Part shown: piece by piece, positions 1 to 64,000 of the stretch | Layout of the letters: each line of letters starts with the position of its first letter | Numbering within the stretch: the stretch's first letter is position 1 | From: a virus | Taxonomy: Duplodnaviria > Heunggongvirae > Uroviricota > Caudoviricetes | DNA length: 64,000 nucleotides | IMG/VR virus record: IMGVR_UViG_3300033121_001869 | Location: 45,076 to 109,075 of that record | Strand: one strand, 5' to 3' | The notes under the pieces: generated by a model | Databases searched by the model: none | The model's input: only the letters and a program-made list of their open reading frames with translations | What the model was told of the DNA's origin: nothing | Made by a program: the position numbers and the translations under genes

Positions 1-72
1 TAAATTACCATCATCGTAGATATACTCAATTAGTATATTTTTATCAATTCTAACATATTTAGATATCTTCAT
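1..72 (-). CDS. 5' end of a gene running off the left edge (MKISKYVRIDKNILIEYIYDDGNL...)
   Basis: ATG at 72-70, open to position 1, TATATATA just upstream; not in ORF track. Confidence 0.45.
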   Translation of the reverse strand, partial: MKISKYVRIDKNILIEYIYDDGNL

Positions 73-98
73 CTATTTATATATAAAAAAATCTCTCG

Positions 99-497
99 TT
101 ATGAGAGATTTAATTTTTTTAAATAAGATTGAATTTCATTTTTTATTTCTTCATCAGATAAATTAAAATAAGATTTTTTTATTTCATTATATAATGTGAT
201 TTCATCTTCTTTTAGTTTATCAATTTTTTGATTTAATGAATCAATTGATGTATCTACTTTATTTATATCATCTTCAATTTGAACCATTATAGTATGAAGT
301 TCATTTTTTGATGTTTCAGGGTTGGTTATTTTATTATCATTTATTTTCTTCAAAAGCCCCTCCAAATCTTTCATCCTAGCCTCCAAAGAAGAGCTTAATT
401 GTGTTGCGATATTCTCATATGATCGAATATCTGTCATTATCTTAATGTAATCTCGTCTTATTGATGCCGCTCTCTTAAGATATAGTTCCTGTATCAT
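99..497 (-). CDS. hypothetical coiled-coil protein
   Basis: 132-aa ORF with heptad-like charged/Leu pattern. Confidence 0.6.
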   Translation of the reverse strand: MIQELYLKRAASIRRDYIKIMTDIRSYENIATQLSSSLEARMKDLEGLLKKINDNKITNPETSKNELHTIMVQIEDDINKVDTSIDSLNQKIDKLKEDEITLYNEIKKSYFNLSDEEIKNEIQSYLKKLNLS

Positions 498-1386
498 TGA
501 TGCTCTTTTTTTTATATTTTCTCTTAACTGGAGAATTTTCTTTAGGCTGTTCCTTAGACTCTTCTTTAACTTCTAATTTATTTTCGGGTAAATTTTCAAC
601 TGGTAATGTCTCACCATAAACCATTTTTTTGATTTCCTTAATTATTTTATTACGAATAGAATGTGGATTTTTAACAATATTGGCAGTAAATTCATCAGCT
701 AGATATTCAATGATTGATAATTCATAAGAATCCTCCATCATTTCAATAAAATCAGTTCTTGGGATTTTACCATCAACACTTATCTCAATTGAGAAATCTA
801 TATTTCTTTTAGCATTCTTAAAAATACTAATAATTGGATCTTCTACGGCTTGATAATTAGATTTAGGAGTATTTTGAACAATATTTTCAGAAACTATTGT
901 TTCAACAATAGGTTGCACAACAGGTTGCATAACAGGAAGAGTATCATCTCCAAGTAGTTTATTAAAAGCTTCGTTTTGTCGACTTATAGATTCGGAATTT
1001 GCAACTGTTGCTCCATATTTTCTCTTTAGTTCTTCAACTTCATCTTCTGGGTCCGAATATATCACAGCACTTTCATTACTAACAGGTAATCCATTAACAG
1101 TAGTAGGATATTGAATATCTAAAGCTGTATCATTTCGAGATTCTTCAGAATCCGGAATTTTACTAAGATCAATATTTTTAATTTTTTCAGCAAACATATT
1201 ATAAGTGTTTGGACTATTAAAAAAAGATTTTGGATCAATATATTCAGTATAGTACCTAGTATCTGTCAACCTTTTAGCATCAATTTTTTCCTTTCCTTCT
1301 GTTATGGCTATATTCTGATAAGAATCAACAATTCTTACAATTTCACCAGTTTGGTTGTTTTTAAATGATTTATTTATCAAATCCAT
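475..1386 (-). CDS. hypothetical protein
   Basis: 303-aa ORF, codirectional with neighbours. Confidence 0.7.
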   Translation of the reverse strand: MDLINKSFKNNQTGEIVRIVDSYQNIAITEGKEKIDAKRLTDTRYYTEYIDPKSFFNSPNTYNMFAEKIKNIDLSKIPDSEESRNDTALDIQYPTTVNGLPVSNESAVIYSDPEDEVEELKRKYGATVANSESISRQNEAFNKLLGDDTLPVMQPVVQPIVETIVSENIVQNTPKSNYQAVEDPIISIFKNAKRNIDFSIEISVDGKIPRTDFIEMMEDSYELSIIEYLADEFTANIVKNPHSIRNKIIKEIKKMVYGETLPVENLPENKLEVKEESKEQPKENSPVKRKYKKKSINDTGTIS

Positions 1387-1439
1387 GATTAATATTTACT
1401 TTTTAATTATATTTATTGAATATACATAAGTTTATATAA

Positions 1440-1471
1440 AATTAAACCCCTCTAAAGTGAGGGGTTTAATT
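1440..1471. terminator. intrinsic terminator after ssb
   Basis: aattaaacccctc-taaagt-gaggggtttaatt hairpin. Confidence 0.8.
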
Positions 1472-1485
1472 TTTAAAATGTGAGA

Positions 1486-2445
1486 TTAGTCAAAGTCTGA
1501 AAAGAAATCATCATCACTAGTTTCTGCTTTTGATGTTGAGAAGTTATCCTCAAATTCAAAGTCCTCACTTGTTGGTTTTGATTCTTGTCTAGAAGATTGG
1601 TATCCACTAGATGACTTACCAGTTAAATAATTTGAAATTTCAGTTATTTTAGCCTGTTGTTCTTCGGTTAATTTTTTAGCTGAAAATTCTTCCAAATCAT
1701 GGTCTCTGTCAAGTAAAAAATCTTTAATTTTTGATTGTACTTCAACAGTTACTTTACCATCAGATCCAACTGGAACATTTTTAAAAATTTGTTTTTCCTT
1801 AAAGTATAAAGGAAGTGATGTCAATTCTGGTTTGAACATTGACATTTTGTAGTCAGGATAAATCTCATCACCTGTTTGGATTTCCTTAACCACAAGGACG
1901 AAATCTTTACCACTAGAAAGATCGAATACATTACATCCGGTGCCAGTAATTTCTCCGTTCTTTTCAGCTAAGATTTTATCCTTAATTGTTTTACCATATT
2001 GGAAAATCATTATTTTTCCAACTAATTCAGGTTGTTGCTCATCTTCTAAAATAAGAACATATGAATAATACTTTTTAGAATATTTCAACATTTTTGCTCT
2101 TTCTTGAAGAATTGCATTTTTAGAATTTGTCATTTGATAGTATAAATCTGTTAATGCACATTTATCACCAAAATTCTTTGGACTATCAAAGAAACCAGAC
2201 AATTCCTTAGGTGTTTTAATATCAACATAGTGAGTAATTTTCTCAATTGCTGATTGACCCACTTTGCCTTCTTTAGTTAAATTTGGTAAAAATCTAACTA
2301 CACTTCTGTAGCCTTTCTTTTTGTCTTTACATTTAGAAAGATCAATTCTATAAATCCCATCTAAATTTTTGTTTGTTGTTTGTTCATTTAGGAAGTCCAT
2401 TTTATTGTCAAGACCGCCAAATAATTCGTCATTTAATTCTGCCAT
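1486..2445 (-). CDS. gp32: T4 gp32-like single-stranded DNA-binding protein
   Basis: VVRFLP motif, gp32-like size, acidic C-terminal tail DDDFFSDFD. Confidence 0.85.
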   Translation of the reverse strand: MAELNDELFGGLDNKMDFLNEQTTNKNLDGIYRIDLSKCKDKKKGYRSVVRFLPNLTKEGKVGQSAIEKITHYVDIKTPKELSGFFDSPKNFGDKCALTDLYYQMTNSKNAILQERAKMLKYSKKYYSYVLILEDEQQPELVGKIMIFQYGKTIKDKILAEKNGEITGTGCNVFDLSSGKDFVLVVKEIQTGDEIYPDYKMSMFKPELTSLPLYFKEKQIFKNVPVGSDGKVTVEVQSKIKDFLLDRDHDLEEFSAKKLTEEQQAKITEISNYLTGKSSSGYQSSRQESKPTSEDFEFEDNFSTSKAETSDDDFFSDFD

Positions 2446-2525
2446 GATTGCCGTTTATTTTTTTTAATATCAAAGTATATTTGAAATACTCCGATTAAAA
2501 ATTATATAAAATATATAATAAAAGT

Positions 2526-2933
2526 TTATCTAAAATTCAAATTTTTTCTATCAAAAATAATTATATCCATCTCTACAATTTCCTCGTATTCATACTCGGA
2601 AATAAAGTCTTCTACTGACAAAAATTCCATTGACCGATTATCCGGATCTATATGAATATCACAATTTATCGTAGATGATATTTTTTTCATCCTCATTATA
2701 TAATCCAATAATTTAGATATATCAATAAAATAATCATCTCCATGATTAATAGTTATTGAGATTGCATTATGAACAGAACTATTATTATGATAATCATGAT
2801 ATTTACATTCATAATTAGTATCGATTTCATAATTAGTATTATCAGATATATCCTGCACTATATCTTTAAAATCATCAACATAATCATATATGCTTATGTT
2901 TTCATTAGATTCAAATCTTTTTAGATACTTCAT
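2526..2933 (-). CDS. hypothetical protein with N-terminal capsid-targeting-like tag
   Basis: starts MKYLKRFESNE. Confidence 0.7.
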   Translation of the reverse strand: MKYLKRFESNENISIYDYVDDFKDIVQDISDNTNYEIDTNYECKYHDYHNNSSVHNAISITINHGDDYFIDISKLLDYIMRMKKISSTINCDIHIDPDNRSMEFLSVEDFISEYEYEEIVEMDIIIFDRKNLNFR

Positions 2934-3682
2934 TTAATGGAATTAATTCTTTCATATTGATATTTTCTAATATCAACATTAATATTATCTTTTAATGATG
3001 AGAATATCTTTATAAACATATCCATCATTAATCTACAATCTGTTAATGCATCATGATAACCCGACATATTAATACCTAAAGCTGGTCCAACTTTTGATAA
3101 TGATGATGATATCAATCCATTATCTCTATCAGATGTTCCAATTGATTGGACCATGTTTAAATAAAAATTATCTGTCTCAGATAATTTTAAAATAAGTGGT
3201 AAATAAAATAATTGTAATATCTGCTTAGTATCTATAATTTCATTTTTAAATTTTATATTAGGATTTCTAGTATTTAGAAAACTCATATCAAATTCGGCAT
3301 TCTGTATAATGAAAATTGAATTTGGATATTGATTAATGAAATCATAAAAATCCGAAATTGTATTTTGTTCATCATAATATTTAGTCTTTTGTCCATAATG
3401 ATTAAATGATAAAACTCTTTTGATATTATGAGTTTTCATTGATTGTAGAGTTGTATCTGTTAATTTTATCTTCTTATTAAATTGATCAACTTCTACAAAT
3501 CCATTATTCCATTTTGTAACTATACAAGATATTTGAGTTAATTGAACATCATATCCAGAATTTCTGAGACCTGTTGTCTCAGTATCAATCCATATCCAAT
3601 TTTTATCGAGCTTAGAATTAATATAGGAAATAAACTCCGAAATGGATTTCCCCCAAAATTTATGTTCAAATAAATGCATCAT
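2930..3682 (-). CDS. DEDDh (DnaQ-like) 3'-5' exonuclease
   Basis: IDTETTG, QNAEFD, IDT and YHDALTD motifs. Confidence 0.85.
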   Translation of the reverse strand: MMHLFEHKFWGKSISEFISYINSKLDKNWIWIDTETTGLRNSGYDVQLTQISCIVTKWNNGFVEVDQFNKKIKLTDTTLQSMKTHNIKRVLSFNHYGQKTKYYDEQNTISDFYDFINQYPNSIFIIQNAEFDMSFLNTRNPNIKFKNEIIDTKQILQLFYLPLILKLSETDNFYLNMVQSIGTSDRDNGLISSSLSKVGPALGINMSGYHDALTDCRLMMDMFIKIFSSLKDNINVDIRKYQYERINSIK

Positions 3683-3688
3683 TTTTAT

Positions 3689-4105
3689 TTAAAATTTTTT
3701 TCTAAAAGTGACCTCAAAATAATCAGCTTCATCAGATGATCTAGCAAATAAAAACATACCTCCAATATGTGGTAAATAAACCTCCTCACTATATGAAGGT
3801 GTAAATCCATCACCATCACTACAAGTCCGAATATCGCATCGATATCCAGACATATAAATCATTGCTCTTTTAATTGAGTCAACTCCTACTTTCCCAATTG
3901 ATACACCATGATCATAATTATCAAAAGCATCCCAATCAACAACAGGCATAATAATAACTCTATATCCATAATCCATTTTATCAGCTCTTATTTTCCAAGA
4001 GCTATTTTTTGAATAATCACCAATATCTTGAAAGATATTTTCTAATGTGATTTGAATATCATCTTTATCAAATTCAACGGATTCAAATTTCTTTAAATAT
4101 TTCAC
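3689..4105 (-). CDS. hypothetical protein, N-terminal tag
   Basis: GTG start, MKYLKKFESVE, TAATATATA 4 nt upstream. Confidence 0.7.
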   Translation of the reverse strand: MKYLKKFESVEFDKDDIQITLENIFQDIGDYSKNSSWKIRADKMDYGYRVIIMPVVDWDAFDNYDHGVSIGKVGVDSIKRAMIYMSGYRCDIRTCSDGDGFTPSYSEEVYLPHIGGMFLFARSSDEADYFEVTFRKKF

Positions 4106-4115
4106 AGATTATATA

Positions 4116-4685
4116 TTAATATAAATCAAAATTTAATTTCACACCATTTGGCTTAGAATATTCAATTTGATTTACCTTAAGATTATTGATTTTAAAATCT
4201 TTATTAACATATTTATCTGATGTTCCTAGATTAACAAAAGAAATTGTTATATGTGGTGTATAGTCAGGAAATTCATTTGAGTTAGGCAATTTTGAAAGTT
4301 CATCATGAAAGGATTGAAGAATATCGTTGTTTTTAACGCCCAATTTAACAACCTCAAATTCCTTATTCTTGAAATTAGTTATTCCTTCAATTTCAATATC
4401 GAAATTTTGATACTTATATTTATTTATAATACTAACCACATCAGAATCAGAAACATCTTGGTGTAGTCCATATAGTATTGTTAAGTGTGGATCATTTTCA
4501 ATCCCGTAACTAGGTGATGGCTCATAAATATCTTTTGTGTCTATTTTGGAAATAATTTGATTCCAATTTGGAATGTCTAATTCCAATAAAACACATCCAA
4601 ATTTATAATCCTCTGATTTTCTTCCCTCTTTTAAAAAGCTTTCATATTTCTTTAACATATAAATTATATAGTTTTTGAATTTCAT
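4116..4685 (-). CDS. 2H phosphoesterase, T4 gp57B/Acb1-like; probable start 4658 (MLKKYESFLKE)
   Basis: two HxT motifs PHLTILYG and FPDYTPHITISF. Confidence 0.8.
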   Translation of the reverse strand: MKFKNYIIYMLKKYESFLKEGRKSEDYKFGCVLLELDIPNWNQIISKIDTKDIYEPSPSYGIENDPHLTILYGLHQDVSDSDVVSIINKYKYQNFDIEIEGITNFKNKEFEVVKLGVKNNDILQSFHDELSKLPNSNEFPDYTPHITISFVNLGTSDKYVNKDFKINNLKVNQIEYSKPNGVKLNFDLY

Positions 4686-4721
4686 AGTTTAAACTATAAT
4701 TATAAAAAAAATATAAATTGT

Positions 4722-5531
4722 GTGTCAGAATTAATAAAATGGAGTGGTAGTAAGGAATCACAATCAAACCACATAATAAGCCATATTAAAAAAATAAAAT
4801 TTGAAAATTACTATGAACCATTTGTTGGTGGTGGGTCTATTTTCCTAAATTTATTAAAGACGGAAACAGATATTAAAAATTATTTTATATCCGATTTAAA
4901 TTCAGATTTAATTGGAATTTATAATTTGATAAAATTAAATCCTGATATAGTCATAGAAAGGTATAAATATCACTACTTTAATTATAACTCTAAAGACATC
5001 CAACATAGGAAAAATTATTTCAATGAAGTAAAAAAATTATACAATATTGATAAAGATCCAAGTGACTTTTATTTTATTATGAGAACAACAACAAATGGAA
5101 TGCCTCGGTATAATCAAAAAGGAGAATTTAATAATTCGTGTCATTTTTCTAGAAGTGGAATGGATCCTAAAAAAATATCAAATTTAATTATTGACTACCA
5201 CAAACTTTTTGAAAATATCAATTTCTATTCTTGTAGTTATGATAAAATAAATTATGCAAACAATAGCTTAATTTATCTAGATCCACCATATGAAAATACA
5301 AAAGGAATGTATTTTAATAATTTTAATAATTCTGATTTTCTAAATTGGCTAAACAACCTAAATCAAAAATGGATTCTATCATATGATGGAAATGGAAATG
5401 TAATTAATAATGATGTGTTGAAATATGACAGACATGTTTATTTAAATTCTGGAAATTCATCTTTTAAAAGAATATTGGGAAATTCTAAAGATTCTATTGT
5501 GAAAGAATCCATTTATTTAAAATTAAATTAA
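4722..5531 (+). CDS. dam: DNA adenine methyltransferase (Dam/D12 class)
   Basis: IKWSGSK, EPFVGGGS and YLDPPY motifs. Confidence 0.9.
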   Translation: MSELIKWSGSKESQSNHIISHIKKIKFENYYEPFVGGGSIFLNLLKTETDIKNYFISDLNSDLIGIYNLIKLNPDIVIERYKYHYFNYNSKDIQHRKNYFNEVKKLYNIDKDPSDFYFIMRTTTNGMPRYNQKGEFNNSCHFSRSGMDPKKISNLIIDYHKLFENINFYSCSYDKINYANNSLIYLDPPYENTKGMYFNNFNNSDFLNWLNNLNQKWILSYDGNGNVINNDVLKYDRHVYLNSGNSSFKRILGNSKDSIVKESIYLKLN

Positions 5532-6259
5532 TAGTAATCAAGTCCTGGATTTAATCCGAATTCGACAGTATTGATTATTCTTTCTCCTCTACCACTTGCG
5601 CCAGTATATGACTGTTTATAATCTCTATAAATTTTATATTTAGAAACCTCATTACCACTAAAGGTGCTATATGACCAAGTTATTTCTGTATTCAATTCAA
5701 CTCCAAATACTTTTAAGGTTTGAAAGTCCTTTATTAATTGGTCTTTATATTTATCTAACTCTTCTTTATTTTTGAATTCAAAATTTAATCTATGACTACT
5801 ACCAAAAGATGTATAAATATCAACTGAATTAGGTAGATTCAAAATTTTTCTCAATTTAGAATAATCAAACTTAATTCCATGTTTTGTTTCTTTATAAAAA
5901 TCACCTTCTTTTGATTTGCCTGGAGTGAAATGCAAAACAAATTCATAATCCGAATTACTAACTGAAAAATCACAATCTATATCATAATCAATATCATATA
6001 TTTTGTCAATTCTTTCAACAGATTCTTTTATCTCCTTTAAAAGACTCATTTCTTCCTCTTTGTGTGAGAGGAAAGACTCAAAATCTGAAGAATATGATAT
6101 ATTAATCTTTGACCATATAATAACTTCCTCACCACCATCATGAATCTCTATAAATACCCTCTCATCATCTATTAAATGACTAAATGAATCCTTAATAGCA
6201 TTGACAAAATCCTCTTGTCCAAAATTCTCAAATAATTTAATTCTCATATTACTTTTCAC
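5528..6259 (-). CDS. hypothetical protein, N-terminal tag (probable start 6247, MRIKLFENF)
   Basis: 243-aa ORF. Confidence 0.65.
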   Translation of the reverse strand: MKSNMRIKLFENFGQEDFVNAIKDSFSHLIDDERVFIEIHDGGEEVIIWSKINISYSSDFESFLSHKEEEMSLLKEIKESVERIDKIYDIDYDIDCDFSVSNSDYEFVLHFTPGKSKEGDFYKETKHGIKFDYSKLRKILNLPNSVDIYTSFGSSHRLNFEFKNKEELDKYKDQLIKDFQTLKVFGVELNTEITWSYSTFSGNEVSKYKIYRDYKQSYTGASGRGERIINTVEFGLNPGLDYY

Positions 6260-6710
6260 CGGAAAATGGAGAGATTAAGTGTTTTGTATTCCAACCAGAT
6301 ATAAATTTCTTATTATGCTTATCAAAATCTTCTCTAGTCTCGATATTAGAATCAATTACATTTTTATCAAAATGTATGTTAGCTCCTTGTTTTTTAAGAT
6401 TCGGTATTCTATCTCCTATATCTACTCCTTTTGTTTTCTTTCTTAATTGTCTTAATTGTCTTAAATTGTGATCACTTGGAAGAGATTCCTCAATTATTGC
6501 TGGTTCAGTGTGTGTATATCCACTAATATCATTTCTCTTGGATAATGTGTATAATATCTGTCTAATTGTTGCCTTAGTTAAATCACACTCCAATGCTAAC
6601 TGACCGATTTCAGTCATACCTTCATCCCAAAGTTCTTTTACAATTTCCATATCGGACATTGTAAAATCTTCATACTCATACATTTCATTAAATCTTAGTA
6701 TTCTAACCAT
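6249..6710 (-). CDS. hypothetical protein, N-terminal tag, possible HTH
   Basis: MVRILRFNE; TAATATATA at 6715-6723. Confidence 0.65.
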   Translation of the reverse strand: MVRILRFNEMYEYEDFTMSDMEIVKELWDEGMTEIGQLALECDLTKATIRQILYTLSKRNDISGYTHTEPAIIEESLPSDHNLRQLRQLRKKTKGVDIGDRIPNLKKQGANIHFDKNVIDSNIETREDFDKHNKKFISGWNTKHLISPFSGEK

Positions 6711-6760
6711 ATTTTATATATTAATTTTTATTTTTCATTAAAAATTCATAATTTTGTTGA

Positions 6761-7273
6761 ATGTACAATCGAGGCAAAACAAATACAATCAAATACATAA
6801 TAAACTCATTCGCTAATGGGGAGATCGATCGTATTAAAGATATTGTCAATAAACAAGGAGAAGATATATTTGAATTAATACCAAAACTTAATAGTGGTAA
6901 CTATAGCAGATTGGCTGTTTATCCTATCAAGAATGGACACTTTGAGGCATTTAGACTATATTTGAATAGTTCTAATCCTAAACCACTTTCTCGTTCTGAG
7001 TTATATTTAATAACTAAGCATAATTCTAGTAAAAAAAGATTCAAATCTTGGATAGAAAACTATAAAAAATATACTGATGTCCAATCTTTTATAGAATTTG
7101 AAACAATATTCCCAATGTTTTTAAATAGCATTATATCAACATATAATGAAGAACTAATTGAAGAGTTTTTAGAAATGTATCCAGAAAATTACAATTTTAT
7201 AGTTGATAAAATAAATACATCAAATAAAGGAATTCAATTAAAACGTAATTTGAAACTAAAATATCTTGTATAG
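6761..7273 (+). CDS. hypothetical protein with C-terminal tag
   Basis: ends KRNLKLKYLV; TAATTTTG at 6749-6756. Confidence 0.6.
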   Translation: MYNRGKTNTIKYIINSFANGEIDRIKDIVNKQGEDIFELIPKLNSGNYSRLAVYPIKNGHFEAFRLYLNSSNPKPLSRSELYLITKHNSSKKRFKSWIENYKKYTDVQSFIEFETIFPMFLNSIISTYNEELIEEFLEMYPENYNFIVDKINTSNKGIQLKRNLKLKYLV

Positions 7274-7317
7274 TTACAAAATGGAATAATGAATTTGAGA
7301 AGTACATAAGAATATGC

Positions 7318-7563
7318 GTGGATTTCAAGGACTTAGATAAATTAAAACTAATGACATATGATAAATATTCATCTAAAGATGTATCATATACTTTAAAATT
7401 TGATGATAATTACCATATTGGATATTTTGACATCAAGAATATATCTGGAATATCTGGATATAATAATGGAGTGATATTAGATTTAGAATTAAAAAAATTA
7501 GAAATAGAAAAAGCCCCAATAGATTGGATTAGGAATTTTCATATCAATGAATTATTGAATTGA
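7318..7563 (+). CDS. small hypothetical protein with C-terminal tag
   Basis: ends IRNFHINELLN. Confidence 0.55.
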   Translation: MDFKDLDKLKLMTYDKYSSKDVSYTLKFDDNYHIGYFDIKNISGISGYNNGVILDLELKKLEIEKAPIDWIRNFHINELLN

Positions 7564-7735
7564 TTTTCCTATCCCGTTTATAGGTAATCCAGAAATTCTC
7601 ATGACAAGAAAATTGAGTACCATCATCCAAGTAAAGAAAGTAAGTATCACCAACTTTATTTTCAACAACTATATTTAAAGAATCAATATAATTGATATCG
7701 ACTTCCAAATCAATTGATCCAATATGAATAACCAT
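7544..7735 (-). CDS. small hypothetical protein with C-terminal tag
   Basis: ends KRDRKINSIIH. Confidence 0.55.
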   Translation of the reverse strand: MVIHIGSIDLEVDINYIDSLNIVVENKVGDTYFLYLDDGTQFSCHENFWITYKRDRKINSIIH

Positions 7736-8164
7736 ATAAAAAATTTAAAAGAAAAATTATATGATGTATATACCTACTATTTTGATTTGTTGTTATTTTT
7801 ATTTATAAATACAATCAATAGAAACAAAATAACAAGAAAAATTGATAAAATTATAATTCTAGAGAATTGGGTCATTTATTATGATGTTTTAGTTATTAAA
7901 AATTTAAACATAAATAGTGTAATATTAAATACCTCAAAGAATTGGTATACAATATTTACTCACAGTCCAAAAAATATTGAAGAGGCTAAAAAATATTTTC
8001 CTAGTATCTTAAAAAATTTAATACACATTGATGGATTTAGTAAAAATAATATTCCATTTAACAATGATGATTATTTTTTTAAAAAAATTAAACTTCAACC
8101 GCTACCCGAATATATAAGTGAGCAACGAAATCTACAATTAAATAAACTAATTAATGAAAAGTGA
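7724..8164 (+). CDS. hypothetical protein with C-terminal tag
   Basis: ends QRNLQLNKLINEK. Confidence 0.55.
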   Translation: MNNHIKNLKEKLYDVYTYYFDLLLFLFINTINRNKITRKIDKIIILENWVIYYDVLVIKNLNINSVILNTSKNWYTIFTHSPKNIEEAKKYFPSILKNLIHIDGFSKNNIPFNNDDYFFKKIKLQPLPEYISEQRNLQLNKLINEK

Positions 8165-8468
8165 AATTAAAATAGAATTTTCCAATAAAGAAATTCTAAA
8201 CCAACTAATCCAAAAATCCTATTTTGAAAATGGTCAACTCGGTAGACTATCAGGATCCAAAACCTATATTGAAATAACTCCCGAAATAGATGATATAGTA
8301 CATACTATTGTTAAGGGATTGAATAATGCAACAATTAAAATAACTAATTCCGATATTATTGATGGATCATTTAGATTCATAGTGGAAGAAAAAAACGAAA
8401 AAATAAAATTAATTCCAATATCTATTTTTTGCATTGAAGATGAAAATAACAAGTACTCATTCTATTGA
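8154..8468 (+). CDS. hypothetical protein
   Basis: 104-aa ORF overlapping neighbours. Confidence 0.6.
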   Translation: MKSEIKIEFSNKEILNQLIQKSYFENGQLGRLSGSKTYIEITPEIDDIVHTIVKGLNNATIKITNSDIIDGSFRFIVEEKNEKIKLIPISIFCIEDENNKYSFY

Positions 8469-8613
8469 TAAAGACATAGACATAATATCATATGATATTG
8501 TCTTGAAGCCTTCTATGTCATTAATGTATATAGATACAATAATATCTATAACTCGAACAAATAGCAGACTAAATAAAATTGAAAAAATACTCAAAAAGAT
8601 AAATGAAATTTGA
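8440..8613 (+). CDS. 57-aa protein with C-terminal tag (not in ORF track)
   Basis: MKITSTHSIDKD...SRLNKIEKILKKINEI; fills the gap before guaC. Confidence 0.55.
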   Translation: MKITSTHSIDKDIDIISYDIVLKPSMSLMYIDTIISITRTNSRLNKIEKILKKINEI

Positions 8614-9541
8614 TTTTGAAGAGATAAATCTCATACCCAAACTTTGTGTCGTCGACTCAAGAAATGAATGTGATACTTCGATAGTTTTTGGTAAACATAA
8701 ATTTAAACTACCAATTGTTCCATCTAATATGGAATCAGTAATTAATGAATCACTAGCTATAAAATTGGCACAAAACGGGTATTTTTATATAATGCATCGA
8801 TTTGATATAGATGTAATTAAATTTATTTCAAATATGAAAAAGCTAAATTTAATTACATCTATATCTATTGGTGTTAATCAGGATTCTTATAATCTAATTG
8901 ATGAATTAATTGGGAAAAATCTTATTCCAGATTTTATAACTATTGATATAGCTCATGGACATGCACTCAAAATGCAAAAAATATTGGAATTTATCAAATT
9001 AAAAAATATACAATCATTTATAATTGCAGGAAATGTTTCAACTAAGGAAGCTGTCAAAGATCTAACTGAATGGGGAGCTGATGCAATCAAAGTTGGTATA
9101 GGACCCGGAAGCGCATGCACAACTTGGCCATCGACAGGATTCGGATCTAGGAATTGTCAAGCATCAACAATATTAGAATGCTCATCAGTATCAGATATTC
9201 CTATCATAGCAGATGGTGGAATCAAAACACCAGCAGATATAACAAAAAGTATTGTACTTGGAGCATCAATGATCATGGTTGGTGGTATGTTAGCAGGGTT
9301 TAATGATTCTCCAGGTCATCTAATAGATATAAATGGAGTCTATAAAAAAGAATTTTGGGGATCCGCATCCGAATTTCAATCTGGTAAAAAAAATAGAATT
9401 GAAGGTAAAAAGATATTAATTGATTTCAAAGATAAATCAATTTTAGATGAATTAAAATACCTTGAAGAATGCTTACAAAGTTCAATATCATATGCCGGAG
9501 GTAAGGGTATTAATTGTTTAAGTGGTGTTAAGTGGATTTAG
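8603..9541 (+). CDS. guaC: GMP reductase
   Basis: TIDIAHGH, KVGIGPGSACTT, IIADGGI; short IMPDH/GMPR-family length without CBS domains. Confidence 0.9.
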   Translation: MKFDFEEINLIPKLCVVDSRNECDTSIVFGKHKFKLPIVPSNMESVINESLAIKLAQNGYFYIMHRFDIDVIKFISNMKKLNLITSISIGVNQDSYNLIDELIGKNLIPDFITIDIAHGHALKMQKILEFIKLKNIQSFIIAGNVSTKEAVKDLTEWGADAIKVGIGPGSACTTWPSTGFGSRNCQASTILECSSVSDIPIIADGGIKTPADITKSIVLGASMIMVGGMLAGFNDSPGHLIDINGVYKKEFWGSASEFQSGKKNRIEGKKILIDFKDKSILDELKYLEECLQSSISYAGGKGINCLSGVKWI

Positions 9542-9736
9542 GTTTATATTTCTTAAATTCTTCGGGGATATCCATAAGACTTTTCTTAGACATCAACCAT
9601 TGTAGGATGTTACCAACAGGAACACTTTTCCCATCATTTTGACTATTAACTCTATAATCAAATCCATACTAATATCATCTAAATTAAATTCTAATTTAGA
9701 ATCACTGTCTGTATGTTCTAAAAATTTCTTTATCAT
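9528..9736 (-). CDS. probable 69-aa protein broken by a 1-nt deletion (MIKKFLEHTDS...EEFKKYKPKST)
   Basis: adding one T to the T3 run at 9660-9662 joins two frames into a 210-nt ORF filling the gap. Confidence 0.5.
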
Positions 9737-9746
9737 AAATTATATA

Positions 9747-10307
9747 TTAAACCTTTTCGTCAAAAAAAACTTCACAGTGATCTTTAGAATAATATCCCGT
9801 TATTCCCCTAGATTTATTAATATCAGAAATAGCAAACATATCTTCACCATATCTATGTTTAAGACTCATTTTTGAAAAAGCTTTCTTCCAAGTATTGATA
9901 TCTGTCTTGACCCAAGATCCATGAGAATCAATTATTTCGTTCAAATCAACATAATCTCCTAAGTGGTGCCAAATATTACCATCTGATTTTCTAAATTCTT
10001 TTCTAATAGCTGAAATGCTCTTCTTTCTTCTTTTTTCCCACTTTTCAAATCCTTCTTCATTGTCATATTCATCCTTCCATTTAGGAACAACTCCTGGTTG
10101 AAAGGAGTCAATAGATCCAATTAGAAAAAGTTCTTGTGCTACTTTTGGCATGGCATAAAATCCTCTTGGTGCTGGGGGAGCATGAAATGTTTTTGGATCT
10201 TTAGAATATCCATCTTGGTTTTTTAAATCCAAACCACCAAATCGAACAAAGATATTTAAATCCTTTCCTTTTGGATTTTTATTTTTAAATCCATGTAAAT
10301 GTTTCAT
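9747..10307 (-). CDS. hypothetical protein
   Basis: 186-aa ORF, weak N-terminal tag MKHLHGF. Confidence 0.7.
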   Translation of the reverse strand: MKHLHGFKNKNPKGKDLNIFVRFGGLDLKNQDGYSKDPKTFHAPPAPRGFYAMPKVAQELFLIGSIDSFQPGVVPKWKDEYDNEEGFEKWEKRRKKSISAIRKEFRKSDGNIWHHLGDYVDLNEIIDSHGSWVKTDINTWKKAFSKMSLKHRYGEDMFAISDINKSRGITGYYSKDHCEVFFDEKV

Positions 10308-10328
10308 TATGTAAAATTAATAATTTAA

Positions 10329-11186
10329 TTAAACTTCCACAACATATTGTCCACTATATTCCCTAAAATCTGGCTTTCTCATGACTGTTATAACTGTTAA
10401 TTTAAATTCATTCTCACCAGCCTCTAATTGACAAACAATGTTTAGATTTGTTTTTTTATTTCTTATGACAAATCTATTAGGTTCGCCAGCTTTAACTCCC
10501 TTAGTTGGATAATCATCCTCCTCTTGATTTATATTAAACTCATCTTGCATAAGTGAAATAGTCAACTGCTCAATCGATGATTGAATATCGTCCAATATTT
10601 CATCCTTAGAGATATTAGCTCCTATTTTATCATTATCATTTGATGAAAATCCATGTCTGAATTGTCTATCAAGTGCATGTGAAACTGCCTCAACATCAAT
10701 TCTAATTTCAACTGGTTCTTTTATATCACCAATGAATTCTGGCTTTCTATATGATTTTCCTATGTATGGATTTCTAATCTGATTAGTTTCTGAAATACCC
10801 TTCATTCGTCTTCGTGATACTTCCCTATCTTTTTTAGGAATATCTAATTTATCTATAACATCTATAAACTCCTGTGGTGGTTTATAATCATGTTTTTCAA
10901 TATAGTGTATTAATAATTCTGGATAGCAATAAATTTTGCCGTTTCCTCTAACTTCATAATTTGTAGATCCCCTAGCATCATTACAAAAAGGACAACGATG
11001 AAATCCCTTGTATCTTTCACTTGGTTCTATCAGTTTTAATTTCTGTATTATATTATCATCAACTTTACCTTTAGTATAATCCTTAGATGAATCTAACCAT
11101 CCAACATTAACTCTGCCTTCCTTTCTGGAATATGTATATGGTGTTAAATCTTCATAATATGATTCAAATAATTTTAAATACTTCAT
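10329..11186 (-). CDS. two-domain hypothetical protein, N-terminal tag
   Basis: MKYLKLFESYYEDLTPY, GFHRCPFC, HYIEKHDYKPP; TAATATATA at 11192-11200. Confidence 0.7.
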   Translation of the reverse strand: MKYLKLFESYYEDLTPYTYSRKEGRVNVGWLDSSKDYTKGKVDDNIIQKLKLIEPSERYKGFHRCPFCNDARGSTNYEVRGNGKIYCYPELLIHYIEKHDYKPPQEFIDVIDKLDIPKKDREVSRRRMKGISETNQIRNPYIGKSYRKPEFIGDIKEPVEIRIDVEAVSHALDRQFRHGFSSNDNDKIGANISKDEILDDIQSSIEQLTISLMQDEFNINQEEDDYPTKGVKAGEPNRFVIRNKKTNLNIVCQLEAGENEFKLTVITVMRKPDFREYSGQYVVEV

Positions 11187-11197
11187 AAGTGTATATA

Positions 11198-11599
11198 TTA
11201 TTTATAATAAATTGTTATATCAAATGATTCCTCCAAATCACCTTCAACTTGAACCCATTCCATATACTGCCTAATATTATCACATTCCACTTTATATCCA
11301 AGTCCCTCTATCAATTTAACAAAATGATAAATATCTGGACCCATTTGTTGAAATTTATCTAAATGATCAACTCCACACCATAAGTTTATTTGTAAATAAG
11401 GATCTGGTTTGTCCAATTCCAAACCATAAGTAAAGAAATTATAAAAAATACCAGGGGTTTCATCTTCACTTGTTAGAAATTCTTCTTTTTCCAAATTATA
11501 TTTATCAACTATATCTTGAAAATAGTTTGCAATCTCATTAATAAAATCTTCTTGATCAATCTTATCAATTAATTTTTCATATGTTTTTAAATATCTCAT
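11198..11599 (-). CDS. hypothetical protein, N-terminal tag
   Basis: MRYLKTYE. Confidence 0.65.
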   Translation of the reverse strand: MRYLKTYEKLIDKIDQEDFINEIANYFQDIVDKYNLEKEEFLTSEDETPGIFYNFFTYGLELDKPDPYLQINLWCGVDHLDKFQQMGPDIYHFVKLIEGLGYKVECDNIRQYMEWVQVEGDLEESFDITIYYK

Positions 11600-12261
11600 T
11601 TCACTTTAACACCCTCAAATTCAACATGAGGTAATTTTTCCTTAACTAATTTTTCAACAGCATTAACTATTTTAGATTTATCATCATAAAATTTAGCCTT
11701 TTTAAATCCACCATCTTCTATTATCTTAACAACTGTTTTTGATTTCCATATTGCAACTTTACTACCAGATTCATCTCTGCTAGGGTAACAATGCAATCCA
11801 TGGTTTGGCTGATCCAATCCTAATTTATCTAAATATTCAGATACTTTATCTTTAACTGTTTTAATTCTGGCAGTTACGATTGCTTTGTTTTTAACACTAT
11901 TGTAAAGCTTAGATAATTCTAATGATTTATCCGGAAAAGATAAATCCGTATAGTAGAATTTATCTGGTGAAAAAAGATAAACTCTAGATTTTTTTCTAAC
12001 CCAATTTCCTTTTACTTTTATTTTTTCATCTGGATCATCAACATATATTCGACCATTCTCTATTTTTAAATCATCAATTGAAACCTTTATTAGATTAACC
12101 GATTTGTTTACCAAATCTCTTATAGTAACATTTTCTTTAAGCAGTTTAATGACTAAATCCTCGAATTTCGGACTATCGACAATGGTTCCATCAAAATCAA
12201 ATATATGTATTGTCTCATCCTCTTTAAATTCAAACAACCTATAAGTTGAAATATACTTCAT
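11596..12261 (-). CDS. HAD-superfamily phosphatase, N-terminal tag
   Basis: IFDFDGT motif I, FYDDK motif IV. Confidence 0.75.
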   Translation of the reverse strand: MKYISTYRLFEFKEDETIHIFDFDGTIVDSPKFEDLVIKLLKENVTIRDLVNKSVNLIKVSIDDLKIENGRIYVDDPDEKIKVKGNWVRKKSRVYLFSPDKFYYTDLSFPDKSLELSKLYNSVKNKAIVTARIKTVKDKVSEYLDKLGLDQPNHGLHCYPSRDESGSKVAIWKSKTVVKIIEDGGFKKAKFYDDKSKIVNAVEKLVKEKLPHVEFEGVKVK

Positions 12262-12274
12262 TCAGTATATATTA

Positions 12275-12988
12275 TTATTTAGACCAAGTATTCAAATCTT
12301 CTTTTTCTTTAGGAGTCAAAGAATCCATGCCATATTTAGATATCTTATCTAAAATGTCATCCAATTCCTTCGGAGCTTGCATATCATCCAAATGTGAAAG
12401 TGCTTTATCAAAATGACTCAATGTTTCCTCTTTACTTCTATTAAATATTTTTGGATTCCTTGGATCTAATTCTTTCATTATTTCTGTCAGTTCTTTTAAT
12501 TCATTTAGAAACTTTTGATGTTCAAAAACGCTATCATCCACCATTTTAACAATAGATATAATTTTTTTAAAAAGTTCAATACTTTGATTTAACTTTTCTA
12601 CTTGTTTCTGTTTGATATCCTCATTATCAGACACTATTAAATTTTCAATCTTTAATTTATCAATTATATCTTCGGAAGATTTATAAACATCAATACCACT
12701 TTTTAATTTAATATATTCTGAGAAACTTGTATTATAAACTTCATTATTTATCTTCTTAGATATTCTCATTTTAATAGCATTGGTAAATACCGCATCTATA
12801 ATATTAATAGTAGTATCTGTGAGATCAGATTCTAATTTTTTATCTTTGAATATAAATGGAAAATAATTTCCTTTAATCTTTTGTGCCAAAATATTTATAT
12901 ACCCAGTGACTTGTAAAATACTTTTCAAAATAAATCTTGTGATTTTACCTTCATTAATGAATTCACTATATGTTGTTATATGTTTCAT
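12275..12988 (-). CDS. hypothetical protein, N-terminal tag, C-terminal DUF6576-like helix pair
   Basis: MKHITTYSEFINEG; LDDILDKISKYGMDSLTPKEKEDL. Confidence 0.7.
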   Translation of the reverse strand: MKHITTYSEFINEGKITRFILKSILQVTGYINILAQKIKGNYFPFIFKDKKLESDLTDTTINIIDAVFTNAIKMRISKKINNEVYNTSFSEYIKLKSGIDVYKSSEDIIDKLKIENLIVSDNEDIKQKQVEKLNQSIELFKKIISIVKMVDDSVFEHQKFLNELKELTEIMKELDPRNPKIFNRSKEETLSHFDKALSHLDDMQAPKELDDILDKISKYGMDSLTPKEKEDLNTWSK

Positions 12989-12998
12989 TTATTATATA

Positions 12999-13982
12999 TT
13001 ATTTATACTTCCAAATAAAACCACTTGCGGATTTTAATCTACCAACACAACAATCACCAATATTTCCATCATTGACATTACAAGTAACAGAGGCTTCTTT
13101 AATTGATTTAAATTCATTTAATAAAATTCCATCTTTTGAATATTGAAAAACTGCCCTTAGTGTACTTCTATCAAGTTTATCCAATCCCAAATCAAACCAA
13201 GAATCTTTATATCTCCAAATAAATCCATGACAAGTCTTCATTCTACCTTGGCAACATCTTTCAGGTTTAATTTTTAAATTTTTATATACCGAAATAGCAC
13301 TATCCCACTCCTTTATCAAATTACCACTCAAGTCATATTGTAAAACAATTTTTGTTGGTTGAGAAGCACATTGTTTTTTCCAAATTCTTTTATCTTTCTT
13401 TATATCATAATCTTTAATATTATCCCAAACCTTTTTCTCACTACAATCTAACTTTTCGGCAATTTTCGGCATTGATAAATTCTCTTTAATATAAAGTTGA
13501 TATAATAAATCTCTATCGATTGGTTGTTTCAAATTATCACCTGATCGATTGTAGTTTGGAGTTTCCAAAGACTTTTCTTTAATAGAAATTGATATTTTAT
13601 TTTTATGTTCTTCAGATAATTTTTGACCAAGTTTAGATTTTCTCATTCTATCTCTGGATTCTTCGGTGTGTTTATATCCACTTCCACCTTGACCACCATC
13701 AGTTAAATTGGTTAAGTTATATCCTCTTGATTTATACAATTCAATATAATAACATTCCCAGTATTTCCACTCATCTTGTGGAACTTCATCTACTATTTTA
13801 ATTAATGGTTTAAGTCCTTTAGATAATAAAGATTTTATCCAAGATATTTTATGTGATCTTTTGTCAGATTTAGATTCTTGGATATGTGAGTAGAGTCTTT
13901 GTTTAAGATATTGATCTGTTTTTCCGATATACCTAACTTCTTCGGTTATTGGATCACAAAGTGAATAAATAAAAGTTTTCAT
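12999..13982 (-). CDS. GIY-YIG homing endonuclease with NUMOD repeats
   Basis: FIYSLCDP...YIGKT, E..YI, NLTDGGQG, HTEESR, VLQYDLSG repeats. Confidence 0.85.
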   Translation of the reverse strand: MKTFIYSLCDPITEEVRYIGKTDQYLKQRLYSHIQESKSDKRSHKISWIKSLLSKGLKPLIKIVDEVPQDEWKYWECYYIELYKSRGYNLTNLTDGGQGGSGYKHTEESRDRMRKSKLGQKLSEEHKNKISISIKEKSLETPNYNRSGDNLKQPIDRDLLYQLYIKENLSMPKIAEKLDCSEKKVWDNIKDYDIKKDKRIWKKQCASQPTKIVLQYDLSGNLIKEWDSAISVYKNLKIKPERCCQGRMKTCHGFIWRYKDSWFDLGLDKLDRSTLRAVFQYSKDGILLNEFKSIKEASVTCNVNDGNIGDCCVGRLKSASGFIWKYK

Positions 13983-14015
13983 AGGCTTTTTATTTTATAT
14001 ATAAAATAAGGTAAC

Positions 14016-14816
14016 CTACTTTTTCACCATAAAGAAAAAGCTTGAGTCTGACTGTCCTTTTATCTCTTCCTCGACCTCTTTTACCTCTTCTTTACCTTGA
14101 GACGTTATATCCGCACTGTTTATTTTCACATTTCCGGGAAGTGTAAAATCATATCGACCAGTCAAGTTTCCATATTGAATTTTAGCTAATCCAGTCACAT
14201 ACTTAATAAATAAATCATCTTTAAATAAATACTCTGGTAATATATTAGCATATGCTTCCATAACAACATCATGCTTAACATCCGTTAATATATGTAATCT
14301 ATGTTGTAATTGATTGAAATGATATCTTAGTGTGTATTTATTCAATTGATTTAACATATCAGACATTGAGTCTAATATTGTCTTATAAACACCCAAATCA
14401 CCTATTGTAGTAACGTAGGATGATAAGTAAGGTTGATTAGTCACACCAAGGTTAACAGATAAATTTGGAGTATTTATTCCCAGTTGAAATAAGCTAGCAT
14501 TTCTAACTTCATATAGATAAGTTACTGATTGAATCTCACACGGAACATTAACATATCTATAATTAGTAAATTCTTCTGTAAAGAAAGCATCCTTTTTTAT
14601 AAGAAAATATAACTTCTGAACAGCAAATTGGTATCTTCTATAAAAATACGGCATCGCTTTAGTTTCAACAATTCTCCTTATTTCAGAATCAGGTAAATTC
14701 TTTGGTAAAGCGCAACCAACTGTTATTTCATTTTGAACAAAGTCAATAAACTCTTCAATTGTATATCCTCCTTGATAAGGTGTGTATTCATTTCCATAAC
14801 CATTTAAATCTGCCAT
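14016..14816 (-). CDS. gp13: T4 gp13-like neck protein
   Basis: C-terminal KYVTGLAKIQYG...TLPGNVKIN...EEVKEVEEEI pattern; TAATATATA upstream. Confidence 0.7.
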   Translation of the reverse strand: MADLNGYGNEYTPYQGGYTIEEFIDFVQNEITVGCALPKNLPDSEIRRIVETKAMPYFYRRYQFAVQKLYFLIKKDAFFTEEFTNYRYVNVPCEIQSVTYLYEVRNASLFQLGINTPNLSVNLGVTNQPYLSSYVTTIGDLGVYKTILDSMSDMLNQLNKYTLRYHFNQLQHRLHILTDVKHDVVMEAYANILPEYLFKDDLFIKYVTGLAKIQYGNLTGRYDFTLPGNVKINSADITSQGKEEVKEVEEEIKGQSDSSFFFMVKK

Positions 14817-14853
14817 ACACTATATATTAATTTAATATTCTATTAATATATGA

Positions 14854-15186
14854 TTATCTTAACCACCAATCACCAGATCTAACTTCTTCAAATCCAGAAG
14901 TATCATACTTATATTCATAAATCCAACAAGATTTATCTGATATTAATATTTTTCTTCTTTCAAACTCATGACCTTCAAATTCATCTAATTCTTGGAATAT
15001 TTCCGGATCAACTAAATAAATATCTCCCGTTACTTTTCCAGATTTTGTTCTTACAAATCCAGGATAAAATTCATTAACTTTATAAATTACACCATTGGCA
15101 AATGTTCTTTCACAAAAAACGGCATTTTTTAATAGTGGCTTAGCAGAATCTCTAAATTGTCCATATACAAATAAATACTCTTTCAT
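14854..15186 (-). CDS. gamma-glutamylcyclotransferase (AIG2-like)
   Basis: YLFVYG, LDEFEG, ERRKI motifs. Confidence 0.8.
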   Translation of the reverse strand: MKEYLFVYGQFRDSAKPLLKNAVFCERTFANGVIYKVNEFYPGFVRTKSGKVTGDIYLVDPEIFQELDEFEGHEFERRKILISDKSCWIYEYKYDTSGFEEVRSGDWWLR

Positions 15187-15208
15187 ATTTATTATATATT
15201 TGATTATT

Positions 15209-16249
15209 TTATTTAAAGTTATTACTCTTACCCAGATCTCTTAAAATATTTTTCTCATCACTTGTAATAGAAGTTGGTATTTTTATATTAATTCTAATAA
15301 ATAAATCTCCCATTCTACCGTGCATATCGGGGATTCCTTTACCAACCACTCTAAGAAGCTTGCCGTGTGAGGTTCCTGGTAATATAGTGTATTTTATGTC
15401 TGTATTGTGTGGTGTTTTAATAGACTTTTCAACACCCAATATAGCATCAATAACAGGAATTGTTTCATCATAAATAAGATTTATATCTTCTCGTTTAAAT
15501 TTAGAATCTGGTATTTCATCAATGATTATTTGTAGATCCCCAGGAATACCATCTTTTATGTGATTTCCATATTGTGGCATAGACATGTAATTACCATCTA
15601 CTGCTCCTTTAGGTATTTCAACATCAACGGTTTCTTGTTTAACAACTACACCCTGCCCATGACATTTTTTACAAGGATTTTTAACAGATTTTCCATTTCC
15701 AGAACAATGTGAACAAACAGCAGTTTGTCTAATCGATCCAAATGCTGTATTTTGAACATAACTTCTATGTCCAGTTCCATTACAGTGTCCACAATTTACA
15801 ATATCTTCTCCTCCTTTACCATCACAAGTATCACATTTAACATTTCTATTATATTTTATTTTCTTGCGAACACCAAATATAATATCATTCAATGTTAAAC
15901 TAACTGTCATTCTTAAATCAGATCCCTTACGTCTTTGTTGTTGTCTGCGGTTTCCAAAACTTCCAAAAATATCTCCAAATTGTGAAAATAGATCTTCAAA
16001 AGGAACTCCGCTTCCTCCACCAAATGGATTTTGATTACCTGTTGTTCCAAATCTATCGTATTGTGATTTTTTTTCTTCGTCGGAAAGAATTGAGTATGCA
16101 TTTGAAATTTGTTTAAATTTTTCTTCAGATTCCTTCGATCCATTATTTTTATCCGGATGGTATTTCAATGCCAACCTTTTATATGCCTTTTTAATGTCAC
16201 TAGAAGTAGCATTATTGTCTAATTCTAGTATTTTATACAAGTCTTCCAT
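15209..16249 (-). CDS. dnaJ: chaperone DnaJ
   Basis: J domain with HPD, four CxxCxGxG repeats, GDL motifs. Confidence 0.97.
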   Translation of the reverse strand: MEDLYKILELDNNATSSDIKKAYKRLALKYHPDKNNGSKESEEKFKQISNAYSILSDEEKKSQYDRFGTTGNQNPFGGGSGVPFEDLFSQFGDIFGSFGNRRQQQRRKGSDLRMTVSLTLNDIIFGVRKKIKYNRNVKCDTCDGKGGEDIVNCGHCNGTGHRSYVQNTAFGSIRQTAVCSHCSGNGKSVKNPCKKCHGQGVVVKQETVDVEIPKGAVDGNYMSMPQYGNHIKDGIPGDLQIIIDEIPDSKFKREDINLIYDETIPVIDAILGVEKSIKTPHNTDIKYTILPGTSHGKLLRVVGKGIPDMHGRMGDLFIRINIKIPTSITSDEKNILRDLGKSNNFK

Positions 16250-17167
16250 TTATATCTTATTCCATTTTCGTTCTAAATAAATAAATTTATTATCGATTAT
16301 AAATTTTTTAAAATCATCACATCTCTTACCGGTAAATTTAAAAGAATAAATATTACCCTTTGGTATTATCGAGATATTACTAACATCGATTATCTTATTT
16401 AATTGACTTTTAGACCAATTTAAAAGTTCAAAATTACCCAACAAAGTTATTGATTTCTTTTTATGTTTATTTAAACATACCGTCCCATCCCCGTCTATTA
16501 ATCCGGTTATATAACTCAAATTAAGTATTAAATCGTCACCAATATCAGGTGGTTGTAAAGTAAATGTCTTGTTAGCCCCTATTTTAAAATTAGAATATAA
16601 GTCTCTCTTAATTTGCTTTGAAAATATATCTAATTGACAAAATGTTCTTTTTGCGCCGAAAGATTTACTTTCAAATGTTCTTATCGGTGATTGTGTTTTT
16701 ATTTTATTCTTTAATAAATCTAAATGTGGTTTATCCTTTAAGGATAATTTGATTGCTATTCTAGAGTAGTTATTATCAATAAATCCATCAGCTGCTATAA
16801 AACCAGCCCAATAACACGAATCAATGTTTTTATCAAAAAAATATCTATGATTTACCTCATATTTATTTTTTTTAATTTTCTTTACACTCTTCTTTAACCC
16901 CAATTTAAAAGCTCTATTTAAAATGGAACTGTCGCTTCTATTACAAAGTAAATTCCTATATTCTTTAATTTCTTTAAATGGATAATTTTCCAATAAAATC
17001 ATATCTTCATTTTCTTTCCATCCTCTATTTACAATTTTTAATTTATTCAATTTGGCGGATATTTGAGACTTTTTACACTTCAACTGATATGAAATATCAT
17101 CCAAGGACATAATATTATAATTATCCACTAAATAATTTATATCTTCATCCGTCCAAATCTTTTTCAT
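16250..17167 (-). CDS. double-motif LAGLIDADG homing endonuclease
   Basis: YWAGFIAADG and YITGLIDGDG; N-terminal WT.EDI..L repeats. Confidence 0.85.
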   Translation of the reverse strand: MKKIWTDEDINYLVDNYNIMSLDDISYQLKCKKSQISAKLNKLKIVNRGWKENEDMILLENYPFKEIKEYRNLLCNRSDSSILNRAFKLGLKKSVKKIKKNKYEVNHRYFFDKNIDSCYWAGFIAADGFIDNNYSRIAIKLSLKDKPHLDLLKNKIKTQSPIRTFESKSFGAKRTFCQLDIFSKQIKRDLYSNFKIGANKTFTLQPPDIGDDLILNLSYITGLIDGDGTVCLNKHKKKSITLLGNFELLNWSKSQLNKIIDVSNISIIPKGNIYSFKFTGKRCDDFKKFIIDNKFIYLERKWNKI

Positions 17168-17213
17168 TACCTATATATTAGGAATAACCTTGTCCCTTCT
17201 ATTTTATTTAAAT

Positions 17214-17654
17214 TTATTGTGAAATAATTACTTTTGGATATTTAATGATTTTACCATTCAAAGTATATCCCTTTGATACAACACTAACAATGCCTTCGGT
17301 TCCAGTATTAATAACGGAAATAACTTCATGTAGGTTATCGTCATATTTATCTATCGGGACTTCCTCAATTCCTTGTGAATTGAGGAAATTTTTAAATTTA
17401 TCAGATATAAACTGAATATCCTTCAGAGTTTTTTCATCCTTTATCATTTTCAATGCTATATGTAAATCATTATCTAAATCTAAAATAGCATTTAATGATT
17501 GTAGTTTTGTGGAGTTTTTAATTTCTTCCTTTTCCTTCAAAACCCTTTTTTTATAATTTTCAAAATCGGCATATAACCGAACATAACTATCCTTCCAATC
17601 TTGCTCAGCCTTCTCCGTCTCAATCTCTATTTTTTCAATTTTGTCTGTCTCCAT
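17214..17654 (-). CDS. grpE: nucleotide exchange factor GrpE
   Basis: RLYADFENYKKR, LHEVI, KGYTLNGKIIKYPKV. Confidence 0.93.
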   Translation of the reverse strand: METDKIEKIEIETEKAEQDWKDSYVRLYADFENYKKRVLKEKEEIKNSTKLQSLNAILDLDNDLHIALKMIKDEKTLKDIQFISDKFKNFLNSQGIEEVPIDKYDDNLHEVISVINTGTEGIVSVVSKGYTLNGKIIKYPKVIISQ

Positions 17655-17691
17655 ATTTCAATTTTTATTCATCAAATTTTATGCCAATTAA

Positions 17692-18237
17692 TTAATAGTT
17701 AAACGATAAAATCTTTTTAACATTATTAGAATTTATATATTCGTGTGTTCCAAATTGATCAGTAACTCTTTGTATATCCAATTTTTCAGTTTTAGATTTA
17801 AAAACTTCAATATAGTCAACCAATTCAACCAATGAATTTTTATATTCAGCATCAGGAGTCCAATAGTCAGGAAATTTATCCAAAAATTTATCAACGACAG
17901 CTTCTAAACCTTTTTTTCTAACCAACACCAATGATCCTTGGTTTATTGATTTATTTGCCAAAAACTCGACAATATAAGTATTAAATTTGTGTATTAAATT
18001 TGAAGTTTCAATTATTTTTAATAGTCCAATGACTAAAGCATCTCTTTCAGAGATTTCAAATTCCTTATTCTCTTTTAAAATTTGTTCGGCTTCTTTTTCA
18101 GATCCAAGAACGTAATAAACGTATGTGTCCCAGACACACCTGACCACCAAATCAGTGGGAAAAACTCGTATTTGCATTTTAATATATAATTTTAAATTTA
18201 TAAAGAAAAAAACATAAAAGTTTATGATAAGTACCAA
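17692..18237 (-). CDS. hypothetical protein (probable start MQIRVF)
   Basis: 181-aa ORF. Confidence 0.65.
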   Translation of the reverse strand: MVLIINFYVFFFINLKLYIKMQIRVFPTDLVVRCVWDTYVYYVLGSEKEAEQILKENKEFEISERDALVIGLLKIIETSNLIHKFNTYIVEFLANKSINQGSLVLVRKKGLEAVVDKFLDKFPDYWTPDAEYKNSLVELVDYIEVFKSKTEKLDIQRVTDQFGTHEYINSNNVKKILSFNY

Positions 18238-19291
18238 GAAAACGATAGAGGAAGTACAGAAAGAAATTAATGTACAGGGTATTGATTTCCAAATTTTAGA
18301 ATATAATGGATTTACAAAAAATAATAAATTTAAACATTCTTGTGGATTTGAATTTGAAACTAGATTATCACATCTTCTTAACAGAAAAAGATGTCCAAAA
18401 TGTCATGGGAAATGGAGAGACAAAGAAATGTTTCAAAGTGAATCGAATAAGATTCATAATAATGAATATGAAATATTGGAATTTTCAAATGGCAATTCTA
18501 GCGTGAAAATAAGACATAAAAATTGCGGTAAAATATTTACACAAATAGGATATCAACATTTAAAAGGAAATAGATGTTTTCACTGTTATGGAATTAAAAA
18601 ACTATCAAAAGATTACATAATTAAAAAATCGTGTGAAATGTGGAATAATGAATATAAAATATTATCCGAAAAGATAGATTATAATAAAAAATCTAAATTT
18701 AGACATATTTGTGGATTTGAATATGATCAAATAACGAGCTCACATCTACTTGGACATGGGTGTCCAAAATGCGGCGGAAACGCAAGACACAACAAACAAT
18801 CAATTCAAGAAAAATCAGATAAAATTCACAACAAAGAATACCTAATATTATCCGAAGGCAAAAACACAAAAGATATTATTAAAATTAGACATACTGTTTG
18901 TGGTCGAGAATACACACAAAAAGTGGACTATCATATATCAGGAAGCATGTGCCCATATTGTAATTTGAGTAAAGGTGAAAAAATGATTGAAAAAGTACTA
19001 TCTGATTTAAATATTAAATATGAAAAGCAAAAAACATTCGAGGGTTGCAAATTCAAAAATAAATTAAAATTTGATTTTTTTATTCCAGAAATGAATATTT
19101 GTATAGAGTATGATGGAATTCAACACTTTCAGCCATGTTGGTATTTTGGAGGGAAAAAAGCATTCACATTACAAAAAATAAAAGATCAAATAAAAAATGA
19201 TTTCTGCCTCAACAATAAAATTAATTTAATTAGATTTAAATATGATGAGGATATTAAAATAATCGAAAATACTTTATTAAAGTTGAATTAA
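18224..19291 (+). CDS. homing-type endonuclease: zinc-ribbon repeats plus Vsr-like PD-(D/E)xK domain
   Basis: repeated H..CG..F...HL.G..CPKC units; FDFFIPEMNICIEYDGIQHF. Confidence 0.8.
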   Translation: MISTKKTIEEVQKEINVQGIDFQILEYNGFTKNNKFKHSCGFEFETRLSHLLNRKRCPKCHGKWRDKEMFQSESNKIHNNEYEILEFSNGNSSVKIRHKNCGKIFTQIGYQHLKGNRCFHCYGIKKLSKDYIIKKSCEMWNNEYKILSEKIDYNKKSKFRHICGFEYDQITSSHLLGHGCPKCGGNARHNKQSIQEKSDKIHNKEYLILSEGKNTKDIIKIRHTVCGREYTQKVDYHISGSMCPYCNLSKGEKMIEKVLSDLNIKYEKQKTFEGCKFKNKLKFDFFIPEMNICIEYDGIQHFQPCWYFGGKKAFTLQKIKDQIKNDFCLNNKINLIRFKYDEDIKIIENTLLKLN

Positions 19292-19301
19292 TATATACGT
19301 T

Positions 19302-20129
19302 ATGAAATACTTAAAGTCATTTGAATCAATCAATTTTGGAGATAAACATTTTGGAATTGCTGTCTTTGATTATATACCTTGGGCTAAATATCCAAAATCA
19401 ATAACTCAATTGCCTAAATATGATGATAAAATGAGAAGATTTTTATTAAGCTGGTTAAGTGATACACCATATGCGCCAATGGCTTATGTTTGGATGAATT
19501 ATGAAGGAAATTGGCTATTTAGATGGGACGCTCACCTTATTCAAAATAGAGATAGTAGTGAATATATGTTGGTTAATCAAAACACCAATGAATTATTATT
19601 TAATGGACGTTCTATTGATATAGAAGATTGGGAAGATATTGAAAAAATTAAACTAACACTTTTTTTAGGCAAAAGGGATAAATCTACTGAATATTTCAAT
19701 ATACTACAAGATGCTATAGAAGTATATGAAGTATTTGAGGATTATGATTTATCTAGTGATGATAATAATTCTTATACTGATAAGGATTATAGAATGATGA
19801 AACTAAAATCCGCAATCGAAGAGGAAGAAGTATATTTAGATATAACAGATGAGATGTTGATAGAATTTATCAAGAATTATACTGGAGATGTTGAATTTTA
19901 TAAAAGCCTAAGGAGATTTTTAGAAAAAAATGGAAATTTAACTTATCGTCAATTACAAGCAATGAAGAAAAAACCAAATATAGAAATGTATAATTTAGAT
20001 CCAAATAAAATATGTATTTTTCTAAATCCAAATATATATAAACACATAGGTGAGAGATTAGTAAACATGGGATATAAATCCCAAAAATGTAGATCAAGCT
20101 ATGGACATGAAATAATGTTATATAGATGA
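19302..20129 (+). CDS. hypothetical protein, N-terminal tag
   Basis: MKYLKSFES; TAATATATA at 19289-19297. Confidence 0.7.
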   Translation: MKYLKSFESINFGDKHFGIAVFDYIPWAKYPKSITQLPKYDDKMRRFLLSWLSDTPYAPMAYVWMNYEGNWLFRWDAHLIQNRDSSEYMLVNQNTNELLFNGRSIDIEDWEDIEKIKLTLFLGKRDKSTEYFNILQDAIEVYEVFEDYDLSSDDNNSYTDKDYRMMKLKSAIEEEEVYLDITDEMLIEFIKNYTGDVEFYKSLRRFLEKNGNLTYRQLQAMKKKPNIEMYNLDPNKICIFLNPNIYKHIGERLVNMGYKSQKCRSSYGHEIMLYR

Positions 20130-22141
20130 AAATAGCACATAAAATAGATTCAATTGTGAAAAGTATCTCATCAGAGATACCAGGTGGAAATAAATTCTTC
20201 GATAAAATAGACGATGCTATAAAGAAAAATGAAAATCAGGATATAATAATTGAACTCTTCAATCAAATCTATAATGATTTTAATTTTAATTTTAACATGA
20301 TAATTAGTGGAGGATTTGGTGATTTGGTTATGTATTTATTAAAATCAAAAAAAATTATTTGCCATGGATCAATTTTACAAGTCGCTGGTGGTATAACATC
20401 ACATTTTGGTAATATGAATTCTGCACAAATAAATAATGCTAAAATAGAAAAGGTTGTTGGGGATATTTATAATAAAGATTTTATATTTATAGATGATTCA
20501 TATTATTCAGGAACAACAAAAATATCTATTGATAATTTTCTAAAAAAATTCTTCTCATCTAAAATTATTAAAACATATGTTATTTATGATGGAAATGATA
20601 CAAAATCAAAAGATAGAATATCATTATACAATTACTATGATTGGAATCGCGGGTCTAAAAGAAAACTAACTGAACTTTATGATGAATTATATAAATATAA
20701 TGATATACCCTATGATATTTTTGAAAAAGATATTTTAAATGGAAAAATATCAAGCGTAATTGAATTAAGAAAGAAAATCAACGATTTCAAAATTAAATCA
20801 AATCAATCAGAGATAGACATACACCATCGAATCAGAGAAAAAAAATCTACAAAAAGATTTAAAAAAATAATATATAATGTGATGTTAAAATATTCAAATT
20901 TCTTATTAGAGCAAAAAATATGTTCTCTTATTTTAGAGAGTAAAGTCGAATTCTCAAAAAACTTTAGGGGTATATTATCAAACATGCAGAATCCAATAGC
21001 ATCTTCGATCTTATCACTACAAGATCAAGATAAAGAAGTTACGCAGAACTATATTGATTCAGATTTAAAATCAATAGACATGGTAACATTTATACAAGAT
21101 AGAAGAGCTAAGCAATTAACAAAAGATAAAGAAGACAACTTTAAGATAATTAGAGATCAGCACTTAAAAATAAGTGACTTTCAAACTGAGGATGGTGAGC
21201 GCCAAAATACAGAAATATACCGATTGTTAGGACTAGATATTAAGAAAGCCAATAGGGCTGAAACTGGAACAGAAGTCAAAATACTTAATAGAATTGTATC
21301 ACCATTTAACAATACCAAAACATATTGTTCTTATATATCTGTAGATTCTAAATATAATGGAGTTATAAATATAGAAGCTTTGGAACCATCAAACGATGTA
21401 TATAAACAACTATGGTCAACTTCACGAAATTCAATGAGGATAGGAAGACTTATCAGAGCTTTAATACCATTCACTGGGAAGAAATTTACAGATTCAGAAA
21501 TTGAAAAATTTGTAAATGAATATAAATCAGTCGTTAATATAATGAATGATGCTTTTTTAAAATTTGATATTGTTAGCGGAAGAGATATTATTCATTTTTA
21601 TAATATTGATAATTATGCTAAGGAAGAAGGAACTTTAGGAAGTTCTTGTATGGCAGATGTGCCAGATTCATATCTCTATATCTATGGTAGTAACCCAGAA
21701 GTTTGTAACTTAGTAATACTATATGATGAAGCAGGAAGTCTGAAAGATGGTAAATATAAATCTAACAAAATAATAGGAAGAGCTTTACTTTGGACGACTA
21801 CAACAGGTGATATGTTTATGGATAGAATCTACACAGTGAATCAGAGTGATGAGGAATTATTTAAAAAATTTGCAGCGAAAAATGGCTGGTGGTGTAAAAA
21901 ATACCAAAACTCTAGCAATTCATTTACTGCTGAGAGAGGTTCAGAAAGTAAAACCCCAGGATATATAGTTAAATTAAAAAATTGGGATGACGAATTCCCA
22001 TACTTAGATACTCTTTGTTATTTAAATGATGAAGAGGGTAAAATTAGCAATAAAGGTTCTTTAATAAGCGCCAATAGAATTTGCAATGATACAGACGGTA
22101 GTACTCAACCAGTCGATGAAGATGAGTATGATGAAGATTGA
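20126..22141 (+). CDS. apparent fusion: phosphoribosyltransferase-like protein (about 20126-20870) plus a tagged hypothetical protein starting at 20882
   Basis: FIFIDDSYYSGTT PRPP-binding loop; internal TAATATATA then MLKYSNFLLE; an A7 instead of A8 at 20838-20845 would stop gene 1 at 20868-20870. Confidence 0.65.
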   Translation: MKIAHKIDSIVKSISSEIPGGNKFFDKIDDAIKKNENQDIIIELFNQIYNDFNFNFNMIISGGFGDLVMYLLKSKKIICHGSILQVAGGITSHFGNMNSAQINNAKIEKVVGDIYNKDFIFIDDSYYSGTTKISIDNFLKKFFSSKIIKTYVIYDGNDTKSKDRISLYNYYDWNRGSKRKLTELYDELYKYNDIPYDIFEKDILNGKISSVIELRKKINDFKIKSNQSEIDIHHRIREKKSTKRFKKIIYNVMLKYSNFLLEQKICSLILESKVEFSKNFRGILSNMQNPIASSILSLQDQDKEVTQNYIDSDLKSIDMVTFIQDRRAKQLTKDKEDNFKIIRDQHLKISDFQTEDGERQNTEIYRLLGLDIKKANRAETGTEVKILNRIVSPFNNTKTYCSYISVDSKYNGVINIEALEPSNDVYKQLWSTSRNSMRIGRLIRALIPFTGKKFTDSEIEKFVNEYKSVVNIMNDAFLKFDIVSGRDIIHFYNIDNYAKEEGTLGSSCMADVPDSYLYIYGSNPEVCNLVILYDEAGSLKDGKYKSNKIIGRALLWTTTTGDMFMDRIYTVNQSDEELFKKFAAKNGWWCKKYQNSSNSFTAERGSESKTPGYIVKLKNWDDEFPYLDTLCYLNDEEGKISNKGSLISANRICNDTDGSTQPVDEDEYDED

Positions 22142-22156
22142 TGATATACTATTTAA

Positions 22157-23128
22157 GTGAAACATTTAAGATCATATAAATTATTTGAATCTAACCAGAG
22201 CATCGATGATATCTGTAAAGAGTATAATATCGAAAATTATACCATAAATCCAGATGGATCAATTGACGTGGATGGTAATGTTAATCTAACAAGTAAAGGA
22301 TTAACCAAACTTCCTCTTAAATTCAATAAAGTCAGTGGTGATTTTTATTGCTTTTATAACCAATTAACCACACTAGAAGGATCTCCTAAAGAGGTTGGTG
22401 GTGGTTTTTTTTGTAATAACAATAAATTAACCACACTAGAAGGATGTCCCGAATCAGCGTATAAATTTTATTGTAATAATAATAAATTAACCACACTAGA
22501 AGGATGTCCCGAATCAGTTGGTGGTGATTTTCATTGTCATTATAACCAATTAACCACACTAAAAGGTGGTCCTAAATCTGTTGGTCGTAGTTTTCACTGT
22601 TATGGTAATCAACTAACCACACTAGAAGGCTGTCCCGAATCAGTTGGTGGTATTTTTTATTGTCAGTATAATAAATTAACCACACTAGAAGGCTGTCCTG
22701 AATCGATTAGTGGTAGTTTTTATTGTTATAGTAACCAATTAACCACATTAGAAGGTGGTCCTAAATCAGTAGATGGTCATTTTTATTGTCAGCATAATCA
22801 ATTAACCACACTAGAAGGCGGTCCTAAGTCTGTTGGCAGTTTTTTTAATTGTTCTGATAACCAATTAACCACACTAGAAGGTGGTCCTCAATCAGTTGGT
22901 GGTGTTTTTTATTGTGATGACAATCAAATTATAAATTTTAGGGGATTTCCTGAATTCTGGGAAGGTGATGTTAGTTTTGGTAATAATCCTGTTCAGAAAA
23001 TACTAAGTCAATTCCAAAAAGAATTGTGGGCGAAAGCCATTTATTGGATCAACGAATATGATGTCATTGATGAAGATGGTAATGTTAACGAAGATAGACT
23101 AGATGAAGTTAAATATAAACTTAATTAA
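22157..23128 (+). CDS. leucine-rich repeat protein, N-terminal tag
   Basis: about ten 22-aa repeats F.C..N.LTTLEG.P.SV.G. Confidence 0.9.
   Translation: MKHLRSYKLFESNQSIDDICKEYNIENYTINPDGSIDVDGNVNLTSKGLTKLPLKFNKVSGDFYCFYNQLTTLEGSPKEVGGGFFCNNNKLTTLEGCPESAYKFYCNNNKLTTLEGCPESVGGDFHCHYNQLTTLKGGPKSVGRSFHCYGNQLTTLEGCPESVGGIFYCQYNKLTTLEGCPESISGSFYCYSNQLTTLEGGPKSVDGHFYCQHNQLTTLEGGPKSVGSFFNCSDNQLTTLEGGPQSVGGVFYCDDNQIINFRGFPEFWEGDVSFGNNPVQKILSQFQKELWAKAIYWINEYDVIDEDGNVNEDRLDEVKYKLN
22380..22925 (+). repeat. 66-bp coding tandem repeat (LRR units)
   Basis: recurring aattaaccacactagaagg core every 66 nt. Confidence 0.9.
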
Positions 23129-23167
23129 AATAAAAAAGATCTCAAAAATGAGATCTTTTTTATTTTA
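23126..23167. terminator. bidirectional terminator between convergent LRR gene and dnaK
   Basis: taaaataaaaaagatctca-aaaa-tgagatcttttttatttta. Confidence 0.85.
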
Positions 23168-23186
23168 ATTAAATTTATAACTTAGG

Positions 23187-25061
23187 TTATTTAACCTCTT
23201 CATAGGCAACATCCTCTGGCTCAGAAGAATTCTGTTCTGTATTTGGAGGTGTTTGAGTCTGAGAATATATCTCTGTACTTATTTTACTCCAAGTTGAGTT
23301 TAATTCATTAAGCTTAGAATCTATTTGATCTACATCCCCGGATTTATGAGCCGTTCTTAGTCCATCCAATACAGATTCTAACTCGGACTTATTTGTATCG
23401 GATAATTTATCGCCAAACTCTTTTATTTGTCTTTCAGTTTGGAAAATCATATTATCAGCCAAATTCATTTTATCGACTCTCTCCTTTTCCTTCTTATCAG
23501 ATTCAGCATTAGCCTCAGCTTCAGCTTTCATCTTTTCAATTTCCTCTTTAGAAAGTTGAGAACCACCCTCTATCCTAATCTTATTCTCTTTACCAGTAGC
23601 CTTATCTTTTGCGGTTACAGATAATACACCGTTGGCGTCGATATCTAAAGTAACCTCAATTTGAGGAACTCCTCTAGGAGCCGGCATAATTCCATCTAAA
23701 TGGAATCTACCTAGTGATCTATTGTCTTTAGCCATAGGTCTCTCACCTTGAAGGACGTGTATCTCTACTGATGCCTGGTTATCAGATGCTGTTGAGAATG
23801 TTTCAGATTTCTTTGTAGGTATTGTAGTATTTGCCTCAATCAGTTTGGTAAATACAGAACCCATTGTTTCAATACCTAAAGATAAAGGAGTTACATCTAG
23901 TAATAAAACATCTGTTATGTTGCCAGTCAACACAGCTCCTTGAATAGCAGCTCCAATAGCTACAACTTCATCTGGATTTACTGATTTATTTGGCTTTTTA
24001 CCAAATGTTTTTTCAATAGCTTCTTGAATAGAAGGTATACGTGTTGAACCACCAACCAATATAATCTCATCAATATCTGATGCTTTTAAATTGGATTTTT
24101 TAAGGGCTGTCAATGCACAATCGATTGTTCTCTTAACCAAATGTGATGTCATTTGATCAAATTTCGATCTTGTTAATGATTTAACAAAATGTAAAGGAAC
24201 ACCATCTTGTGCGGTTATATAAGGTAAGTTAATATCACTTTGTACCGTAGATGATAATTCAATTTTTGCTTTCTCAGCAGCATCTTTTAACCTTTGAAGT
24301 GCCATAACATCCTTACTCAAATCAATATTATGCTCGGATTTAAACTCCAGCACCATCCAATCAATGATAACATTATCAAAATCATCACCACCAAGGTGAA
24401 CATCACCATCAGTAGATTTAACTTCAAATACACCATCACCAATTTCTAAAACTGAAACGTCATGTGTTCCACCACCACAGTCAAATACTAAAATCTTAGA
24501 ATCTTTTTCTTTTTTATCCAAACCATAAGCTAAAGCTGCTGCGGTTGGCTCATTAATAATACGTTCAACTTTCAATCCCGCAATCTCACCAGCCTCAATA
24601 GTAGCTGTTCTTTCAGCATCACCAAAATAAGCTGGGACAGTTATAACTGCTCTTTTAACCTCATACCCAAGATAGTCTTCAGCAGTTTTCTTCATTTTTT
24701 GAAGTATAATAGCAGAAATTTCTTGTGGTGTAAATTTTCTACCATCTATATCGACTGCGGGTATATTATTTCCAGCCTTTACAACTTTATAAGGAACTCT
24801 TTTAATCTCATCACTACAATTTGTATAATCTTTTCCTATAAATCTTTTTATAGAATAAACTGTTTTTGATGGATTTGTTACCGATTGTCTTTTAGCTGGA
24901 TCTCCAACCTTTCTATCAGTTCCAGTGAAACCAACAATTGAAGGTGTTGTTCTTTTACCTTCTGAGTTTGTAATTACAATAGGCTCTCCATTTTCTACAA
25001 TTGAAACTGCCGAATTTGTGGTTCCAAGATCCACACCAATAATAACATCTTTTTTTGCCAT
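23187..25061 (-). CDS. dnaK: chaperone DnaK (Hsp70)
   Basis: [48 protein letters not shown]. Confidence 0.98.
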
Positions 25062-25167
25062 GATAATTTTATTTTTTTATTTACTAATATCAAATATTGT
25101 GCCAAGTTTGATAGGTATCAACTTAGGAACGAATTAAATTATTATATATAATATAAATGAAAAGTTT

Positions 25168-26007
25168 ATGAGATATATCTATATTTTAATAGATCCAGAA
25201 AATAAAAACATAGGATATGTTGGGCAGACAAATAACCTAAAAAGGAGATATAATACACATCTAACAAAATGCATGATAGAATCAGACTGTGAATATCAGA
25301 CATATAAATCAAGATGGTTGAGAAAATTAATATCAAATGGATTAAAGCCAATAATAGAAGTATTAGATTTTTGTGAAAATTTAGAGCAATCTAATGAAAA
25401 AGAAAAATTTTGGATTGACAAAATGTCACAAAATGGATTTGAATTGACAAATTCACATCGAACAGATGTGACTGAATTTTCACTAATAACAAGACAAAAA
25501 ATGTCTAGTATTAGAAAAGGTAAAAAACTTGAAGAGATTATTGGAAAAGAAAAAGCAGAAAAACTTAAAATTTATAATTCAGAAAGAATAAAATTAAATA
25601 ATCCAAACAAATCCAACGATCCTTTAGTTAAAGCAAAAATTAGCAAGTCTCTAAAAAAGTATTTTTTAAATTCAGAAAATCATTGGGCACATGGGAAAAA
25701 AATGAATGAAGATCATATAGAAAAATTAAGAAAATCCAAAATTGGAAATCCAAAAAATGTCGGTAATAAAAATCCAAGAACAGACGAACAAAAACAAAAA
25801 ATTAGGGATAAAATTCTCGGAACAAAAGTAGAAAGACATATTATATTACAATTAGATATAGAGAATAATTTAATTAAAGAGTGGAAAAGTATGAGAGAAA
25901 TAGAACGAAAGACTGACTTCTCAAGACTACAAATTTCAAGGTGTTGTAAAGGTTTAAAAAAATATCATGGTGGATTTATTTGGAAATACAAGCCTCAACC
26001 TCTATAA
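25168..26007 (+). CDS. GIY-YIG homing endonuclease with NUMOD tail
   Basis: YIYILIDP...YVGQTNN...R, EKFWI, C-terminal GFIWKYK. Confidence 0.85.
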   Translation: MRYIYILIDPENKNIGYVGQTNNLKRRYNTHLTKCMIESDCEYQTYKSRWLRKLISNGLKPIIEVLDFCENLEQSNEKEKFWIDKMSQNGFELTNSHRTDVTEFSLITRQKMSSIRKGKKLEEIIGKEKAEKLKIYNSERIKLNNPNKSNDPLVKAKISKSLKKYFLNSENHWAHGKKMNEDHIEKLRKSKIGNPKNVGNKNPRTDEQKQKIRDKILGTKVERHIILQLDIENNLIKEWKSMREIERKTDFSRLQISRCCKGLKKYHGGFIWKYKPQPL

Positions 26008-26019
26008 AATATAAAAATT

Positions 26020-26839
26020 CTAATCTATTTGATTAGCAAGAGATACGTGTAACATATTATTATAAGGTCTGATACTGACAGTTAGAAAAAATCCTTCCAG
26101 TCTTTTAGATAATTTCTTAGCATCATTAAAAATCTCATCCGAAAACTGTTTTTTTTGAGGATTCTATTCCAGTATATGTATATTCGCGTGTATGTGAATT
26201 CCAATCTGTCGATATTTTTAATTCACTATCATCACGAATTAAAAATCCTAGCTGAATTCCTCTAAATAATTCTACATAAGATAGATAAACATTTAAACCA
26301 TGATCATCTGCAAAATCGGTAATTAAGGCATCGATTTCACTATAAACCTCAAAATTATGATCTACAAAACATGTTTTCCAAATCCAATGCAAATCACTTA
26401 AATCCACATCCAATTCTCTCAATTGATTCACTAGTTTATATTCCTCTTTAGTTCCTTTGCGATTAAAAATATCATCCCATCTTCCTTCCAATTGAGTTCT
26501 AATATCTTTTTTCTTTTTTTGTTTTTCATCGAGGTATTTAACAAGATCATTAGGATTTTTATAATCCTCCATGAATTTTAGAAGTTTTTTTAAATCTCTT
26601 CCATATCCAAATGGCACATAAGAAGAATTTATTTGGAAAATCTCAGCAGGTAATTTAGACATTTTCTCACCAACCGTTGATTTAAATTGATTCCAATATG
26701 AGTACATTTTTGGAATCCAAGTTCCATAATCATTTAGAGATTCATTCCATTTTCTATTTTTCTCCTCTATGAAGGTATCATATACAAAGTCGTGGAAAAG
26801 AATGTGGAGGTTCAAGAGATGATAACAATTGTTTTTCAT
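26020..26839 (-). CDS. hypothetical protein; track ends it at 26135 but a 1-nt change in the A8 run extends it to 26020; 5' end probably lost
   Basis: +1 frame reads QFSDEIFNDAKKLSKRLEGFFLTVSIRPYNNMLHVSLANQID* and fills the intergenic gap. Confidence 0.55.
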
Positions 26840-26888
26840 TTGAAATCAGAATATATGATTTAGACTTCCAAGCACCAAAATTTGAATA
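26763..26888 (+). pseudogene. 3' remnant of a paralog of the 26896-27621 gene
   Basis: reads RGKECGGSRDDNNCFSFEIRIYDLDFQAPKFE*, versus RGPNHFRKNCYEFEIRLIDLDFTPPPF. Confidence 0.6.
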
Positions 26889-26895
26889 AAAAAAA

Positions 26896-27621
26896 ATGAA
26901 ATGGATAAAAAAATATAAACATCTTAACTCCTTAAATGAATCAGGATACTATCCATATCATCATAAGTTAAGTGATACTGAAATTGAAAAAACGTATAAG
27001 TATTTCTTTTATCATGTATTTCCACAAGAAAGATATAAACTAATGAATGAAATTATAAAAGAATCAATTGAATACACCGATTTTATTGATTTCTACAATA
27101 AAGTAAATCATCCAGACCAATTCGTTATCCGACCACAATTATTAATAAATTACGCTAATTCATTTGCATCAATGACAAACATGTTTAAAGTTGAAGTTTT
27201 TGATAATAATCCAAACTATCAAAATGTTGCTAGAAACGGATGGGCACACATTCTAAAAGATAATTTTAATAATCTTTATACTAATAATGATGTATCCACC
27301 GGAAAAGAAAGACACGGTTATCCTTGTTACGAATACCGATTACAACTTACTATTACCGATCACTGGACAGAAGATGGAAAAAGAACTCCTATGAAAGAAT
27401 TAATAAACTCTTTTATGGAATCTACTGATGATGTCATCAAAACAAAAATTACTAAACTTATCAGAGATAATATAAAATTATTTGCTAAACACATGGATGT
27501 TGATGTAAATCTATTCATCTCTAAGAGAGGACCTAATCATTTTAGAAAAAATTGTTATGAATTTGAAATCCGACTGATTGATTTAGATTTTACCCCACCA
27601 CCTTTTAATATCATTAATTAA
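26896..27621 (+). CDS. hypothetical protein, N-terminal tag
   Basis: MKWIKKYKHLNSLNES. Confidence 0.7.
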   Translation: MKWIKKYKHLNSLNESGYYPYHHKLSDTEIEKTYKYFFYHVFPQERYKLMNEIIKESIEYTDFIDFYNKVNHPDQFVIRPQLLINYANSFASMTNMFKVEVFDNNPNYQNVARNGWAHILKDNFNNLYTNNDVSTGKERHGYPCYEYRLQLTITDHWTEDGKRTPMKELINSFMESTDDVIKTKITKLIRDNIKLFAKHMDVDVNLFISKRGPNHFRKNCYEFEIRLIDLDFTPPPFNIIN

Positions 27622-27639
27622 TATAAGATTGAGGAATAG

Positions 27640-27772
27640 CAATACAATATGAAATTCCAATTTGGGGTTCTCTGGGTTATTCAAGTTTTGTTCTTCTTTA
27701 TTCATTTTATTTTTAATTTAAAGTTTCTACTATTTAATCCCAAACTGGGTATATCTGCGAACCGTTATGTGT
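27640..27772 (-). mobile_element. degenerate attC-like site downstream of cassette gene
   Basis: ACACATAAC right after the stop codon; CCCAGTTTGGG / CCCAAATTGG inverted arms; far end decayed. Confidence 0.5.
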
Positions 27773-27781
27773 AATAAAAAA

Positions 27782-28324
27782 TTAAAATTGATTTTTAATT
27801 ACTATGATAATTTCTCTATTATTATATTTTGTTCTCGCAATAGCTTTTGATATATCTACCTTTTCACTATCCGTGAAATATTGCCCCCATATATAATCAA
27901 ATTTATTTTTAAACTTATTAAAATATATATTTATATCGTCATTACCGATAAAAGTTACCAATTCTACACCATTACCAAGATTTAATATACTATCATAATT
28001 ATACCCGTTTAGAAATTCTAATTCAGTATTATCTTCGTACCATTCTAATTCATCTTTTAATATATTATTTGATGTTAAGAAAATTGAAGTTATGTTACCA
28101 TTATCATTTTTATTATAAAAAGAATTTTCAAAATTTGTTACTTCGAGTGTATATTTATCAGATTGTGATTTATCAGAATAAATATGTTTCATATTTTGAT
28201 ACTTAAAATATAAAATGTCATCAATTATTACATCATTAACCTTACTGATTAAAGACTCGTTAAGTTCATCAAATCTTTTAATATGTTTCATAATAAGTTT
28301 TAATTTTTTTACTACACATAACAA
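27782..28324 (-). CDS. cassette-borne hypothetical protein, N-terminal tag (probable start 28291, MKHIKRFDELNES)
   Basis: ORF bounded by two attC-like sites. Confidence 0.7.
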   Translation of the reverse strand: MLCVVKKLKLIMKHIKRFDELNESLISKVNDVIIDDILYFKYQNMKHIYSDKSQSDKYTLEVTNFENSFYNKNDNGNITSIFLTSNNILKDELEWYEDNTELEFLNGYNYDSILNLGNGVELVTFIGNDDINIYFNKFKNKFDYIWGQYFTDSEKVDISKAIARTKYNNREIIIVIKNQF

Positions 28325-28404
28325 GGTGTATATGTAAGTTTTTTATTTAGTTTTTAGTATATATTAAAAATGAAAACCTAAATATATCTGTGACCGTTAT
28401 AAAA
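28314..28404 (-). mobile_element. attC-like recombination site
   Basis: TTTTATAAC ... GTTATGTGT ends, imperfect internal inverted repeat (TATATTTAGGTTTT / AAAACTTACATATA), TAATATATA in the loop. Confidence 0.6.
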
Positions 28405-28534
28405 CATAAAAATTATTTACTTAAATCATTATCGTTAAATAATTCTTTTAATCTAACTTTTAGTTTATCAAAAAATTGTTCTTTACCCATGATATCTGCT
28501 CCGCAAAATGGGTCATCAGTTTCACCATATATTA

Positions 28535-28675
28535 ATGAGATATGAGGGATTTACCCCACAAGAAAGACAAGATGAGATTTTAGATAAGATCTCAAAGTAT
28601 GGTATTAGTTCAATAACAGAAGATGAGATCAATTTTTTAAATTCATTTGCTCTTGGTAATCATTATGCTCCTTAA
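28535..28675 (+). CDS. 46-aa DUF6576-like protein, possibly truncated (not in track)
   Basis: DEILDKISKYGISSITEDEINFL matches the C-terminus of 12275-12988. Confidence 0.55.
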   Translation: MRYEGFTPQERQDEILDKISKYGISSITEDEINFLNSFALGNHYAP

Positions 28676-28694
28676 AAAGTCTAATATATTTCAT
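28629..28694 (-). pseudogene. 5' remnant of a tagged gene (MKYIRLFKEHNDYQEQMNLKN*)
   Basis: TAATATATA at 28700-28708 plus tag, stop after 21 codons. Confidence 0.45.
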
Positions 28695-28698
28695 TTTA

Positions 28699-29217
28699 TT
28701 ATATATTATAACGCAACTTCAAATTACTTATTGCAATACTAAAGTTAATTGTTTTACTCTTGGTTATCAAATATGGATGTTGATATTCTTCATTGGAATG
28801 CTTTCGAGTTGGATTTCCATTTTTAGAAAATTGTTCTAAATACTTAGATGTTGTTGTTACATTTAATTGGTCAACTCGACAGTCCGTATTTGATAATCTA
28901 TCTTTTAATGATTTCAAAGATTCTATTAAATAATTATCATCATAATCAGATGATATAGATTCCGATATAGAATATTGAATTGTAGGTATCTCTTGATCTA
29001 TCTTTTCTTTTACCCACATTTTAAATTCTTGTAAATTACCAGCTCTCACATTGGCGTTATAATTATAAGATCCACATCGTATAATACACCTGCAATTTAT
29101 TCCATATTTTTCATCGATATCATCGATAAAGTCTTGAATATAATCAATATCATCAAAAATATTTTGATTAATATCGAAGAAAGAATTAGTTTCAAATATT
29201 TTTTTTAAATATTTCAT
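28699..29217 (-). CDS. hypothetical protein, N-terminal tag
   Basis: MKYLKKIFE. Confidence 0.65.
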   Translation of the reverse strand: MKYLKKIFETNSFFDINQNIFDDIDYIQDFIDDIDEKYGINCRCIIRCGSYNYNANVRAGNLQEFKMWVKEKIDQEIPTIQYSISESISSDYDDNYLIESLKSLKDRLSNTDCRVDQLNVTTTSKYLEQFSKNGNPTRKHSNEEYQHPYLITKSKTINFSIAISNLKLRYNI

Positions 29218-29219
29218 TT

Positions 29220-30482
29220 TTAATTATCATCATCATTTTCATCAGGCTCTTGAAAAAATAAACTAGGATCTCTTCGTTTAAGAAATTCTCTAGCTATTAT
29301 TAATTTACAAGTGTTGTCCTTAACCCAATTTTTAGCCAACTCATATGGATCAACTCCCTTTTCCATTTGCATAACATATCCAAAATTCGGTTCTTTTTTA
29401 TAGTATTTTATAGCATAGGATTTTCTATCTCGACCCATTTGTAAAAAAACATCGTATGATTTTTTCAATTCCTGTACCTTCTTATCTAATGTTTCTCTAA
29501 TAATATGTATTATTTTATTAATACGATTATGCGCATCAACTTCATCTTCTGGTATTTGTCCTAATATATCATCAATTTTATCTTCTAAAATATACTTAAT
29601 AATTATATGCTCACGATATATATCATTTGTTAGTAATCCATGTCTTTCACAATACCATGGTGTTTTTATTTTAAAAAAGAAATCTTTTCCAACACTATCG
29701 ACCGCCTGTACAATAACTCCCTCTTTGTCTACCTGTTTAGCAATAACTTCAATTAAAGTATCAAGATCCATCATATCATCCTCAAACGGAGCCATTCTAA
29801 TGGTATCAATCTTATCTAGATGATCTTTCATATCAATATGCTTTCCGGTGATTGAATCCCTCATTCTCAAAAGTATTAAATCCTCCTTAAGATATTTTAA
29901 AACAATTCTATTAGAAGGTGATACATACTCAAATATTGGTATTATATTATTCTCAATACACCAATTAACAAAATTGTAAATATCTTCTCTTGTTTTATAA
30001 ATTCGATTTATACCATTAGCTTGTTCATTATCAAATCCCATTTTTGATTTTCCAATTATTCTACCATTTGGTAATTGTATAAAAGAAGCTATTGATCCAT
30101 CCTCTTTATTATTAATAAATTTTATTTTGTAATCTTTAACGACAGAATACATTGTCTCAGGAACTTGATTTATATTAAAAAATTTCTCAAGTAAAATAAA
30201 TCTTTTGAATAATGTCCCGTCTGTATTAAACACAAAGGTTAATCCTCTCATTTCATAGGCTTTAACATCTGGCCTATTTTCAATAGGAGTTACAAAATCT
30301 TTATATTGTGCTAATCGATAATTAAATACAGATATATTAAATCCATCAATGATAAATTTCGACTCATAAAAGGCAGAATCATCTCTAGAACACATCTCAA
30401 CACAATCCTCATAGGTTGGTATAAAGTGACTTCCGTCTGTTTTACTTTCTTTTATAAAGTCTTTGTATTTAAATAATCTCAC
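29220..30482 (-). CDS. rnlA: T4 Rnl1-like RNA ligase
   Basis: KEDGS motif I, EMRGLTF, LEKFFNIN, FEYVSP.NRIV, EGVIV, FKIKTPWY. Confidence 0.9.
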   Translation of the reverse strand: MRLFKYKDFIKESKTDGSHFIPTYEDCVEMCSRDDSAFYESKFIIDGFNISVFNYRLAQYKDFVTPIENRPDVKAYEMRGLTFVFNTDGTLFKRFILLEKFFNINQVPETMYSVVKDYKIKFINNKEDGSIASFIQLPNGRIIGKSKMGFDNEQANGINRIYKTREDIYNFVNWCIENNIIPIFEYVSPSNRIVLKYLKEDLILLRMRDSITGKHIDMKDHLDKIDTIRMAPFEDDMMDLDTLIEVIAKQVDKEGVIVQAVDSVGKDFFFKIKTPWYCERHGLLTNDIYREHIIIKYILEDKIDDILGQIPEDEVDAHNRINKIIHIIRETLDKKVQELKKSYDVFLQMGRDRKSYAIKYYKKEPNFGYVMQMEKGVDPYELAKNWVKDNTCKLIIAREFLKRRDPSLFFQEPDENDDDN

Positions 30483-30519
30483 TTTCTATATATTATTGTG
30501 CAAATATAATATATAAATT

Positions 30520-30615
30520 ATGAAATACCTAAGTCTCTTTGAATCATACACTTCTATAACTGATGGACATTTCAAATCAAAAGAAATAATTTCTAAATGC
30601 GAAGGAAAAGGGTAA
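30520..30615 (+). CDS. 31-aa tagged micro-ORF (not in track)
   Basis: TAATATATA at 30507-30515 then MKYLSLFES. Confidence 0.45.
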   Translation: MKYLSLFESYTSITDGHFKSKEIISKCEGKG

Positions 30616-30863
30616 TAAGAATGAGTAGGAAAAAATTAATTTCTTTAATTAAAATGCTAGCGATTGTAGCAAATGAGATTGTTATTGATTTCAGCATTGG
30701 TGATTTTGATTTTAACTCAATAGAATGGGACAAAAAAAATAATAAAATTCTTCTTCACAAATTTGAAGATGATGATATAGATATTGAATTTGATTATGAT
30801 GATTTACCAGAAAGTTGGAAAAAGGAATTATACTTCTTTCTTATCCGTAACTTCTTGAACTGA
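30597..30863 (+). CDS. hypothetical protein
   Basis: 88-aa ORF. Confidence 0.6.
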   Translation: MRRKRVIRMSRKKLISLIKMLAIVANEIVIDFSIGDFDFNSIEWDKKNNKILLHKFEDDDIDIEFDYDDLPESWKKELYFFLIRNFLN

Positions 30864-31361
30864 CATTCTCTCATTTCTCTTTTTCTCTATATAAGCTTTA
30901 ATGTCATCATATCTAACAGCTCCTGGATTCTGAGTCAAAATATCAGGATTGGATTCTCTTTTAACCTCTAATTTTTTAAGTTCTGCTTCTCTTACTCTTT
31001 CTTCATATTTAGTTTCTAATTCCTTTAGTACATGTCCTATATAAAAATCAGGACCTTTCTCTTCTAAAAGTTTTTGATCTAATTGAAAAATAAATTCTTC
31101 ACTGTTTAAATAAACAGCCAAAACATCTTCATTTATATAATGGTCCACATAAAACATTATATCGCCAATATTTCCGGCGGCATGAATGGTTGTTTTATAT
31201 TCAGTATTATAAAAATAAGCAAATTTATCTCTATCATTATAAACCCTATCACCATTTTTATCAATAGTGTTAACAATTCCTAAACTTGTTTTAAAATACT
31301 TACTCTTTGATTTAAGCGATTGACAAATCTTACTATTAGTAACAATATTATATCTATTCAT
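30828..31361 (-). CDS. hypothetical protein
   Basis: 177-aa ORF. Confidence 0.7.
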   Translation of the reverse strand: MNRYNIVTNSKICQSLKSKSKYFKTSLGIVNTIDKNGDRVYNDRDKFAYFYNTEYKTTIHAAGNIGDIMFYVDHYINEDVLAVYLNSEEFIFQLDQKLLEEKGPDFYIGHVLKELETKYEERVREAELKKLEVKRESNPDILTQNPGAVRYDDIKAYIEKKRNERMSVQEVTDKKEV

Positions 31362-31395
31362 AAAGTATTTATTGTAATATGATAATTCCCTAAAT

Positions 31396-31423
31396 AAAAA
31401 AATCTGATTTCTCAGATTTTTTT
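31396..31423. terminator. intrinsic terminator
   Basis: aaaaaaatctga-tttc-tcagattttttt. Confidence 0.7.
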
Positions 31424-31477
31424 AGCCATACTTACGGTACTATGGTTACCAATTATTATATCTCTAGTATATAATAG

Positions 31478-32020
31478 CTATGTTTCGAACTCCAGCTCTT
31501 CCTTCTCACCAAACTCATCATCCAAATCTATCTTAAGACTTACTAAAAATTCCTCATTGATTTTATCAATGTCAATTTTTTTGGGTCCTATTTGACCGAT
31601 CAACTCAAAGTTTTTATTTATATCATACTTTTTAAATTTATAAGAACAAGTTTCTATTTTTTTATCTTCATCTTCTTCACCAACTACAGCTTCCTCAAGA
31701 GGTATTGTTATATACAAATCATATCTAAAGTCCGGATCGGAAAATATAATTTTTAAACTGTCATAGACTGCTGAATACTTACTCAATTCACAAGATTCCA
31801 AACTAACATTTAATTCTTTAAATGAAATATCGTTTTTATCTTTTTTAGCTCCTCTTTCTAATGCTTTAGACATAGTAGTAACTTCTTCAGGATCAACTTC
31901 CTCAAAAAAACCCTCAATTCTCTTCTTTAATTTCATTAGGGCTATTTTAATATACTCCTCAGGAGGATCTCTGAAATCATCACTCTCCTTTATAAACTCA
32001 CTAAATTTTATTACCTTCAT
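31478..32020 (-). CDS. hypothetical protein, N-terminal tag
   Basis: MKVIKFSEFIKES; TAATATATA at 32026-32034. Confidence 0.7.
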   Translation of the reverse strand: MKVIKFSEFIKESDDFRDPPEEYIKIALMKLKKRIEGFFEEVDPEEVTTMSKALERGAKKDKNDISFKELNVSLESCELSKYSAVYDSLKIIFSDPDFRYDLYITIPLEEAVVGEEDEDKKIETCSYKFKKYDINKNFELIGQIGPKKIDIDKINEEFLVSLKIDLDDEFGEKEELEFET

Positions 32021-32092
32021 TAAATTATATATTAAATATGATCACTCGTATTATTATCAAGTATGAAACCCAACGGATTTAATATATAAATA

Positions 32093-32890
32093 ATGAAAAT
32101 TTGTAAAGTTTGTAAGATTGAAAAAAATGAGTTTGAATTCAATCAACGGGGAAATGGTAAACTTAGAAATGAATGTAAAGAGTGTAAAAAATTATACTTA
32201 AAATCTTATAGGAAAGGAGAACTTAATAATCCTTACACTCAAAATGCTAAAAATATATCAGAAAAAATTTGCAATAACTGTGGTGAAACAAAACCAGTTA
32301 ATGATTTTATAAAACAAAAAAGAATTTGTAGAATTTGTAGATATAAGTATCTTAAAAATTATTATGAGAAAAATAAAAAAGAAATATCAGAGATTAATAA
32401 AATAAAATATCAAAAAAAGAAAGAAGAAAAGAAAGAATATAGCCGAAAATATTCAAAAGTCAATAGAGAAATAATAAATCGATATAAAAGAAAATATAAG
32501 AAAGATGTTCTTAAACAAACCCCACTTTACTCAATAATTACTTCGATATCTTCTAATATTAGAAGAATTCTGAAAGAAAAATCAGAAGTTAAAGATTTTA
32601 AAACACTAAATATAATTGGATGTTCTAAATCAGAATTAAAATCTCATATTGAGTCCCAATTCCTAGAAAATATGAACTGGGAAAACAGAGATAAATGGCA
32701 CATTGATCATATTATACCTATATCTATGGCAAAAAATAAAGAAGAAGTAAAATTATTAAACCACTATTCTAACCTAAGGCCGATGTGGGAATATGAAAAT
32801 ATTATAAAATCAAACAACATTGAAAATAAAGATCATCCAATTTATTTGAAAATATTAGAAATGAGATATCAAGAATCTTTATTATCATAA
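32093..32890 (+). CDS. HNH homing endonuclease with Cys-rich N-terminal repeats
   Basis: CKVCK, CNNCGE, WHIDHIIP, NHYSNLRPMW..N..KSN. Confidence 0.85.
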   Translation: MKICKVCKIEKNEFEFNQRGNGKLRNECKECKKLYLKSYRKGELNNPYTQNAKNISEKICNNCGETKPVNDFIKQKRICRICRYKYLKNYYEKNKKEISEINKIKYQKKKEEKKEYSRKYSKVNREIINRYKRKYKKDVLKQTPLYSIITSISSNIRRILKEKSEVKDFKTLNIIGCSKSELKSHIESQFLENMNWENRDKWHIDHIIPISMAKNKEEVKLLNHYSNLRPMWEYENIIKSNNIENKDHPIYLKILEMRYQESLLS

Positions 32891-33186
32891 TGTTTAATTT
32901 TATTAAACCAAACATTTAAGAAAATATCTTTTAATTTCGTTAAAGGATTAATGTTAGATAAGTAGAAATATAATCCAAAAAAACAAGCCGAAATAAAATA
33001 AAAGAATATATCCGTAATCCAATAGGAATCTGTCAGTCTCATTAATGCAGCAAATGCCGCATCGTAACCAAACGGTAGAAAAAAGGATCCTAAGAATAAA
33101 CAAATTGCAGAAAACTTCTGCTTCCTGTTTGTGTTCATCTTTTTGTTCTTTTGTGAATTCATTTCTTGTCTCATTTCCACTATCAC
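32869..33186 (-). CDS. small membrane protein (2 predicted TM segments)
   Basis: hydrophobic FSAICLFLGSFFLPFGY and IFFYFISACFFGLYFYL. Confidence 0.55.
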   Translation of the reverse strand: MIVEMRQEMNSQKNKKMNTNRKQKFSAICLFLGSFFLPFGYDAAFAALMRLTDSYWITDIFFYFISACFFGLYFYLSNINPLTKLKDIFLNVWFNKIKHYDNKDS

Positions 33187-33274
33187 TTTCCATAAATTTA
33201 TTAATTATTGAAGATTCAATCCCTAAAATACACAAAATCAAGACACTTGACTGAATCCTATTGAATATATATTA

Positions 33275-33306
33275 TTTGTTTAATACATAAAAGTTTACTA
33301 TATTTG
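33275..33306 (+). promoter_or_regulatory. Bacteroidota primary-sigma promoter
   Basis: TTTG-N20-TATATTTG, 3 nt before ATG 33310. Confidence 0.7.
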
Positions 33307-33309
33307 CGT

Positions 33310-33462
33310 ATGATTATTAAAGAATATCAGAAGAATATTTTGCACAAATTTATTGTAGAATACTATAAGTACTTATCAACATGGAATAAAAGCGCATCTT
33401 TAATTTCAATGATAGAAAGTGGTACTATTGACAGAAAAATTAGATCCAAAAAGTATTACTGA
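33310..33462 (+). CDS. 50-aa hypothetical, possibly the frameshifted N-terminus of the next ORF
   Basis: ATG directly after promoter; overlaps 33419 in another frame. Confidence 0.45.
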   Translation: MIIKEYQKNILHKFIVEYYKYLSTWNKSASLISMIESGTIDRKIRSKKYY

Positions 33463-33637
33463 TGAAATATTCGAAGAATTAATATCTATTGCGCATTTTG
33501 AATATAAAGATACGAAAACAATGACATCAGAGCTTTTAGCGGATATACTCTTTTTTATCATGCCTCTTATGTCCATAGATGATATATTAAAAATGATAAA
33601 TAGAGACTCAAAAATAAACTCAATACTAAATGAATAA
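33419..33637 (+). CDS. small hypothetical protein with C-terminal tag
   Basis: ends NRDSKINSILNE. Confidence 0.6.
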   Translation: MVLLTEKLDPKSITDEIFEELISIAHFEYKDTKTMTSELLADILFFIMPLMSIDDILKMINRDSKINSILNE

Positions 33638-34550
33638 AATTGGATATTGTTGTATCTCAATGGGTATTAATAAAGGAAAATCCAAGAAAGATCAAATATT
33701 AGTAAACCGAGGAATGGTTCGAAGGACATTTGATGCTAAGGGACTGCCTTATGTCTCTGAATTGATAATTCTGAATCTCAAAGATACACTAAAAATTCTT
33801 GACTATAACATACAAAATGAAATATATGTTTATAGAATGAGTTCGGATTCATTTCCATGGATGAGTGAATATAAATTTGAAGACTTACCTAATTTTACTG
33901 AAATAAGTAATTTGCTAATATCAATTGGTGATAAAATCAAATCTAATAATATTAGAGTATCTTACCACCCAGGTCCCTTTAATGTATTAGCTAGTGAGAA
34001 TAATTCTGTTGTTGAAAAGACAATAAATGAATTAAATAAACATGCTGAACTAATGGATTTAATGTGCCTTGAAAAAAGTACATACTACCCAATAAACATT
34101 CATATAAATACTACTCGACCAACTTGTGAAGAAGCTGCCAAAAGATTTTGTGATAATTTTAAAAAACTATCCGATTCTTGTCAAAAAAGATTAACAGTTG
34201 AGAATGATGATAAATTATCACAATATTCTGTTAAGATGCTTTATGACATGGTATATAAAAATATTGAAATACCAATTGTATTTGACCAACTACACTGGAA
34301 ATTAGGACCAAAAGATCAATCTTTAGAAGAAGCTTTAAGATTAGCACTATCTACTTGGAAAACAAAACCAATGACTCATATGGCATCATCAATAAGACAT
34401 GAGGATCCAAAAGGATTAGAAAGAGCTCATGCAGATTTTATCTATGAAAAAATTGAAGATTTCGGATTAGAATTTGACACAGAAATCGAATCTAAGTTAA
34501 AAGATTTAGCATTAATTGATTATAGAAAAAAATATCTAACTATTCTCTAA
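33630..34550 (+). CDS. uvsE: UV-damage endonuclease
   Basis: IGYCCI, YRMSSDSFP, SYHPGPFNVLAS, LTVENDD, FDQLH, AHAD, EIESKLKD. Confidence 0.92.
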   Translation: MNKIGYCCISMGINKGKSKKDQILVNRGMVRRTFDAKGLPYVSELIILNLKDTLKILDYNIQNEIYVYRMSSDSFPWMSEYKFEDLPNFTEISNLLISIGDKIKSNNIRVSYHPGPFNVLASENNSVVEKTINELNKHAELMDLMCLEKSTYYPINIHINTTRPTCEEAAKRFCDNFKKLSDSCQKRLTVENDDKLSQYSVKMLYDMVYKNIEIPIVFDQLHWKLGPKDQSLEEALRLALSTWKTKPMTHMASSIRHEDPKGLERAHADFIYEKIEDFGLEFDTEIESKLKDLALIDYRKKYLTIL

Positions 34551-34982
34551 TTCCTCAGGAGTTAATAATCCTCTTTTAAATTTCTTAAACCTTTCGGCAT
34601 ATCTTGTCTTAACTCTATCAGATATTGGAATTGGATCGCCCTCGTCATTTATCTTAACAAAGACAACTGTTGTAGAACAAACTATTTGTTGAGTTCCGGT
34701 TTCAACTTGGTGTTTTCTAGCCTCAAGTTTTATAGTTATTGATGTATTGCCAAATTTGACAACTTCTCCATATATTTTTATTAAATTTCCAATTTTACAA
34801 GGCTTTTCAAAAACGACTTCTTCAAATTTTTTTGTTACTAGTCTTGGAGAATCACATAATTGTGCAGCATATGCTGCACCTGCTTTATCTAATTCAGAAA
34901 GCATTATACCACCAAATAAGTTATCATTAACTCCAATATCAAGAGCAAGTATAGTTTTAGTTGTTATTAATTCCATAGCCAT
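34536..34982 (-). CDS. acyl-CoA thioesterase (hotdog, YciA-like)
   Basis: DIGVNDNLFGGIMLSELD, FVKINDEGDP. Confidence 0.85.
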   Translation of the reverse strand: MAMELITTKTILALDIGVNDNLFGGIMLSELDKAGAAYAAQLCDSPRLVTKKFEEVVFEKPCKIGNLIKIYGEVVKFGNTSITIKLEARKHQVETGTQQIVCSTTVVFVKINDEGDPIPISDRVKTRYAERFKKFKRGLLTPEELENS

Positions 34983-35020
34983 TTATATGTTTTTCTTTGT
35001 TTAACCTCCAAATTCCATTT

Positions 35021-35296
35021 TTACTTTTTTGTTAAATAATCGATTTTTTTATTACGAATCTGTTTTATATCTTTTATCTCTGCTATTTTAATTGTGAAGG
35101 ATGATTTCATAGTTTCTAAATTAACTAACTTCACTATTGAATATAAAACCAATATTGAAAATTTACCCATTTCTGATATTGTTTTTTTTATATCATCTAT
35201 GTTTTCAAATTCAAGTGTTTCACAAGTATAAGTACAAGAAACAAACTCGCCGTTGATAGTAAAAACATCAAATAATAGATACGAGAAGAAAGATAT
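35021..35296 (-). CDS. uncalled open frame with C-terminal tag; start uncertain
   Basis: open frame ending QIRNKKIDYLTKK*; first ATG at 35170. Confidence 0.4.
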   Translation of the reverse strand: MSFFSYLLFDVFTINGEFVSCTYTCETLEFENIDDIKKTISEMGKFSILVLYSIVKLVNLETMKSSFTIKIAEIKDIKQIRNKKIDYLTKK

Positions 35297-36058
35297 TTAA
35301 TTATCAATTGACCAATTCTTTGGTAAAAATTTACAATCATTGTGTTTTATAAAATGATTTCTCCAATCAATAATAAATTGATCTATATCTTTCACCTTAG
35401 AAATAACAATCTCACCATGTGTTCGATTATAGATTTTTACTTCTGAATCCATTATTTTCATTAATCTTTTTTTAGATAATGTCTTCCAAGAGAAATATGA
35501 TTTAATTTCCTTTTTAATTTCCAATATTCTTCTTTTTGGTATAGATCTATAGATATTATCATCTATAAGACATGTTGACATTTTCTTTATTTTTAGAATA
35601 TCTTTATTATCAAATAATTCCCCGTTAATTGGTGCATTGTATTTATCTGCCAATTCTAATTTATATTCGAATGCGAATTTCTCATAATTCTCATGACATT
35701 CTGCACATACGGATAAAACATCATGAAAATTATGTGACTTCTTTTCTAAAGGGAAAAATTTTCGATAACAAGTTGGAACAACATGGTGCCTTGTTAAAAA
35801 TTCATCAGAACCACAAACGACACAAATATTCTCAATAACTGAAAGTCCATATTTTTTATTATGATTTCCTAATCCCTTTGGTTGAAATTTTAATTTTACA
35901 ATCAATGGATCATTGGAAATTATCTCAGCTAGATTTCTCTTAATATACCAATTAGCTTTTTTCTCGTCACATCTGAACATTAAATGGCCATCCGGTGATA
36001 ACACCTGATAATTTCCATATATTTTTCTGTCCTTTGTAACTGTTCGAGATAGTCCCAT
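35297..36058 (-). CDS. HNH-domain protein
   Basis: CVVCG...LTRHHVVP.CY...HDVLSVCAECH; N-terminal LMFRCDEKKANWY. Confidence 0.7.
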   Translation of the reverse strand: MGLSRTVTKDRKIYGNYQVLSPDGHLMFRCDEKKANWYIKRNLAEIISNDPLIVKLKFQPKGLGNHNKKYGLSVIENICVVCGSDEFLTRHHVVPTCYRKFFPLEKKSHNFHDVLSVCAECHENYEKFAFEYKLELADKYNAPINGELFDNKDILKIKKMSTCLIDDNIYRSIPKRRILEIKKEIKSYFSWKTLSKKRLMKIMDSEVKIYNRTHGEIVISKVKDIDQFIIDWRNHFIKHNDCKFLPKNWSIDN

Positions 36059-36071
36059 TTATACAAAGATA

Positions 36072-36626
36072 TTAAATCTTTTTGATTTGAGAAAAATTTA
36101 AATCAACAGCAGTAGCTCGTCCAAAAATTAGAACAAGTATTTTAACTCTTTTTTTCTCTTGATCGATAGTATCAACTTTACCTCTGAATGATGCAAAAGG
36201 ACCATCCATAATTTCAACTTCTTCACCAACTATAAAAACAGTACTAATATCTTTTGTATCTGTCTCTTCTTGCTCTATAATTATTTTCTTTACCTCATAA
36301 TCTTTCATTGGCATAATTTCACCTGAGCGAGTTCTAACAAAACCAGCTGCTCCGTTTATTCCCTTTAAAAGATTTATTAATTCACCCTTTGCGCTTGTCT
36401 CAATAAAAATATATCCAGGATATATAATTTTTTCTCTTATTACTCTTTTTCCGTCTTTTACAGAAAAAACCTTTTCTGTTGGAATGATTGTTCTCCCCAA
36501 TTTGTTCTCTAATTTAGAAAATTTTGTTTCCACTTTTAATCTTTCCAACACAGATCTTTCTTTATTATTCTGTGTCCTTACGGCATACCAATTCATTGTT
36601 TCTACCGATTCATTTTGTTTAATCAT
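36072..36626 (-). CDS. nusG: transcription elongation factor NusG
   Basis: WYAVRTQ, YPGYIFIE, GAAGFV, KOW GEEVEIMDGPFASF, IFGRAT. Confidence 0.93.
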   Translation of the reverse strand: MIKQNESVETMNWYAVRTQNNKERSVLERLKVETKFSKLENKLGRTIIPTEKVFSVKDGKRVIREKIIYPGYIFIETSAKGELINLLKGINGAAGFVRTRSGEIMPMKDYEVKKIIIEQEETDTKDISTVFIVGEEVEIMDGPFASFRGKVDTIDQEKKRVKILVLIFGRATAVDLNFSQIKKI

Positions 36627-36951
36627 ATATTAATTCATTTAATTTTTCACTTCTATTATAGATTATCAAATCACTAAGATCAAATCTATCTTTATATTCA
36701 TTTATAAATTCAGTTATTTGGATTTCTTGACTTTCACTTGATAATATTATATCTATAATTATAGATTCTTGAATATCTCTATATATACCATGTAAATCTT
36801 GTACAAACTCAGCTGATAATTTAAATTTAAATCCATATGTTTTTCCGGAATAGTTATCCATCCAAAATACCAATAAATATTTAGAGAATGTATGCAAGTT
36901 AACCATTGATGCATATAAAATATTAATATTATCTCTCTCTATTTTTTCCAC
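36619..36951 (-). CDS. hypothetical protein with C-terminal tag
   Basis: ends NRSEKLNELIYD. Confidence 0.6.
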   Translation of the reverse strand: MEKIERDNINILYASMVNLHTFSKYLLVFWMDNYSGKTYGFKFKLSAEFVQDLHGIYRDIQESIIIDIILSSESQEIQITEFINEYKDRFDLSDLIIYNRSEKLNELIYD

Positions 36952-37333
36952 TTTTTTTATAAAAATCTAATTCTTGTTTTATCAAATCTGGATATTTATC
37001 CATCAGATATAATAAATCACTTTCCTTATCCAATTTAATTTTTGACATTAATAGTTTTATATCCTTGTCATCAATTGTAGATACTTCTTTTTTTGACTTA
37101 CTCCAAAACCAATTTGGATAAATTCTTTCATTTTTAAGTAGTTCAAACCACATATCTAAGATTACTGATTTATCTTGATTTTTACTATTCAATAGTATTG
37201 AATACTGTGGGTATTTCTTTGAAAAATATCTATTAAATATGAATGAAAACTTATCTTTATCTTCGGATGATATTGATTTCCAATCATTTTTGTTCTTAAA
37301 AAAAGCATTAGCAATATCAATCAATTCAGCCAT
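36929..37333 (-). CDS. hypothetical protein, possibly replication accessory
   Basis: follows RNase H; family not recognised with confidence. Confidence 0.55.
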   Translation of the reverse strand: MAELIDIANAFFKNKNDWKSISSEDKDKFSFIFNRYFSKKYPQYSILLNSKNQDKSVILDMWFELLKNERIYPNWFWSKSKKEVSTIDDKDIKLLMSKIKLDKESDLLYLMDKYPDLIKQELDFYKKSGKNRER

Positions 37334-37378
37334 TTAGATAGTCAAAGATATATTTATATATTATATAATTAAACAAGT

Positions 37379-38338
37379 TTAAAATAATTTTCTCATTGAC
37401 TCAACAATGACATCTGGAAGTTTATCTATTCTTAGATCAACTAGAATCATATTATCTTGTATATTTTTAGAAATCTTAGATATATTGGTCTTGGATATTT
37501 TCTTTTTCTCACAAATTATATCCGCAATATTTTCATATAAATCAGGATCTGTCAAAGATATATTACCAAATTCCTCTTGATATGAATCATATATCGATTG
37601 AGCACCCTTAGCCCCAATTCCTCTGGTCTTTCCATTTTTGGTTATTTGGTATACTGATTGTATATTATCACTAACATCTCCAGATATAACCTTAACAATC
37701 AACGATTCTATACAATCTATTTCGTTAATAGTACATTTAGATAAAAACTTATCTATGAGATTAATAAAATCACTATTATCATTTAGACTAAAAATATCGT
37801 CATTTGGTAAATTTTTTAATTCATTAATAAAAATTTGATAATTCTTTGGTATAAAAATTTTTTCCTGATTGTACATTTCATTTGTCATGAAATTTATCCA
37901 TAATGGATCCAAACTAAAACCTAGGAGTTGTTTTATATCATGGTCATTTGAAACAATTATATTTGACTGATTTAGTTTATTAGATTCATGTACTAGAAAT
38001 GATATCCAATCATCTCCCTCAATTCCAGGATATTCAAATATTTTAGCTCCCGTAACTCTGGATTTAAATTCATCATAAGTTTTATAGACAAATTGCCAAT
38101 CAATCTCAGAGTCCTTTTTTCTATGTGATTTATATTTAGAATTTATTGATTTTCTCCAAGATTTTTCTTTTGAATCTGAAACAATATAAACATTTGTAAA
38201 TGGATACCATTTTTTATAATTGGATATCGTATTTTCCAATGCGGTATATAAAGCACCATACAATAAATTATTTTTGTGAAGTGTAAAAACCAATCTTGAT
38301 AAGATATAATTCCCATCTATTATAATATTTAGTAACAT
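37379..38338 (-). CDS. rnh: T4-type RNase H / 5'-3' exonuclease (FEN family)
   Basis: IIDGNY, SDSKEKSWR, YKSHR, EGDDWI, SNDHDIKQL, GDVSDNI, GIGAKG. Confidence 0.9.
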   Translation of the reverse strand: MLLNIIIDGNYILSRLVFTLHKNNLLYGALYTALENTISNYKKWYPFTNVYIVSDSKEKSWRKSINSKYKSHRKKDSEIDWQFVYKTYDEFKSRVTGAKIFEYPGIEGDDWISFLVHESNKLNQSNIIVSNDHDIKQLLGFSLDPLWINFMTNEMYNQEKIFIPKNYQIFINELKNLPNDDIFSLNDNSDFINLIDKFLSKCTINEIDCIESLIVKVISGDVSDNIQSVYQITKNGKTRGIGAKGAQSIYDSYQEEFGNISLTDPDLYENIADIICEKKKISKTNISKISKNIQDNMILVDLRIDKLPDVIVESMRKLF

Positions 38339-38385
38339 TAATCATTTAACCATTTTTATGTTATATGTCACTTATATCAAGTGGT

Positions 38386-39321
38386 TTAGATTATCAGGTT
38401 ATTTAAATTAACATATCGGTAAAAACTTGTAGTATTGGGTAACAAACATTCAAATTCTTGTGCAAAAGAACGAGTATTATAAATGTTATTCATCATATCT
38501 TTTTTCCAAGCTTCATCTCTATTTGGAATAACATACCAAGGATATTCCTTCTTAACAAAGTTATTATTATTTAAATAAATATCGGAAAAATATTTATCAC
38601 TTTCAGTAGGTGTAGAAAAAATTATAATCCTACCATCTCTAATAGATAATAACCTCGGAACTAACATACTATTAATTTCAGATTGGTGTGAATTATGTGC
38701 TAGATCAGATAAAACTAAAGTATCAATATTTGTCATGATATATTTTTCGGGATCTATTCCCAATAATATCTGAGAACCATTATCAAATACTATTTTATAT
38801 GGTGATCTATTATTAGCTATTCCCTTCTTAAGAAAGTAAGGCAAAGGTATATACAGTGAATATATTATTTCATAAAAACTCTTACACAATGCCGTTGTAG
38901 GACAAAGTACTAATGTGGTTTTATTTTTATTAAACATGGCATAGTGTAAAACATAAAGAGCCATTATTGTTGTTGTTCCAATTTGCCTCGATACATTAAG
39001 AATAGATAATCGATTCTTTGATACCGTATCAAGCATATCAATTTGTGAATTATAAAAAATAAATGATATAAATTCTTGAATATTCTTAATATCAGACTCA
39101 ATATTTGAATATTTTTTCTCCTCTTCCTCGGTGAATTTAAATTCGATATTGGGGGCTCTTATTCCTACTATAACATTACCACTATTTATAATATATGGAC
39201 TAACAAAAGTATAATTTGACTCTGTTCCCCCATCAATAATACCATCTATGAGAAAATCACGAATAAATGGTTTTTCTCCCATATCAGTATATAACTTTAA
39301 AAGATATGAATTCCAAATCAT
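38386..39321 (-). CDS. degenerate terminase large-subunit ATPase-domain paralog, no nuclease domain
   Basis: SRQIGTTT (K lost), LVLSDLAH (DE lost), FDNGS, FSTP, W..IPNRDEAW, FAQEFEC. Confidence 0.75.
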   Translation of the reverse strand: MIWNSYLLKLYTDMGEKPFIRDFLIDGIIDGGTESNYTFVSPYIINSGNVIVGIRAPNIEFKFTEEEEKKYSNIESDIKNIQEFISFIFYNSQIDMLDTVSKNRLSILNVSRQIGTTTIMALYVLHYAMFNKNKTTLVLCPTTALCKSFYEIIYSLYIPLPYFLKKGIANNRSPYKIVFDNGSQILLGIDPEKYIMTNIDTLVLSDLAHNSHQSEINSMLVPRLLSIRDGRIIIFSTPTESDKYFSDIYLNNNNFVKKEYPWYVIPNRDEAWKKDMMNNIYNTRSFAQEFECLLPNTTSFYRYVNLNNLII

Positions 39322-39366
39322 AGTGGTTATATTTAAAATACTATTATTGTTTTAATATATAATGAA

Positions 39367-40905
39367 ATGAATATTCAAGATTTTAAATCGTTTCTAGAGA
39401 AGAATCTAAGCTTAGCAGATTTAGAAAAAACATCAAAAGGAGGAGGATTAAGAGGTGATATTTTAATTAATAAAATTAAAAATGAAGAGCCTATGAAGTT
39501 GACTTCGGGAGATGATGTTGTCGTACAAACTGATATTGATAAACTAACTGATGATAAACAGAAATACTCACCAAAGAAAGCTAAAAAGTTTCTTTTAAAA
39601 CCAAACACAAATAGATATGATCAGAAATTTGTAGATGAAGATGGGGAAACATATAAACTATCTGACTTTGTTAAAATTGGAGAATTCTCTGATAATGAAA
39701 GAGGAACATCTTTAGGAACTAAGGATACTAGAATAGTTGAAAGCGTTCAAACACTGGTATTATCTTATAAACAATCCATGATAAGAAATGGTGATTACAA
39801 ATATTTATCCTCAAATATCTTTGAAGAAGAAGATATCTTAGATAAATTAATGGAATTTAAAGATATAACAGCATTTATAGCTGATGTTGAAATCAATGAT
39901 ATTGAAAGGTTTTCCGGGTGGTATGAAACGTTTATAAAGACAGCAAATGCATTTATTCATCGAGGAAGAATTAGTGTACTATCAAATAGAATCTATTATA
40001 ATTTTTATCAAATGTCACATAAAGGTGATTTTATACAAGCTCTAACTGATGCATATAATAGATGTTGCAGAAAAACAATGGGACTTGGATTAAAGCAAGG
40101 AAGAACAATAAATATGGCAAAATGGTCTCCTAGTGATATTTGGGCAATAAATAGAACTAAAGAATCTGAAATAATTAAAAAATTAAATAATCCAACATTA
40201 ATATCGGATATAAATGACTTGAATAATTATATTGATAATTTATTTGATACTAAAAATTTAGTTGGGCTGTCACTAAAGAAACTACCAGAAATTCACAGTG
40301 CATTTCCTATAATAATAAATAAGGAAGCTCCTCGACCAAAATATACTATTGATAATTTCGTTTTTTCTCGAAACCCATTTACAAAAAATATCAAAATAGT
40401 TCTAAATAGAAACCTAAAACAATACTCCGGTAAAGATAGTCTGACAATAAGGAACTTCACAAGTGGACTTTCAAACATAGGTATTGAAGTTGATGGTGTT
40501 AGCTCAAGACAAGGAAAATTAACATCTCTAGAAACTATAAATCAATATTTGAAAAGTAAAAAATATCCATTGATTCCAGATGCCAAAACATTAGATTCAA
40601 AATTTACTAAAGATCACTTAATTAATAAAGTATTTTCATTAGATCAGAAATTAAAAAGTAATGATAGAACTGATGAGAGGGGACAAGAGAGAAATAAAAA
40701 ATTTGGAAATACAGTATCAAAAGAAGCATTAATCTGTAAATATCAGGGGTTATTATTAGTCCAATTTCTAATAGAGTGTTTAGTCAAAGGTGGATATGGG
40801 AAAACCAAAGCTAACTCAATTATAAATTCAATGATGTATTATGCACTTTCTATTGAAAATGATTATTTTAAATGTCCTAAATATGCTCGTGTAATTGATT
40901 ATTAA
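39367..40905 (+). CDS. large hypothetical protein, possible PD-(D/E)xK nuclease, N-terminal tag
   Basis: KWSPSDIWAI...LVGLSLKK; MNIQDFKSFLE; TAATATATA at 39353-39361. Confidence 0.6.
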   Translation: MNIQDFKSFLEKNLSLADLEKTSKGGGLRGDILINKIKNEEPMKLTSGDDVVVQTDIDKLTDDKQKYSPKKAKKFLLKPNTNRYDQKFVDEDGETYKLSDFVKIGEFSDNERGTSLGTKDTRIVESVQTLVLSYKQSMIRNGDYKYLSSNIFEEEDILDKLMEFKDITAFIADVEINDIERFSGWYETFIKTANAFIHRGRISVLSNRIYYNFYQMSHKGDFIQALTDAYNRCCRKTMGLGLKQGRTINMAKWSPSDIWAINRTKESEIIKKLNNPTLISDINDLNNYIDNLFDTKNLVGLSLKKLPEIHSAFPIIINKEAPRPKYTIDNFVFSRNPFTKNIKIVLNRNLKQYSGKDSLTIRNFTSGLSNIGIEVDGVSSRQGKLTSLETINQYLKSKKYPLIPDAKTLDSKFTKDHLINKVFSLDQKLKSNDRTDERGQERNKKFGNTVSKEALICKYQGLLLVQFLIECLVKGGYGKTKANSIINSMMYYALSIENDYFKCPKYARVIDY

Positions 40906-41423
40906 GATAATAAGCTCCGAATTTTTATTTGTCTATATAAACTATTAAATTCCTCTCTAATTTCATCGCTAAAAATATAATATGATTTATTTGTATACCA
41001 ATCATAATCCTGAGCCTGTACCGATTTATTTACATAATCATAACAATCTTTTACAATATCCATTGAATCGAACTTCTTACAGTAAAAAATAATATTATCA
41101 ATAATATTGAAATTTATTTTTTTAAATCCATAAAAAAAAGATGTTTTTGCATAATTACAAAAATAGTGCTCAATATTCACCTTGTGATTTTCAATCGTTG
41201 AGAATTTTGGATTTGAAAAAAGAGGTGATACCAGATAAAATTCACTTTGAGAAATTTTGGGAATTAACCATAAAATTTCCTTAGACAGTCTATCATCAAA
41301 ATAAATTTCAATATAGTCTTTCTTACAATTCATTATAGGTATCCAAACTAATTTCTTTTTGAAAACTAATCCATTAGATATTTTCCAATCCTCCTTATTC
41401 AATATAATATTATTAATATCCAT
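40902..41423 (-). CDS. hypothetical protein with C-terminal tag
   Basis: ends YRQIKIRSLLS. Confidence 0.65.
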   Translation of the reverse strand: MDINNIILNKEDWKISNGLVFKKKLVWIPIMNCKKDYIEIYFDDRLSKEILWLIPKISQSEFYLVSPLFSNPKFSTIENHKVNIEHYFCNYAKTSFFYGFKKINFNIIDNIIFYCKKFDSMDIVKDCYDYVNKSVQAQDYDWYTNKSYYIFSDEIREEFNSLYRQIKIRSLLS

Positions 41424-41751
41424 TATAATACTCCTTTATTATCTTCATTACTAACTCTTTATCCTTTTCCCTTGTTCTATAAGTTTGGTTTTTTGGTTTT
41501 ACATCCCTATACCTAGATCCCCGTTTCGCACTATTCGGTGAATATTTGGATTTATATTTTGTATCATTTTTAGTTGTTGTCAATGTTTTTAAGAAAAAAA
41601 AGTCTTTTCTTCCAATAAAATCTGTCCAAGATGGGCATGCGATATAATCACCATTAGAAGTATAAAATTGATGCCATTCACCATGAAATCTTTTTAACCT
41701 CTTGATATAAACTCTTTCTAAATGATATCTCCGCCATTCCTTGCTTCGCAT
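41413..41751 (-). CDS. basic hypothetical protein
   Basis: 112-aa Lys/Arg-rich ORF; TAACTTTG upstream on minus strand. Confidence 0.6.
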   Translation of the reverse strand: MRSKEWRRYHLERVYIKRLKRFHGEWHQFYTSNGDYIACPSWTDFIGRKDFFFLKTLTTTKNDTKYKSKYSPNSAKRGSRYRDVKPKNQTYRTREKDKELVMKIIKEYYNGY

Positions 41752-41794
41752 ATAATATTTACTAATTAATATATATCTTTACAATCGCAAAGTT

Positions 41795-42475
41795 ATGAAA
41801 ATGAAATGGATTAAAAAATTCGAAGCTAAAAGAAAAGTGCAAAATCTACATAAAGTTGATGACGCATCTAAAAAAACAGAATATCTTGAAAAGTGTCAAG
41901 ATATTGATGAAATGTCATACATATCCTTTGATAGTTTTTATAAATCTTTGGATTTCGATATTTTCTCTAAACATGATTATAATAAATTCTATTCTTCAGG
42001 AATTGCAATTCACCATGATGTTAAATCAGCAACATATGGTCAAATTGATGGTGTTTATATTTCAAGCTCTGAATATGGAAGAAGTGATCACTATCTTAAA
42101 GATCTTGTAGAATGGCAAAAAAGAAACGCATTTTTATTTGCTGAAGTAAATACGGGTGGGGCATCAGGAGGAAGTTGCTGGGATGGAATGCCTGGATATG
42201 AAGATAGTGGACCAAGAGAATACTATGGAAGTTCATTAGATCTTCATGAATTTATTTATAGTTATCTAAAGCCAATATTTGATTCAATATTAAATAATTA
42301 TGCGAATGATAAAAGTTCTACTGAGTTATGTGACATATTGTATAATAATCCAAACATTATAAAAGAAGATGATAGAAGCAATTATGAATATTATGGCAAT
42401 TATGATAATTATTCAGCATACTATATAACATTGGGTGACTTATTTGAATTCCTATTAAAAAATGGTTCTTTTTAA
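41795..42475 (+). CDS. hypothetical protein, N-terminal tag
   Basis: MKWIKKFE; TGGASGGSCWD motif. Confidence 0.7.
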   Translation: MKMKWIKKFEAKRKVQNLHKVDDASKKTEYLEKCQDIDEMSYISFDSFYKSLDFDIFSKHDYNKFYSSGIAIHHDVKSATYGQIDGVYISSSEYGRSDHYLKDLVEWQKRNAFLFAEVNTGGASGGSCWDGMPGYEDSGPREYYGSSLDLHEFIYSYLKPIFDSILNNYANDKSSTELCDILYNNPNIIKEDDRSNYEYYGNYDNYSAYYITLGDLFEFLLKNGSF

Positions 42476-42891
42476 TGTCGAATATATTATTCATAGTTGG
42501 TCTACCTGGATCTGGAAAAACCAGATTAGCAAAATCTATTAATCAAGATAGCAATTTGAAATATAAAATTATTGATGATCCAAAAAACTTTGCTACCGAT
42601 ATCGAACCATATCTAAAAGAAGATCTAATAATAACAGATCCTAATCTTTGTTTTGAATCAAATAGAATTAAAGCTGTAAATAAGATTCATAGTATAGATA
42701 ATACTATTAAAATAGATTGGATTTTTTTTGAAAATGATCCGAAAAATTGTCTAATCAATTCAGATGTTAGAAACAGAGTTAATAGAATATCATTTAAGCC
42801 TGTAAAAAAGGTAGATTCATTTATTAAAAATCTAAGCCAATATTATACAATACCAAAAGATTCAAATATTGTATCTGTATATCAAGGCTAA
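42475..42891 (+). CDS. P-loop kinase-like protein
   Basis: FIVGLPGSGKT Walker A. Confidence 0.7.
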   Translation: MSNILFIVGLPGSGKTRLAKSINQDSNLKYKIIDDPKNFATDIEPYLKEDLIITDPNLCFESNRIKAVNKIHSIDNTIKIDWIFFENDPKNCLINSDVRNRVNRISFKPVKKVDSFIKNLSQYYTIPKDSNIVSVYQG

Positions 42892-43613
42892 TCAGATACA
42901 AATACCTTAAATTTATTATCACCAGCCGATAAAATTCGGTGATATCCATCTATAATTTTATACTTATTTCCAAATTTTCTAACAACACCTCTTGGTAAAG
43001 TATATTTATCATCATAAAAAATATAATTGTTATATTTTAATGGTAAAGATTTTTCAATATTTGAAATATGATTTTTATTCAATGCACTAAAATCAATATC
43101 TGATTTATCTATTTCAATTAAATTAAACTCAGAATTGGATATATCATCTAATAAATATCCATATTCTATTGATAAAACATATTTTATTTTATCAGATAAA
43201 TTATCAAATGATAATACTTTCTCACACAATTCAATAATTAAATTAAATGTAATCTTATCCAAATAAACATCACCAATCTCATCACCATAATATCCACCCA
43301 CAACGCTTATATTCCAGGTATCTGAATGGTATAATTTATATTTTGTAATAATTCTATTAATACAATAAATATCAATTTGTTCACCACCATAGAAAATGGT
43401 ATCAATTTTTAAATTTCTTTTTCCAGACTTTGTTCTAGGATGCATTAATTCATCATAGATATGCTCTGACATTCTCATAATATCGACATGTGTGACACGT
43501 GCATCATAAATTTGACCGCATCGGCATATCCCCTCAGATACACACCCAGAGTCAGAACAACTATAATCTGTTTCATAGTCATACAGAACAATATCATTAA
43601 ATCGATTTTCCAA
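42888..43613 (-). CDS. hypothetical protein with C-terminal ParB/Srx-like motif
   Basis: IIDGYHRI. Confidence 0.6.
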   Translation of the reverse strand: MENRFNDIVLYDYETDYSCSDSGCVSEGICRCGQIYDARVTHVDIMRMSEHIYDELMHPRTKSGKRNLKIDTIFYGGEQIDIYCINRIITKYKLYHSDTWNISVVGGYYGDEIGDVYLDKITFNLIIELCEKVLSFDNLSDKIKYVLSIEYGYLLDDISNSEFNLIEIDKSDIDFSALNKNHISNIEKSLPLKYNNYIFYDDKYTLPRGVVRKFGNKYKIIDGYHRILSAGDNKFKVFVSD

Positions 43614-43959
43614 GATTTCTTTTAACTCTTGTTTTACAAAATTGGGTATTGTTAACTTGTTTTAAAAAATATACCCTATTACTTTTTAATTCATTTAAGG
43701 CTCTTATTAGTAATTTTCCATTCAAATCTCCCCAAGGAATTGGAAGAACTTTATCCTTATAATAAAAATTACCTCTACCAAATCTATTTATTCTATCAGT
43801 TGAATTTGGGATTGGTTCTATTGGTGTATCAAAAAATAAATAGGAATTGGCTGGAACATCACAAATTTTCCTTTTTTCGTTATAAACTCTAAAAACCTCT
43901 TCTATCAAATGTTTCTTGATAAAGTTACTTTTTGTATTATTATTTTTCACAACTACCAT
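43597..43959 (-). CDS. hypothetical protein
   Basis: 120-aa ORF. Confidence 0.6.
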   Translation of the reverse strand: MVVVKNNNTKSNFIKKHLIEEVFRVYNEKRKICDVPANSYLFFDTPIEPIPNSTDRINRFGRGNFYYKDKVLPIPWGDLNGKLLIRALNELKSNRVYFLKQVNNTQFCKTRVKRNLGKSI

Positions 43960-43975
43960 TTTAATTTTAAAAATT

Positions 43976-44186
43976 ATAAAAAGAGAGAGTAACCAGCCTT
44001 CTGCTTTATCGTGTAATTTGTCTATTGTCCTCTACCTCGATATCATCGCGTCGCTCACCCGCTAATCTGTTTTGAGTTTATCCCTCGGTGGTCAATCAAA
44101 CTTTCAGTTTCCCTACTAATTCTCCCACCTTAAGCGAAGGATGGCTGAGTTTTCTCACCGTAGTGCTACACGTCCTCTCTTTTTAT
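43976..44186 (-). ncRNA. rnpB: compact RNase P RNA
   Basis: 12-bp P1 (ATAAAAAGAGAG/CTCTCTTTTTAT), P2 CGTGTAG/TTACACG, P3 CAC-TACG-GTG, P4 AACTCAGCC/GGCTGGTT with bulged U, GGATAAAC, GAGCGA, TAGACAAAT and GCAGAA conserved-region matches. Confidence 0.85.
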
Positions 44187-44398
44187 TTTATACATTCTGT
44201 AATTATAATATCTTTAACTCCATAAAAAACAGAATATTCACCATTTCTATTTTTTTCATTATAAAAGTTTATGACTTTATTCCTGGCGGATTCTAAATCA
44301 CTCGCCATAACTATATGTAATTTGGTTTCATTCTTCCTACCATTATCCATATAGTATGTTTTATAATACTCAACTTGTGCCAAAAACAATAATTCCAT
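44183..44398 (-). CDS. small hypothetical protein
   Basis: 71-aa ORF ending at the RNase P RNA 5' end. Confidence 0.55.
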   Translation of the reverse strand: MELLFLAQVEYYKTYYMDNGRKNETKLHIVMASDLESARNKVINFYNEKNRNGEYSVFYGVKDIIITECIK

Positions 44399-44799
44399 TA
44401 TTTTATAAATTTATTATTAACAAATCCTCTATGAAAATATCTATAATCACTTATATCAACACCATCAATCACTTTAATATAGTGTAAAATTAACCCTATA
44501 ATATTTTGACGACCATTTGTATTATCAGTATGTACATACCAATCGGGAAATTTTTTTCCCAGTGTTAAACACTTATTGATAACATATTCACACGCCGTTT
44601 TACCAGTAAATTCACCATTTTCACGAAAACACGCCAAATCATGATCGAATGATATAAGTTCAATTTTATCTAAATGATTATCAATGATTTCATAAAAATC
44701 AACATCATTTCGTACAATAGTAAAATCCAAATTCCCCAAACCCTTATTTTCATTATGGCTCTGGTCAATTCGTCTTAAATCATCTAAAAATACTCTCAT
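44398..44799 (-). CDS. cyclic-phosphate-processing receiver-like domain protein (start MRVFLDDLR; track start 44988 is too long)
   Basis: FLDDLR, ISFDHDL, TGK, HTDN..G motifs. Confidence 0.7.
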   Translation of the reverse strand: MRVFLDDLRRIDQSHNENKGLGNLDFTIVRNDVDFYEIIDNHLDKIELISFDHDLACFRENGEFTGKTACEYVINKCLTLGKKFPDWYVHTDNTNGRQNIIGLILHYIKVIDGVDISDYRYFHRGFVNNKFIK

Positions 44800-44845
44800 A
44801 AAAGGTAAAGATAAGGAATTATTTACATATTTTAATATATAAGTA

Positions 44846-45568
44846 GTGAAAAATGTTAAAAAATATAGAGATTTCTGTAATGAAGAAATAAACCTAAAAA
44901 ATGCACTTATAGGTGGGGCAATAGCCGCATCCACAATTGGTTGTGATTCAACAGAATTAAATAAGAGACAAGGCAGTGAATGGATCACAACACCAACTCC
45001 AATTGAAAGCGCAACCGAAATAAAAGAACTACCAAATAAATTTGAGATGGATGAAGTTATAATGACAATAGGAACAGATATGAATATTAATGTTGGTGAC
45101 CAACAAGTAGGAAAAGTTGAAGAAAGAACGCTAAATTGGGGTAAAACATTTGAATACTTTGATAATAAAGGTCACAAAATAGCAACAGGAAAAGAAAAAG
45201 CACTGAGTTTATTAACTACAATAGATATCTATGACAGTAATGATAAAAAAATAGGAACATTTGAAGAAGAATTATTTAAAAATTTCTTCTCTATAAAAAC
45301 ATATTATTCAATAAAAGATGCCTCAGGCAAATTAATTGCAGAATCAGAAAAACTGGATTGGTTATCAACTAATATAGAAATATTCTCACCGAGTGGTGAA
45401 ATTCTATGTAAAATGAAAAGACCGGCATTTAACTTACTAAGTGATAGTTGGAAAGTGGAGGTACTTGGAAATATTGATAAACGTCTAATAGTTTTCATAC
45501 CTTGTTATAAAACATCAGCCGATAATGAAAGGAAAAGTGAGGATGATAAAAATAACAATGAAGACTAA
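44846..45568 (+). CDS. LURP-one/scramblase-like protein with N-terminal tag and lipobox-like segment
   Basis: MKNVKKYRDFCNEE-INLKNALIGGAIAASTIG-C; repeated beta-hairpin units; DKRLIVFI. Confidence 0.65.
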   Translation: MKNVKKYRDFCNEEINLKNALIGGAIAASTIGCDSTELNKRQGSEWITTPTPIESATEIKELPNKFEMDEVIMTIGTDMNINVGDQQVGKVEERTLNWGKTFEYFDNKGHKIATGKEKALSLLTTIDIYDSNDKKIGTFEEELFKNFFSIKTYYSIKDASGKLIAESEKLDWLSTNIEIFSPSGEILCKMKRPAFNLLSDSWKVEVLGNIDKRLIVFIPCYKTSADNERKSEDDKNNNED

Positions 45569-45596
45569 TCCTTCAAAGAAACAGTCTATTTAAAAA

Positions 45597-46943
45597 ATGA
45601 GAAATATTAAAAAATTTGAAGCATTTTCTGATGAAATTCACATTCATCCAACACTTAGTAACTTTAATAAGGAAGATATGCAAGACTTTTATGATGAGTT
45701 TCAAATAATTGCTGATAGCTATAATCTAACTGAAGTTAAATTTATTGATCCAGATAATGAAATCAATCAATATAATATTGGTGTTCTTAGAAATGCCTTT
45801 ATAGAATTAGTATTATTTAAAGATAGTGATGAAATAATTGATGAATTAAAATCGTTCATTGAAAAAGTAAAACAATTTGGATGGAGAATAATCAATAAAA
45901 TTAATATTGAAAATTATGGTGAATATAAAGAGGTAACAATTGTATTTACTAAAAGAAATCTAACTGAATCAATTGATAATGAAAGCGATATAGAAAAATG
46001 GGAAAGCATTCAAGCACAGTATGATGTTTATCAACTCTATGATTTATTGGTTTATAAATATGGCCCGATATTCATTGATACAAAACAAAATATTGATGAG
46101 GATGAAGGTGATTATAATCCAGATTATATTTATGATGTTATTGAATTGGAACTTAAAAGTAAAAAATTATGGGACGATTTCATAAATAATTATGAGAGTT
46201 ATCAAAATGATAAAGATGAGGCAGATCCATTTCATTGGAAATATAGAAAAAAAATGCAGGATGATTTTACAAAGAATTTTAAATCTAGTTTGGAAAGCAT
46301 GAAATACATAAAAAGAATTAATGAACATATAATTGACTACGATTCTAAAAATATACGTGACTTTTACAATGATTTAATATCAGAATTAAAAAATACTCAA
46401 AGAATACCATTTGATAAAGTACAAGAAATTGGAAATAAAAATGATATAGAAGTTGTCGACTATAAAGGATTTAAAGATGAAATATCTGAAGATATGAAGA
46501 AAGGGGCTCCACCAAGTACAACTCCATTATTTGGTTTGGTTAATCCAAAAACTAAAAAAATAAGATTGGTAATAACTGTTCCTGCTATTGGCAGACCATT
46601 TGTAGAGATGGCATATCATATGATAAAACATGAAAATATACATATAGGTCAGTATGCAAGAAAAAATACCTCAATGGATAGCGAGGTTTTAGGAGATGTT
46701 AGAGATCTAAAAAAATATTTTTCAAATAAAGATGAGGTTATGGCATTTTCACAATCAATATCAGATATGATAATGGGTCGAGGTCCGAAGAATCTAAAAG
46801 ATGCTATTCAAAGAATAAAGAATAATGAATTATATAATGATATCAAAAAACATGTAGATGAAGAAATATTAAAAAGATATCAAAAATACATTTTTTTGTA
46901 TTTAGAAAAGGAATTTGAAAATGAGACATCTAAAAACATATGA
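45597..46943 (+). CDS. multi-module hypothetical protein, N-terminal and internal tags
   Basis: MRNIKKFE; internal MKYIKRINE at 46299; KHENIH possible HExxH. Confidence 0.7.
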   Translation: MRNIKKFEAFSDEIHIHPTLSNFNKEDMQDFYDEFQIIADSYNLTEVKFIDPDNEINQYNIGVLRNAFIELVLFKDSDEIIDELKSFIEKVKQFGWRIINKINIENYGEYKEVTIVFTKRNLTESIDNESDIEKWESIQAQYDVYQLYDLLVYKYGPIFIDTKQNIDEDEGDYNPDYIYDVIELELKSKKLWDDFINNYESYQNDKDEADPFHWKYRKKMQDDFTKNFKSSLESMKYIKRINEHIIDYDSKNIRDFYNDLISELKNTQRIPFDKVQEIGNKNDIEVVDYKGFKDEISEDMKKGAPPSTTPLFGLVNPKTKKIRLVITVPAIGRPFVEMAYHMIKHENIHIGQYARKNTSMDSEVLGDVRDLKKYFSNKDEVMAFSQSISDMIMGRGPKNLKDAIQRIKNNELYNDIKKHVDEEILKRYQKYIFLYLEKEFENETSKNI

Positions 46944-47706
46944 ATCCTATAAAGTCCTATTTGATAGAATTGACGACATACTAACAGGATGCGGTATGTT
47001 TGATGAATTTCCAGAGTTAAGGTTTAGTATTGAGAATTCAAAATGGTCTTATGCTATTGAAAGAATGATAGAATTTGGTGAAATATCTAAAGAAGATGCT
47101 GAAGATTTAGTTAAAAAATCATTTTTTATTGAGATTTTTGAAGATGTAGATATGTTAAGAAAAGAAGTTCTACATTATACAGAGCCAAAAATTTGGAAAA
47201 TAATTGAAGAAATTAATTTAAGATTAAAATCTTATGGACTTAAAGTATGTTATTCTGAATTTGGAGCAAATGATTTATCCTACGAATTAATAATAACTGA
47301 CATAAACTATAACTTTAAAAAATTAAATGAGTCTTCAATTGCAGCTTTAAAATACAAGTTTCGAAAAAATGATTTAATTCCGCAAGTTAAAGATATACTA
47401 AATGATTTAGATGATAATTTCCTAATATCAGAAGTTTTTTTCGAAGATCAAATCATCACATCATCTAAAACATTAGTAGTCAATATTAAAAAATCAGAAT
47501 GGGTTTCTAATATTAAAATATCAAAAATTTCAGATTCTATAAATCATATGATAGACTTCCTTAAAAAAGAAGGGTTTAATCTAAATTATCTATCCTATCA
47601 ATCTAGAGAAAGCGCAGTAGAGTCAATACCAATTAAGGATAATATAATAAGTGATATACCGGATATAATTTTTAATAATTTAGTATTAAAATTTATATCC
47701 CAATAG
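46915..47706 (+). CDS. hypothetical protein, N-terminal tag
   Basis: MRHLKTYESY; internal FKKLNES. Confidence 0.7.
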   Translation: MKMRHLKTYESYKVLFDRIDDILTGCGMFDEFPELRFSIENSKWSYAIERMIEFGEISKEDAEDLVKKSFFIEIFEDVDMLRKEVLHYTEPKIWKIIEEINLRLKSYGLKVCYSEFGANDLSYELIITDINYNFKKLNESSIAALKYKFRKNDLIPQVKDILNDLDDNFLISEVFFEDQIITSSKTLVVNIKKSEWVSNIKISKISDSINHMIDFLKKEGFNLNYLSYQSRESAVESIPIKDNIISDIPDIIFNNLVLKFISQ

Positions 47707-48040
47707 AAGATAATTTGTCTGATCTAATTTCTGATAAAACATATTCCAATCTTTTCTCATAAATAAATTCATCCAATGTTAATAAAGATCTTTCAAAATC
47801 GCTAAATTTTTTACCTTCAATTTTATTGTAATATGTGGTTTGTAATAAATTTGAATTAATATAAATGACACTATCAGTTATTTTCATAGCTAAGTAAATA
47901 TCATAATAAAAAAGAACTGAACTATCTTGATCTTTATATCTAGCCTCAGAAATTAAAATATCAATAACATCATCAAATTTAGTCCCATGATATTTATGAA
48001 TACTTTTTCTATAAATTTTTCTTGCTAATTGAATATTCAT
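47693..48040 (-). CDS. hypothetical protein with C-terminal tag
   Basis: ends IRSDKLSSIGI. Confidence 0.6.
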   Translation of the reverse strand: MNIQLARKIYRKSIHKYHGTKFDDVIDILISEARYKDQDSSVLFYYDIYLAMKITDSVIYINSNLLQTTYYNKIEGKKFSDFERSLLTLDEFIYEKRLEYVLSEIRSDKLSSIGI

Positions 48041-48270
48041 ATCCTTGATTCATAATACTTTATAGCATCATCAATAGATAATGGTATTGGAAAATCTTTA
48101 ACAATGAAATTTGGATTTTTTTCTTTCTTAGCTTTAAGTCTATCTATTTTCTTTTGAATTTTAATTTTCCTTTTAATAGATTCTATATCTGTATTTCTAC
48201 GTCTAAAATCACCAAATTCTATTCCACTAAAATAATTATCCATAATAATATATACTTTTATGATATTCAA
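48037..48270 (-). CDS. small hypothetical protein
   Basis: 77-aa ORF. Confidence 0.5.
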   Translation of the reverse strand: MNIIKVYIIMDNYFSGIEFGDFRRRNTDIESIKRKIKIQKKIDRLKAKKEKNPNFIVKDFPIPLSIDDAIKYYESRI

Positions 48271-48808
48271 TTATGAGATATTTGTTGAGGAAATGTCTAT
48301 GGCTCCTTTGTATCATGCAATCGAGTTTAAAAAAGGCGAAAAAGCTATAAGGTCAAATAAATTAGATTGTTATTCCTTTCAGAGAATTTGGGATGAAGGC
48401 AAAAGATTAAAAGATGATGATCCAGAATATTACAAGTCTAAATATCTAAGAGGAATATCACTGAGTAGAGATATTGAATATGCTAAAGTTTGGAATAATA
48501 TTGTATTTGAATTTGATCAATCTAAATTGAAAACAAAATGGAAAATAATACCTTACAATTGGGGATATTCAATTGGTGGTGGATATAGACAGAAAGAAAG
48601 AGCTAAAAGAGAACGTGAGGAATTTTTAATTACCGGAATCACAAAAGAGATTGACATAGAAAAACCATTTGGAAGTATTCAGCCGTTGGATAAATATTTG
48701 ACAGGATTTTGGATAGATTCCTTTATTAAAGGATTAAACGGATATGATACTAGATATTTAGAGAATCATGAATTATTTAAGGGATTTTTTAATCGAAGAA
48801 AAAATTAA
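48260..48808 (+). CDS. hypothetical protein, N-terminal tag
   Basis: MIFNYEIFVEE; LYH...ISLSR...EREE pattern is weakly ADP-ribosyltransferase-like. Confidence 0.6.
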   Translation: MIFNYEIFVEEMSMAPLYHAIEFKKGEKAIRSNKLDCYSFQRIWDEGKRLKDDDPEYYKSKYLRGISLSRDIEYAKVWNNIVFEFDQSKLKTKWKIIPYNWGYSIGGGYRQKERAKREREEFLITGITKEIDIEKPFGSIQPLDKYLTGFWIDSFIKGLNGYDTRYLENHELFKGFFNRRKN

Positions 48809-49014
48809 GACTTCTTCTTAACTTTCTTAGGAGGAGTTGTTTTAAAAGAAACTACTTTCTTTTTATTAATTGTTGGCATTCCAGATTCATCTTTTCCAAT
48901 TTCTTTAACAATTGTTTTTTTATTTTTAAATCTACCCATATAGATTGTATCACCAATATTTACTGGAATATTTATATCTTCATTTAATTCTATGAATGAT
49001 TTTATATACTTCAT
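48805..49014 (-). CDS. small hypothetical protein, N-terminal tag
   Basis: MKYIKSFIELNEDINIPVNIGDTIYMGRFKNK. Confidence 0.7.
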   Translation of the reverse strand: MKYIKSFIELNEDINIPVNIGDTIYMGRFKNKKTIVKEIGKDESGMPTINKKKVVSFKTTPPKKVKKKS

Positions 49015-49030
49015 ATTAGGTATATATATT

Positions 49031-49462
49031 AAGTTATGGAAGTAGGACTCGAATTTATAATTACGGCTTAATACTTATTCTTTGAGTATATATCCAAGCT
49101 TTAAATCTTTTTTCTGAAGCTATGTCTTCTTGTATTTTATATTCAACATATTTTCTATTTGTCATTTTAGATGTATGCTCAAATCTATCTTTGTATTTAA
49201 AATACGATTCACTTAAATTATATACTTCTTGACCGTCTTTAGTGTCAAAAATAAATACAAATTTTTCATCTAAAATATTTCTTATTTTATCAGATAATTC
49301 AAAGTCCTTATTTTCTCTGGCAATATTTCTATCATAGATTAATTCATCTATAAATTTTCCCTTAAAATCTCCCTCTGATATTATCATAATAATATCAAAA
49401 ATACAAATTAATATTTAAATCAAGAAATGAAAGTTATGGAAGTAGGACTCGAATTTATAATT
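49031..49462. repeat. 32-bp perfect direct repeat at 49031-49062 and 49431-49462
   Basis: aagttatggaagtaggactcgaatttataatt twice, 400 bp apart. Confidence 0.95.
49061..49387 (-). CDS. stand-alone CysRS C-terminal (anticodon-binding-like) domain protein
   Basis: RNIARENKDFELSDKIRNIL...DTKDG. Confidence 0.65.
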   Translation of the reverse strand: MIISEGDFKGKFIDELIYDRNIARENKDFELSDKIRNILDEKFVFIFDTKDGQEVYNLSESYFKYKDRFEHTSKMTNRKYVEYKIQEDIASEKRFKAWIYTQRISIKP

Positions 49463-50121
49463 TTCTGATTTTTATTTAACCATTTTCTTACTGCATTATC
49501 ACTAACACCATATTTTCTACTTGTTGCTGAATAACCAAAATCCTCTATTTCCTTTTTTAGATCTTCGATGTTAGGTCTTTCAACTTTTCTTCTTTTTTGT
49601 CCATAACATTTAGAACAAATTTCAGATTTTCTATCTTTTTTAAGTCCGCACTTACAAATGTTTCTTTTTTTTAAATTTCGTCCAGCAAATGTATCTAATC
49701 CAGCATTGCAATTAGGACAAACAATTCTTAAATTTTGTAGTCTGTTATCATCACAAACTCCATTTATATGGTCTAAAATTAATGCAATTTTCATACCATT
49801 CCAATTCTCGTCTTGACCACATAAGCAACATTCTCGTTTTAAAATACCATCATTATATAATCTATCTTTTAGATGTCCTCTACTAAATGTTGATTTTTCA
49901 ATTAAAATTTCACTAAGTGGTATTTTAGTCTTCAACATCAACATTTTTGAGTAATTTTTTGTAAAATGTTCCGTTGAAATATCATATAGTTTTATAAACT
50001 TTCTCAGAGTAGAGAAGTTCGACCCAGCAATTCCTAATCCAAGTTTATTTAAAACTTCTCTTTGAGTTTTTGATTCTGAAATTATTTTCATCAAATTTTC
50101 TTTAGACCAATTTGCTTTCAT
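49420..50121 (-). CDS. HNH homing endonuclease
   Basis: CCLCG, LDHING..DDNRLQNLRIVCPNCN. Confidence 0.9.
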   Translation of the reverse strand: MKANWSKENLMKIISESKTQREVLNKLGLGIAGSNFSTLRKFIKLYDISTEHFTKNYSKMLMLKTKIPLSEILIEKSTFSRGHLKDRLYNDGILKRECCLCGQDENWNGMKIALILDHINGVCDDNRLQNLRIVCPNCNAGLDTFAGRNLKKRNICKCGLKKDRKSEICSKCYGQKRRKVERPNIEDLKKEIEDFGYSATSRKYGVSDNAVRKWLNKNQKIINSSPTSITFIS

Positions 50122-50196
50122 ATATATTTTTTATTTTTATATATTAAAATGTCTAACTTCTATACCCATTTAGATTCGGATGTTTTACCAATTTTG

Positions 50197-50270
50197 CTAC
50201 CATGGGTGGATTCGAACCAAACCATTATGAGGGTCAAAACCTCATGTCCTGCCAGTTAGACGACATGGTA
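50197..50270 (-). tRNA. tRNA-Gln(TTG)
   Basis: TACCATG acceptor, loop TTTTGAC, GGTTCGAATCC; no encoded CCA. Confidence 0.88.
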
Positions 50271-50276
50271 AATTTG

Positions 50277-50350
50277 ATGTCCTGTTTGGAATTGAACCAA
50301 AATTTTCACTTTCAAAGAGTGATGTAATAAAACCATTATACCACAGGACA
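50277..50350 (-). tRNA. tRNA-Gln(TTG)
   Basis: TGTCCTG acceptor, TCACT-CTTTGAA-AGTGA, TTCAATT T-loop. Confidence 0.85.
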
Positions 50351-50356
50351 ATTTAG

Positions 50357-50428
50357 TTATTGTGTCAAGATTCGAACTTGAATTGCCAACTTCAAAGGAA
50401 GGAGTGTTAGCCATTACACTACACAATA
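50357..50428 (-). tRNA. tRNA-Gln(TTG), two mismatches in the anticodon stem
   Basis: TATTGTG acceptor, CCTTC-CTTTGAA-GTTGG, TCAAG-TTCGAAT-CTTGA. Confidence 0.7.
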
Positions 50429-50430
50429 AT

Positions 50431-50460
50431 AAAAAAACCCAGTCAAGATTGACTGGGTTT
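50431..50460 (-). terminator. attenuator terminator 1
   Basis: AAACCCAGTCA-ATCT-TGACTGGGTTT plus TTTT on minus strand. Confidence 0.9.
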
Positions 50461-50483
50461 AATACTATATTTTTAGCAATAGA

Positions 50484-50540
50484 TTACCTGTCAACCTCTC
50501 GGATGTTATTTTGCTGCTGTTGCTGAGTAATCATTTTCAT
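50484..50540 (-). CDS. Gln-sensing leader peptide MKMITQQQQQNNIREVDR
   Basis: five consecutive Gln codons (CAG CAA CAG CAG CAA); 3' end carries the antiterminator AGGTTGACAGG. Confidence 0.85.
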   Translation of the reverse strand: MKMITQQQQQNNIREVDR

Positions 50541-50611
50541 AAACTTTCTATTTTATCTTTTAATTTTTTAACTGTTGAGAATATCTTTCCAAAATATTCT
50601 GCTCTTTCAAG

Positions 50612-50684
50612 TAGGGTATGCCAGACTCGAACTGACGATCTCATGGTCCCAAACCATGTGCGTTACCAACTACGCTAATACCCT
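50612..50684 (-). tRNA. tRNA-Pro(TGG)
   Basis: AGGGTAT acceptor, CATGG-TTTGGGA-CCATG, TTCGAGT. Confidence 0.9.
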
Positions 50685-50685
50685 A

Positions 50686-50757
50686 TATATGATGCTAATT
50701 CGAACCCACAAACCAAGGCCTCAAAAGCCCTGCTCTACCAATCGAGCTCATCACATC
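50686..50757 (-). pseudogene. degenerate tRNA (anticodon TTG), T-stem unpaired
   Basis: GCTC/GAGC D-arm, AGGGC-TTTTGAG-GCCTT, TTCGAAT with mismatched stem. Confidence 0.55.
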
Positions 50758-50764
50758 AATTTTG

Positions 50765-50835
50765 CGGTCCCTCCCGGAATCGAACACGGGATCACCACCC
50801 ACACTGGTGGTACTCTACCCTTAAGCTAAGTGACC
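50765..50835 (-). pseudogene. degenerate tRNA with non-canonical 6/8-nt anticodon loop
   Basis: GGTCACT/AGGGACC acceptor, CCACC-AGTGTG-GGTGG, TTCGATT. Confidence 0.55.
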
Positions 50836-50894
50836 ATATCCAATTCTATATTTTACCCATTAAACCGGTCTATGAATTGGTAACATTCTCCTTG

Positions 50895-50966
50895 CGGTCC
50901 ATACGGGACTTGAACCCGTTCCTCCAAGTTGACAGCCTGGAAGCTTAACCCATCGCCTAATGGACC
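50895..50966 (-). tRNA. tRNA-Asp(GTC)
   Basis: GGTCCAT acceptor, CCAGG-CTGTCAA-CTTGG, G73. Confidence 0.85.
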
Positions 50967-50971
50967 AGTTG

Positions 50972-51046
50972 CGGACATGAAGGGATTCGAACCCTCGATC
51001 TCGCTCCGTGACAAGGAGGTATGTTTGACCTCTACACCACATGTCC
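50972..51046 (-). tRNA. tRNA-Asp(GTC)
   Basis: GGACATG acceptor, loop TTGTCAC, GGGTTCGAATCCC, G73. Confidence 0.88.
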
Positions 51047-51092
51047 GTTCTGAGAGTTCCTTTTCCTCCACGGAAAGTCACTCACAACCTTG

Positions 51093-51177
51093 CAGTAACG
51101 ACGGGAATTGAACCCGCTACAATATATTCCAATCACAGGGCGACAACCTGCTGCACCAACCATTATGCGCCGCTACT
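51093..51177 (-). tRNA. tRNA-Asp(GTC) with a 17-nt variable region
   Basis: AGTAGCG/CGTTACT acceptor, GCAGG-TTGTCGC-CCTGT, GCGGG-TTCAATT-CCCGT. Confidence 0.7.
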
Positions 51178-51744
51178 ATTTTTAATAAAATTATTTCTAT
51201 AATCAATAACTTTATCAATAATTTCGTGTCTATATTTACTATGTAAATAATTATGATGTGTTGCACAAAGTGGTATTAAATTCTCTGGGTTATTGTTAAA
51301 TTTATTACCATCAAAATGATGAACATCTAATAATTTACTCTCCTCACACACAATACATAAATGCTTATGATTTTGAAAACAAATTTCTCTATATTTTATA
51401 GAATATCGACTTTTTCTTTTATCATATTCATCTATGCTTTTCCAATTTCCGTTGTTTTTACCACTTCTAAACAATGTATTCGAACAAGATATTGAACACG
51501 TTGCTCTTTCTCTTTTACCACCATTAAAAGTTTCAAAATTTTTTTTACAAATTGGACATTCCTTTTCTATTTTTTCATATTTTATTTTTTTACTTTTTCC
51601 ATTGTCAAAATGATCTGTATTTAAATTAAAATCATTTATAATTTTTTTAGCCTTTGAATATCCAACACCATTTATCGGGAGATTTATAATTTTACAAAAA
51701 TCTGAAAGACTATAACAGATATTGATAATTTCATTATAATTCAT
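51163..51744 (-). CDS. HNH endonuclease inside the tRNA cluster
   Basis: CIVCEE..LLDVHHFDGN..NN.PENLIPLCATHH. Confidence 0.88.
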   Translation of the reverse strand: MNYNEIINICYSLSDFCKIINLPINGVGYSKAKKIINDFNLNTDHFDNGKSKKIKYEKIEKECPICKKNFETFNGGKRERATCSISCSNTLFRSGKNNGNWKSIDEYDKRKSRYSIKYREICFQNHKHLCIVCEESKLLDVHHFDGNKFNNNPENLIPLCATHHNYLHSKYRHEIIDKVIDYRNNFIKNSSGA

Positions 51745-51807
51745 AAAACATTTTAATTTTATATATTTAAATGTCTTACTCCCGCTATTTGGGTCAAACT
51801 TATGTTG

Positions 51808-51882
51808 TCTGAAAAGTAGGATTTGAACCTACGATCTCTTACTTCCAGGGTAAGCGAGGACTCCGAGCTCCTCCATTTTCAG
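51808..51882 (-). tRNA. tRNA-Pro(TGG) with C33
   Basis: CTGAAAA acceptor, CTTAC-CCTGGAA-GTAAG, GTAGG-TTCAAAT-CCTAC. Confidence 0.82.
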
Positions 51883-51896
51883 TTTTTTACGCAAAC

Positions 51897-51931
51897 AAAA
51901 AACCCAGTTTGTTTTTTAGACTAACTGGGTT
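51897..51931 (-). terminator. attenuator terminator 2
   Basis: AACCCAGTT-N13-AACTGGGTT plus TTTT on minus strand. Confidence 0.85.
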
Positions 51932-51953
51932 CACCTTATTATAAACGTATTAA

Positions 51954-52052
51954 TTATCCATTTATACCAACACAGTTAGTCTCCAATCGATCGGGTTGAT
52001 CGACAACAACCTGCGGTTGTACTTGGTTAACTATGTTGATTACTTTGTTCAT
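51954..52052 (-). CDS. leader peptide MNKVINIVNQVQPQVVVDQPDRLETNCVGING
   Basis: TAATATATA 6 nt upstream; contains AGACTAACTG complementary to the terminator 5' arm. Confidence 0.78.
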   Translation of the reverse strand: MNKVINIVNQVQPQVVVDQPDRLETNCVGING

Positions 52053-52151
52053 TTTTATTATATATTATAATTGTTAAGTCCCTTTTGGACATTTTTTATT
52101 ATAGAATACAAATATAGATAAGTTTTTTCAAATAAAAAATTATTTTTGAAA

Positions 52152-53540
52152 TTAATTTCCAATTTCTTTTAACCAATCACTCATTTCTAATGATTTCCAA
52201 GCACCCTCCAATTCATCATCTGACATTTCTGTTAGATCTGTCAAATTAAAATTAGAAGACGCTGATAGTAATTCTATTATCTCTTCTCTATTCATAGTAT
52301 TAAATGGAGAATCAAAAGATTCAAATAGCCTAATATATCTCATACTCTCAGAACTCTCAATATATTGGAATTGTCCAGATTTTAACATATCAACATCTCT
52401 TTGAGATGTATGGAATAATTTAACAAAATTATCTAATACTTTAAATGTTCTCTCAATATCCTCTGGATGAAAAAGAAGTCCATATCTTTTTAAATTATCA
52501 TTAGATATTGCTGTAATAATATTTCCAACTTTTCCGATAACTTTAAATCCATCCGGACATTTTGTAACAATATCATGGAAAGCAAAGCTAAATTCACAAT
52601 TTTCCAAATCTATACCATCAAATAAAAAAGATTTATCATAACTTGTTAATTTTTTTGAACTTTGTACAAATTTACCTGAATCTTTTACCTCACCACCATG
52701 AAAAACAACCATTGATTGCATACCGTAACATAAACCAAGAATCGGACACTTAAGTATCTCCAAAGCCTTTTTACTTGCCAATGGCTCCGACTCATCTAAT
52801 GGTTTTGTAAATCTATAATCTGATCCAGATAAGATAGCACCAACGATATTATCATTAGAATTAATTCTACTAACATCTTCTGGATTTGTAGCAACAATAT
52901 ATTCAATTCCTCGCATTTTTAAATATTTTAAAATATTATGTAAAAAACGATTCTCTTGTGGTTTTGCATTATTTACTACCATAACTTTTTGATCCCCAGA
53001 AAGAGGAGCCAATTTAACATCTTCAGCAACATATGTTTCTGGATATTTATCTATAAAAGAGAAATCTTTTGTCTGAAATTTAAATCCAAAGGCATTTATA
53101 AATTTAGTCAAATCTTTTATAGAATCATCACATAATCCAAAGTGTGTTTCGGGATCCGCTTTTGATCCTATACCATTGTAATGGATAACATCTAATTTAT
53201 TAGGTTGTTTTACACTAAATTCGGATACCATACTATCACCATATGTAATATCAATAAGGATTTTTAGCTTATTATCCTCTTTAACAAAATGCATATCAAA
53301 TTCTAATGTATCGGGCTCACCATCTGCCAGAGCATTTCCACCAAATTCTTCCATTGTATTATGCTCATAGCAAATTCTTAGAATATCTATCTCTCTAGTA
53401 ATGGTATCCTTTTTCATGGAAAATTCACCATTAGACGTATAAATTCTGAATTTTTCAGGTAAGAATTTCTTTATAGCCTCATCATAAATAACAACCGAGT
53501 CCTCATGATTAGATTCATAGAAAGATTTTAAATACTTCAT
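52152..53540 (-). CDS. class I glutamine amidotransferase (GuaA N-domain-like) fused to tagged modules
   Basis: ILSGS, PILGLCYGMQ, LLFHPE triad; MKYLKSFYES; internal MRYIRLFES at 52343. Confidence 0.8.
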   Translation of the reverse strand: MKYLKSFYESNHEDSVVIYDEAIKKFLPEKFRIYTSNGEFSMKKDTITREIDILRICYEHNTMEEFGGNALADGEPDTLEFDMHFVKEDNKLKILIDITYGDSMVSEFSVKQPNKLDVIHYNGIGSKADPETHFGLCDDSIKDLTKFINAFGFKFQTKDFSFIDKYPETYVAEDVKLAPLSGDQKVMVVNNAKPQENRFLHNILKYLKMRGIEYIVATNPEDVSRINSNDNIVGAILSGSDYRFTKPLDESEPLASKKALEILKCPILGLCYGMQSMVVFHGGEVKDSGKFVQSSKKLTSYDKSFLFDGIDLENCEFSFAFHDIVTKCPDGFKVIGKVGNIITAISNDNLKRYGLLFHPEDIERTFKVLDNFVKLFHTSQRDVDMLKSGQFQYIESSESMRYIRLFESFDSPFNTMNREEIIELLSASSNFNLTDLTEMSDDELEGAWKSLEMSDWLKEIGN

Positions 53541-53556
53541 GAATCTATATATTAAA

Positions 53557-54249
53557 TTATAGAAAATTTTTCAGTACTATTTCACACTTATCCAAATCAA
53601 AAATATCATTCGTTCTTATTTTATTTTCCATGTCAATAAATACAGTAGCATCAATATTAGTATTAATAATACTTTCAGTTATTTCTTTAATATTATCTGG
53701 ACCAATTCCTCCGGAATACCCAGTGTAGCATTTAAAAGGTGGTGAAATTTGATTTATTAATTTTCCAGTGCCTCCACTAGAATCATATAAAATATTTAAA
53801 TTTTTTGGAATATCTCCATTGAGTAGATTATCAATCTCCTTAGAATTGTATTTATTATATTGAAGTATAATACTTTGATCAGTAAAATTTCTCATGTGTT
53901 CAACTAAAGGATCGATAGTATATTTACTACTTCTCTCAAAATTGTAGTTCAACTGAACTCTTGAAAAACCTGAGAGTATAGTCATTAATCCAAAATTCTC
54001 TTCCTCAAATATTTGTCTTGACCACCAGCCACAAAAGTGAGCTGATAATTTAAGACTCATATTTCTCTTTTCGTTTTCTTCTGAAAGCTTCATAATCCAT
54101 GGAAGTGTTGGATATTTACCCATTCCTTCTTGTGATTTACTAAAAAGTATTCCAAATTCAACAAATGGATATTTTTCACCCAATGAAAATAAATCCTCGT
54201 AGTTTGTTGACATATCAGCCCCAGTTAATACAACTCTATCAATTTTCAT
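53557..54249 (-). CDS. TIM-barrel protein, TrpF-like (phage family)
   Basis: LTGAD, VEFGIL, LYDSSGGTG, GYSGGIGPDN, IDMENKIR. Confidence 0.55.
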   Translation of the reverse strand: MKIDRVVLTGADMSTNYEDLFSLGEKYPFVEFGILFSKSQEGMGKYPTLPWIMKLSEENEKRNMSLKLSAHFCGWWSRQIFEEENFGLMTILSGFSRVQLNYNFERSSKYTIDPLVEHMRNFTDQSIILQYNKYNSKEIDNLLNGDIPKNLNILYDSSGGTGKLINQISPPFKCYTGYSGGIGPDNIKEITESIINTNIDATVFIDMENKIRTNDIFDLDKCEIVLKNFL

Positions 54250-54580
54250 ATTTAAATATGTTTTTTTGTTTTTGTCTATCAGAAATTTGACTTTCCCATT
54301 TTTTATTTTTCAATTCTACTTCTGATAAAAGTTCTTCCAAGGAGATATTAAATCTAGAACATATCAAAAGTAAATTTTGTAATGTGTCTGCCATTTCTTC
54401 CTTTATATTAGATAAAACTTCCTCATTTGTTTCCCTTAATATCTTACGTCCAGTAGTTTTATTAATTTCTCGGATTAATTCACCAGATTCTTCAACAAAT
54501 TTACAAACGGCTTCGGAAATTGAACATTTATCTGTTTTGTCGAGAGTTTTAATTTCCTCGTATATTTTTTCTATTTTCAT
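54239..54580 (-). CDS. MazG-like NTP pyrophosphohydrolase
   Basis: EESGEL...KEEMADTL...KNKKW. Confidence 0.8.
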   Translation of the reverse strand: MKIEKIYEEIKTLDKTDKCSISEAVCKFVEESGELIREINKTTGRKILRETNEEVLSNIKEEMADTLQNLLLICSRFNISLEELLSEVELKNKKWESQISDRQKQKNIFKYEN

Positions 54581-54852
54581 TTTATAATCTCATTTAATTT
54601 TTTTTCTCTTAGGACAGATACACTAATTGGACACCATTGTGGAACTTTAACATTTTTAGTCTGATACGGTCTTAATCCAACATCAATAGATTTAAATGGG
54701 TATCTATCTACCAAATATTCAGATTTTTTATCGGGAACTTTCATGACTTTTGTACAAACTAAAGCAACATCATCCTGATTAAACCAATCCGTAGGATCTG
54801 GATCTTCAACAACCTTATGGTTTGGACAATCTATGCATCTTTCGTAGTGCAT
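54577..54852 (-). CDS. small Cys-containing protein with C-terminal tag
   Basis: CIDCP...PQWCP; ends LREKKLNEIIK. Confidence 0.65.
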   Translation of the reverse strand: MHYERCIDCPNHKVVEDPDPTDWFNQDDVALVCTKVMKVPDKKSEYLVDRYPFKSIDVGLRPYQTKNVKVPQWCPISVSVLREKKLNEIIK

Positions 54853-55118
54853 TAGTCTAAAATTTTTTCTATTTTATCATCACGAAATTCAACCTTCAGT
54901 AATGATTTAATATATTCAGCCATTCTAATACCCCTTACTTCTATTTTATATCTAACATTTGAATTTACAACAATATTCAATACCCATCTATCATGGTCGA
55001 TTGACTCATATTTATGAATATAAACATATTCAAGACCATCTTGAATAAGTCTACCTTCAACTCCAGGGGTTATTCTAGTAATAGCTAGAACATAATCCTT
55101 TCCTTTTTCGAAAATCAT
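54852..55118 (-). CDS. small protein with C-terminal tag
   Basis: ends FRDDKIEKILD. Confidence 0.6.
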   Translation of the reverse strand: MIFEKGKDYVLAITRITPGVEGRLIQDGLEYVYIHKYESIDHDRWVLNIVVNSNVRYKIEVRGIRMAEYIKSLLKVEFRDDKIEKILD

Positions 55119-55591
55119 ATAATATAATTTTTAATAGATTCTTTGCCACCAAATTCTTCTAACTTTCTAATAGCAGAAGATGAAATGTGTTCATACTCTT
55201 TATCACAAACTATAAAGGTAGTTTTGACTCCTTTCTTAAAATCATTGATAAATCGAAGTTGGTTAACTTCATAATCTAAATCATCACCATTTCTTAATCC
55301 ACGCACAACCACGACATTATATCCCTCAGATTCTAAAGAAGAAATATAATCATGTAAAAATCCTTTATAGAATCTAACTTCTCTTTGTATTTTTACTTCT
55401 ATATCTTTGCATCGTTGCTCAACTTTTTTAATGTATTCTTCCAGTCCATCCGAACTAACCTTATCAGGATTAATTCCAAAACATAAAAAAACATTTCCTT
55501 TACCAAAGATAGCTTCTGCTTTTTCTAAAATATTAATATGTCCGATATGGATAGGATTGTAAGATCCTGGGATTATAGCGATAGTTTTCAT
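55115..55591 (-). CDS. coaD: phosphopantetheine adenylyltransferase
   Basis: PGSYNPIHIGH, VRGLRN..DLDYE..., ISSSAIR. Confidence 0.85.
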   Translation of the reverse strand: MKTIAIIPGSYNPIHIGHINILEKAEAIFGKGNVFLCFGINPDKVSSDGLEEYIKKVEQRCKDIEVKIQREVRFYKGFLHDYISSLESEGYNVVVVRGLRNGDDLDYEVNQLRFINDFKKGVKTTFIVCDKEYEHISSSAIRKLEEFGGKESIKNYII

Positions 55592-55623
55592 AAAACAAAT
55601 TTATAAATAAAAAATTAAAAAAA

Positions 55624-55896
55624 CTAATTTATATCATAGTCTTTTACCTGATTGATTATTTTATCATAAGGCTCTACCATATTTATAATAGATTCCATTA
55701 AAGGAATATAATCATCTGTTGTTTCAATATTTCCAATTTTTTCAGTAAGTTCATCATCAACATTTATTATCATTTTATCAGATGTATAATAAAAAATAGA
55801 ATTATAAAATGTGTTTTCATATACCAATCCAACTGATACTAAAATACCACCCTCATATTTACCCAAATAATCAAGAACTGATGCAGTTATCTTCAT
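55624..55896 (-). CDS. hypothetical protein
   Basis: 90-aa ORF. Confidence 0.6.
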   Translation of the reverse strand: MKITASVLDYLGKYEGGILVSVGLVYENTFYNSIFYYTSDKMIINVDDELTEKIGNIETTDDYIPLMESIINMVEPYDKIINQVKDYDIN

Positions 55897-56101
55897 TTAA
55901 TATTTTTTCTATTTTTTCATCCCTGATACTAACCAAATAACCAGCTTGGTTTAGTGTATTAAATAAAGACATTCCAATTGTGTCTCTACCATCTTGAAAT
56001 GAGTATATCATATCACGATAATACTCATGTATTCTTATTTTATCTCCATCTGAAAGACAAGAAATCTTTTGTAAATCCAAATAATAATTCTCTATATTCA
56101 T
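55871..56101 (-). CDS. small protein with C-terminal tag
   Basis: IRDEKIEKILN. Confidence 0.65.
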   Translation of the reverse strand: MNIENYYLDLQKISCLSDGDKIRIHEYYRDMIYSFQDGRDTIGMSLFNTLNQAGYLVSIRDEKIEKILNEDNCISS

Positions 56102-56116
56102 TCATGTGTTAAAATT

Positions 56117-56380
56117 TTAATCAACTAGAAATTCTAATTTCTTAAATTTATCATCTAAGTCAGTGAAAACGATAGATATTTTTTCAACTGTTTTAATTTC
56201 CTCAGCTTCTCCCTTTATCTCATTTATCAACACATCCTTTTTATATGAAATATCAATACCTGGTTCTTCTCCTAAAAATTTTCTTAATGATTCTTTCATA
56301 AGAGAAAGTTTCCAATCATCTCTTTTAAAATCTATTGTTGAAATATATTCTCTAATAGCTATTTCTTTCATTGATGCCAT
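56117..56380 (-). CDS. hypothetical protein
   Basis: 87-aa ORF. Confidence 0.65.
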   Translation of the reverse strand: MASMKEIAIREYISTIDFKRDDWKLSLMKESLRKFLGEEPGIDISYKKDVLINEIKGEAEEIKTVEKISIVFTDLDDKFKKLEFLVD

Positions 56381-56438
56381 ACAAGTTTGTTTTTTATTTT
56401 ATATATTTGCATAACATGTTTGTTTATTAAAGAAGTAT

Positions 56439-57059
56439 ATGAATAATTTAAAAAATTTCACATCTATAAATTGTATTTGTTGCGGAACAAAAATTGAACT
56501 CTATGATGCAATAAACAATCCACATTTTGACATGAATGAATTTATGAATCAATATCAACCAAATGATAGATATAGACCCGAATCGCAAATATGGGAAAAT
56601 GGCATAGTCGAAGGATTATCAGCGGGTTATGGATCTAAACATGATGGTAATATGTATTACATAGGGATTTGTGATGAATGTGTTGAGACAAATACACTCA
56701 ATGGTAGACTTAGATATTCTGGTTGTTATTTGGGATTTGATGTATTCAATGAAAATGATTTATTAGAATTTGATAAGAAAAGAAATCGTGAAAATAATAT
56801 TAATTCACTAATGGAAAATCAATCCACAAATAGCTATAAAATAAAATTGGTATCAAAAAAATGGATCGATATCAAAGAAGGTGATTATAACACTCTACCA
56901 TCAGAAGGAATTAATGTTTTAATTAGTGATGGTATAAATCATGATGTTGCCTATTACATAAGAAGTGGAGAATATAAGTGGTTAAAAGTAAATATTAAAA
57001 ACGATGAGGCTCCAGAATTTGATGATTTTATTCCGATAAAATGGAAATATATCGATTAA
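56439..57059 (+). CDS. two-module protein: Cys-rich domain ending in an internal C-tag, then a DUF551-like module
   Basis: CICCG...CDEC; RNRENNINSL; KWIDIK...LP....VLISDG; TATATTTG upstream. Confidence 0.6.
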   Translation: MNNLKNFTSINCICCGTKIELYDAINNPHFDMNEFMNQYQPNDRYRPESQIWENGIVEGLSAGYGSKHDGNMYYIGICDECVETNTLNGRLRYSGCYLGFDVFNENDLLEFDKKRNRENNINSLMENQSTNSYKIKLVSKKWIDIKEGDYNTLPSEGINVLISDGINHDVAYYIRSGEYKWLKVNIKNDEAPEFDDFIPIKWKYID

Positions 57060-59485
57060 GTTCTATCATATGAATTACCATTATCTTTAAAATTTGGCAA
57101 ATTAAGTTTCATTGATGCATTATCCGCAAAGATTAAATATTTAGAATCATCCGCAATAATATATTGATTTAATAATTTGTTATGTTCTGTCTCAGGTATA
57201 ATATCACTGAATAATCGAATATTTGTCAGTTTCATATCTGAATTTTCTATATGTGCTAATATAGTTGAATCTAATTCATATTCAATAGGAGTTATATCTT
57301 GGTTAACAAGAGAATAAACAGGCTTCAAAATAGTTGAATTAAGTAATCTAGCTCTATCTTCCTCATCATCTTCTACATTTCTTTTATAAATATATTGTGA
57401 CATTTTTCGCTGCCTTTGATCTATGTTTATAACATAACAATACCAAACATCTTCTGATAAAGCAATATCTCCAGAAGAGCCATTAAAACTCCAAGTATAA
57501 GAATCACTATTTAAAGTTGTAACAATTGAATCTGAAACTAAAGTTGTTTTCCAACCTAATGAATTAGCATCATCATAAAAATTAAAGAAATTATGCTCCT
57601 CACCTTCTAAATAATTTTTTAAATTAAACCAAGCATAGAATCCTATATTATCCGAAACCTTCAATACTGAATTGACATTTTTATACTTAACAATAGGATC
57701 CATTCCCAAAACTTCTGAAAAATCATAATGCTGCTTAGAAATAATAGTTGTAGAATTTTCTACCAATTCTTTGATAATTAAAGTATTAATAAGGATTCCA
57801 TTATCCAATTCAACCCGAATTGGATCTCTGGTAAGTGGTTGTTGCTGATCTTTATTGGCAACAGCCGATTTATCTTTTTTATTTTCGATATTGAATAATT
57901 GATCAATGGTTGAATTATTCGTGAGCTGATTAACTCTATCACGGATTGATTGTTCACCTGCTTGCACATTGGCTGATTTGTTGTATTTTTTAAGTACCAC
58001 CTTGTAGTATATAGCATAATTATTGAAATTTCTAAACTGTTGAGCATGATCAACAATGAATAATCTATTTATATCACAAAAATAAACCAAATCTTCTTTA
58101 GATGGTCTTCTTTCAACACCAAATAAGGATTTAAAAGATTCTTTTGTAATATGTATTTCAAACGAGTCGAATAAATTTAAATCAAACTGATTCATAATTA
58201 TTTGATTATCAGGGAATAAGTTATTATCAACAGCAACCTTTAATTCACCCTCACAAGCAATTGTAAAAAGTCCGTATTCATGAAGTGAATAATCAATTCC
58301 CTTAGAATCCGGATCTGTAACAAAGTATTGTACTCTGTGTCCAAATACCTCCATAGCATCATTACTTAACTTATTAAGTAAATTATTCGCCTGTGTTTGT
58401 TGATAAGGATTATATAATTTGGATTTCTCATCATCTGTCATTGGATTAAAGATATTATCAGCACAACTTTGCCCTGATAAAACGCCTGTCGTGTTGGGTA
58501 TAAAATTTCCGTTTTCATCGACAGATCCAGCATTTGAAGTGTTAGCAGAATTGGCAACTAGAAAGGATTGACAACACTCCCTTATTCCAAACAGATTTGT
58601 TTTTTGGGAATCAAGTGTAACATTTTGAAAATCTCCAATCAGATTTATATCTTGTATTTTAATATTTCCTGAGGAATTATTTTCTATCAAATATTCAATT
58701 TGGAAAAATCTAATTGGATTAATTCGTTTTGTTGATATGTTTTCTTTGGTTAATGGCTCCCACTCAGACCAGGTTCTTGAATTATCTTGTGAAAATCTAT
58801 ATTTTATTGAGACATCAGTTAAATCTGAAGAGCTAATAATTTCAATATCATCTATTCTAAACACCTTGTAAATATAAGGTGGTTTTATTATTGAACTACC
58901 ACCACTGCCTACTATAACTGTATCTGTATTTTCATCTCTCAATAAATCACCATTTAACTCATAACTCAATAATCTTATAAATCCATCTGTCTTTGTGCCG
59001 GATCTTTTCCACTTTAAATCTATCCACATTTTATCTAAAGGATCAAAAGGTGGGAAATTATCCATATTGAACTCCGCCTTAGTAACGGTATAAGTTGTGG
59101 AATTTGTCGCTAAAGTAGTTTGATATGAATTAATCTCATCAAATGGTAGAAATTCTGTCCATGTGCTACCATTTCTTGAAATCCTATATGTTGGTTCAAG
59201 AAATCTGGTTTGTAGTGTTCCAATTGTTTCAAATTCAAATGAATTAAATTTTTTAACCCTTTCCAATTGTATAAATGATATAATATACTCATCATCAACA
59301 TTATAAAAATAGGGTGTAGCATTAATATCTGATTGTGTTGCGGAAACATCATAAAGCTCATCAATTATTATTTCACCTAAGTTAAAATTATTTACTATAT
59401 TTGACATTAAATTATATATTAAAACATTCATGCGAACAATCAAAATACTAGCAAAAAAAGATATATATGGTGGTTTAGGACTCAA
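57056..59485 (-). CDS. large virion structural protein with a T4 gp14-like central domain
   Basis: VFGHRVQYF..D...DYSLHEY and RPSKEDLVYF...RLFIV patterns; beta-rich termini. Confidence 0.55.
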   Translation of the reverse strand: MSPKPPYISFFASILIVRMNVLIYNLMSNIVNNFNLGEIIIDELYDVSATQSDINATPYFYNVDDEYIISFIQLERVKKFNSFEFETIGTLQTRFLEPTYRISRNGSTWTEFLPFDEINSYQTTLATNSTTYTVTKAEFNMDNFPPFDPLDKMWIDLKWKRSGTKTDGFIRLLSYELNGDLLRDENTDTVIVGSGGSSIIKPPYIYKVFRIDDIEIISSSDLTDVSIKYRFSQDNSRTWSEWEPLTKENISTKRINPIRFFQIEYLIENNSSGNIKIQDINLIGDFQNVTLDSQKTNLFGIRECCQSFLVANSANTSNAGSVDENGNFIPNTTGVLSGQSCADNIFNPMTDDEKSKLYNPYQQTQANNLLNKLSNDAMEVFGHRVQYFVTDPDSKGIDYSLHEYGLFTIACEGELKVAVDNNLFPDNQIIMNQFDLNLFDSFEIHITKESFKSLFGVERRPSKEDLVYFCDINRLFIVDHAQQFRNFNNYAIYYKVVLKKYNKSANVQAGEQSIRDRVNQLTNNSTIDQLFNIENKKDKSAVANKDQQQPLTRDPIRVELDNGILINTLIIKELVENSTTIISKQHYDFSEVLGMDPIVKYKNVNSVLKVSDNIGFYAWFNLKNYLEGEEHNFFNFYDDANSLGWKTTLVSDSIVTTLNSDSYTWSFNGSSGDIALSEDVWYCYVINIDQRQRKMSQYIYKRNVEDDEEDRARLLNSTILKPVYSLVNQDITPIEYELDSTILAHIENSDMKLTNIRLFSDIIPETEHNKLLNQYIIADDSKYLIFADNASMKLNLPNFKDNGNSYDRT

Positions 59486-59672
59486 AATATATACAAAAGA
59501 TAAATATTATGAGGCATCATATGATGAACAATTTGATGCTTGGATATTAGATTCTGATATTATTATCAACGAAAGACCTATATATGATAACAAGTTCATT
59601 AAGGAAAATTTTTTACTTCCCGAAGAAATTAGAGATAATAATATTAACATTATTTTGAATAAATCTAAATAA
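59430..59672 (+). CDS. small protein with C-terminal tag
   Basis: ends IRDNNINIILNKSK. Confidence 0.6.
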   Translation: MRTIKILAKKDIYGGLGLKIYTKDKYYEASYDEQFDAWILDSDIIINERPIYDNKFIKENFLLPEEIRDNNINIILNKSK

Positions 59673-59673
59673 T

Positions 59674-59704
59674 TTTGTGGATTAATAATAATTCCGTATA
59701 TTTG
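59674..59704 (+). promoter_or_regulatory. Bacteroidota primary-sigma promoter
   Basis: TTTG-N19-TATATTTG. Confidence 0.75.
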
Positions 59705-59723
59705 TAACTGAAATACATAATAA

Positions 59724-60944
59724 ATGAAAAAATTTAATGTTAAGGAAACATTTCTAAAATTAACTTCTCAGACATATCCTCACGGTACTGAGCACCTATT
59801 ATTTGATATTTTGCCTCAAAACCTTATCATGGACGATTTTGGTAATTTATTCATTCAAATTGGTGAAAGTGATGTGATGTTTACATCACACTTAGATACA
59901 GCAACATCAGTTAAAACTGATGTTAATCACGTTTTTGATGGTGATCTTATTAAAACAGATGGTAAAACAATATTAGGAGCTGATGATAAAGCTGGTGTAA
60001 CGATCATGCTTTATATGATTCAAAATAAAATTCCTGGACTTTACTATTTCTTCCTTGGTGAAGAAGTGGGTTGTGTAGGATCAAAAAAAGTATCTGGTAT
60101 ACATAAAACAGAGCCATTGTCAAATATTAAAAAAGTTATCTCTTTTGATAGAAGAGGAACTGATTCGATAATTACTTTTCAAGCCAGTTCAAGATGTTGT
60201 TCAGATACCTTTGGTAAGGCTCTTGCTGACCAATTAAATTTAAATGAAAGTACATTTAAATATAGGACTGACCCAACTGGATTATACACAGACTCAGCAC
60301 AATTTACATCAATATATCCAGAATGTACGAACATATCTGTTGGTTACTATTCTGAACACACTTTCATGGAAAGACAAGATATCGAACACTTAACTAAATT
60401 AGCAGAAGCTTGTTTAAAAGTTGATTGGAAGTCATTACCTGTTGAGAGAGATCCTTCTAAGATTGAATACTCTGATTACTATGATGATTGGTATGGATAC
60501 GGATATGGTGTTGGTTATGGATCTGGTAGGTATAATACTGGCAGATACAATACTGGAAAATCATATGCCGGTAGCACAAAGCCAAGTGTAATAGTGCCAG
60601 ATGAGAAAGTATTTTTCTACGACAAACAATATGAGTTTCTAAGTAGTTATAAAATAAATAAATCAACTGGTATATTCAGTGATGTAGATATACATGCATC
60701 AAGAATCAAAGATGAAACAGATTTAATTATTGATTTATTTTCACAAATTGAATTAGAATACTCTTCTATTCTGTGGGATGGTTTAAGGTTGACTGTTTTT
60801 CATGAAAATGGTGAAACAGTAAATTCAAATCGTAATGAAATGATTGAGTACTTTCCTCAATTTGATTTGACAAAAATACCTGAATTTGAATTTGACGAAA
60901 AAAGAAAACTATACATAAACGACGAATATTGCGGAGATATGTAA
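59724..60944 (+). CDS. M28/M20-family metallopeptidase
   Basis: SHLDT, LGADDKAG, GEEVG, SFDRRG, HTFME. Confidence 0.85.
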   Translation: MKKFNVKETFLKLTSQTYPHGTEHLLFDILPQNLIMDDFGNLFIQIGESDVMFTSHLDTATSVKTDVNHVFDGDLIKTDGKTILGADDKAGVTIMLYMIQNKIPGLYYFFLGEEVGCVGSKKVSGIHKTEPLSNIKKVISFDRRGTDSIITFQASSRCCSDTFGKALADQLNLNESTFKYRTDPTGLYTDSAQFTSIYPECTNISVGYYSEHTFMERQDIEHLTKLAEACLKVDWKSLPVERDPSKIEYSDYYDDWYGYGYGVGYGSGRYNTGRYNTGKSYAGSTKPSVIVPDEKVFFYDKQYEFLSSYKINKSTGIFSDVDIHASRIKDETDLIIDLFSQIELEYSSILWDGLRLTVFHENGETVNSNRNEMIEYFPQFDLTKIPEFEFDEKRKLYINDEYCGDM

Positions 60945-60951
60945 TAAAAGT

Positions 60952-60974
60952 AACCACCGAAAGGTGGTTTTTTT
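60952..60974 (+). terminator. intrinsic terminator
   Basis: aaccacc-gaaa-ggtggtt plus ttttt. Confidence 0.85.
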
Positions 60975-61130
60975 ATGCCAGAAATTCCGTATATTTGTAC
61001 AATGAAATTTCTCAATTTTCAATTACCCGATTACATGAAAAGTAGGTCGTGAACCTAGATGGTAATGTTTCTAAAAATGAAAAGTATCTTTCTCAGAAAG
61101 ATGAAAACTCTATTATAGATTATTTGGATT

Positions 61131-62081
61131 CTATAAATTTATAGACATATCTAAAAAATGTCCATCTTCCCCATCAATACTAAATCCAAATTTTTTATAT
61201 AAATTAATAGCAGCTATATTATTCCTCAATACTTCTAATTTTATTGAGTTACAATTAAATTTTTTAGCTCTGGCAAAAATTTCCTCCATTACTTTTGTTC
61301 CATACTTATTACCACGATACTTTTGATTAATCTCAATCATAACTACATGAAATATATTGTCTTTTATTCTATAATGTAGTGTTCCAATTCGGTTTTCATC
61401 ATCATATAAAATACTAACATTGTCACCCTTTCTTACAAATCCAATTCCTCTCGGATCTTCTTTCACGATAGTATCATTAAACGTAATATGTTCGTTAAAA
61501 TTAAATACTGACATTCTTTTTATTACATTATTAATACCAAGATACTTTAGCTGAATATTTATTAACTCCATATCAGCTTCTACTTTATTGGTAAATTCAA
61601 ACTCATCCCCATTAACACCTATAAAAATATAATAATCTCCTATGCGCATGCCGTTGACACTATTGATCATCTCTATTAAAATATAATCATCACCTTTCAA
61701 ATCTATTTGACCTGAGATTTTTTCACCAACTCTGCTTATATTTTTATGAAATGAAACATCCCTTATAAGTTCTATTCCTTTTTTATACAAGGTGTCTAGA
61801 AATGATAAAGTCATGATCAATAGATATAAGGTCTTGTTTCTGAAATCATAAGAACATATCTCATATCCAATTTTTGATATAATATAATTAATGACATGTA
61901 TACCAGACTCATCAAAAGATTCACAATCCTCATAATACAAAGCTAAAAATCCACTATGGTATTTAGTCATGTCATTAGATATGTATTTTGGACTTGAATC
62001 AGTTAGATATTGAAGCGCATCTAAAATATCAGAAAGATCATCTTCATCAACCCTCTCATTAAATAATCTTAGATGTTTCAT
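61131..62081 (-). CDS. tagged protein with C-terminal GNAT acetyltransferase domain
   Basis: MKHLRLFNE; KYRGNKYGTK, LEVLRNNIAAINLYKKFGF. Confidence 0.8.
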   Translation of the reverse strand: MKHLRLFNERVDEDDLSDILDALQYLTDSSPKYISNDMTKYHSGFLALYYEDCESFDESGIHVINYIISKIGYEICSYDFRNKTLYLLIMTLSFLDTLYKKGIELIRDVSFHKNISRVGEKISGQIDLKGDDYILIEMINSVNGMRIGDYYIFIGVNGDEFEFTNKVEADMELINIQLKYLGINNVIKRMSVFNFNEHITFNDTIVKEDPRGIGFVRKGDNVSILYDDENRIGTLHYRIKDNIFHVVMIEINQKYRGNKYGTKVMEEIFARAKKFNCNSIKLEVLRNNIAAINLYKKFGFSIDGEDGHFLDMSINL

Positions 62082-62146
62082 AAAACTTTATATAACAAAT
62101 TTATAATTTGATTCTATAAGTATATATAAAAAAATTACTAAAATAA

Positions 62147-62431
62147 ATGACAATAAGCGAAATTGGAATAAAGGGATATAAATCATTTGGAAATAATGAA
62201 CAAATACTCAAACTAAATACAGATAAAGGTGAACTAATACTATTGGTTGGTAATAATGGAAATGGTAAGTCCGTAACGCCAAATACCAAAATAGAAATTG
62301 AAATGCCTCTTGAAAGTTTAAACTTAGAAGATTTTAACAAATTTTTGGAAATAATGGGGAAGGAAAGTAAGTATATTTTATATATAAAGGAGAACAATTA
62401 TTCTCTATATGAACAATATATTAATCAATAA
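62147..62431 (+). CDS. gp46: gp46/SbcC-like ATPase N-fragment plus putative split-intein N part
   Basis: IKGYKSFGN and GNNGNGK Walker A, then SVTPNTKIEI (intein block A-like) and stop. Confidence 0.78.
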   Translation: MTISEIGIKGYKSFGNNEQILKLNTDKGELILLVGNNGNGKSVTPNTKIEIEMPLESLNLEDFNKFLEIMGKESKYILYIKENNYSLYEQYINQ

Positions 62432-63959
62432 AAAACAATTAGATGATTATATTTCTGATTTTCATCCTGATAAAAAAATTGAAATCCTAGAAAAATTCAA
62501 TAATTTTAATTTTGATTGTGGCAGAACTTCTTTTCTTACAAAAATGAAGAAAATCATTTCGATGCCAAAATTTGGAAAAAGAACAATTATTTATTGGATA
62601 AGTAGAGGATGGTCAGAAAAAGATGCTTTAGAAAAGAGAATTCCAGACAACAAAGATCCTGAAACATCACCAATGAATATAAACTTTTGGATGAAAAGGG
62701 GATATTCAAAATCAGATGCTGAGTTTGAAATAAAATCCAGAAGAAAAACAAATAAAGAATATTGGATAAAAAGAGGATTTTCAGAAGCTGATTCCTTACA
62801 AAAGGTGATAGAATTTCAAAAAACTTCTAACTCAATATTTATACAGAAAATTAATTCGGATATAAATTATCGTGAATCTGTTAATTCTAAAAGAACTAAT
62901 AACTTAAAATATTGGATTAATCTTGGATATTCAGAAGATGAATCAATAAAAAAAGTTTCTGAAAGACAATCAACATTTTCATTAAAAAAATGTTTAGATA
63001 AATATGGTATAGAAGGTCATAAAATTTGGCAAGACAGGCAGGTAAAATGGCAAAAATCACTAGCACTTAGTCACTACAATGGTAAGGATAAAAAGGACTC
63101 AAAAACTATTGAATTTTTCAAGAAAAAATATCCAGAAAATTGGATAGATCAATATTTTAATAAAATATCCTTCAAAGAAAAAGATGATATAATGTTTTTA
63201 ACATCTTTTGAAAATTATAAAGATTTAATAGACTCATTGATAGTTGATAAATGGCAGTTAAGTGAAATATCCTATATTCTTAGATATAAGATAATAAGTG
63301 AAATATACAATTGTTCGGATATTGATATGTTTGAATATTTACATCTTAATTATGAGAAGTACTCAAAAACTCCTGATTACTATCACAAAAATTATCCAAA
63401 TTGGATAGATAAATTTATAAAAGACAACAGCTATAAAGACGAAAATACTATTAGAAATCTTTTAAATTTCAAAGATTATAAAGAAATGATTATTTATATG
63501 ATTGATAATTATAGAATTACAGACATAAATATTTACTTACAAAGTAAGCTAATATCTTATTTCTATAAAACAACGCATAAAGAAATGTTTAATTTTTTAG
63601 TAAATAGTGAGCCTACAATAAAATCAAAATACGGGCATATTAGATATTTTAATAACCATATCTGTCGAAGTGATGCTGAATTTTTATTGGCAAAATTTCT
63701 GATTGATAATAATATAAAATATGAATATGAAAAAAAATATGAAAATACATTGAAAAGATGTGATTTTTATCTTAACGATTTTGATTTTTATATTGAATAC
63801 ACAGGAATGCAAAAAAACTCAATTTGTAATACCAAATACAAAGAAAAACAAAAATTTTGTTTAGATAATAACATAAATTGCATTTTCTCAAACAACATTA
63901 AGGAAATAAAAACTAAAATATTAGATGAAATTAAATTTAACAATAGAACAACTGAATAA
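62409..63959 (+). CDS. free-standing homing-type endonuclease, PD-(D/E)xK C-terminus
   Basis: repeated YWI.RG.SE..A units; YEYEKKY...RCDFYL...IEYTG. Confidence 0.75.
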   Translation: MNNILINKKQLDDYISDFHPDKKIEILEKFNNFNFDCGRTSFLTKMKKIISMPKFGKRTIIYWISRGWSEKDALEKRIPDNKDPETSPMNINFWMKRGYSKSDAEFEIKSRRKTNKEYWIKRGFSEADSLQKVIEFQKTSNSIFIQKINSDINYRESVNSKRTNNLKYWINLGYSEDESIKKVSERQSTFSLKKCLDKYGIEGHKIWQDRQVKWQKSLALSHYNGKDKKDSKTIEFFKKKYPENWIDQYFNKISFKEKDDIMFLTSFENYKDLIDSLIVDKWQLSEISYILRYKIISEIYNCSDIDMFEYLHLNYEKYSKTPDYYHKNYPNWIDKFIKDNSYKDENTIRNLLNFKDYKEMIIYMIDNYRITDINIYLQSKLISYFYKTTHKEMFNFLVNSEPTIKSKYGHIRYFNNHICRSDAEFLLAKFLIDNNIKYEYEKKYENTLKRCDFYLNDFDFYIEYTGMQKNSICNTKYKEKQKFCLDNNINCIFSNNIKEIKTKILDEIKFNNRTTE

Positions 63960-64000
63960 TCTTCAAGAATCATTCAATCTAATTGATAATTATGAAATAA
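63925..64000 (+). CDS. 5' end of the presumed intein-C/gp46-C gene (partial)
   Basis: ATG 63925, MKLNLTIEQLNNLQESFNLIDNYEI open to window end; not in track. Confidence 0.5.
   Translation, partial: MKLNLTIEQLNNLQESFNLIDNYEI

Follow-up and report, generated by a model that had tools for sequence, protein, structure and literature searches.

The window analysed here, a 64-kb stretch of a 182,437 bp contig from a huge wastewater phage, contains 24 open reading frames (ORFs) that share a short N-terminal peptide, the tag, and one candidate internal start of the same kind (Table 1). The starts read M-[KR]-[YH]-[LI]-[KR]-x-[FY]-(x)-E-S; some have a longer version. The original prediction had spoken of about 30 tagged proteins; the N-termini it listed are all present at ORF starts, and the number within the window is the smaller one given here.

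Table 1. Tagged ORFs and associated features of the window. Box, (A/T)ATATATA element.
Feature	Position	Strand	Tag	Remarks
135 aa	2526..2933	-	MKYLKRFESNEN	PSSM 21.9; no Pfam
138 aa, GTG start	3689..4105	-	MKYLKKFESVEF	PSSM 21.6
Box of ORF 3689..4105	4110-4117			4 nt from start
2H phosphoesterase/Acb1-like, 180 aa	4116..4658	-	MLKKYESFLKEG (variant)	PF13563 2.3e-9, PF23474 1.8e-6; start is internal ATG of ORF 4116-4685
239 aa	5528..6247	-	MRIKLFENFGQED (variant)	No Pfam
153 aa	6249..6710	-	MVRILRFNEMYEYE (variant)	Box 6715-6722, 4 nt from start
Doubtful member, 186 aa	9747..10307	-	MKHLHGFKNKNPK	6.6 bits; early Glu absent, body not acidic
DUF7919 protein, 285 aa	10329..11186	-	MKYLKLFESYYED	PF25535 1.4e-28, residues 10-110; box 11192-11199
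133 aa, very acidic	11198..11599	-	MRYLKTYEKLID	PSSM 12.6
221 aa, HAD-like DFDGT after tag	11596..12261	-	MKYISTYRLFEFKED	PSSM 6.0; no Pfam; box 12266-12273
C-terminal DUF6576	12275..12988	-	MKHITTYSEFINEG (long form)	Pfam; box 12993-13000
275 aa	19302..20129	+	MKYLKSFESINF	PSSM 19.3; box 19290-19297
Candidate internal start in ORF 20126-22141	20882..22141	+	MLKYSNFLLEQK	Box 20869-20876
LRR protein, 323 aa, GTG start	22157..23128	+	MKHLRSYKLFESNQ	PF12799; PSSM 23.1
241 aa	26896..27621	+	MKWIKKYKHLNSLNES	PSSM 7.5
169 aa, internal ATG of ORF 27782-28324	27782..28291	-	MKHIKRFDELNES	PSSM 19.5
172 aa	28699..29217	-	MKYLKKIFETNS	LR745206 ortholog tagged too
T4 Rnl1-type RNA ligase, 420 aa, GTG start	29220..30482	-	MRLFKYKDFIKES (long form)	PF09511 6e-19; box 30487-30494
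180 aa, very acidic	31478..32020	-	MKVIKFSEFIKES (long form)	Box 32026-32033; ortholog tagged
224 aa	41801..42475	+	MKWIKKFEAKRK	PSSM 13.2
Weak LOR/scramblase-like, 240 aa, GTG start	44846..45568	+	MKNVKKYRDFCNEE	PF04525 3.4e-4, below cut-off; box 44834-44841
448 aa	45597..46943	+	MRNIKKFEAFSDE	PSSM 13.7
261 aa	46921..47706	+	MRHLKTYESYK	PSSM 21.2
69 aa, among few basic bodies	48805..49014	-	MKYIKSFIELNED	PSSM 13.5
Class-I glutamine amidotransferase, 462 aa	52152..53540	-	MKYLKSFYESNHED	PF00117 5.3e-20; PSSM 20.0; box 53546-53553
GNAT acetyltransferase, 316 aa	61131..62081	-	MKHLRLFNERVDED	PF00583 1.3e-14; PSSM 16.6

We searched for a strict core pattern, M[KR][YHNWIVL][LIVF][KR].[FY], from which the Glu was left out. 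The core occurs at 29 ORF starts of the contig, compared with 0.05-0.14 expected from amino-acid composition, and a six-frame count gave 30 matches against about 2 (range, 0-4) in 20 second-order Markov shuffles. With a PSSM trained only on the independent relative LR745206, 34 of 256 ORF starts in the contig scored at least 6 bits, as did 3 of 712 internal methionines. The tag is strictly N-terminal and about 200-fold over-represented. A Glu is found at position 8-18 in 103 of 103 tags (at 8-9 in 73%), and the P1' residue is Ser in 46%, against a background of 7%. Codon choice among synonyms inside the tag is the same as genome-wide, so selection acts on the peptide. Tenacibaculum phage PTm1, a cultured comparison phage (29.7% GC) with the same host phylum and head module as the tag clade, has no tag on any of its 331 proteins. 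The shuffles, the synonymous codons and this tag-free phage of equal GC exclude nucleotide bias alone, the objection raised with the original prediction. The tag is carried by the relatives LR745206, LR756502, LR756504 and LR756501. A complete relative of 635 kb has 74 of 942 genes with the strict pattern, and roughly 8-11% of genes begin with the peptide, of about 10 residues, in the wastewater phage as well as in its relatives of 600-700 kb. A separate C-terminal tag is present on another ~8% of proteins and is mutually exclusive with the N-terminal one.

A promoter-like (A/T)ATATATA box precedes some of the tagged genes. The genes for the portal, the protease-scaffold and the major capsid protein (MCP) have this box too, 19-31 nt upstream, and it is absent before dnaK, dnaJ, grpE, nusG, rnh and ligase. 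The box directly precedes 30% of tagged genes versus 9% (threefold enrichment, p=2.8e-6). Conceivably, the tag is an expression module, its coding sequence and the box together tuning, in a Bacteroidota host, the initiation and early elongation of mRNAs that are leaderless or lack an SD sequence. In one third of tagged genes no more than 4-5 nt separate the box from the start codon, leaving little or no leader, and well-expressed genes commonly have Lys as their second residue and early codons rich in AT. We nevertheless regard this explanation as improbable. The genome-like codon usage of the tag leaves the RNA sequence unconstrained; most genes with an equal box and spacing are untagged, while two thirds of tagged genes have no close box; PTm1 has the same composition and host phylum and no tag; and the conservation of aromatic, Glu and Ser positions suggests a site of peptide recognition.

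The bodies behind the tag are unrelated, as originally claimed: 39 of them yielded one BLASTP pair. Pfam supports 2H/Acb1-like, DUF7919, DUF6576, LRR, Rnl1 RNA ligase, GATase and GNAT bodies, and the earlier 2H phosphoesterase, RNA ligase, LRR, GATase and GNAT assignments hold. The scramblase-like assignment has a weak match, and the sole basis for the HAD phosphatase is a visible DFDGT motif, without a Pfam match. The N-terminus of the supposed tagged exonuclease (2930-3682), MMHLFEHKF, does not qualify as a clean tag. Core genes were correctly said to be untagged (DnaK, DnaJ, GrpE, NusG, GuaC-like, 5'-3' exonuclease, gp32, UvdE, Dam). The tag is confirmed as a real feature, selected as a peptide and found on unrelated bodies. 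These bodies are strongly acidic (median pI 4.6-4.8; 78-90% below 5.5; 3-4% basic). Tagged genes are accessory, fast-evolving and strain-variable. They are often arranged in tandem arrays, and most are ORFans, with Pfam matches in 2 of 58. The ORF at 2526..2933, of the small acidic subfamily, is a near-ORFan with only 4 homologs, and a strain variant is without the segment holding 26896..27621 and 27782..28291 (joint 26780>28657).

A second motif after the tag is common to ~19% of tagged proteins, so part of the spread is paralogy. This motif, the tandem arrays of ORFans and a position 3 that varies among Y, H and N, mutually single-nucleotide neighbours, would fit a mostly historical tag: the inherited start of a single large family of fast-diverging paralogs, further spread by recombination at gene starts and with no common present function. 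Such a history stands little chance of being the explanation, given that the bodies carrying the tag include at least eight unrelated Pfam folds. Each of the 11 ortholog pairs with a tag keeps its tag status (judged by eye), even where the form of the tag changes; the LR745206 ortholog of 46921..47706 bears the long-form MLKKYSEFIKYKVFEG, and that of 20882..22141 is a separate tagged gene of 418 aa. Among orthologs of the Rnl1 RNA ligase, more than 110 in number, the tag M-K-[IL]-x-x-Y-x-x-F-[IL]-x-E-S is under purifying selection, with F9 and E12 invariant and Y6 in at least 90%, whereas the x positions and adjacent residues drift. The tag is kept in orthologs throughout a large clade of huge phages with T4-type head machinery. 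It is an add-on to the body: the DUF7919 domain begins at residue 10, directly after the tag, and in a structure model of the Rnl1 ligase the tag is a low-confidence helix followed by a linker.

The tag could also be a recognition leader for a modifying enzyme, as in RiPPs, with one radical-SAM maturase acting on many substrates. A radical-SAM gene (8324-9280) adjoins four tagged genes, its LR745206 counterpart also adjoins tagged genes, and tag-free PTm1 has no radical-SAM gene. This adjacency, however, is a single conserved syntenic pair and not a set of independent events. Only 1 of the 74 tagged genes of LR745206 is at most eight genes from the radical-SAM gene, 594 kb of tag-seeded loci contain no radical-SAM copy, and the enzyme itself lacks a SPASM domain and fits no subfamily with confidence. 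We consider a leader function highly improbable.

The contig is a fragment of 182 kb without head genes, and the head module was found in relatives only. All four relatives have a gp23-type MCP (PF07068, 89-96 bits in two of them). The ORF just upstream is a gp21-like protease-scaffold fusion; its H and S motifs fall in register when it is aligned with T4 gp21, and it shares 33% identity with the S77-positive protein of PTm1. Its scaffold part contains 10-13 Y-S-E-Y-[IL]-A-E repeats in 79 clade members; the density of h-x-E sites is 8.2 per 100 aa, compared with 8.6 in T4 gp22 and 2.7 genome-wide. The N-terminus of the fusion, MKPVLIVENS, is itself tag-like. The T4-type machinery that a capsid-targeting tag would require is present in the lineage.

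In the T4 capsid-targeting sequence (CTS), MKTYQEFIAE, targeting is governed by K2 and the residues at positions 4 and 7 (PMC8442874, PMC9026906), the determinants being a hydrophobic or aromatic residue at 4 and 7 and then Glu (PMC9026906). Aligned from Met1, the tag has K at position 2, is hydrophobic at 4 and has F/Y at 7, so the resemblance noticed in the original prediction extends to the experimentally mapped determinant positions. Like the CTS, the tag comprises about 10 residues at the extreme N-terminus, starts with M-K, has hydrophobic or aromatic residues at 4 and 7 and a Glu followed by a small residue, and is attached to mutually unrelated, fast-evolving accessory proteins, as at the T4 IP loci. 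The tag lineage also shares with T4 the gp23 type of capsid protein, a protease like gp21 and a scaffold rich in Glu and in h-x-E sites. The T4 residues Y4, F7, I8 and E10 have exactly the spacing of the Rnl1 tag, as does the cleavage site FGSFLTE↓A of T4 gp23; a Glu-Ser comparable to that of the tag is found in T4 gp24 (MAKINELLRE↓S). The tag nearest to both MKTYQEFIAE and the scaffold repeat YSEYIAE is that of the DUF6576 protein, with the top scaffold-PSSM score of 9.3.

We propose, with moderate confidence, that the tag is a short address peptide that can be transferred between proteins, and most likely a propeptide for capsid targeting as in T4, with a putative role in capsid loading. We infer the following steps. 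Tagged proteins would be made together with the head proteins, and their first seven residues, basic and amphipathic (M-K-[YH]-[LI]-K-x-[FY]), would dock to the acidic core that the scaffold forms in the prohead. Cleavage by the scaffold-fused gp21-like protease would follow, directly behind the conserved Glu (...[FY]-(N)-E↓S), leaving the bodies in the head, from which they would pass into the host along with the DNA. Because a peptide on about one tenth of the genes resembles the T4 head-loading signal, these phages may carry an unusually large set of finished proteins into the host by injection.

Several observations count against capsid loading. Tags on ~8-11% of genes (74 or more per complete genome) far exceed any documented CTS use, T-even phages having a handful. 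The putative cargo is strongly acidic; the internal proteins of T4, in contrast, are highly basic (PMC8442874). In the dominant form of the tag, unlike the T4 CTS, Glu is at 8-9 and a hydrophobic P3 is often missing; the commonest short form (...x-F-E-S) has a non-hydrophobic P3 and agrees with the T4 h-x-E rule only in part. This dominant form is also unlike the scaffold repeat, as a scaffold-repeat PSSM scores only long-form tags and gives a weak N-terminal enrichment overall. Finally, the box is immediately upstream of only about one third of tagged genes. Two further differences from T4 are the enzymes in the putative cargo (RNA ligase, GATase, GNAT, 2H phosphoesterase) and the fusion of protease to scaffold. 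The very large encapsidated cargo of the original prediction we can only infer, because the cargo is acidic, the contig has no head genes and the short tag fits h-x-E in part.

Alternatively, the tag may be a docking or sorting handle for a partner outside the capsid, such as the phage DnaK/DnaJ/GrpE, a protease controlling protein lifetime or another intracellular hub. Hsp70 binds, roughly, hydrophobic residues flanked by Lys or Arg, a description that the first seven residues of the tag approach, and DnaK, DnaJ and GrpE, a complete set, are all encoded in the window. Acidic, soluble cargo would fit cytoplasmic clients, and the mutually exclusive C-terminal tag suggests general addressing, not necessarily to the capsid. 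Hsp70 binding, however, leaves the invariant Glu-Ser after the hydrophobic part unexplained, and Lak phages encode DnaK, yet a 42 kb sample of them contains no tags. The positional match to the T4 CTS and the box shared with head genes would both have to be coincidences. We think a handle of this kind unlikely, though worth keeping in view.

With regard to capsid loading, phiKZ-like giant phages (phiKZ gp175, 201phi2-1, SPN3US gp245) package dozens of proteins, and their inner-body and ejection proteins, many of which are injected, are processed by a diverged prohead protease of the gp21-like kind, which cuts after Glu (PMC9026906, PMC10052503, PMC13282480). Their propeptides, in contrast to the tag, are long, share no short tag and have the motif S/A/G-x-E, and these phages differ from the tag clade in lineage, capsid protein family and hosts.

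The window forms part (bases 45,076-109,075) of a linear viral contig of 182,437 bp with 27.7% GC. It encodes DnaK, DnaJ and GrpE, a complete Hsp70 system in which DnaJ has zinc-finger and C-terminal domains, as well as NusG, gp32, a 5'-3' exonuclease, GMP reductase and UvdE. Also present are a nine-tRNA cluster, GIY-YIG-like N-termini, a LAGLIDADG-type homing endonuclease and a T4-type terminase N-domain. As the match of this 311 aa ORF is limited to the N-terminal (ATPase) domain of the large terminase, the gene may be split. The contig DnaK is 78-79% identical to those of the uncultured huge phages LR745206 (634,780 bp) and LR756502 (642,428 bp). By their capsid proteins, these two group with LR756504 and LR756501/LR756503 (735 kb); farther off are LR756500, the Lak phages and cultured jumbo phages of Bacteroidota, Tenacibaculum phage PTm1 among them. 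The clade is known as 'Mahaphage' and is predicted to infect Bacteroidetes (PMC7162821). The 182,437 bp contig lacks capsid and protease genes and is therefore a fragment.

The N-terminal tag starts at the initiator Met, as does a T4-type propeptide. Its short form is M-[KR]-[YHN]-[LI]-[KR]-x-[FY]-(x)-E-S; a long variant is of the type M-K-x-x-x-Y-x-x-F-I-x-E-S. The original prediction had placed the tag on about 30 proteins. Its existence is borne out, and the count in the window comes to 24 ORFs plus one candidate internal start. A strict core pattern, M[KR][YHNWIVL][LIVF][KR].[FY], which does not include the Glu, matches 29 ORF starts in the contig (0.05-0.14 expected), all inside the first 12 residues of the called ORF. 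Across six frames there are 30 matches in the contig, compared to 0-4 in Markov-shuffled genomes. A position-specific scoring matrix (PSSM) trained on LR745206 only gives at least 6 bits at 34/256 contig ORF starts, but at 3/712 internal Mets. At the conserved K, L, I, F and Y residues, the choice among synonymous codons mirrors that of the whole genome, placing the constraint on the peptide rather than the DNA. Finally, the strict core occurs in 0/331 ORFs of PTm1, the nearest cultured phage to this uncultured lineage, although its GC content (29.7%), host phylum and head-gene layout match. Given these results, nucleotide composition or AT bias alone, which had been named as a possible explanation of the motif, was rejected as its cause. 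Two tag-like PTm1 proteins are annotated merely as 'hypothetical'.

The candidate internal start lies in a 671 aa ORF, where an in-frame promoter-like box and ATG would yield a 419 aa tagged product. The LR745206 orthologue of this product is a separate 418 aa tagged gene, and the contig ORF may give two products from one frame or be a fused annotation.

Coordinates of tagged genes and other features (window positions, or contig positions where prefixed G000)
Feature	Position	Strand	Remarks
Tagged 2H phosphoesterase / Acb1-like	4116-4658		Pfam
Tagged DUF7919	10329-11186		Pfam; domain starts at residue 10, directly after tag
Tagged DUF6576	12275-12988		Pfam
Tagged LRR	22157-23128		Pfam
Tagged T4 Rnl1 RNA ligase	29220-30482		Pfam
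Tagged class-I GATase	52152-53540		Pfam
Tagged GNAT	61131-62081		Pfam
RNase T-type exonuclease	2930-3682	-	Starts MMHLFEHKF
ORF with internal start	20126-22141	+	Internal ATG at 20882
C-terminal tags, span	6761-59672
C-terminal tag	7544-7735
C-terminal tag	36619-36951
C-terminal tag	40902-41423
C-terminal tag	54577-55118
Box	4110-4117
Box	11192-11199
Box	12993-13000
Box	19290-19297
Box	30487-30494
Box	53546-53553
DnaJ	15209-16249	-
GrpE	17214-17654	-
DnaK	23187-25061	-
Terminase N-domain	38386-39321	-
Strain indel	26781-28656		26780 joined to 28657
Strain indel	13084-13879		13083 joined to 13880
Radical-SAM gene	G000:C1:8324-9280	+	Outside window
gp23-like 98 aa ORF	G000:C1:179351-179647	-	Outside window
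Four consecutive tagged genes	G000 179671-181662

An all-against-all BLASTP comparison of 39 tagged bodies gave one matching pair, and the Pfam families assigned to them differ, in agreement with the claim that the tag sits on unrelated bodies. Among the bodies named originally, 'HAD' is based on a DFDGT motif and 'scramblase-like' on a sub-threshold LOR match only; the exonuclease is not cleanly tagged, its start being degenerate and tag-like. In LR745206 the homologous domain makes up the C-terminal portion of a 438 aa protein, behind a domain with a proper long-form tag at its N-terminus. In about 19% of tagged proteins the tag is followed by a second acidic motif; part of the tagged set is thus a diffuse paralogue family of small proteins. 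That the shared N-terminus is a relic of historical paralogy and nothing else is quite improbable, however, given its presence on eight unrelated folds and the purifying selection on the RNA ligase tag described below.

The tagged bodies are acidic, with a median pI of 4.6-4.8 and 78-90% below 5.5; basic proteins account for 3-4% of tagged ORFs versus 27-33% of the others (p about 1e-9). Small basic DNA-associated proteins, the cargo expected of a T4 CTS (capsid targeting sequence), are not what the tag marks. Pfam matches were obtained for 2/58 LR745206 tagged proteins, PHROGs also gave almost nothing, and a homologue search with a tagged 135 aa protein returned 4 matches. The LR745206 set includes one Peptidase_M15-type cell-wall hydrolase (9e-15); a lysin borne by the virion would fit naturally among capsid or ejection cargo.

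In LR745206, 74/942 ORFs are core-tagged and dispersed round the genome. LR756502 shows the same pattern, and LR756504 and LR756501 have looser forms on [YF]-K-x-F-x-E; LR756500 and Lak-B5 showed no tags in samples of 42 kb. A narrow DNA pattern, built on a single tag variant, retrieved 67 stretches from IMG/VR contigs, some of them as long as 676 kb, and in the flanks of these stretches further, unseeded tags occur at 8.4% of ORFs. Overall, about 8-11% of all genes are tagged. All 11 reciprocal-best orthologue pairs of the contig and LR745206 that involve a tag (11/11, by eye) are tagged on both sides, even if the form differs. An orthologue is present for 8/35 tagged genes, compared to 94/221 other genes, and tagged genes are gained and lost among strain variants.

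The T4 CTS, MKTYQEFIAE, is cleaved behind Glu10 (PMC8442874); its residues 4 and 7, hydrophobic or aromatic, chiefly govern targeting, and residues 8 and 10 processing (PMC9026906). Under the L/I-x-E rule, T4 I8 is the hydrophobic P3 and E10 the Glu P1. The tags have K2, L/I at position 4 and F/Y at position 7 in the same register. The 74 LR745206 tags have L/I/V/F at position 4 and F/Y at position 7, both being required by the search pattern. A Glu is found at positions 8-18 in 103/103 core tags of the contig and LR745206, and at positions 8-9 in 73%. The P1' residue after Glu is Ser in 46% of tags, against a background of 7%; the T4 gp24 propeptide ends in ...LLRE↓S. A hydrophobic P3 residue is present in the F-N-E and long forms and not in the frequent x-F-E(-S) form.

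The tagged RNA ligase has more than 110 orthologues (66-100% identical), which start with M-K-[IL]-x-x-Y-x-x-F-[IL]-x-E-S. F9 and E12 never vary and Y6 is at least 90% conserved, while the x positions drift; the spacing matches T4 Y4/F7/I8/E10 as well as the gp23 cleavage site, FGSFLTE↓A. Because the search pattern had required the core residues, the conservation of Y6 and F9 is independent support for positions 4 and 7. AlphaFold2, given a shallow alignment in which all sequences were close relatives, modelled the ligase with a mean pLDDT of 64 and the tag as a low-confidence helix followed by a linker. A complex prediction of scaffold repeats (250-450) with the ligase N-terminus (1-45) scored 0.00 at a partner pLDDT of <50, and was counted neither way.

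The tag-bearing relatives encode a gp23-type major capsid protein (MCP; PF07068, 89-96 bits). The ORF directly upstream (e.g. LR745206 198546-200669; also in L004 and L061, two loci of clade relatives) is 700-800 aa long, and its first ~170 residues align with the T4 prohead protease gp21 (E=2e-5), with G-E-x-x-H-P and V-S-S-R-x-x-G motifs in register. This region also aligns (E=5e-26) with the PTm1 protein annotated as 'prohead core scaffolding protein and protease'; the PTm1 prohead core protein is above the Pfam S77 threshold. The scaffold part consists of 10-13 near-perfect tandem 14-residue units, K-N-I-A-Y-S-E-Y-[IL]-A-E-N-L-D, followed by a poly-acidic stretch, and 79 IMG/VR loci conserve the repeat scaffold. 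Prohead protease and scaffold form a single fusion protein in this clade. The combination of gp21-type protease, scaffolding core and gp23-type MCP is present in the tag-bearing relatives and not on the fragment contig. Hydrophobic-x-Glu sites number 8.2 per 100 aa in the scaffold and 8.6 in T4 gp22, compared to 2.7 genome-wide; gp22 has a single repeat-like segment, KEWLAENK. The protease-scaffold N-terminus, MKPVLIVENS, is itself tag-like (T4 gp21 starts MNEPQLLIE).

A PSSM made from 872 scaffold repeat units recognises long-form tags only (MKHITTYSEFINE, MIKNYKNFIAES, MKVIKFSEFIKES, MRLFKYKDFIKES) and misses the dominant MKYLKxF(N)ES form. Its N-terminal enrichment reached significance solely with LR745206 at the top threshold (p=0.02). 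The tag as a general mimic of the scaffold unit was dropped; at best, mimicry may apply to a subclass of tags.

On the contig, the 98 aa ORF shows a weak match (E=1.3e-3) to positions 9-31 of the gp23 capsid family profile, in its N-terminal part, and is directly adjoined by the four consecutive tagged genes. It may be a capsid-protein fragment or a decoy.

In LR745206 the portal, protease-scaffold and MCP genes are preceded, at 19-31 nt, by an (A/T)ATATATA box that also precedes giant structural-looking ORFs of the contig; it is absent before dnaK, dnaJ, grpE, nusG, rnh, DNA ligase and guaC. The box is three times commoner before tagged genes, immediately preceding 34% of tagged and 11% of other genes in the contig (p=0.0025), and 30% and 9%, respectively, in LR745206 (p=2.8e-6). 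By analogy, we infer that it may be this clade's counterpart of the T4 late promoter TATAAATA, which would place many tagged genes in the temporal class of the head. The distance from box to start is bimodal, 4-5 nt or ~17-30 nt, and both tagged and untagged genes have the box in front of them; provided that the box acts as a -10-like element, mRNAs of the 4-5 nt class would have little or no leader. The tag could be an expression module for leaderless mRNAs, but this is very unlikely, as synonymous variation is free and box and tag are separable.

Of the known systems, the T4 CTS together with the short gp21-cleaved propeptides of T4 head proteins comes closest. The tag shares with these its position, length and targeting residues and, in part, the Glu-small-residue junction; further shared traits are the head machinery that accompanies it and its modular use on accessory proteins that evolve fast. 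It differs from the T4 CTS in scale, in cargo charge and type, and in details of the cleavage context. We know of no precedent for a CTS on about 8-11% of all genes. The T4 internal proteins are highly basic (PMC8442874). The original comparison with the CTS is partly supported, by the determinant positions, the Glu and the head machinery of the relatives, while the acidic bodies and the P3 residue of the x-F-E-S form speak against it. A T4-type capsid-targeting propeptide is, in our view, the best reading of the sequences, with capsid loading about evenly balanced between true and false. A handle for another partner, such as the phage's own Hsp70 system, is unlikely: it would leave Glu-Ser unexplained, and the Lak phages have DnaK, yet showed no tags in the 42 kb sample.

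A radical-SAM gene adjoins four tagged genes on the contig, a synteny kept in LR745206, raising the possibility of a radical-SAM or RiPP-like leader. This is barely credible, since the enzyme has no SPASM domain, tag-seeded loci totalling 594 kb gave 0 matches to it, and only 1/74 LR745206 tagged genes is found 8 genes or fewer away. A radical-SAM/SPASM maturase near most tagged genes was rejected on this domain content and linkage. The best similarity of the protein, far sub-threshold, is to the prokaryotic viperin family.

Descriptions of the tag, sought as motif strings and as CTS-like tags in huge phages, were not found in the searchable open literature. If capsid targeting is the correct reading, the tag would list, from sequence alone, about 75-100 proteins per genome that are carried into the cell. 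Nearly all are without a known family and would be prime candidates for immediate-early host takeover and counter-defence; those identifiable here are the Acb1-like 2H phosphoesterase, the Rnl1 RNA ligase, the GNAT and the LRR protein. The T4 CTS principle would widen from a few internal proteins to proteome-scale sorting, and the tag would be portable for loading cargo into very large capsids. Even if unrelated to the capsid, it would remain a strongly selected and undescribed address label, carried by a tenth of the genes of the lineage.

A second tag is real and lies at the other end of the protein. It has the pattern [RK]-x-x-[KR]-[ILV]-x-x-[ILVF]-[LIVF], 0-3 residues from the C-terminus (consensus R-[DEN]-x-K-[IL]-[ND]-x-[IL]-L), and is present in 14/256 contig and 76/942 LR745206 ORFs, compared to 0.3-1 expected. 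The carriers are mostly small (median 108 aa). Both tags occur together in 0/14 contig and 1/76 LR745206 proteins (Fisher p=0.02). It is conceivable, though rather doubtful, that Mahaphages, the largest phages known (0.6-0.7 Mb), use two mutually exclusive terminal tags to load about one sixth of the proteome into the prohead, the virion delivering a 'starter proteome'. The delivered set would then comprise 100-150 different, mostly unknown, acidic proteins and enzymes, RNA-repair and anti-signalling enzymes among them, and the tag would be a sequence-only readout of the injected proteome in uncultured phages.

The lineage carrying the tag consists of abundant wastewater phages, and near-identical DNA was found in wastewater and activated-sludge runs of ten studies. 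About 91% of one 10 kb stretch is present, as contigs only, in three wastewater 'metatranscriptome' runs. We rejected these as evidence of transcription: the contigs span 20 kb evenly on both strands, which indicates DNA carry-over and is uninformative on transcription starts or timing. Two strain indels were seen in the public data. Contigs of three runs have lost exactly two tagged genes, and one DNA run lacks most of a GIY-YIG-type homing endonuclease ORF.

Follow-up and report, generated by a model that had tools for sequence, protein, structure and literature searches.

The window analyzed here, a stretch of 64,000 nucleotides from a large uncultured Bacteroidota phage, contains a series of open reading frames (ORFs) that end in a shared peptide tag. 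About 1 in 10 proteins of this phage carries the tag, and the tagged proteins are all small, mutually unrelated, and apparently early. All 15 of the small-protein endings named in the original prediction are present in frame, as is the single internal copy. The listed tags lie 0 to 8 codons ahead of the stop codon, in ORFs of 49 to 311 aa. The features are given below, with the tail as the number of residues between tag and stop.

6761..7273, plus strand: 170-aa tagged ORF, RNLKLKYLV at 7244-7270, tail 0
7318..7563, plus strand: 81-aa tagged ORF, RNFHINELL at 7531-7557, tail 1
7544..7735, minus strand: 63-aa tagged ORF, RDRKINSII at 7550-7576, tail 1
7724..8164, plus strand: 146-aa tagged ORF, RNLQLNKLI at 8126-8152, tail 3
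8434..8613, plus strand: 59-aa tagged ORF, RLNKIEKIL at 8566-8592, tail 6
33419..33637, plus strand: 72-aa tagged ORF, RDSKINSIL at 33602-33628, tail 2; the LR745206 ortholog is tagged too
35021..35170, minus strand: 49-aa ORF, uncertain gene, RNKKIDYLT at 35030-35056, tail 2
36619..36951, minus strand: 110-aa tagged ORF, RSEKLNELI at 36628-36654, tail 2
38386..39321, minus strand: 311-aa TerL-like ATPase-only protein, RYVNLNNLI at 38392-38418
40902..41423, minus strand: 173-aa tagged ORF, RQIKIRSLL at 40908-40934, tail 1
47693..48040, minus strand: 115-aa tagged ORF, RSDKLSSIG at 47699-47725, tail 1, of the ..LGI/..IGI flavor
54577..54852, minus strand: 91-aa Cys-rich tagged ORF, REKKLNEII at 54583-54609, tail 1
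54852..55118, minus strand: 88-aa tagged ORF, RDDKIEKIL at 54858-54884, tail 1
55871..56101, minus strand: 76-aa tagged ORF, RDEKIEKIL at 55898-55924, tail 8
56439..57059, plus strand: 206-aa protein, internal RENNINSLM at 56787-56813
59430..59672, plus strand: 80-aa tagged ORF, RDNNINIIL at 59631-59657, tail 4

The 81-aa ORF is convergent with the tagged ORF at 7544..7735 and overlaps it, and the 110-aa ORF lies just upstream of a phage NusG gene. For the 49-aa ORF, the tag is the sole support for a gene, and the ending of the TerL-like ATPase is a weak instance that may have arisen by chance. The 88-aa protein is an ORFan in a search of 5.8 billion proteins. Two others belong to families in which the tag is conserved: LYRQIK is invariant among 10 homologs of the 173-aa protein, and R60, K63, and L68 are invariant among 31 homologs of the 76-aa protein, whose tails range from 1 to 11 aa. 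The internal RENNINSLM of the 206-aa protein lines up with the tag at the C terminus of its LR745206 ortholog, which is shorter at 132 aa, indicating that the longer protein was tagged and acquired a C-terminal extension later.

The motif is far more frequent than in shuffled C termini. With the pattern R..[KQN][IL]..[IL][ILVG] placed no more than 10 residues from the C terminus, the whole 182,437-bp contig yields 25 C-terminal matches, compared with a mean of 0.2 when whole proteins are shuffled and 0.3 when the last 20 residues alone are shuffled (maximum of 3 in 500 shuffles). The pattern had no match in the reversed proteins of the contig or in the first 20 residues of its proteins. In a leave-one-out PSSM analysis, 20 of the 22 top-scoring genes had their best match no more than 12 residues from the end, compared with an expectation of 3.3. 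The PSSM puts the number of tagged ORFs on the contig at about 30 to 34, so the earlier count of about 15 is true for the 64-kb window only. The observation is real and stronger than first noted, and we found no publications describing this tag.

Selection acts on the peptide, as indicated by five codons for the tag arginine (AGA 13, AGG 4, CGT 3, CGA 2, and CGG 1), mixed codons for isoleucine and leucine (ATT, ATA, ATC, TTA, CTA, CTT, and CTG), and no nucleotide conservation 3' of the stop codon in tagged genes. On the same grounds we rejected a DNA or RNA signal at gene ends, such as a promoter, terminator, or coupling site; in addition, the downstream gene is on the other strand for 21% to 26% of tagged genes. 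A single paralogous family was rejected as well, at the BLASTP level. The protein bodies are unrelated, as originally proposed: the best body-versus-body BLASTP match on the contig is no better than E = 0.03, the bodies are singletons in 27 of 27, 108 of 110, and 33 of 33 cases in three tag sets (BLASTP, 1e-3), and two AlphaFold (AF2) models differ in topology. A Pfam search with the 20 largest tagged LR745206 proteins found a domain in none. The tag is C-terminal in position, has a variable tail, and is portable across unrelated bodies.

The consensus, h-x-x-h-R-[D/E/N]-x-K-[I/L]-x-x-[I/L]-[L/G]-x-stop, describes a portable helix of about 10 to 13 residues. Its arginine is invariant without the pattern requiring it (18 of 18, 86 of 96, and 44 of 48 in three tag sets, compared with about 10% internally), and lysine replaces it in 2 of 96 cases. 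The net charge is about +1.5. The tail after the motif spans 0 to 11 aa overall and is frequently polar (D, N, or K), with lengths of 0 to 8 aa across genes and of 1 to 11 aa in one orthologous family in which the motif is invariant. Logos show no conserved cleavage-type motif flanking the tag. In the AF2 models of the 173-aa and 76-aa proteins, the tag is part of a terminal helix that stands apart from the fold and is modeled with low confidence; tag-helix pLDDT drops to 52-63 in both. In the 173-aa protein it forms the distal half of the terminal helix 153-172, and the body of the 76-aa protein is modeled at pLDDT >90. An amphipathic docking helix in the classical sense, as first suggested, did not stand: the hydrophobic moment of the tag, 0.79, is not above that of shuffled versions, 0.93, because R0, K3, I4, I7, and L8 are on one face. 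The conserved residues form a single mixed basic and hydrophobic face.

Relatives of the phage carry the tag in the same or altered form. It is present on 101 of the 971 ORFs of LR745206 and is kept in orthologs of 30% to 49% identity, which tolerate extensions of 40 to 80 aa beyond it; internal copies are conserved. In LR756504, at least 115 ORFs bear a shifted variant, R-K-x-K-I-x-x-L-L-stop, and LR756501 has D-P-Y-G-E-E-x-W instead, on about 42 ORFs. At position +1, D, E, or N is found in 88% of LR745206 tags, versus Lys in 56% of LR756504 tags; at position +4, I and L are about equal in the former, versus 96% Ile in the latter; and the modal tail is 1 residue versus 0. Concerted shifts of this kind, seen between sister phages in more than 100 unrelated proteins, imply one co-evolving reader. 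From the invariant arginine together with the lineage-wise shift, we infer on sequence grounds that the tag is probably a shared address label with one putative common reader, to which the face formed by R0, K3, I/L4, I/L7, and L8 would be presented and which would co-evolve with the tag. The shared partner of the original prediction gains indirect support from both observations, and its amphipathic form does not.

The same genome encodes about 30 proteins with an N-terminal tag (N-tag, MKYLKxFE) that resembles the capsid targeting sequence (CTS) of phage T4. The predicted mutual exclusivity of the two tags largely holds: both are found on one protein in 0 cases in G000 (3.1 expected, p=0.03), 2 in LR745206 (10.9 expected, p=5e-4), and 0 in G002 (3.6 expected, p=0.02). 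Alongside the N-tag, the C-terminal tag (C-tag) forms a second, separate tag of the addressing type. The two classes also differ in their promoters. N-tag genes are preceded by a phage-specific TAATATATA box, and C-tag genes lie in units behind host-type TAnnTTTG promoters, as had been claimed. With the host-type Bacteroidota promoter defined as TTT at about -33 plus TAnnTTTG (-7), the ratio of host-type to phage-box promoters is 8:2 for C-tag versus 2:26 for N-tag genes in G000 (p=4e-5) and 46:18 versus 2:70 in LR745206 (p=1e-18), with about half of the tagged genes assignable to neither class. The split was not reproduced in LR756504 with the same motif definitions. We call the C-tag proteins early from their promoter type alone.

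Our preferred mechanism, held tentatively, is that the tag is a label for timed removal. The tagged cargo, fast-evolving domain-less accessory proteins from host-type promoters and taken as early, would be passed on to a protease or unfoldase produced at a later stage. Of the available candidates, the best would be the N-domain-less ClpC-like ATPase of the phage, with its VGF ClpP-docking loop, together with the phage ClpP; this pair would clear host-takeover proteins once the late program starts. ClpP is among the 17 of 266 G000 genes found in both tag-bearing relatives and missing from the tag-less one. The ClpC-like ATPase has a GVGF loop in tag-bearing phages and no such loop in LR756501, and both genes lie behind TAATATAT-type phage promoter boxes. 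Directly upstream of ClpC, G000, LR745206, L134, and L135 encode a 119-aa protein in which a tag-like helix is conserved. All 6 informative tag-bearing records encode ClpP. So do 8 of 9 sampled records of huge phages; LR756508 and LR756500 are among these 8 and show no A-type tag in about 90 kb each, so the link between ClpP and the tag is weak. LR756501 has a tag system and lacks ClpP, and N-domain-less VGF-loop ClpC is widespread in viral contigs, with 2 tag matches among about 1,800 ORFs in its flanks. The phage ClpC-ClpP pair is thus a candidate reader that is statistically weak.

Known C-terminal signals for Clp proteases are usually unstructured and need the extreme terminus or a free carboxylate, as in ssrA (..LAA-COOH) and MuA (..RRKKAI-COOH); adaptor motifs include the SspB-binding part of ssrA and the XB tail of SspB. 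The likeness to our tag lies in short C-terminal peptides that bring unrelated proteins to one AAA+ protease and, for MuA, in basic residues with a hydrophobic end. In contrast, the tag described here is a helical motif that tolerates tails and usually has a polar end, and the phage ClpC has no N-domain, the usual adaptor-binding part. An ssrA-like degron with a non-polar end and free carboxylate was rejected because the tail of 0 to 11 aa is often polar and varies while the motif is invariant. The MuA-type ClpX signal (C-motif 2), a basic cluster with a hydrophobic C-terminal end, is loosely similar to the R and K and the following I..IL of the tag, most of all in the LR756504 variant; the helical periodicity and the acidic +1 residue of the G000 tag differ.

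A helical tag that tolerates tails and internal positions fits a docking motif better than a terminal degron. It may be that the helix plugs early effectors into one hub, for localization or co-regulation and not degradation, and we regard this as a reading to be entertained with reserve; the hub could be, for instance, the RNA polymerase, nucleoid, replisome, or ribosome of the host, or a compartment or scaffold built by the phage. Docking is consistent with the nonsignificant ClpP association and shares with timed removal the invariant arginine, the single mixed face, the concerted lineage shift, and the early-type promoters. However, a presence/absence screen gave no candidate hub, and docking leaves unexplained why about 10% of the proteome, with unrelated bodies, needs one binding site. 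We consider it unlikely that the tag is an intrinsic structural element, a generic C-terminal capping or oligomerization helix through which small proteins would be stabilized or multimerized, with no shared external reader. The tag of the 173-aa family does extend a long conserved terminal helix, with its proximal half confidently modeled, and in some related proteins, helices resembling the tag are retained internally or close to the N terminus. Against this, the arginine is strictly invariant and almost never replaced by lysine, the same sequence occurs on more than 100 unrelated bodies, sister phages show concerted drift, one of them with a wholly different motif, and pLDDT falls across the tag.

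The CTS of phage T4, found on the internal proteins IPI-III and Alt, is an N-terminal sequence of late virion proteins that the prohead protease cuts off at an L/I-x-E site. It resembles our tag in being a short helical peptide at one terminus of unrelated phage proteins, and a single phage structure reads it. A C-terminal counterpart, loading proteins into the head for injection, would suit a partly T4-like phage (T4-type terminase ATPase, gp23-like fragments) that has some 30 CTS-like N-tags and a small gp23-N-terminus-like protein carrying tag copies, yet we judge it very improbable. The tag here is C-terminal, has no cleavage motif, excludes the N-tag, and belongs to genes behind host-type promoters, whereas N-tag genes are behind the phage box. 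The first 140 kb of G002, collinear with the TerL-containing stretch of LR745206, are free of tags, as are the 140-180 kb bins of LR745206 that hold TerL. A T4-type CTS was rejected on position, with the motif 0 to 8 residues from the C terminus and absent from the first 20 residues, and, as late virion cargo, on the host-type promoters and the tag-free TerL-collinear region, with timing read from promoters. The motif ends close to the stop codon, most often with a single residue between them, and its charge is positive; these features could point to a membrane-targeting amphipathic helix or to a nascent-peptide signal in the ribosome at termination, two readings to which we give hardly any credence. 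MinD- or FtsA-type targeting is at odds with the moment, with an arginine not interchangeable with lysine, and with the conserved acidic residues at +1. A termination signal is at odds with a motif-stop distance of 0 to 11 aa in one family with an invariant motif, with the roughly one quarter of tagged genes that have no same-strand downstream gene, and with the extended orthologs and conserved internal copies.

To our knowledge, terminal address peptides of phages are known for virion cargo only, as in the T4 CTS. Encapsulin cargo-loading peptides and bacterial microcompartment encapsulation peptides resemble the tag in being terminal, often helical, and able to bring unrelated cargo to one shell, but they have other consensus sequences, and in this phage the cargo is not enzymes but early proteins without domains. 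According to one preprint, the ChAD C-terminal extensions of TAC antitoxins make one dedicated chaperone necessary and are family-specific elements bound by SecB-like chaperones (bioRxiv 10.1101/2024.02.24.581848). The likeness, by analogy only, is in the C-terminal extension and in a phage with a large proteostasis set (DnaK, J-protein, FKBP, ClpC, and ClpP). Unlike ChAD, the tag is not family-specific, and DnaK and J-protein are also encoded by a relative without this tag.

One label covers about a tenth of the phage proteome and is confined to domain-less accessory genes, the bulk of the "dark matter" in huge phages. It groups about 100 proteins of unassigned function per genome into one class tied to one promoter type, and it predicts a single partner that a synthetic 15-mer peptide should be able to retrieve. 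Should the reader prove to be a protease or a sorter, the tag would represent a new level at which phage infection is controlled in time and would provide a ready-made set of lineage-orthogonal protein tags. We speculate that two terminal codes may sort the proteome of huge Bacteroidota phages, with the C-terminal Arg-helix marking the early accessory tenth and the N-terminal CTS-like tag marking late virion cargo. The reader of the C-terminal code could be a phage-encoded machine, for example ClpP with the N-domain-less ClpC, by which the whole early class is removed or relocated at once, and code and reader may co-evolve fast, such that sister phages use R-D-x-K-I-x-x-I-L, R-K-x-K-I-x-x-L-L, and D-P-Y-G-E-E-x-W. 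If this two-code reading is true, it would amount to a proteome-wide, virus-encoded temporal switch at the protein level.

A C-terminal helix of the form R-x-x-K-I/L-x-x-I/L-L, here called the C-tag, is shared by small, otherwise unrelated proteins of this phage. The endings listed in the original prediction all lie in frame, 0 to 8 codons ahead of the stop. On the whole contig (G000), the pattern R..[KQN][IL]..[IL][ILVG] matched 25 times at most 10 residues from a C-terminus, against 0.2 to 0.3 matches in shuffled sequences (maximum of 3 in 500 shuffles), and it had no match in the reversed proteins or near N-termini. With a leave-one-out PSSM, the best match was C-terminal in 20 of the 22 top genes (3.3 expected), and PSSM counting puts the tagged ORFs on the contig at about 30 to 34. 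Selection acts at the peptide level. The tag Arg is encoded by AGA, AGG, CGT, CGA, and CGG, seven different codons occur at the I/L positions, and we found no conservation downstream of the stops of tagged genes; on this codon diversity and the lack of downstream conservation, a DNA-level signal was rejected, whether a terminator, a coupling site, or a promoter like AAAATTGA. DNA-pattern counts of tags in remote genomes were unusable because of a low signal-to-noise ratio. No description of the tag was found in the literature searched; a survey of jumbo phages lists phage ClpP, ClpA, ClpX, and ClpS and no shared terminal tag (PMC7824862).

The source contig is a linear IMG/VR viral sequence of 182,437 bp with 27.7% GC, and the window corresponds to its bases 45076 to 109075. 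Its DnaK is 78 to 79% identical to those of LR745206 and LR756502, uncultured huge phages of 635 to 642 kb, and 60 to 64% identical to those of LR756501/3/4, and the contig and LR745206 have 108 reciprocal-best genes in common (median identity, 45%). The DnaK identity and the genes in common with LR745206 therefore point to a huge Bacteroidota phage of which the contig is probably a fragment; for this clade, the CheckV estimate of 79% is untrustworthy. The phage has a large proteostasis set, consisting of DnaK, a J-domain protein, a PTH2-like protein, a ClpC-like ATPase that has a VGF loop and no N-domain, ClpP, and a SlyD-like FKBP.

Features of the contig (G000) and the window
G000 13620-13668: example of a promoter box
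G000 14232-14591, (+): 119-aa protein with a tag-like helix, just upstream of the ClpC-like gene; syntenic in LR745206 and at loci L134 and L135
Window 23187-25061 and 15209-16249, both (-), and G000 13669-16719, 168441-169136, and 172631-173047, all (+): proteostasis genes, set as a whole
Window 38386-39321, (-): TerL-like protein of 311 aa, T4-type terminase ATPase domain alone; followed by a 5'-3' exonuclease ORF

Anchored on the Arg, the consensus reads h-x-x-h-R-[D/N/E]-x-K-[I/L]-[N/E/D]-x-[I/L]-[L/G/I], followed by a tail whose commonest length is one residue. The Arg is kept even where the search pattern does not demand it (18/18, 86/96, and 44/48, versus about 10% in internal look-alikes), Lys almost never takes its place, and there is no Pro among 137 tags. 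The tag presents a recognition face in which basic and hydrophobic residues are mixed. An amphipathic docking helix was one possibility raised in the original prediction; the hydrophobic moment speaks against membrane-type amphipathicity: at 0.79, versus 0.93 in shuffled versions, it is not raised, because R0, K3, I4, I7, and L8 sit on one helical face. AlphaFold models of two tagged families (76 aa, 31 sequences; 173 aa, 10 sequences) differ in body topology, and in both the tag is predicted to lie on a terminal helix where pLDDT drops from about 90 to 52 to 63. A PDB fold search with the 76-aa body returned nothing at E<=0.001. Tail length varies between 1 and 11 residues in the 76-aa family, in which R, K, and L are invariant; therefore, the free carboxylate is not the determinant.

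The bodies are indeed unrelated, being singletons in 27 of 27 cases on the contig, 108 of 110 in LR745206, and 33 of 33 in the related contig G002, and a hidden paralog family behind the tag was rejected. Tagged proteins are small (median of 104 to 109 aa versus about 154 to 183 aa for the rest). None of the 20 largest tagged LR745206 proteins had a Pfam match, and of ten window proteins scanned only one did, the doubtful TerL-like protein, whose tag-like ending scores poorly with the PSSM and is a weak instance. We rejected a split terminase, a translational bypass, or an intron at this ORF: an exonuclease follows it, no Terminase_6C or nuclease domain was found on the contig, and its identity to TerL in related huge phages, where several such ATPase paralogs occur, is only 27 to 30%. 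In eight reciprocal-best ortholog pairs (30 to 49% identity), the tag is retained on both sides, and RENNINSLM, internal at first sight, corresponds in the alignment to the C-terminal tag on a shorter ortholog. The ortholog search with an 88-aa tagged protein was empty, making it an ORFan. Hardly any tagged protein belongs to the conserved core common to more distant relatives. A 98-aa protein (G000 179351-179647, -) has an N-terminus matching the start of the T4 major capsid protein gp23 (Pfam Gp23 positions 9 to 31) and an internal tag copy, RDRKIDSIV; its LR756504 ortholog has two copies, one of them terminal. A well-conserved 131-aa protein (G000 165773-166168, +), 53% identical to its LR745206 and LR756504 homologs and absent in LR756501, has a tag-like sequence near its N-terminus in G000 and LR745206 and not in LR756504. 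Directly downstream of a tagged 110-aa gene, the phage encodes a NusG homolog with NGN and KOW domains (window 36072-36626, -).

Promoter boxes were found by enrichment of intergenic 8-mers, and transcription units were then assigned to one or the other box. The phage-specific box, aTTTAATATATAa, lies about 20 nt ahead of start codons in the intergenic regions of the contig and LR745206; the second consists of TAnnTTTG and, about 22 nt upstream, a conserved TTT. The arrangement TTT(-33)/TAnnTTTG(-7) corresponds to the Bacteroidota -33/-7 promoter architecture. In line with the original prediction, C-tag genes tend to lie behind host-type promoters (8 host to 2 phage on the contig), versus 2 to 26 for genes with the N-tag, the CTS-like N-terminal MKYLKxFE tag of about 30 proteins of the same genome (p=4e-5). 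The LR745206 ratios are 46 to 18 and 2 to 70 (p=1e-18), and nearly all N-tag genes lie behind the phage box. Co-occurrence of the two tags is rare (0 versus 3.1 expected on the contig, 2 versus 10.9 in LR745206, and 0 versus 3.6 in G002). The idea of a second addressing system for early proteins thus gains partial support from the promoter split and the tag exclusivity, but the split was not reproduced in LR756504 with the same motif definitions. Promoter motifs, taken by themselves, support a putatively early timing of the C-tag proteins.

Candidates for a common partner that recognizes the tag (the reader), and that may degrade or dock the tagged proteins, were sought among contig genes that both tag-bearing relatives have and that LR756501, a sister huge phage without the Arg-helix tag and without ClpP, does not. 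This screen yielded 17 of 266 genes, including a ClpP protease, a SlyD-like FKBP, a UVR-motif protein, and a NUDIX protein. HMM searches gave 1, 2, and 3 copies of ClpP in the tag-bearing phages versus 0 in LR756501. An Hsp100 ATPase occurs in all four phages compared; that of the tag-bearing phages is ClpC-like, lacks an N-domain, has a middle domain of the UVR type, and carries a G-V-G-F loop where the ClpP-docking tripeptide lies, and that of LR756501 has a Clp_N domain and neither the middle domain nor the loop. The ClpC unit lies behind a TAATATAT box and includes a PTH2-like gene and the 119-aa gene, whose product has a conserved C-terminal helix resembling the tag, R-R-D/E-x-[T/I]-I-x-x-[I/L]-L, and after it about 12 further residues; the product is a possible adaptor, regulator, or mere substrate. 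The head gene of the operon, p188, was rejected as the adaptor, being a member of a PTH2-like phage family that is widespread (853 representatives). Early proteins would, on one account, be cleared on schedule by the phage ClpC-ClpP, which the ClpC features and the phage-type box would fit. Wider sampling weakened this idea of timed clearance: N-domain-less ClpC with a VGF loop is common in viral contigs with tag-free flanks (2 matches among about 1,800 ORFs), and LR756508 and LR756500 both encode ClpP although they showed no A-type (Arg-helix) tag in about 90 kb of each. With ClpP in 8 of 9 records, its co-occurrence with the tag carries no statistical weight. The lack of ClpP in G002 (385 kb) is uninformative because this contig, collinear only with LR745206 160 to 520 kb, does not span the syntenic ClpP region. 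A Lys-rich "tag" in other ClpC-bearing contigs proved to be an artefact of one ortholog recurring at every locus.

Terminal sequences differ among the sister phages.

Examples of terminal sequences in related records
LR756504.1 606076-607226 and 624676-629909: variant tag
LR756501.1 499642-503452 and 552409-555773 (loci L099-L102): DPYGEExW ending
LR756500.1 11601-17016 and about 190-200 kb (loci L240, L238): NADDFGFFDN proteins

The simple pattern is found on 101 of 971 ORFs in LR745206, and the tag is on 11 of 73 in a 42-kb sample of LR756502. Nine neighboring LR756500 proteins (198 to 369 aa) end in ..N-A-D-D-F-G-F-F-D-N-stop and also have sequence ahead of this ending in common, which makes one paralog family more probable than a portable tag. 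LR756504 has a ClpX-like ATPase in addition to three copies of ClpP, and its tagged ORFs include tandem arrays of 141-aa paralogs. At least 115 LR756504 ORFs carry a shifted tag, R-K-x-[K/I/R]-I-x-x-L-[L/I]-stop, with Lys at +1 in 56%, Ile at +4 in 96%, Leu at +7 in 79%, and mostly no tail. In LR756501, the Arg-helix tag is essentially absent (1 of 1051), and about 42 ORFs of 55 to 843 aa have a sharp alternative ending, ..D-P-Y-G-E-E-x-W-x-x-stop. Judged from these sequences, the concerted change of the tag across more than 100 unrelated proteins would be best explained by a single reader that co-evolves with the tags.

Follow-up and report, generated by a model that had tools for sequence, protein, structure and literature searches.

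The locus described here raises the question of whether a single small gene in a tailed-phage genome, bracketed by two complementary sequence boxes, is an integron cassette and, if not, what kind of unit it is. The window, i.e., the whole stretch of DNA analyzed, comprises 64,000 nucleotides (positions 45,076 to 109,075) of the IMG/VR virus record IMGVR_UViG_3300033121_001869, and the genome examined is a 182,437-bp contig rated about 79% complete. An earlier note, made from the letters of this DNA alone, had read the unit as an integron-style attC gene cassette with a complete attC-like hairpin upstream of the gene. Our analysis makes it likely that the unit is an orphan cassette belonging to a phage-borne, integron-like cassette system. 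The cassette is probably immobile, and the analogy with integrons is right in part, with membership in the integrons proper failing.

The cassette and its flanking elements

An open reading frame (ORF) of 169 codons on the minus strand is preceded by GTTATGTGT (28322-28314) and followed by ACACATAAC (27772-27764), and the first box is the exact reverse complement of the second, as the earlier note had observed. This 9-mer inverted pair, two observed occurrences in the window against 0.40 expected (a count of two was reached in 4 of 100 shuffles), forms the inner portion of a 24-nt inverted repeat (88%) that abuts the ORF; the 9-mer count for the 182-kb genome is three. Additionally, an 18–19-nt direct repeat at 28383-28400 and 27750-27768, composed of ATAACGGT, 0–1 nt, and a segment containing CAGATATA, has no other match in the 182,437-bp contig. 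Two further sequences described below, the G-type core and the S-type half, are likewise restricted to this locus within the 182 kb and form no genome-wide set. A genome-wide regulatory motif was rejected because neither the direct repeat nor the G-type core recurs outside the cassette locus, and a similar site at 38766, which lies within coding sequence, was dismissed as chance. An invertible segment was also rejected, since the orientation of the cassette relative to its neighbors is the same on all contigs. A search of viral contigs found no relatives of the flanking 241-aa gene.

The cassette ORF (P0001, 169 aa; 27782..28291, minus strand; beginning MKHIKRFDELNES) encodes a protein with a predicted GNAT fold. 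Its AlphaFold2 model has a pLDDT of 88, and in a structure comparison against 48,161 chains the top 50 matches were all GNAT acyltransferases (Z 7.6–9.7, 116–146 residues aligned); Foldseek matches were weak and also pointed to GNAT. P0001 gave no match in Pfam (E ≤ 0.1), PHROG, or NCBIfam, and no clear Q/RxxGxG/A loop is visible in its alignment. A homing endonuclease as cargo was rejected because the predicted fold is GNAT and not that of a nuclease. The gene lies on the strand opposite to its neighbors in every context, and four homologues (53–65% identity) sit in other contexts without hairpins. A phage Hsp70/DnaK gene is located 2.7 kb from the cassette (23187-25061, minus strand), and in L004 a 57%-identical homologue of P0001, which has no hairpins and overlaps its upstream gene, is also near an Hsp70 gene (6890-8755).

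Upstream of the gene, element 1 (28314..28400, minus strand) was delimited by alignment to S- and G-type elements of other phages. It runs from a 5' core ATAAC (28400-28396) through a spacer, an S-subfamily 5' stem (28390-28377), a loop, a G-subfamily 3' stem (28338-28325), and TT to a 3' core GTTAT (28322-28318), which extends to GTTATGTGT. Its 5' half aligns with the S-type elements of L061, L063, and L001 as a similar sequence, and its 3' half matches the G-type elements of L061 and L063 exactly. The alignments identify element 1 as a chimera of two hairpin subfamilies, joined across a loop motif common to both. The earlier note had described a complete attC-like hairpin at this place; folded as single-stranded DNA, however, element 1 is no better than shuffled sequence (z +0.34, +0.79, and −1.04), with pairing limited to the 5-nt ends, compared to z −5.5 and −6.0 for intact G-type elements in the same comparison. 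The chimeric structure explains why element 1 cannot fold and indicates that homologous exchange also plays a part.

The loop of element 1 carries, between ATAAC and GTTAT, the promoter-like motif TTTAATATATAC (28357..28368, minus strand), which contains TAATATATA, in agreement with the earlier note. TTTAATATATAC also occurs in the loops of G- and S-type hairpins of other phages and may function as a promoter, and the genome contains 64 copies of TAATATATA versus 16–42 for 9-mers of equal composition. The motif TTTAATATATA(A/C) is over-represented genome-wide (e.g., window positions 19287-19298 and 53545-53556). It often ends just 4–5 nt ahead of an ATG, a spacing that hints at leaderless or very short transcripts.

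Downstream of the gene, element 2 (27640..27768, minus strand) aligns with L059 2062-2187 and its relatives as a decayed leader-type hairpin that runs on to about 27640. Its 5' core, spacer, 5' stem, and inner stem pairing are preserved, but nothing remains of the outer 3' stem or the 3' core; the extended form of the 5' core is ACACATAAC (27764..27772), with an exchange joint directly after it. The 5' stem and a following T-run stand directly after the stop codon. Element 2 does not fold (z +1.14), whereas the L059 relative does (z −3.1). A vestigial leader ORF of 40 aa (27583..27705, minus strand) starts in its loop and extends into the 3' end of the convergent gene, and over its first ~16 residues it can be aligned to the leaders found in L059 2062-type elements. 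The complementarity of GTTATGTGT and ACACATAAC, which the earlier note took as the signature of an integrated circular cassette, is that of the conserved end boxes of two different hairpins and not a circle junction.

A hairpin scan of the contig detected no intact family hairpin, and an Rfam scan of the cassette region returned nothing relevant, Rfam being without an IntegronFinder/HattCI attC model. The absence of an integrase from the window, noted earlier, extends to the whole contig, in which a PF00589 search found no tyrosine recombinase, and the IntI-type enzyme that the earlier note had proposed to look for elsewhere in the genome was not encountered there; as the contig is about 79% complete, a recombinase gene could sit in the missing part. 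The unit is called an orphan because it is one cassette with no intact hairpin and no recombinase.

The hairpin family and a linked recombinase in other phages

The gene-proximal core of element 1 has exact matches in 33 IMG/VR loci, where it pairs with an inverted partner across a 45–90-nt loop. These G-type arms bracket at least seven different small ORFs, and a search for ATAAC...GTTAT pairs places them as one subfamily within a larger hairpin family. Members of the family are 41–159 nt long, with invariant ends (A/C)TAAC and GTTA(T/G) and a 3–5-nt bulge on the 5' side, and their stems vary from member to member and covary. In five 50-nt members with 22 consensus pairs, both partners have changed in a compensatory way at seven pairs, and the variable stem contains no broken pair. 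Fold scores of intact members range from z −3.1 to −6.0, and as many as ten co-oriented hairpins lie between small ORFs at one locus. Of these family features, element 1 has both ends and the halves of two subfamilies, and element 2 has the 5' end, the spacer, the 5' stem, and inner pairing. Alignment and predicted pairing together support the assignment of both window flanks to this structure-conserved, attC-like hairpin family.

Some loops of the family carry a Bacteroidetes-type promoter pattern, i.e., TTTG, ~19 nt, and TAnnTTTG (L035 3674-3760, L038 2719-2807, L037 4799-4886, and L061 3462-3550). Together with weak matches to Cellulophaga phages, these putative promoters would fit flavobacterial hosts. 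A 125-nt long-loop G-type hairpin with ~110 nt of purine-rich downstream leader is conserved in ~20 viral contigs (L012 1470-1690, L036, L042, L044, L046, L054, L058, L066, and others). The possibility that this long-loop element (L011/L012) is tRNA-like or another known RNA was rejected, as ARAGORN and Rfam returned nothing and its fold z is −0.04.

The hairpins of other phages are linked to P0017, a tyrosine recombinase of 266 aa, whose gene lies 0.6–13 kb from hairpins in 9 of the 32 records bearing the G-type motif; at least eight motif records have no recombinase within 15 kb, including a 309-kb genome rated complete. In an independent set of 80 loci fetched through the P0017-type protein alone, 63 contain at least one hairpin, with 289 hairpins on the recombinase strand versus 1 on the opposite strand and 279 upstream of the recombinase gene versus 10 downstream, counts that are not independent because the loci come from related phages. 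Hairpin density rises toward the recombinase, with 79 in the last kilobase before the gene, and the reversed-sequence control gave one hairpin. The linkage supports the view that, in other phages, the hairpin family forms polar arrays that end at an Xer/IntI-related recombinase gene; a co-oriented array of this kind is present in relatives and not in this genome.

Profile and structure comparisons place P0017 nearer to Xer enzymes than to integron integrases. It scores 162 bits against the integron-integrase model TIGR02249 (cut-off 265) and 107 bits against NF011946 (cut-off 435), and its best NCBIfam match is archaeal XerA. It aligns to IntI4 (2a3v) over residues 18–178 only and to XerA (4a8e) over its full length. 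P0017 is, by these comparisons, Xer-like and appears to lack the IntI-specific insert, and the recombinase presumably acts on the hairpins. The cultured Polaribacter phage isolates Freya_10 (L148, 1-4146) and Freya_1 (L149/L150) differ by ~4 kb containing ten small ORFs directly upstream of a 40%-identical integrase gene, and homology resumes 67 nt before that gene. A strict hairpin scan of the Freya variable region found no element and looser inverted repeats only.

Some hairpins may contribute coding sequence to the gene that follows. In 65 of 216 distinct hairpins (~30%), the loop contains a start codon whose ORF reads through the 3' box, and in 49 of these 65 a Val codon begins with the G of the box. 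The encoded leader peptides are closely similar to the N-terminal leader ("tag") of P0001 and to that of at least 15 further ORFs in this genome. The tag of P0001 covers codons 1–18 (28238..28291, minus strand) and ends with the Val codon GTT followed by A, which on sequence grounds is a probable vestige of a 3' core. It resembles leaders encoded within leader-type hairpin loops, and in the structure model residues 1–20 have pLDDT 52–68 and are not part of the fold. In L001, a cassette gene of 120 aa has ~17 codons in common with P0001 and then diverges. At least 16 ORFs of this genome begin with MK[H/Y][I/L]K.[F/Y]; tagged ORFs in the window include 2526-2933, 10329-11186, 19302-20129, 26896-27621, 48805-49014, 52152-53540, and 61131-62081. 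The tag may have been supplied by a recombination site. A fuller version of this idea is that a cassette gene receives promoter, start codon, and ~20 residues from the hairpin site, with the 3' crossover core read as an in-frame Val codon, so that the platform builds in-frame fusions and many tagged genes are former cassettes with eroded hairpins; we put this forward tentatively, as a possibility with somewhat more against it than for it.

Identical copies and the boundaries of exchange

Genes for the exact P0001 protein occur on at least 23 public contigs in contexts unlike the window, and the gene is present at 100% identity in at least two further, largely unrelated phage contexts, B (L017 and L020) and C (L011–L016, L018, and L019). 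These copies support, at the sequence level, the interpretation of the P0001 gene as a discrete cassette that moves between phages. The presence of the exact unit in other phages, which the earlier note had proposed to look for, is borne out by contexts B and C. No empty site was found among the loci compared: contigs with identical neighbor proteins all carry the cassette or end at it. Likewise, no whole-cassette indels or replacements were found between compared loci at 85–90% identity.

Context C contigs otherwise match this genome in a few genes only, at 72–77% identity, yet they contain a 609-nt block of 97.7% identity to the window, including a zero-mismatch tract of 542 nt (27760..28301, minus strand). 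The two edges of this tract differ in character. On the right, the window and L011 are 100% identical as far as 27760, where the match breaks off 4 nt into the spacer. On the left, similarity decays gradually, with mismatches at 28302 and 28318 and then an indel, as expected of homologous exchange. The perfect tract starts 20 nt inside the G|TT boundary that the earlier note had proposed, and the chance that both left-edge mismatches fall inside those 20 nt is about 0.001. The P0001 gene is joined to two different downstream hairpins, and in context C it is flanked by repeats of about 58–61 nt.

Context B is identical to the window over 1,231 nt (27428..28658) with no similarity beyond the block, and both ends of the block lie inside coding sequence. 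A 55-aa ORF next to the cassette (28508..28675, plus strand), with a weak DUF6576 match, corresponds to the N-terminal 50 residues of a 151-aa gene; context B (L017 and L020) has this gene intact. Since the block cuts through neighboring genes, the latest arrival was not a clean site-specific event, contrary to the clean cassette integration proposed earlier.

Mosaic joints in the wider family locate the exchanges at the hairpin ends. Among end-box-anchored site pairs with ≥90% identity on one side and ≤45% on the other, 8 pairs switch at the 3' core and 23 at the 5' core, in each case within 5–8 nt, and the right edge of the window against L011 is one of the 23 joints at the 5' core. A switch within 5–8 nt is too short for homologous recombination, and joints at both hairpin ends indicate that genes and hairpin bodies are swapped independently. 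On these data the boundaries do not coincide with a single G|TT crossover.

The window also contains a free-standing GIY-YIG-like gene (25168-26007, plus strand) and an HNH endonuclease gene (18224-19291, plus strand), and a 227-aa ORF of L011, lying on the strand opposite to its neighbors, has four matches in the genome (~34.0, 37.0, 77.7, and 131.5 kb). These observations point to many homing-endonuclease-type genes in the mosaic region.

Alternative explanations and implications

The most serious competitor to the cassette system is still an unlikely one. It holds that the hairpins are regulatory modules of the PeSL type, combining a promoter and a terminator and working at the RNA level, that ordinary homologous recombination shuffles the genes as in T4-type phages, and that the recombinase is incidental. 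PeSLs are promoter-early stem-loops of T4-type phages, and their biology is on record (Arbiol et al. 2010, PMC2839356; Comeau et al. 2014, PMC4122927). They are composite terminator/promoter hairpins, as the hairpins described here may be, and like these they lie between small non-essential phage genes and act as seams for gene gain, loss, and swap among related phages. The promoter-like loops with TTTAATATATAC or TTTG...TAnnTTTG, the T-run after the 5' stem directly following the stop codon, the fading left edge of the context C tract, and the occurrence of hairpins in records without a recombinase are all in line with this explanation, and the chimeric element 1 is best explained by homologous exchange in the shared loop. 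However, PeSLs occur many times per genome, are conserved in sequence, and depend on homologous recombination with no dedicated recombinase, whereas here stems covary, end boxes are invariant, the arrays have a polarity and a link to a recombinase gene, and this genome contains one locus rather than a genome-wide set. Joints between unrelated hairpin bodies or ORFs within 5–8 conserved nucleotides also count against it, and a purely regulatory role leaves the 289:1 strand bias and the 279:10 upstream bias unexplained.

A canonical integron cassette with attC sites, recombined at G|TT by an IntI of the host or the phage, is very improbable, despite some likeness. The end boxes ACATAAC and GTTATGT each deviate once, and symmetrically, from RYYYAAC and GTTRRRY, and the layout of R box, unpaired spacer, long stem, and variable loop is also that of an attC site. 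Qi et al. (2023, PMC9892861) reported integrase-less attC clusters in phages, and virulent phages, a Polaribacter phage among them, are reported to carry attC-like sites that IntI1 recognizes. The phage system shares with integrons its single-gene cassettes between imperfect hairpins, conserved inverse AAC/GTT-type cores, an unpaired spacer beside the end box, stems conserved in structure rather than sequence, co-oriented arrays adjoining a tyrosine recombinase of the Xer/IntI branch, and orphan sites or cassettes without an integrase. Nonetheless, both window copies fail to fold, the genome is without IntI, and the 266-aa recombinase of the family lacks the IntI-specific region and stays under the model cut-off. 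Its gene stands co-oriented at the downstream end of the array, in contrast to integrons, and the phage loops contain promoters and often a start codon with a leader peptide. Mosaic joints at the 5' core as well as at the 3' core, and hence the independent swapping of genes and hairpin bodies, are foreign to integrons, and the start of the perfect tract 20 nt inside G|TT would be a rare coincidence under this explanation. The use of both hairpin ends and a different enzyme also separate the hairpins from the attC sites reported in phages (PMC9892861). The earlier proposal that the phage shuffles cargo genes as cassettes is accordingly retained in part: a mobile cassette, attC-like flanks, and arrays with an Xer/IntI-related recombinase in other phages stand, but an IntI integron and functional sites at this locus do not.

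We give even less credence to a miniature transposon with terminal inverted repeats mobilized by a transposase in trans. The 24-nt inverted repeats in the window, their ~58–61-nt counterparts in context C, and a gene opposite to its neighbors in every context would suit such an element, but neither a target-site duplication nor a nearby transposase is present, the copy number is 1–7 per record, and the "repeats" are halves of two hairpins that elsewhere flank unrelated genes in co-oriented arrays. A further comparison is offered by the Xer-dependent modules of Acinetobacter plasmids. The sequences that bracket one such module are mutually inverted. In the plasmid modules (PMC7399989), a single gene is flanked by Xer recombination sites in various replicons, as in the phages, but the sites are short, double-stranded, and dif-like and are served by the host XerC/XerD, whereas the phage system has long hairpins whose stems vary and a recombinase encoded by the phage itself. 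A literature search found no paper on a phage hairpin-cassette platform of this kind.

We therefore prefer the orphan cassette of a phage-borne, integron-like system, which can be pictured as follows. Many large uncultured phages, probably of Bacteroidota, keep small accessory genes separated by DNA hairpins of 41–159 nt, in co-oriented arrays that run into the gene for the 266-aa Xer/IntI-like recombinase. Many loops carry a putative promoter, and ~30% also a start codon and roughly 20 leader codons. The window has one cassette between a chimeric upstream and a decayed downstream hairpin. This cassette most likely came in when general or illegitimate recombination with a phage infecting the same cell transferred a 1.2-kb block that included pieces of neighboring genes. 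The site-specific route would no longer be open to this cassette, which is probably transcribed from the loop promoter to yield a GNAT-fold protein with a disordered N-terminal leader.

If the platform works in this way, large lytic-style phages own a gene-capture system of their own. Such capture would rely on an ordinary Xer-type enzyme lacking the insert that is regarded as indispensable in integron integrases, and it would bear on the origins of integrons and on the exchange of accessory genes among phages. To this picture the window adds that cassettes escape into phages without the platform, with identical copies in unrelated genomes, and that exchange affects genes and hairpin bodies separately and takes place at either end of a hairpin. 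It also suggests that the recurrent N-terminal tag of this phage's proteins may be written by the recombination site.

Follow-up and report, generated by a model that had tools for sequence, protein, structure and literature searches.

A phage-encoded RNA with the features of a miniature RNase P RNA and its relatives in other phages

Background

Can a large phage carry an RNase P RNA gene of its own, and if so, what would it be for? The question is raised by 211 nt of GC-rich intergenic DNA in the window, by which we mean the whole stretch of 64,000 nt that was analysed (positions 45,076 to 109,075 of IMG/VR record IMGVR_UViG_3300033121_001869). A reading made by a model without database searches, hereafter the sequence-only reading, had proposed that positions 43976-44186 encode, on the minus strand, a stripped-down RNase P RNA that matures the phage tRNAs, presumably with the host protein RnpA. 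The usual view of RNase P is that of a housekeeping enzyme of the cell, which phages borrow. If there were a conserved viral gene for its catalytic RNA, tRNA 5' processing would join the translation-related functions that large phages bring along. No description of a phage-encoded RNase P RNA was found in the open-access literature that we searched, which included a 2024 RNase P review, the P Finder survey, and the papers on huge phages, theta ribozymes, type T RNAs (2026) and the DLP6 genome; subscription-only papers were not covered.

Results

The locus and its genomic setting

The phage record is linear (IMG/VR), 182,437 bp long with 27.7% GC, and is estimated to be 79% complete. Its phage nature was confirmed by PHROG matches to phage families, and the matches in the record include a T4 Rnl1-like RNA ligase, an HNH endonuclease and a peptidase. 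The record has 26 tRNA genes in three clusters, and near-identical DNA is present in wastewater and activated-sludge runs from ten studies.

The whole RNA gene, about 207-211 nt, occupies 43976-44186 on the minus strand, as delimited by a match to Rfam model RF00373, by our own model R1 and by an island of raised GC content: 0.425 in 44000-44199 against 0.21-0.30 in the flanks, in a record of about 28% GC. In the ORF list it sits between two ORFs of the same strand. The upstream one, of 71 aa (44183-44398; phrog_11654, E 2e-10), has a stop codon overlapping the first bases of helix P1. The downstream one (43597-43959), whose start is separated from the RNA end by a gap of 17 nt, encodes a basic protein of 120 aa and unknown fold that is syntenic in relatives by tblastn (alignment A6). 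Also downstream, on the minus strand, is the gene for a 241-aa protein (42888-43613), likewise syntenic; the two genes directly follow the RNA in five relatives (L217, L153, L211, L139 and L165). Directly upstream is a minus-strand gene with a cREC_REC ("cyclic-phosphate processing receiver") domain (44398-44799; PF20274, 57 bits), and it too is syntenic in several relatives.

Genes of RNA-repair type were observed near the putative ribozyme: that for the cREC_REC protein, that for the Rnl1-like RNA ligase (29220-30482, minus strand; phrog_562, 194 bits), and that for a small P-loop kinase with weak similarity to polynucleotide kinase (42475-42891, plus strand).

The 120-aa neighbour was considered as a possible RNase P protein subunit. 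No Pfam or PHROG family was found for it, and a large protein collection held only three homologues. Its AlphaFold model (mean pLDDT 77.5) has the fold order alpha-beta3-alpha-beta2; a Foldseek search of the PDB with this model gave nothing at E ≤ 0.001, and the best Z in a wide VIA structure search was 4.7. The subunit role is thus unsupported by family, homologue and structure searches, and we reach no verdict on it. The protein is confined to the sub-group of the window, and the RNA family is much wider.

Matches to RNase P models

At gathering level, Rfam gave no RNase P match in the window, only tRNAs. In a permissive scan, the archaeal RNase P model RF00373 aligned with 43978-44184 over model positions 1-288 (E 1.7e-8), scoring 35.3 bits against the 84 needed; the alignment deletes about 117 model positions at the specificity domain, where the phage RNA has only a stub of 33 nt. 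RF00373, and not the archaeal type T model RF02357, is the best match of the window copy within clan CL00002. In minimum-energy folding of the single strand, none of 200 shuffles reached the same stability (z -3.29). R1, a covariance model built on the window RNA and four relatives, for which the structure was drawn by hand, recognized 43972-44187 with 217 bits.

The boundaries proposed in the sequence-only reading are upheld by the Rfam and R1 matches. That reading had also named the lack of any covariance-model hit as grounds for its refutation, and with the RF00373 match, below gathering score as it is, this refutation is not met. The E-value of that match, together with the covariation of all helices in 54 relatives described below, is more than chance would give, and we consider it close to certain that the RNA is a homologue of RNase P RNA.

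Anatomy of the RNA

All elements lie on the minus strand and are described from the 5' end. The 5' strand of P1, AUAAAAAGAGAGG (44174-44186), makes 13 pairs with 43976-43988 in the fold and covaries in 54 sequences. P2 joins CGUGUA (44167-44172) to UACACG (44010-44015); it is 98.4% paired, and all six of its pairs have changed on both sides. P3 is reduced, according to fold and covariation alignment, to CAC-UACG-GUG (44156-44165), three pairs with a UACG cap, and has five additional pairs in relatives. J3/4 (AGAA) and the 5' strand of P4, AACuCAGCC, occupy 44143-44155 with U 44148 bulged and represent the CR-I equivalent, by P4 covariation and by conservation. P4 as a whole, AACuCAGCC/GGCUGGUU, was left outside the model; across the 54 sequences it is 97.4% paired, with compensatory change in six of eight pairs. 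P5 (AUCC, 44139-44142, with GGAU, 44080-44083) is 98.6% paired, and each of its four pairs is compensatory.

The second pseudoknot, P6, is formed by UCGCUU in J5/7 (44132-44137) and GAGCGA in the loop of P17 (44051-44056). It too was outside the model, and is 93.2% paired with four of six pairs compensatory; variants across the family include UUGCUU/GAGCAA, CUUCUU/GAGAAG, CAGCUU/GAGCUG and CUUCGC/GCGAAG. Bacterial class-A RNase P RNAs are marked by just such a P6, in which the P17 loop takes part. This pseudoknot had been missed in the sequence-only reading, and its assignment of GAGCGA as one of the conserved RNase P segments failed: GAGCGA is really the 3' strand of P6, pairing with UCGCUU (44137-44132).

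P7 (GGUGG/CCACC, 44087-44129), which covaries, encloses the 33-nt stub in place of the whole specificity domain. P8-P14, CR-II, CR-III and the T-loop binding site are absent, as there are just 33 nt inside P7. The stub is mostly about 20-30 nt in relatives, with inserts of about 90 nt in some (L111, L038). Most relatives in our alignment of 54 distinct sequences (A5) have in the stub GGAG(A), a short hairpin and then GUU-NNN-AC. Its conserved U and A, five bases apart, could form one T-loop-like element of the sort that has been modelled in type T RNAs. In this region (44092-44124) the hairpin of the window copy is longer, and the copy aligns poorly there with its relatives.

Positions 44030-44079 hold J5/15 (AAA), P15 (CUC/GAG), P16 (GAU/AUC), P17 (GCG/CGC) and, between P15 and P16, an internal loop with GGUA directly 5' of the P15 3' strand (GGU at 44034-44036), supported by covariation or by conservation. 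Every pair of P16 and P17 is compensatory in the 54 sequences, and P15 is invariant. J15/2 (44016-44029) contains UAGACAAAU, the CR-IV equivalent, which aligns to the Rfam consensus uAGucGAAU and to the corresponding segment of a Collierbacteria RNA. There is no P18, the link from the P15 3' strand to the P2 3' strand being 14 nt without a hairpin. The last core segment, 43991-44009, comprises J2/4 with AUAAAGCAGAA, the CR-V equivalent, in which CAGAA is conserved, and the covarying P4 3' strand GGCUGGUU. The equivalents of CR-I, CR-IV and CR-V (GAGAAAACUC, UAGACAAAU and GCAGAA) align to the Rfam consensus and are at least 80-95% conserved in the family.

The phage RNA keeps a complete catalytic domain: P1-P5, P7, P15-P17, the P4 and P6 pseudoknots, the bulged U, the GGU loop, the CR-IV strand and a J3/4 and J2/4 that are rich in A. 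The GGU loop of class-A RNAs pairs with the 3'-CCA of the tRNA; the same pairing in the phage RNA is an inference, and the tRNA genes of the window encode no CCA.

Covariation and conservation

In A5, 94.6% of the cells form standard pairs; sliding the 3' partners by 1-3 columns lowers this share to 33-45%. Changes on both sides are seen in 43 of 51 pairs. Since A5 was fitted to R1, it is biased towards the nested helices; the P4 and P6 pseudoknots are outside R1 and provide an independent test. On their own they are 95.8% paired, against 20-47% in the slid controls, and 10 of their 14 pairs are compensatory.

Conservation reaches at least 95% at 41 positions, and these coincide with known core motifs. 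They comprise GAG-AA of J3/4; the bulged U of P4 and the C next to it; UAGA-AAU of CR-IV (UAGAnAAAU); CAGAA of CR-V; AACUCAAA, covering J5/15, P15 and the start of the internal loop; and GGUAGAGG, with the GGU of the P15/P16 loop and the P15 3' strand.

Fold, GC content and covariation bear out what the sequence-only reading had described, a GC-enriched island whose minus strand forms P1, P2, a 3-bp P3 capped by UACG and a P4 with a bulged U. Its broader claim, a stripped-down RNase P RNA encoded by a phage, is supported as regards homology to RNase P RNA, on account of the full-length covariance-model match, the reciprocal match with a Collierbacteria RNA given below, the covariation of the helices including P4 and P6, and the near-invariance of the core motifs.

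Relatives in phages and in cells

To find candidate loci, viral, metagenome and genome collections were searched for patterns built on conserved single-stranded motifs, and the hits were then screened with R1. Most loci from loose patterns (L007, L008, L011, L012 and nearly all of L013-L126) were chance matches and were sorted out by this screen. About 70 further true copies remained, on viral and metagenome contigs from many habitats, together with the copies in LR756502.1 and phage DLP6. The copies score 57-240 bits with R1 and measure about 180-356 nt. Each genome has a single copy, and the phage contigs that carry them reach 270 kb and 642 kb.

The only homologue that blastn retrieved with the window RNA as query lies in LR756502.1, an uncultured phage of 642 kb, and matches RF00373 with 32.4 bits; two other homologues (L009, L111) match this model as well. 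In the phage collection, the window RNA and two relatives as queries retrieved LR756502.1 only, and the DLP6 copy retrieved DLP6 only. In the huge-phage paper (Al-Shayeb et al. 2020), the study's own genomes above 634 kb were given predicted Bacteroidetes hosts; RNase P is not mentioned there.

A copy without annotation is present in the cultured Stenotrophomonas phage DLP6 (KU682439.2:105772-106024; L244:1501-1753). Its R1 score is 30.7 bits (E 4e-7); RF00010, its best Rfam model, gives 54.7 bits (E 2.7e-15). The copy lies between CDS AAY80_165 and tRNA-Arg-CCG, one base before the tRNA-Arg, inside a region of 30 tRNAs; no reduced RNase P RNA is reported in the DLP6 genome paper.

A copy of the phage type (163 bits) was also observed at 6027-6263 of CAYHBE010000019.1, a 10.7-kb contig binned as a Dehalococcoidales MAG; this is probably due to mis-binning of a phage contig or to a prophage.

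When cellular genomes were scanned with the patterns, two from Candidatus Collierbacteria gave hits on their genuine class-A RNase P RNAs, which have RF00010 scores of 93 and 90 bits. These RNAs share with the phage RNAs the strand GGUAGAGG...UAGAUAAAU...ACAGAA. R1 aligns with one of them from end to end (46.5 bits, E 1e-12) with P1, P2, P3, P5, P15 and P16 in register, and its specificity domain appears as a 118-nt insertion exactly at the phage stub. R1 gave no match with E. coli rnpB. The end-to-end alignment, with the specificity domain inserted at the stub, leads us to regard the phage RNAs as likely reduced descendants of a bacterial class-A RNase P RNA, a descent that is inferred from the sequence alignment and model matches.

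Two further observations concern the Collierbacteria RNAs themselves (L226:3714-4011 and L234:2723-3060). Both fall just under the RF00010 gathering score, with 93 and 90 bits against 100. The former has a short strand between the 3' strands of P15 and P2 that leaves no room for P18, and its 3' half is very like the phage RNAs.

tRNA genes around the RNA

Among the 54 loci, 22 contain tRNA genes, and in 22 of these 22 every tRNA is on the strand of the RNA. In most of these loci the RNA is inside the tRNA array; in five loci, as also in DLP6, it is within 0-4 nt of a tRNA. In two (L038, L081) the RNA is wedged between two tRNAs, and in another two (L078, L180) its 3' end touches the 5' end of a tRNA. 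Where the ends abut in this way, RNase P cleavage of the downstream tRNA would create the 3' end of the ribozyme.

The sub-group of the window differs in that the RNA is surrounded by protein genes; in the window, the nearest tRNA cluster (50196-51882, same strand) is 6 kb away. This cluster has nine genes with 5-6-nt spacers, and an encoded CCA is absent from all nine. It was also observed to contain three different tRNAs with a UUG anticodon and three with GUC, one of the latter being 86 nt long with a long extra arm. Neither RnpA (PF00825) nor a CCA-adding enzyme (PF01743) was found in the 182-kb record, which is estimated to be 79% complete, so that the absence of either is unproven.

Transcription signals and RNA libraries

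A scan for sigma-70 promoters and terminators over 43500-44700 gave nothing above shuffled sequence. The Bacteroidota-type TAnnTTTG box is absent upstream of the window copy and is not enriched across the window (112 found, 111.75 expected), so that it permits no host assignment for the window phage. Among the 54 relatives, 12 have this box (Bacteroidota -7 type) in the 50 nt upstream, at 13-37 nt before P1; the rate in background windows is 3.7% (p ~6e-7). Five have a hairpin-plus-U terminator downstream. Copies with such boxes and terminators thus seem to be transcription units in their own right, which the window copy does not. Upstream boxes or downstream terminators were noted at L134, L139, L165, L181, L136, L170, L153, L142 and others.

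Evidence from RNA libraries consists of contigs only, without a DNA run beside them. Two libraries from different studies each gave one short contig confined to the RNA, at 43991-44180 and 44000-44178; the latter derives from a relative in which 13 nt are inserted at 44156, exactly in P3. A contig of a third library (44017-44390) covers the 71-aa ORF and the 5' part of the RNA. As there is no DNA comparison, these contigs are no more than a weak hint that the RNA may be stable and perhaps co-transcribed. Run X1 has long contigs over the whole stretch and may contain DNA, and is thus uninformative on transcription; for X17-X19, uncovered parts are not evidence of absence.

In run X1, three contigs were seen to meet within 43984-44013, 30 nt at the 3' end of the RNA, and one of them runs into unlike sequence. 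A co-occurring strain seems to differ downstream of the ribozyme gene, and the gene end is possibly a mosaic breakpoint.

Discussion

Proposed function

Our main reading, to which we give a probability of roughly 0.7, is that the RNA is a reduced RNase P RNA of class-A descent that cleaves phage pre-tRNAs, probably with host RnpA. Both the catalysis and the use of RnpA are inferred. The RNA would be made during infection, in the window phage probably within a polycistronic transcript, and would fold and bind a small basic protein cofactor, most simply host RnpA. The resulting hybrid of phage RNA and host protein is the simplest model because no RnpA was found in the record. RnpA contacts the CR-IV and CR-V strands in class-A holoenzymes, as in the Thermotoga structure, and these strands are conserved in the phage RNAs. 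The enzyme would cut the 5' leaders from the precursors of the phage's 26 closely packed tRNAs. The gain may be extra tRNA-processing capacity, or relaxed substrate measuring, where the host supply is limiting or shut off. Maturation of the phage tRNAs and use of host RnpA had both been put forward in the sequence-only reading; they stay inferences, as the record has yielded no RnpA and the host is unidentified.

A ribozyme role has points against it: the RNA lacks the domain for measuring the tRNA elbow, and published C-domain constructs bind pre-tRNA more weakly (PMC11143913); the Rfam score is far below gathering level; the nearest tRNA is 6 kb away; promoter and terminator signals are missing at the window copy; and, although the GGU loop is kept, CCA is encoded by none of the nine tRNA genes in the window. 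In its favour are the 26 tRNA genes of the record, the RNA-repair genes nearby, the same-strand tRNA arrays of the relatives and the published activity of C-domains and of type T RNAs (PMC11143913, PMC7191817).

Alternative explanations

The RNA might be a decoy or sponge that titrates host RnpA or pre-tRNAs and so damps host tRNA maturation without catalysing. With no RnpA gene in the record, any protein partner must come from the host; furthermore, the RnpA-contact strands CR-IV and CR-V are conserved and the specificity domain needed for tight tRNA binding is missing, all of which a decoy would accommodate. However, conservation extends beyond the protein-binding patch, the best-conserved positions being catalytic ones (the bulged U of P4 and its neighbour, GAG-AA of J3/4, CAGAA and the GGU loop), and the location of the RNA within same-strand phage tRNA arrays, abutting tRNA 5' ends, fits the processing of the phage's own tRNAs better. 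We therefore think a decoy unlikely. An active ribozyme with another partner, for instance the 120-aa neighbour, or with another target, such as polycistronic mRNAs, tRNA-like elements or its own release from arrays, would account for the 120-aa and 241-aa genes kept beside the RNA in five relatives and for the position of the window copy inside a protein-coding operon away from tRNAs, and loss of the specificity domain should loosen the tRNA-elbow requirement (PMC11143913). Against this, the 120-aa protein occurs only in a sub-group of a far wider RNA family, and in most tRNA-containing loci the RNA sits within the tRNA array; this alternative, too, appears improbable.

The last possibility, a functionless RNA that is either the decaying remnant of a captured bacterial rnpB or a chance look-alike, can point to truncation relative to every cellular bacterial RNase P RNA and to scores below the Rfam thresholds. 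It is all but excluded: the covariation, with compensatory changes in every helix and in both pseudoknots, effectively refutes it, and there are about 70 copies on unrelated phage contigs from many habitats, one copy per genome, with near-invariant core motifs.

The main reading, a phage ribozyme that processes pre-tRNAs with a host protein, can be extended. In the bolder version, big phages carry a working, naturally minimised type A RNase P of about 200 nt without a specificity domain, which takes over or supplements the 5' maturation of their dense and partly atypical tRNAs, is self-released from the array in many phages, and would rank as the first RNase P from a virus and as the smallest natural one of bacterial type. 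We consider this version as likely to prove wrong as right.

Implications

Such genes escape annotation, since they fall under the Rfam gathering scores; the DLP6 copy is unannotated. The family bears on substrate recognition without measuring of the tRNA elbow and on compact RNase P-based tools for gene targeting. With lengths of about 180-350 nt, and with or without a remnant of the specificity domain, it constitutes a natural deletion series that shows evolution's minimal bacterial-type catalytic core. DLP6 and its host offer a culturable system for tests of function.

Comparison with known RNase P RNAs and other ribozymes

Theta (HDV-like) ribozymes resemble the phage RNA in being phage-encoded, in adjoining phage tRNA genes and in being tied to phage tRNA maturation (PMC10879173). 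They differ in that they are self-cleaving, target the 3' trailer and have an unrelated fold; in that study, 5' processing was assigned to cellular RNase P (PMC10879173).

Archaeal type T RNAs are closer in their architecture, being natural RNAs of about 200 nt that keep the catalytic domain and have almost wholly lost the specificity domain (PMC7191817, PMC13462272), and they are reported to be active (PMC7191817). They belong, however, to an archaeal lineage with Pop5, Rpp30 and L7Ae as partners, whereas the phage RNA has bacterial P6 and P15-P17. Because of these bacterial-type elements, and because RF02357 is not its best match, we do not assign the phage RNA to type T; we read the resemblance as convergent reduction and not membership. 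Engineered C-domain or mini-M1 constructs also consist of the catalytic domain alone, and bacterial C-domains without the specificity domain cleave pre-tRNA with and without protein, although they bind it more weakly (PMC11143913). These are laboratory deletions, whereas the phage RNAs are natural, conserved and covarying, with a small conserved stub inside P7.

With class A (RF00010; E. coli M1 RNA, rnpB), and above all with forms that lack P18, such as L226 of Candidatus Collierbacteria, the phage RNA shares P1-P5, P7 and P15-P17, the bulged U of P4, a P6 that links J5/7 to the P17 loop, a GGU in the P15/P16 loop and the CR-I, CR-IV and CR-V motifs. Unlike class A, it is encoded by a phage, has neither a specificity domain nor P18, has a P3 of only three pairs, and measures about 210 nt against about 290-400; the window copy, at 35 bits with the archaeal model as its best match, is below the curated score. 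As two defining features, the specificity domain and the curated score, are lacking, we do not file the RNA as a member of curated RF00010 and place it instead as a new structural variant inside the RNase P RNA clan.
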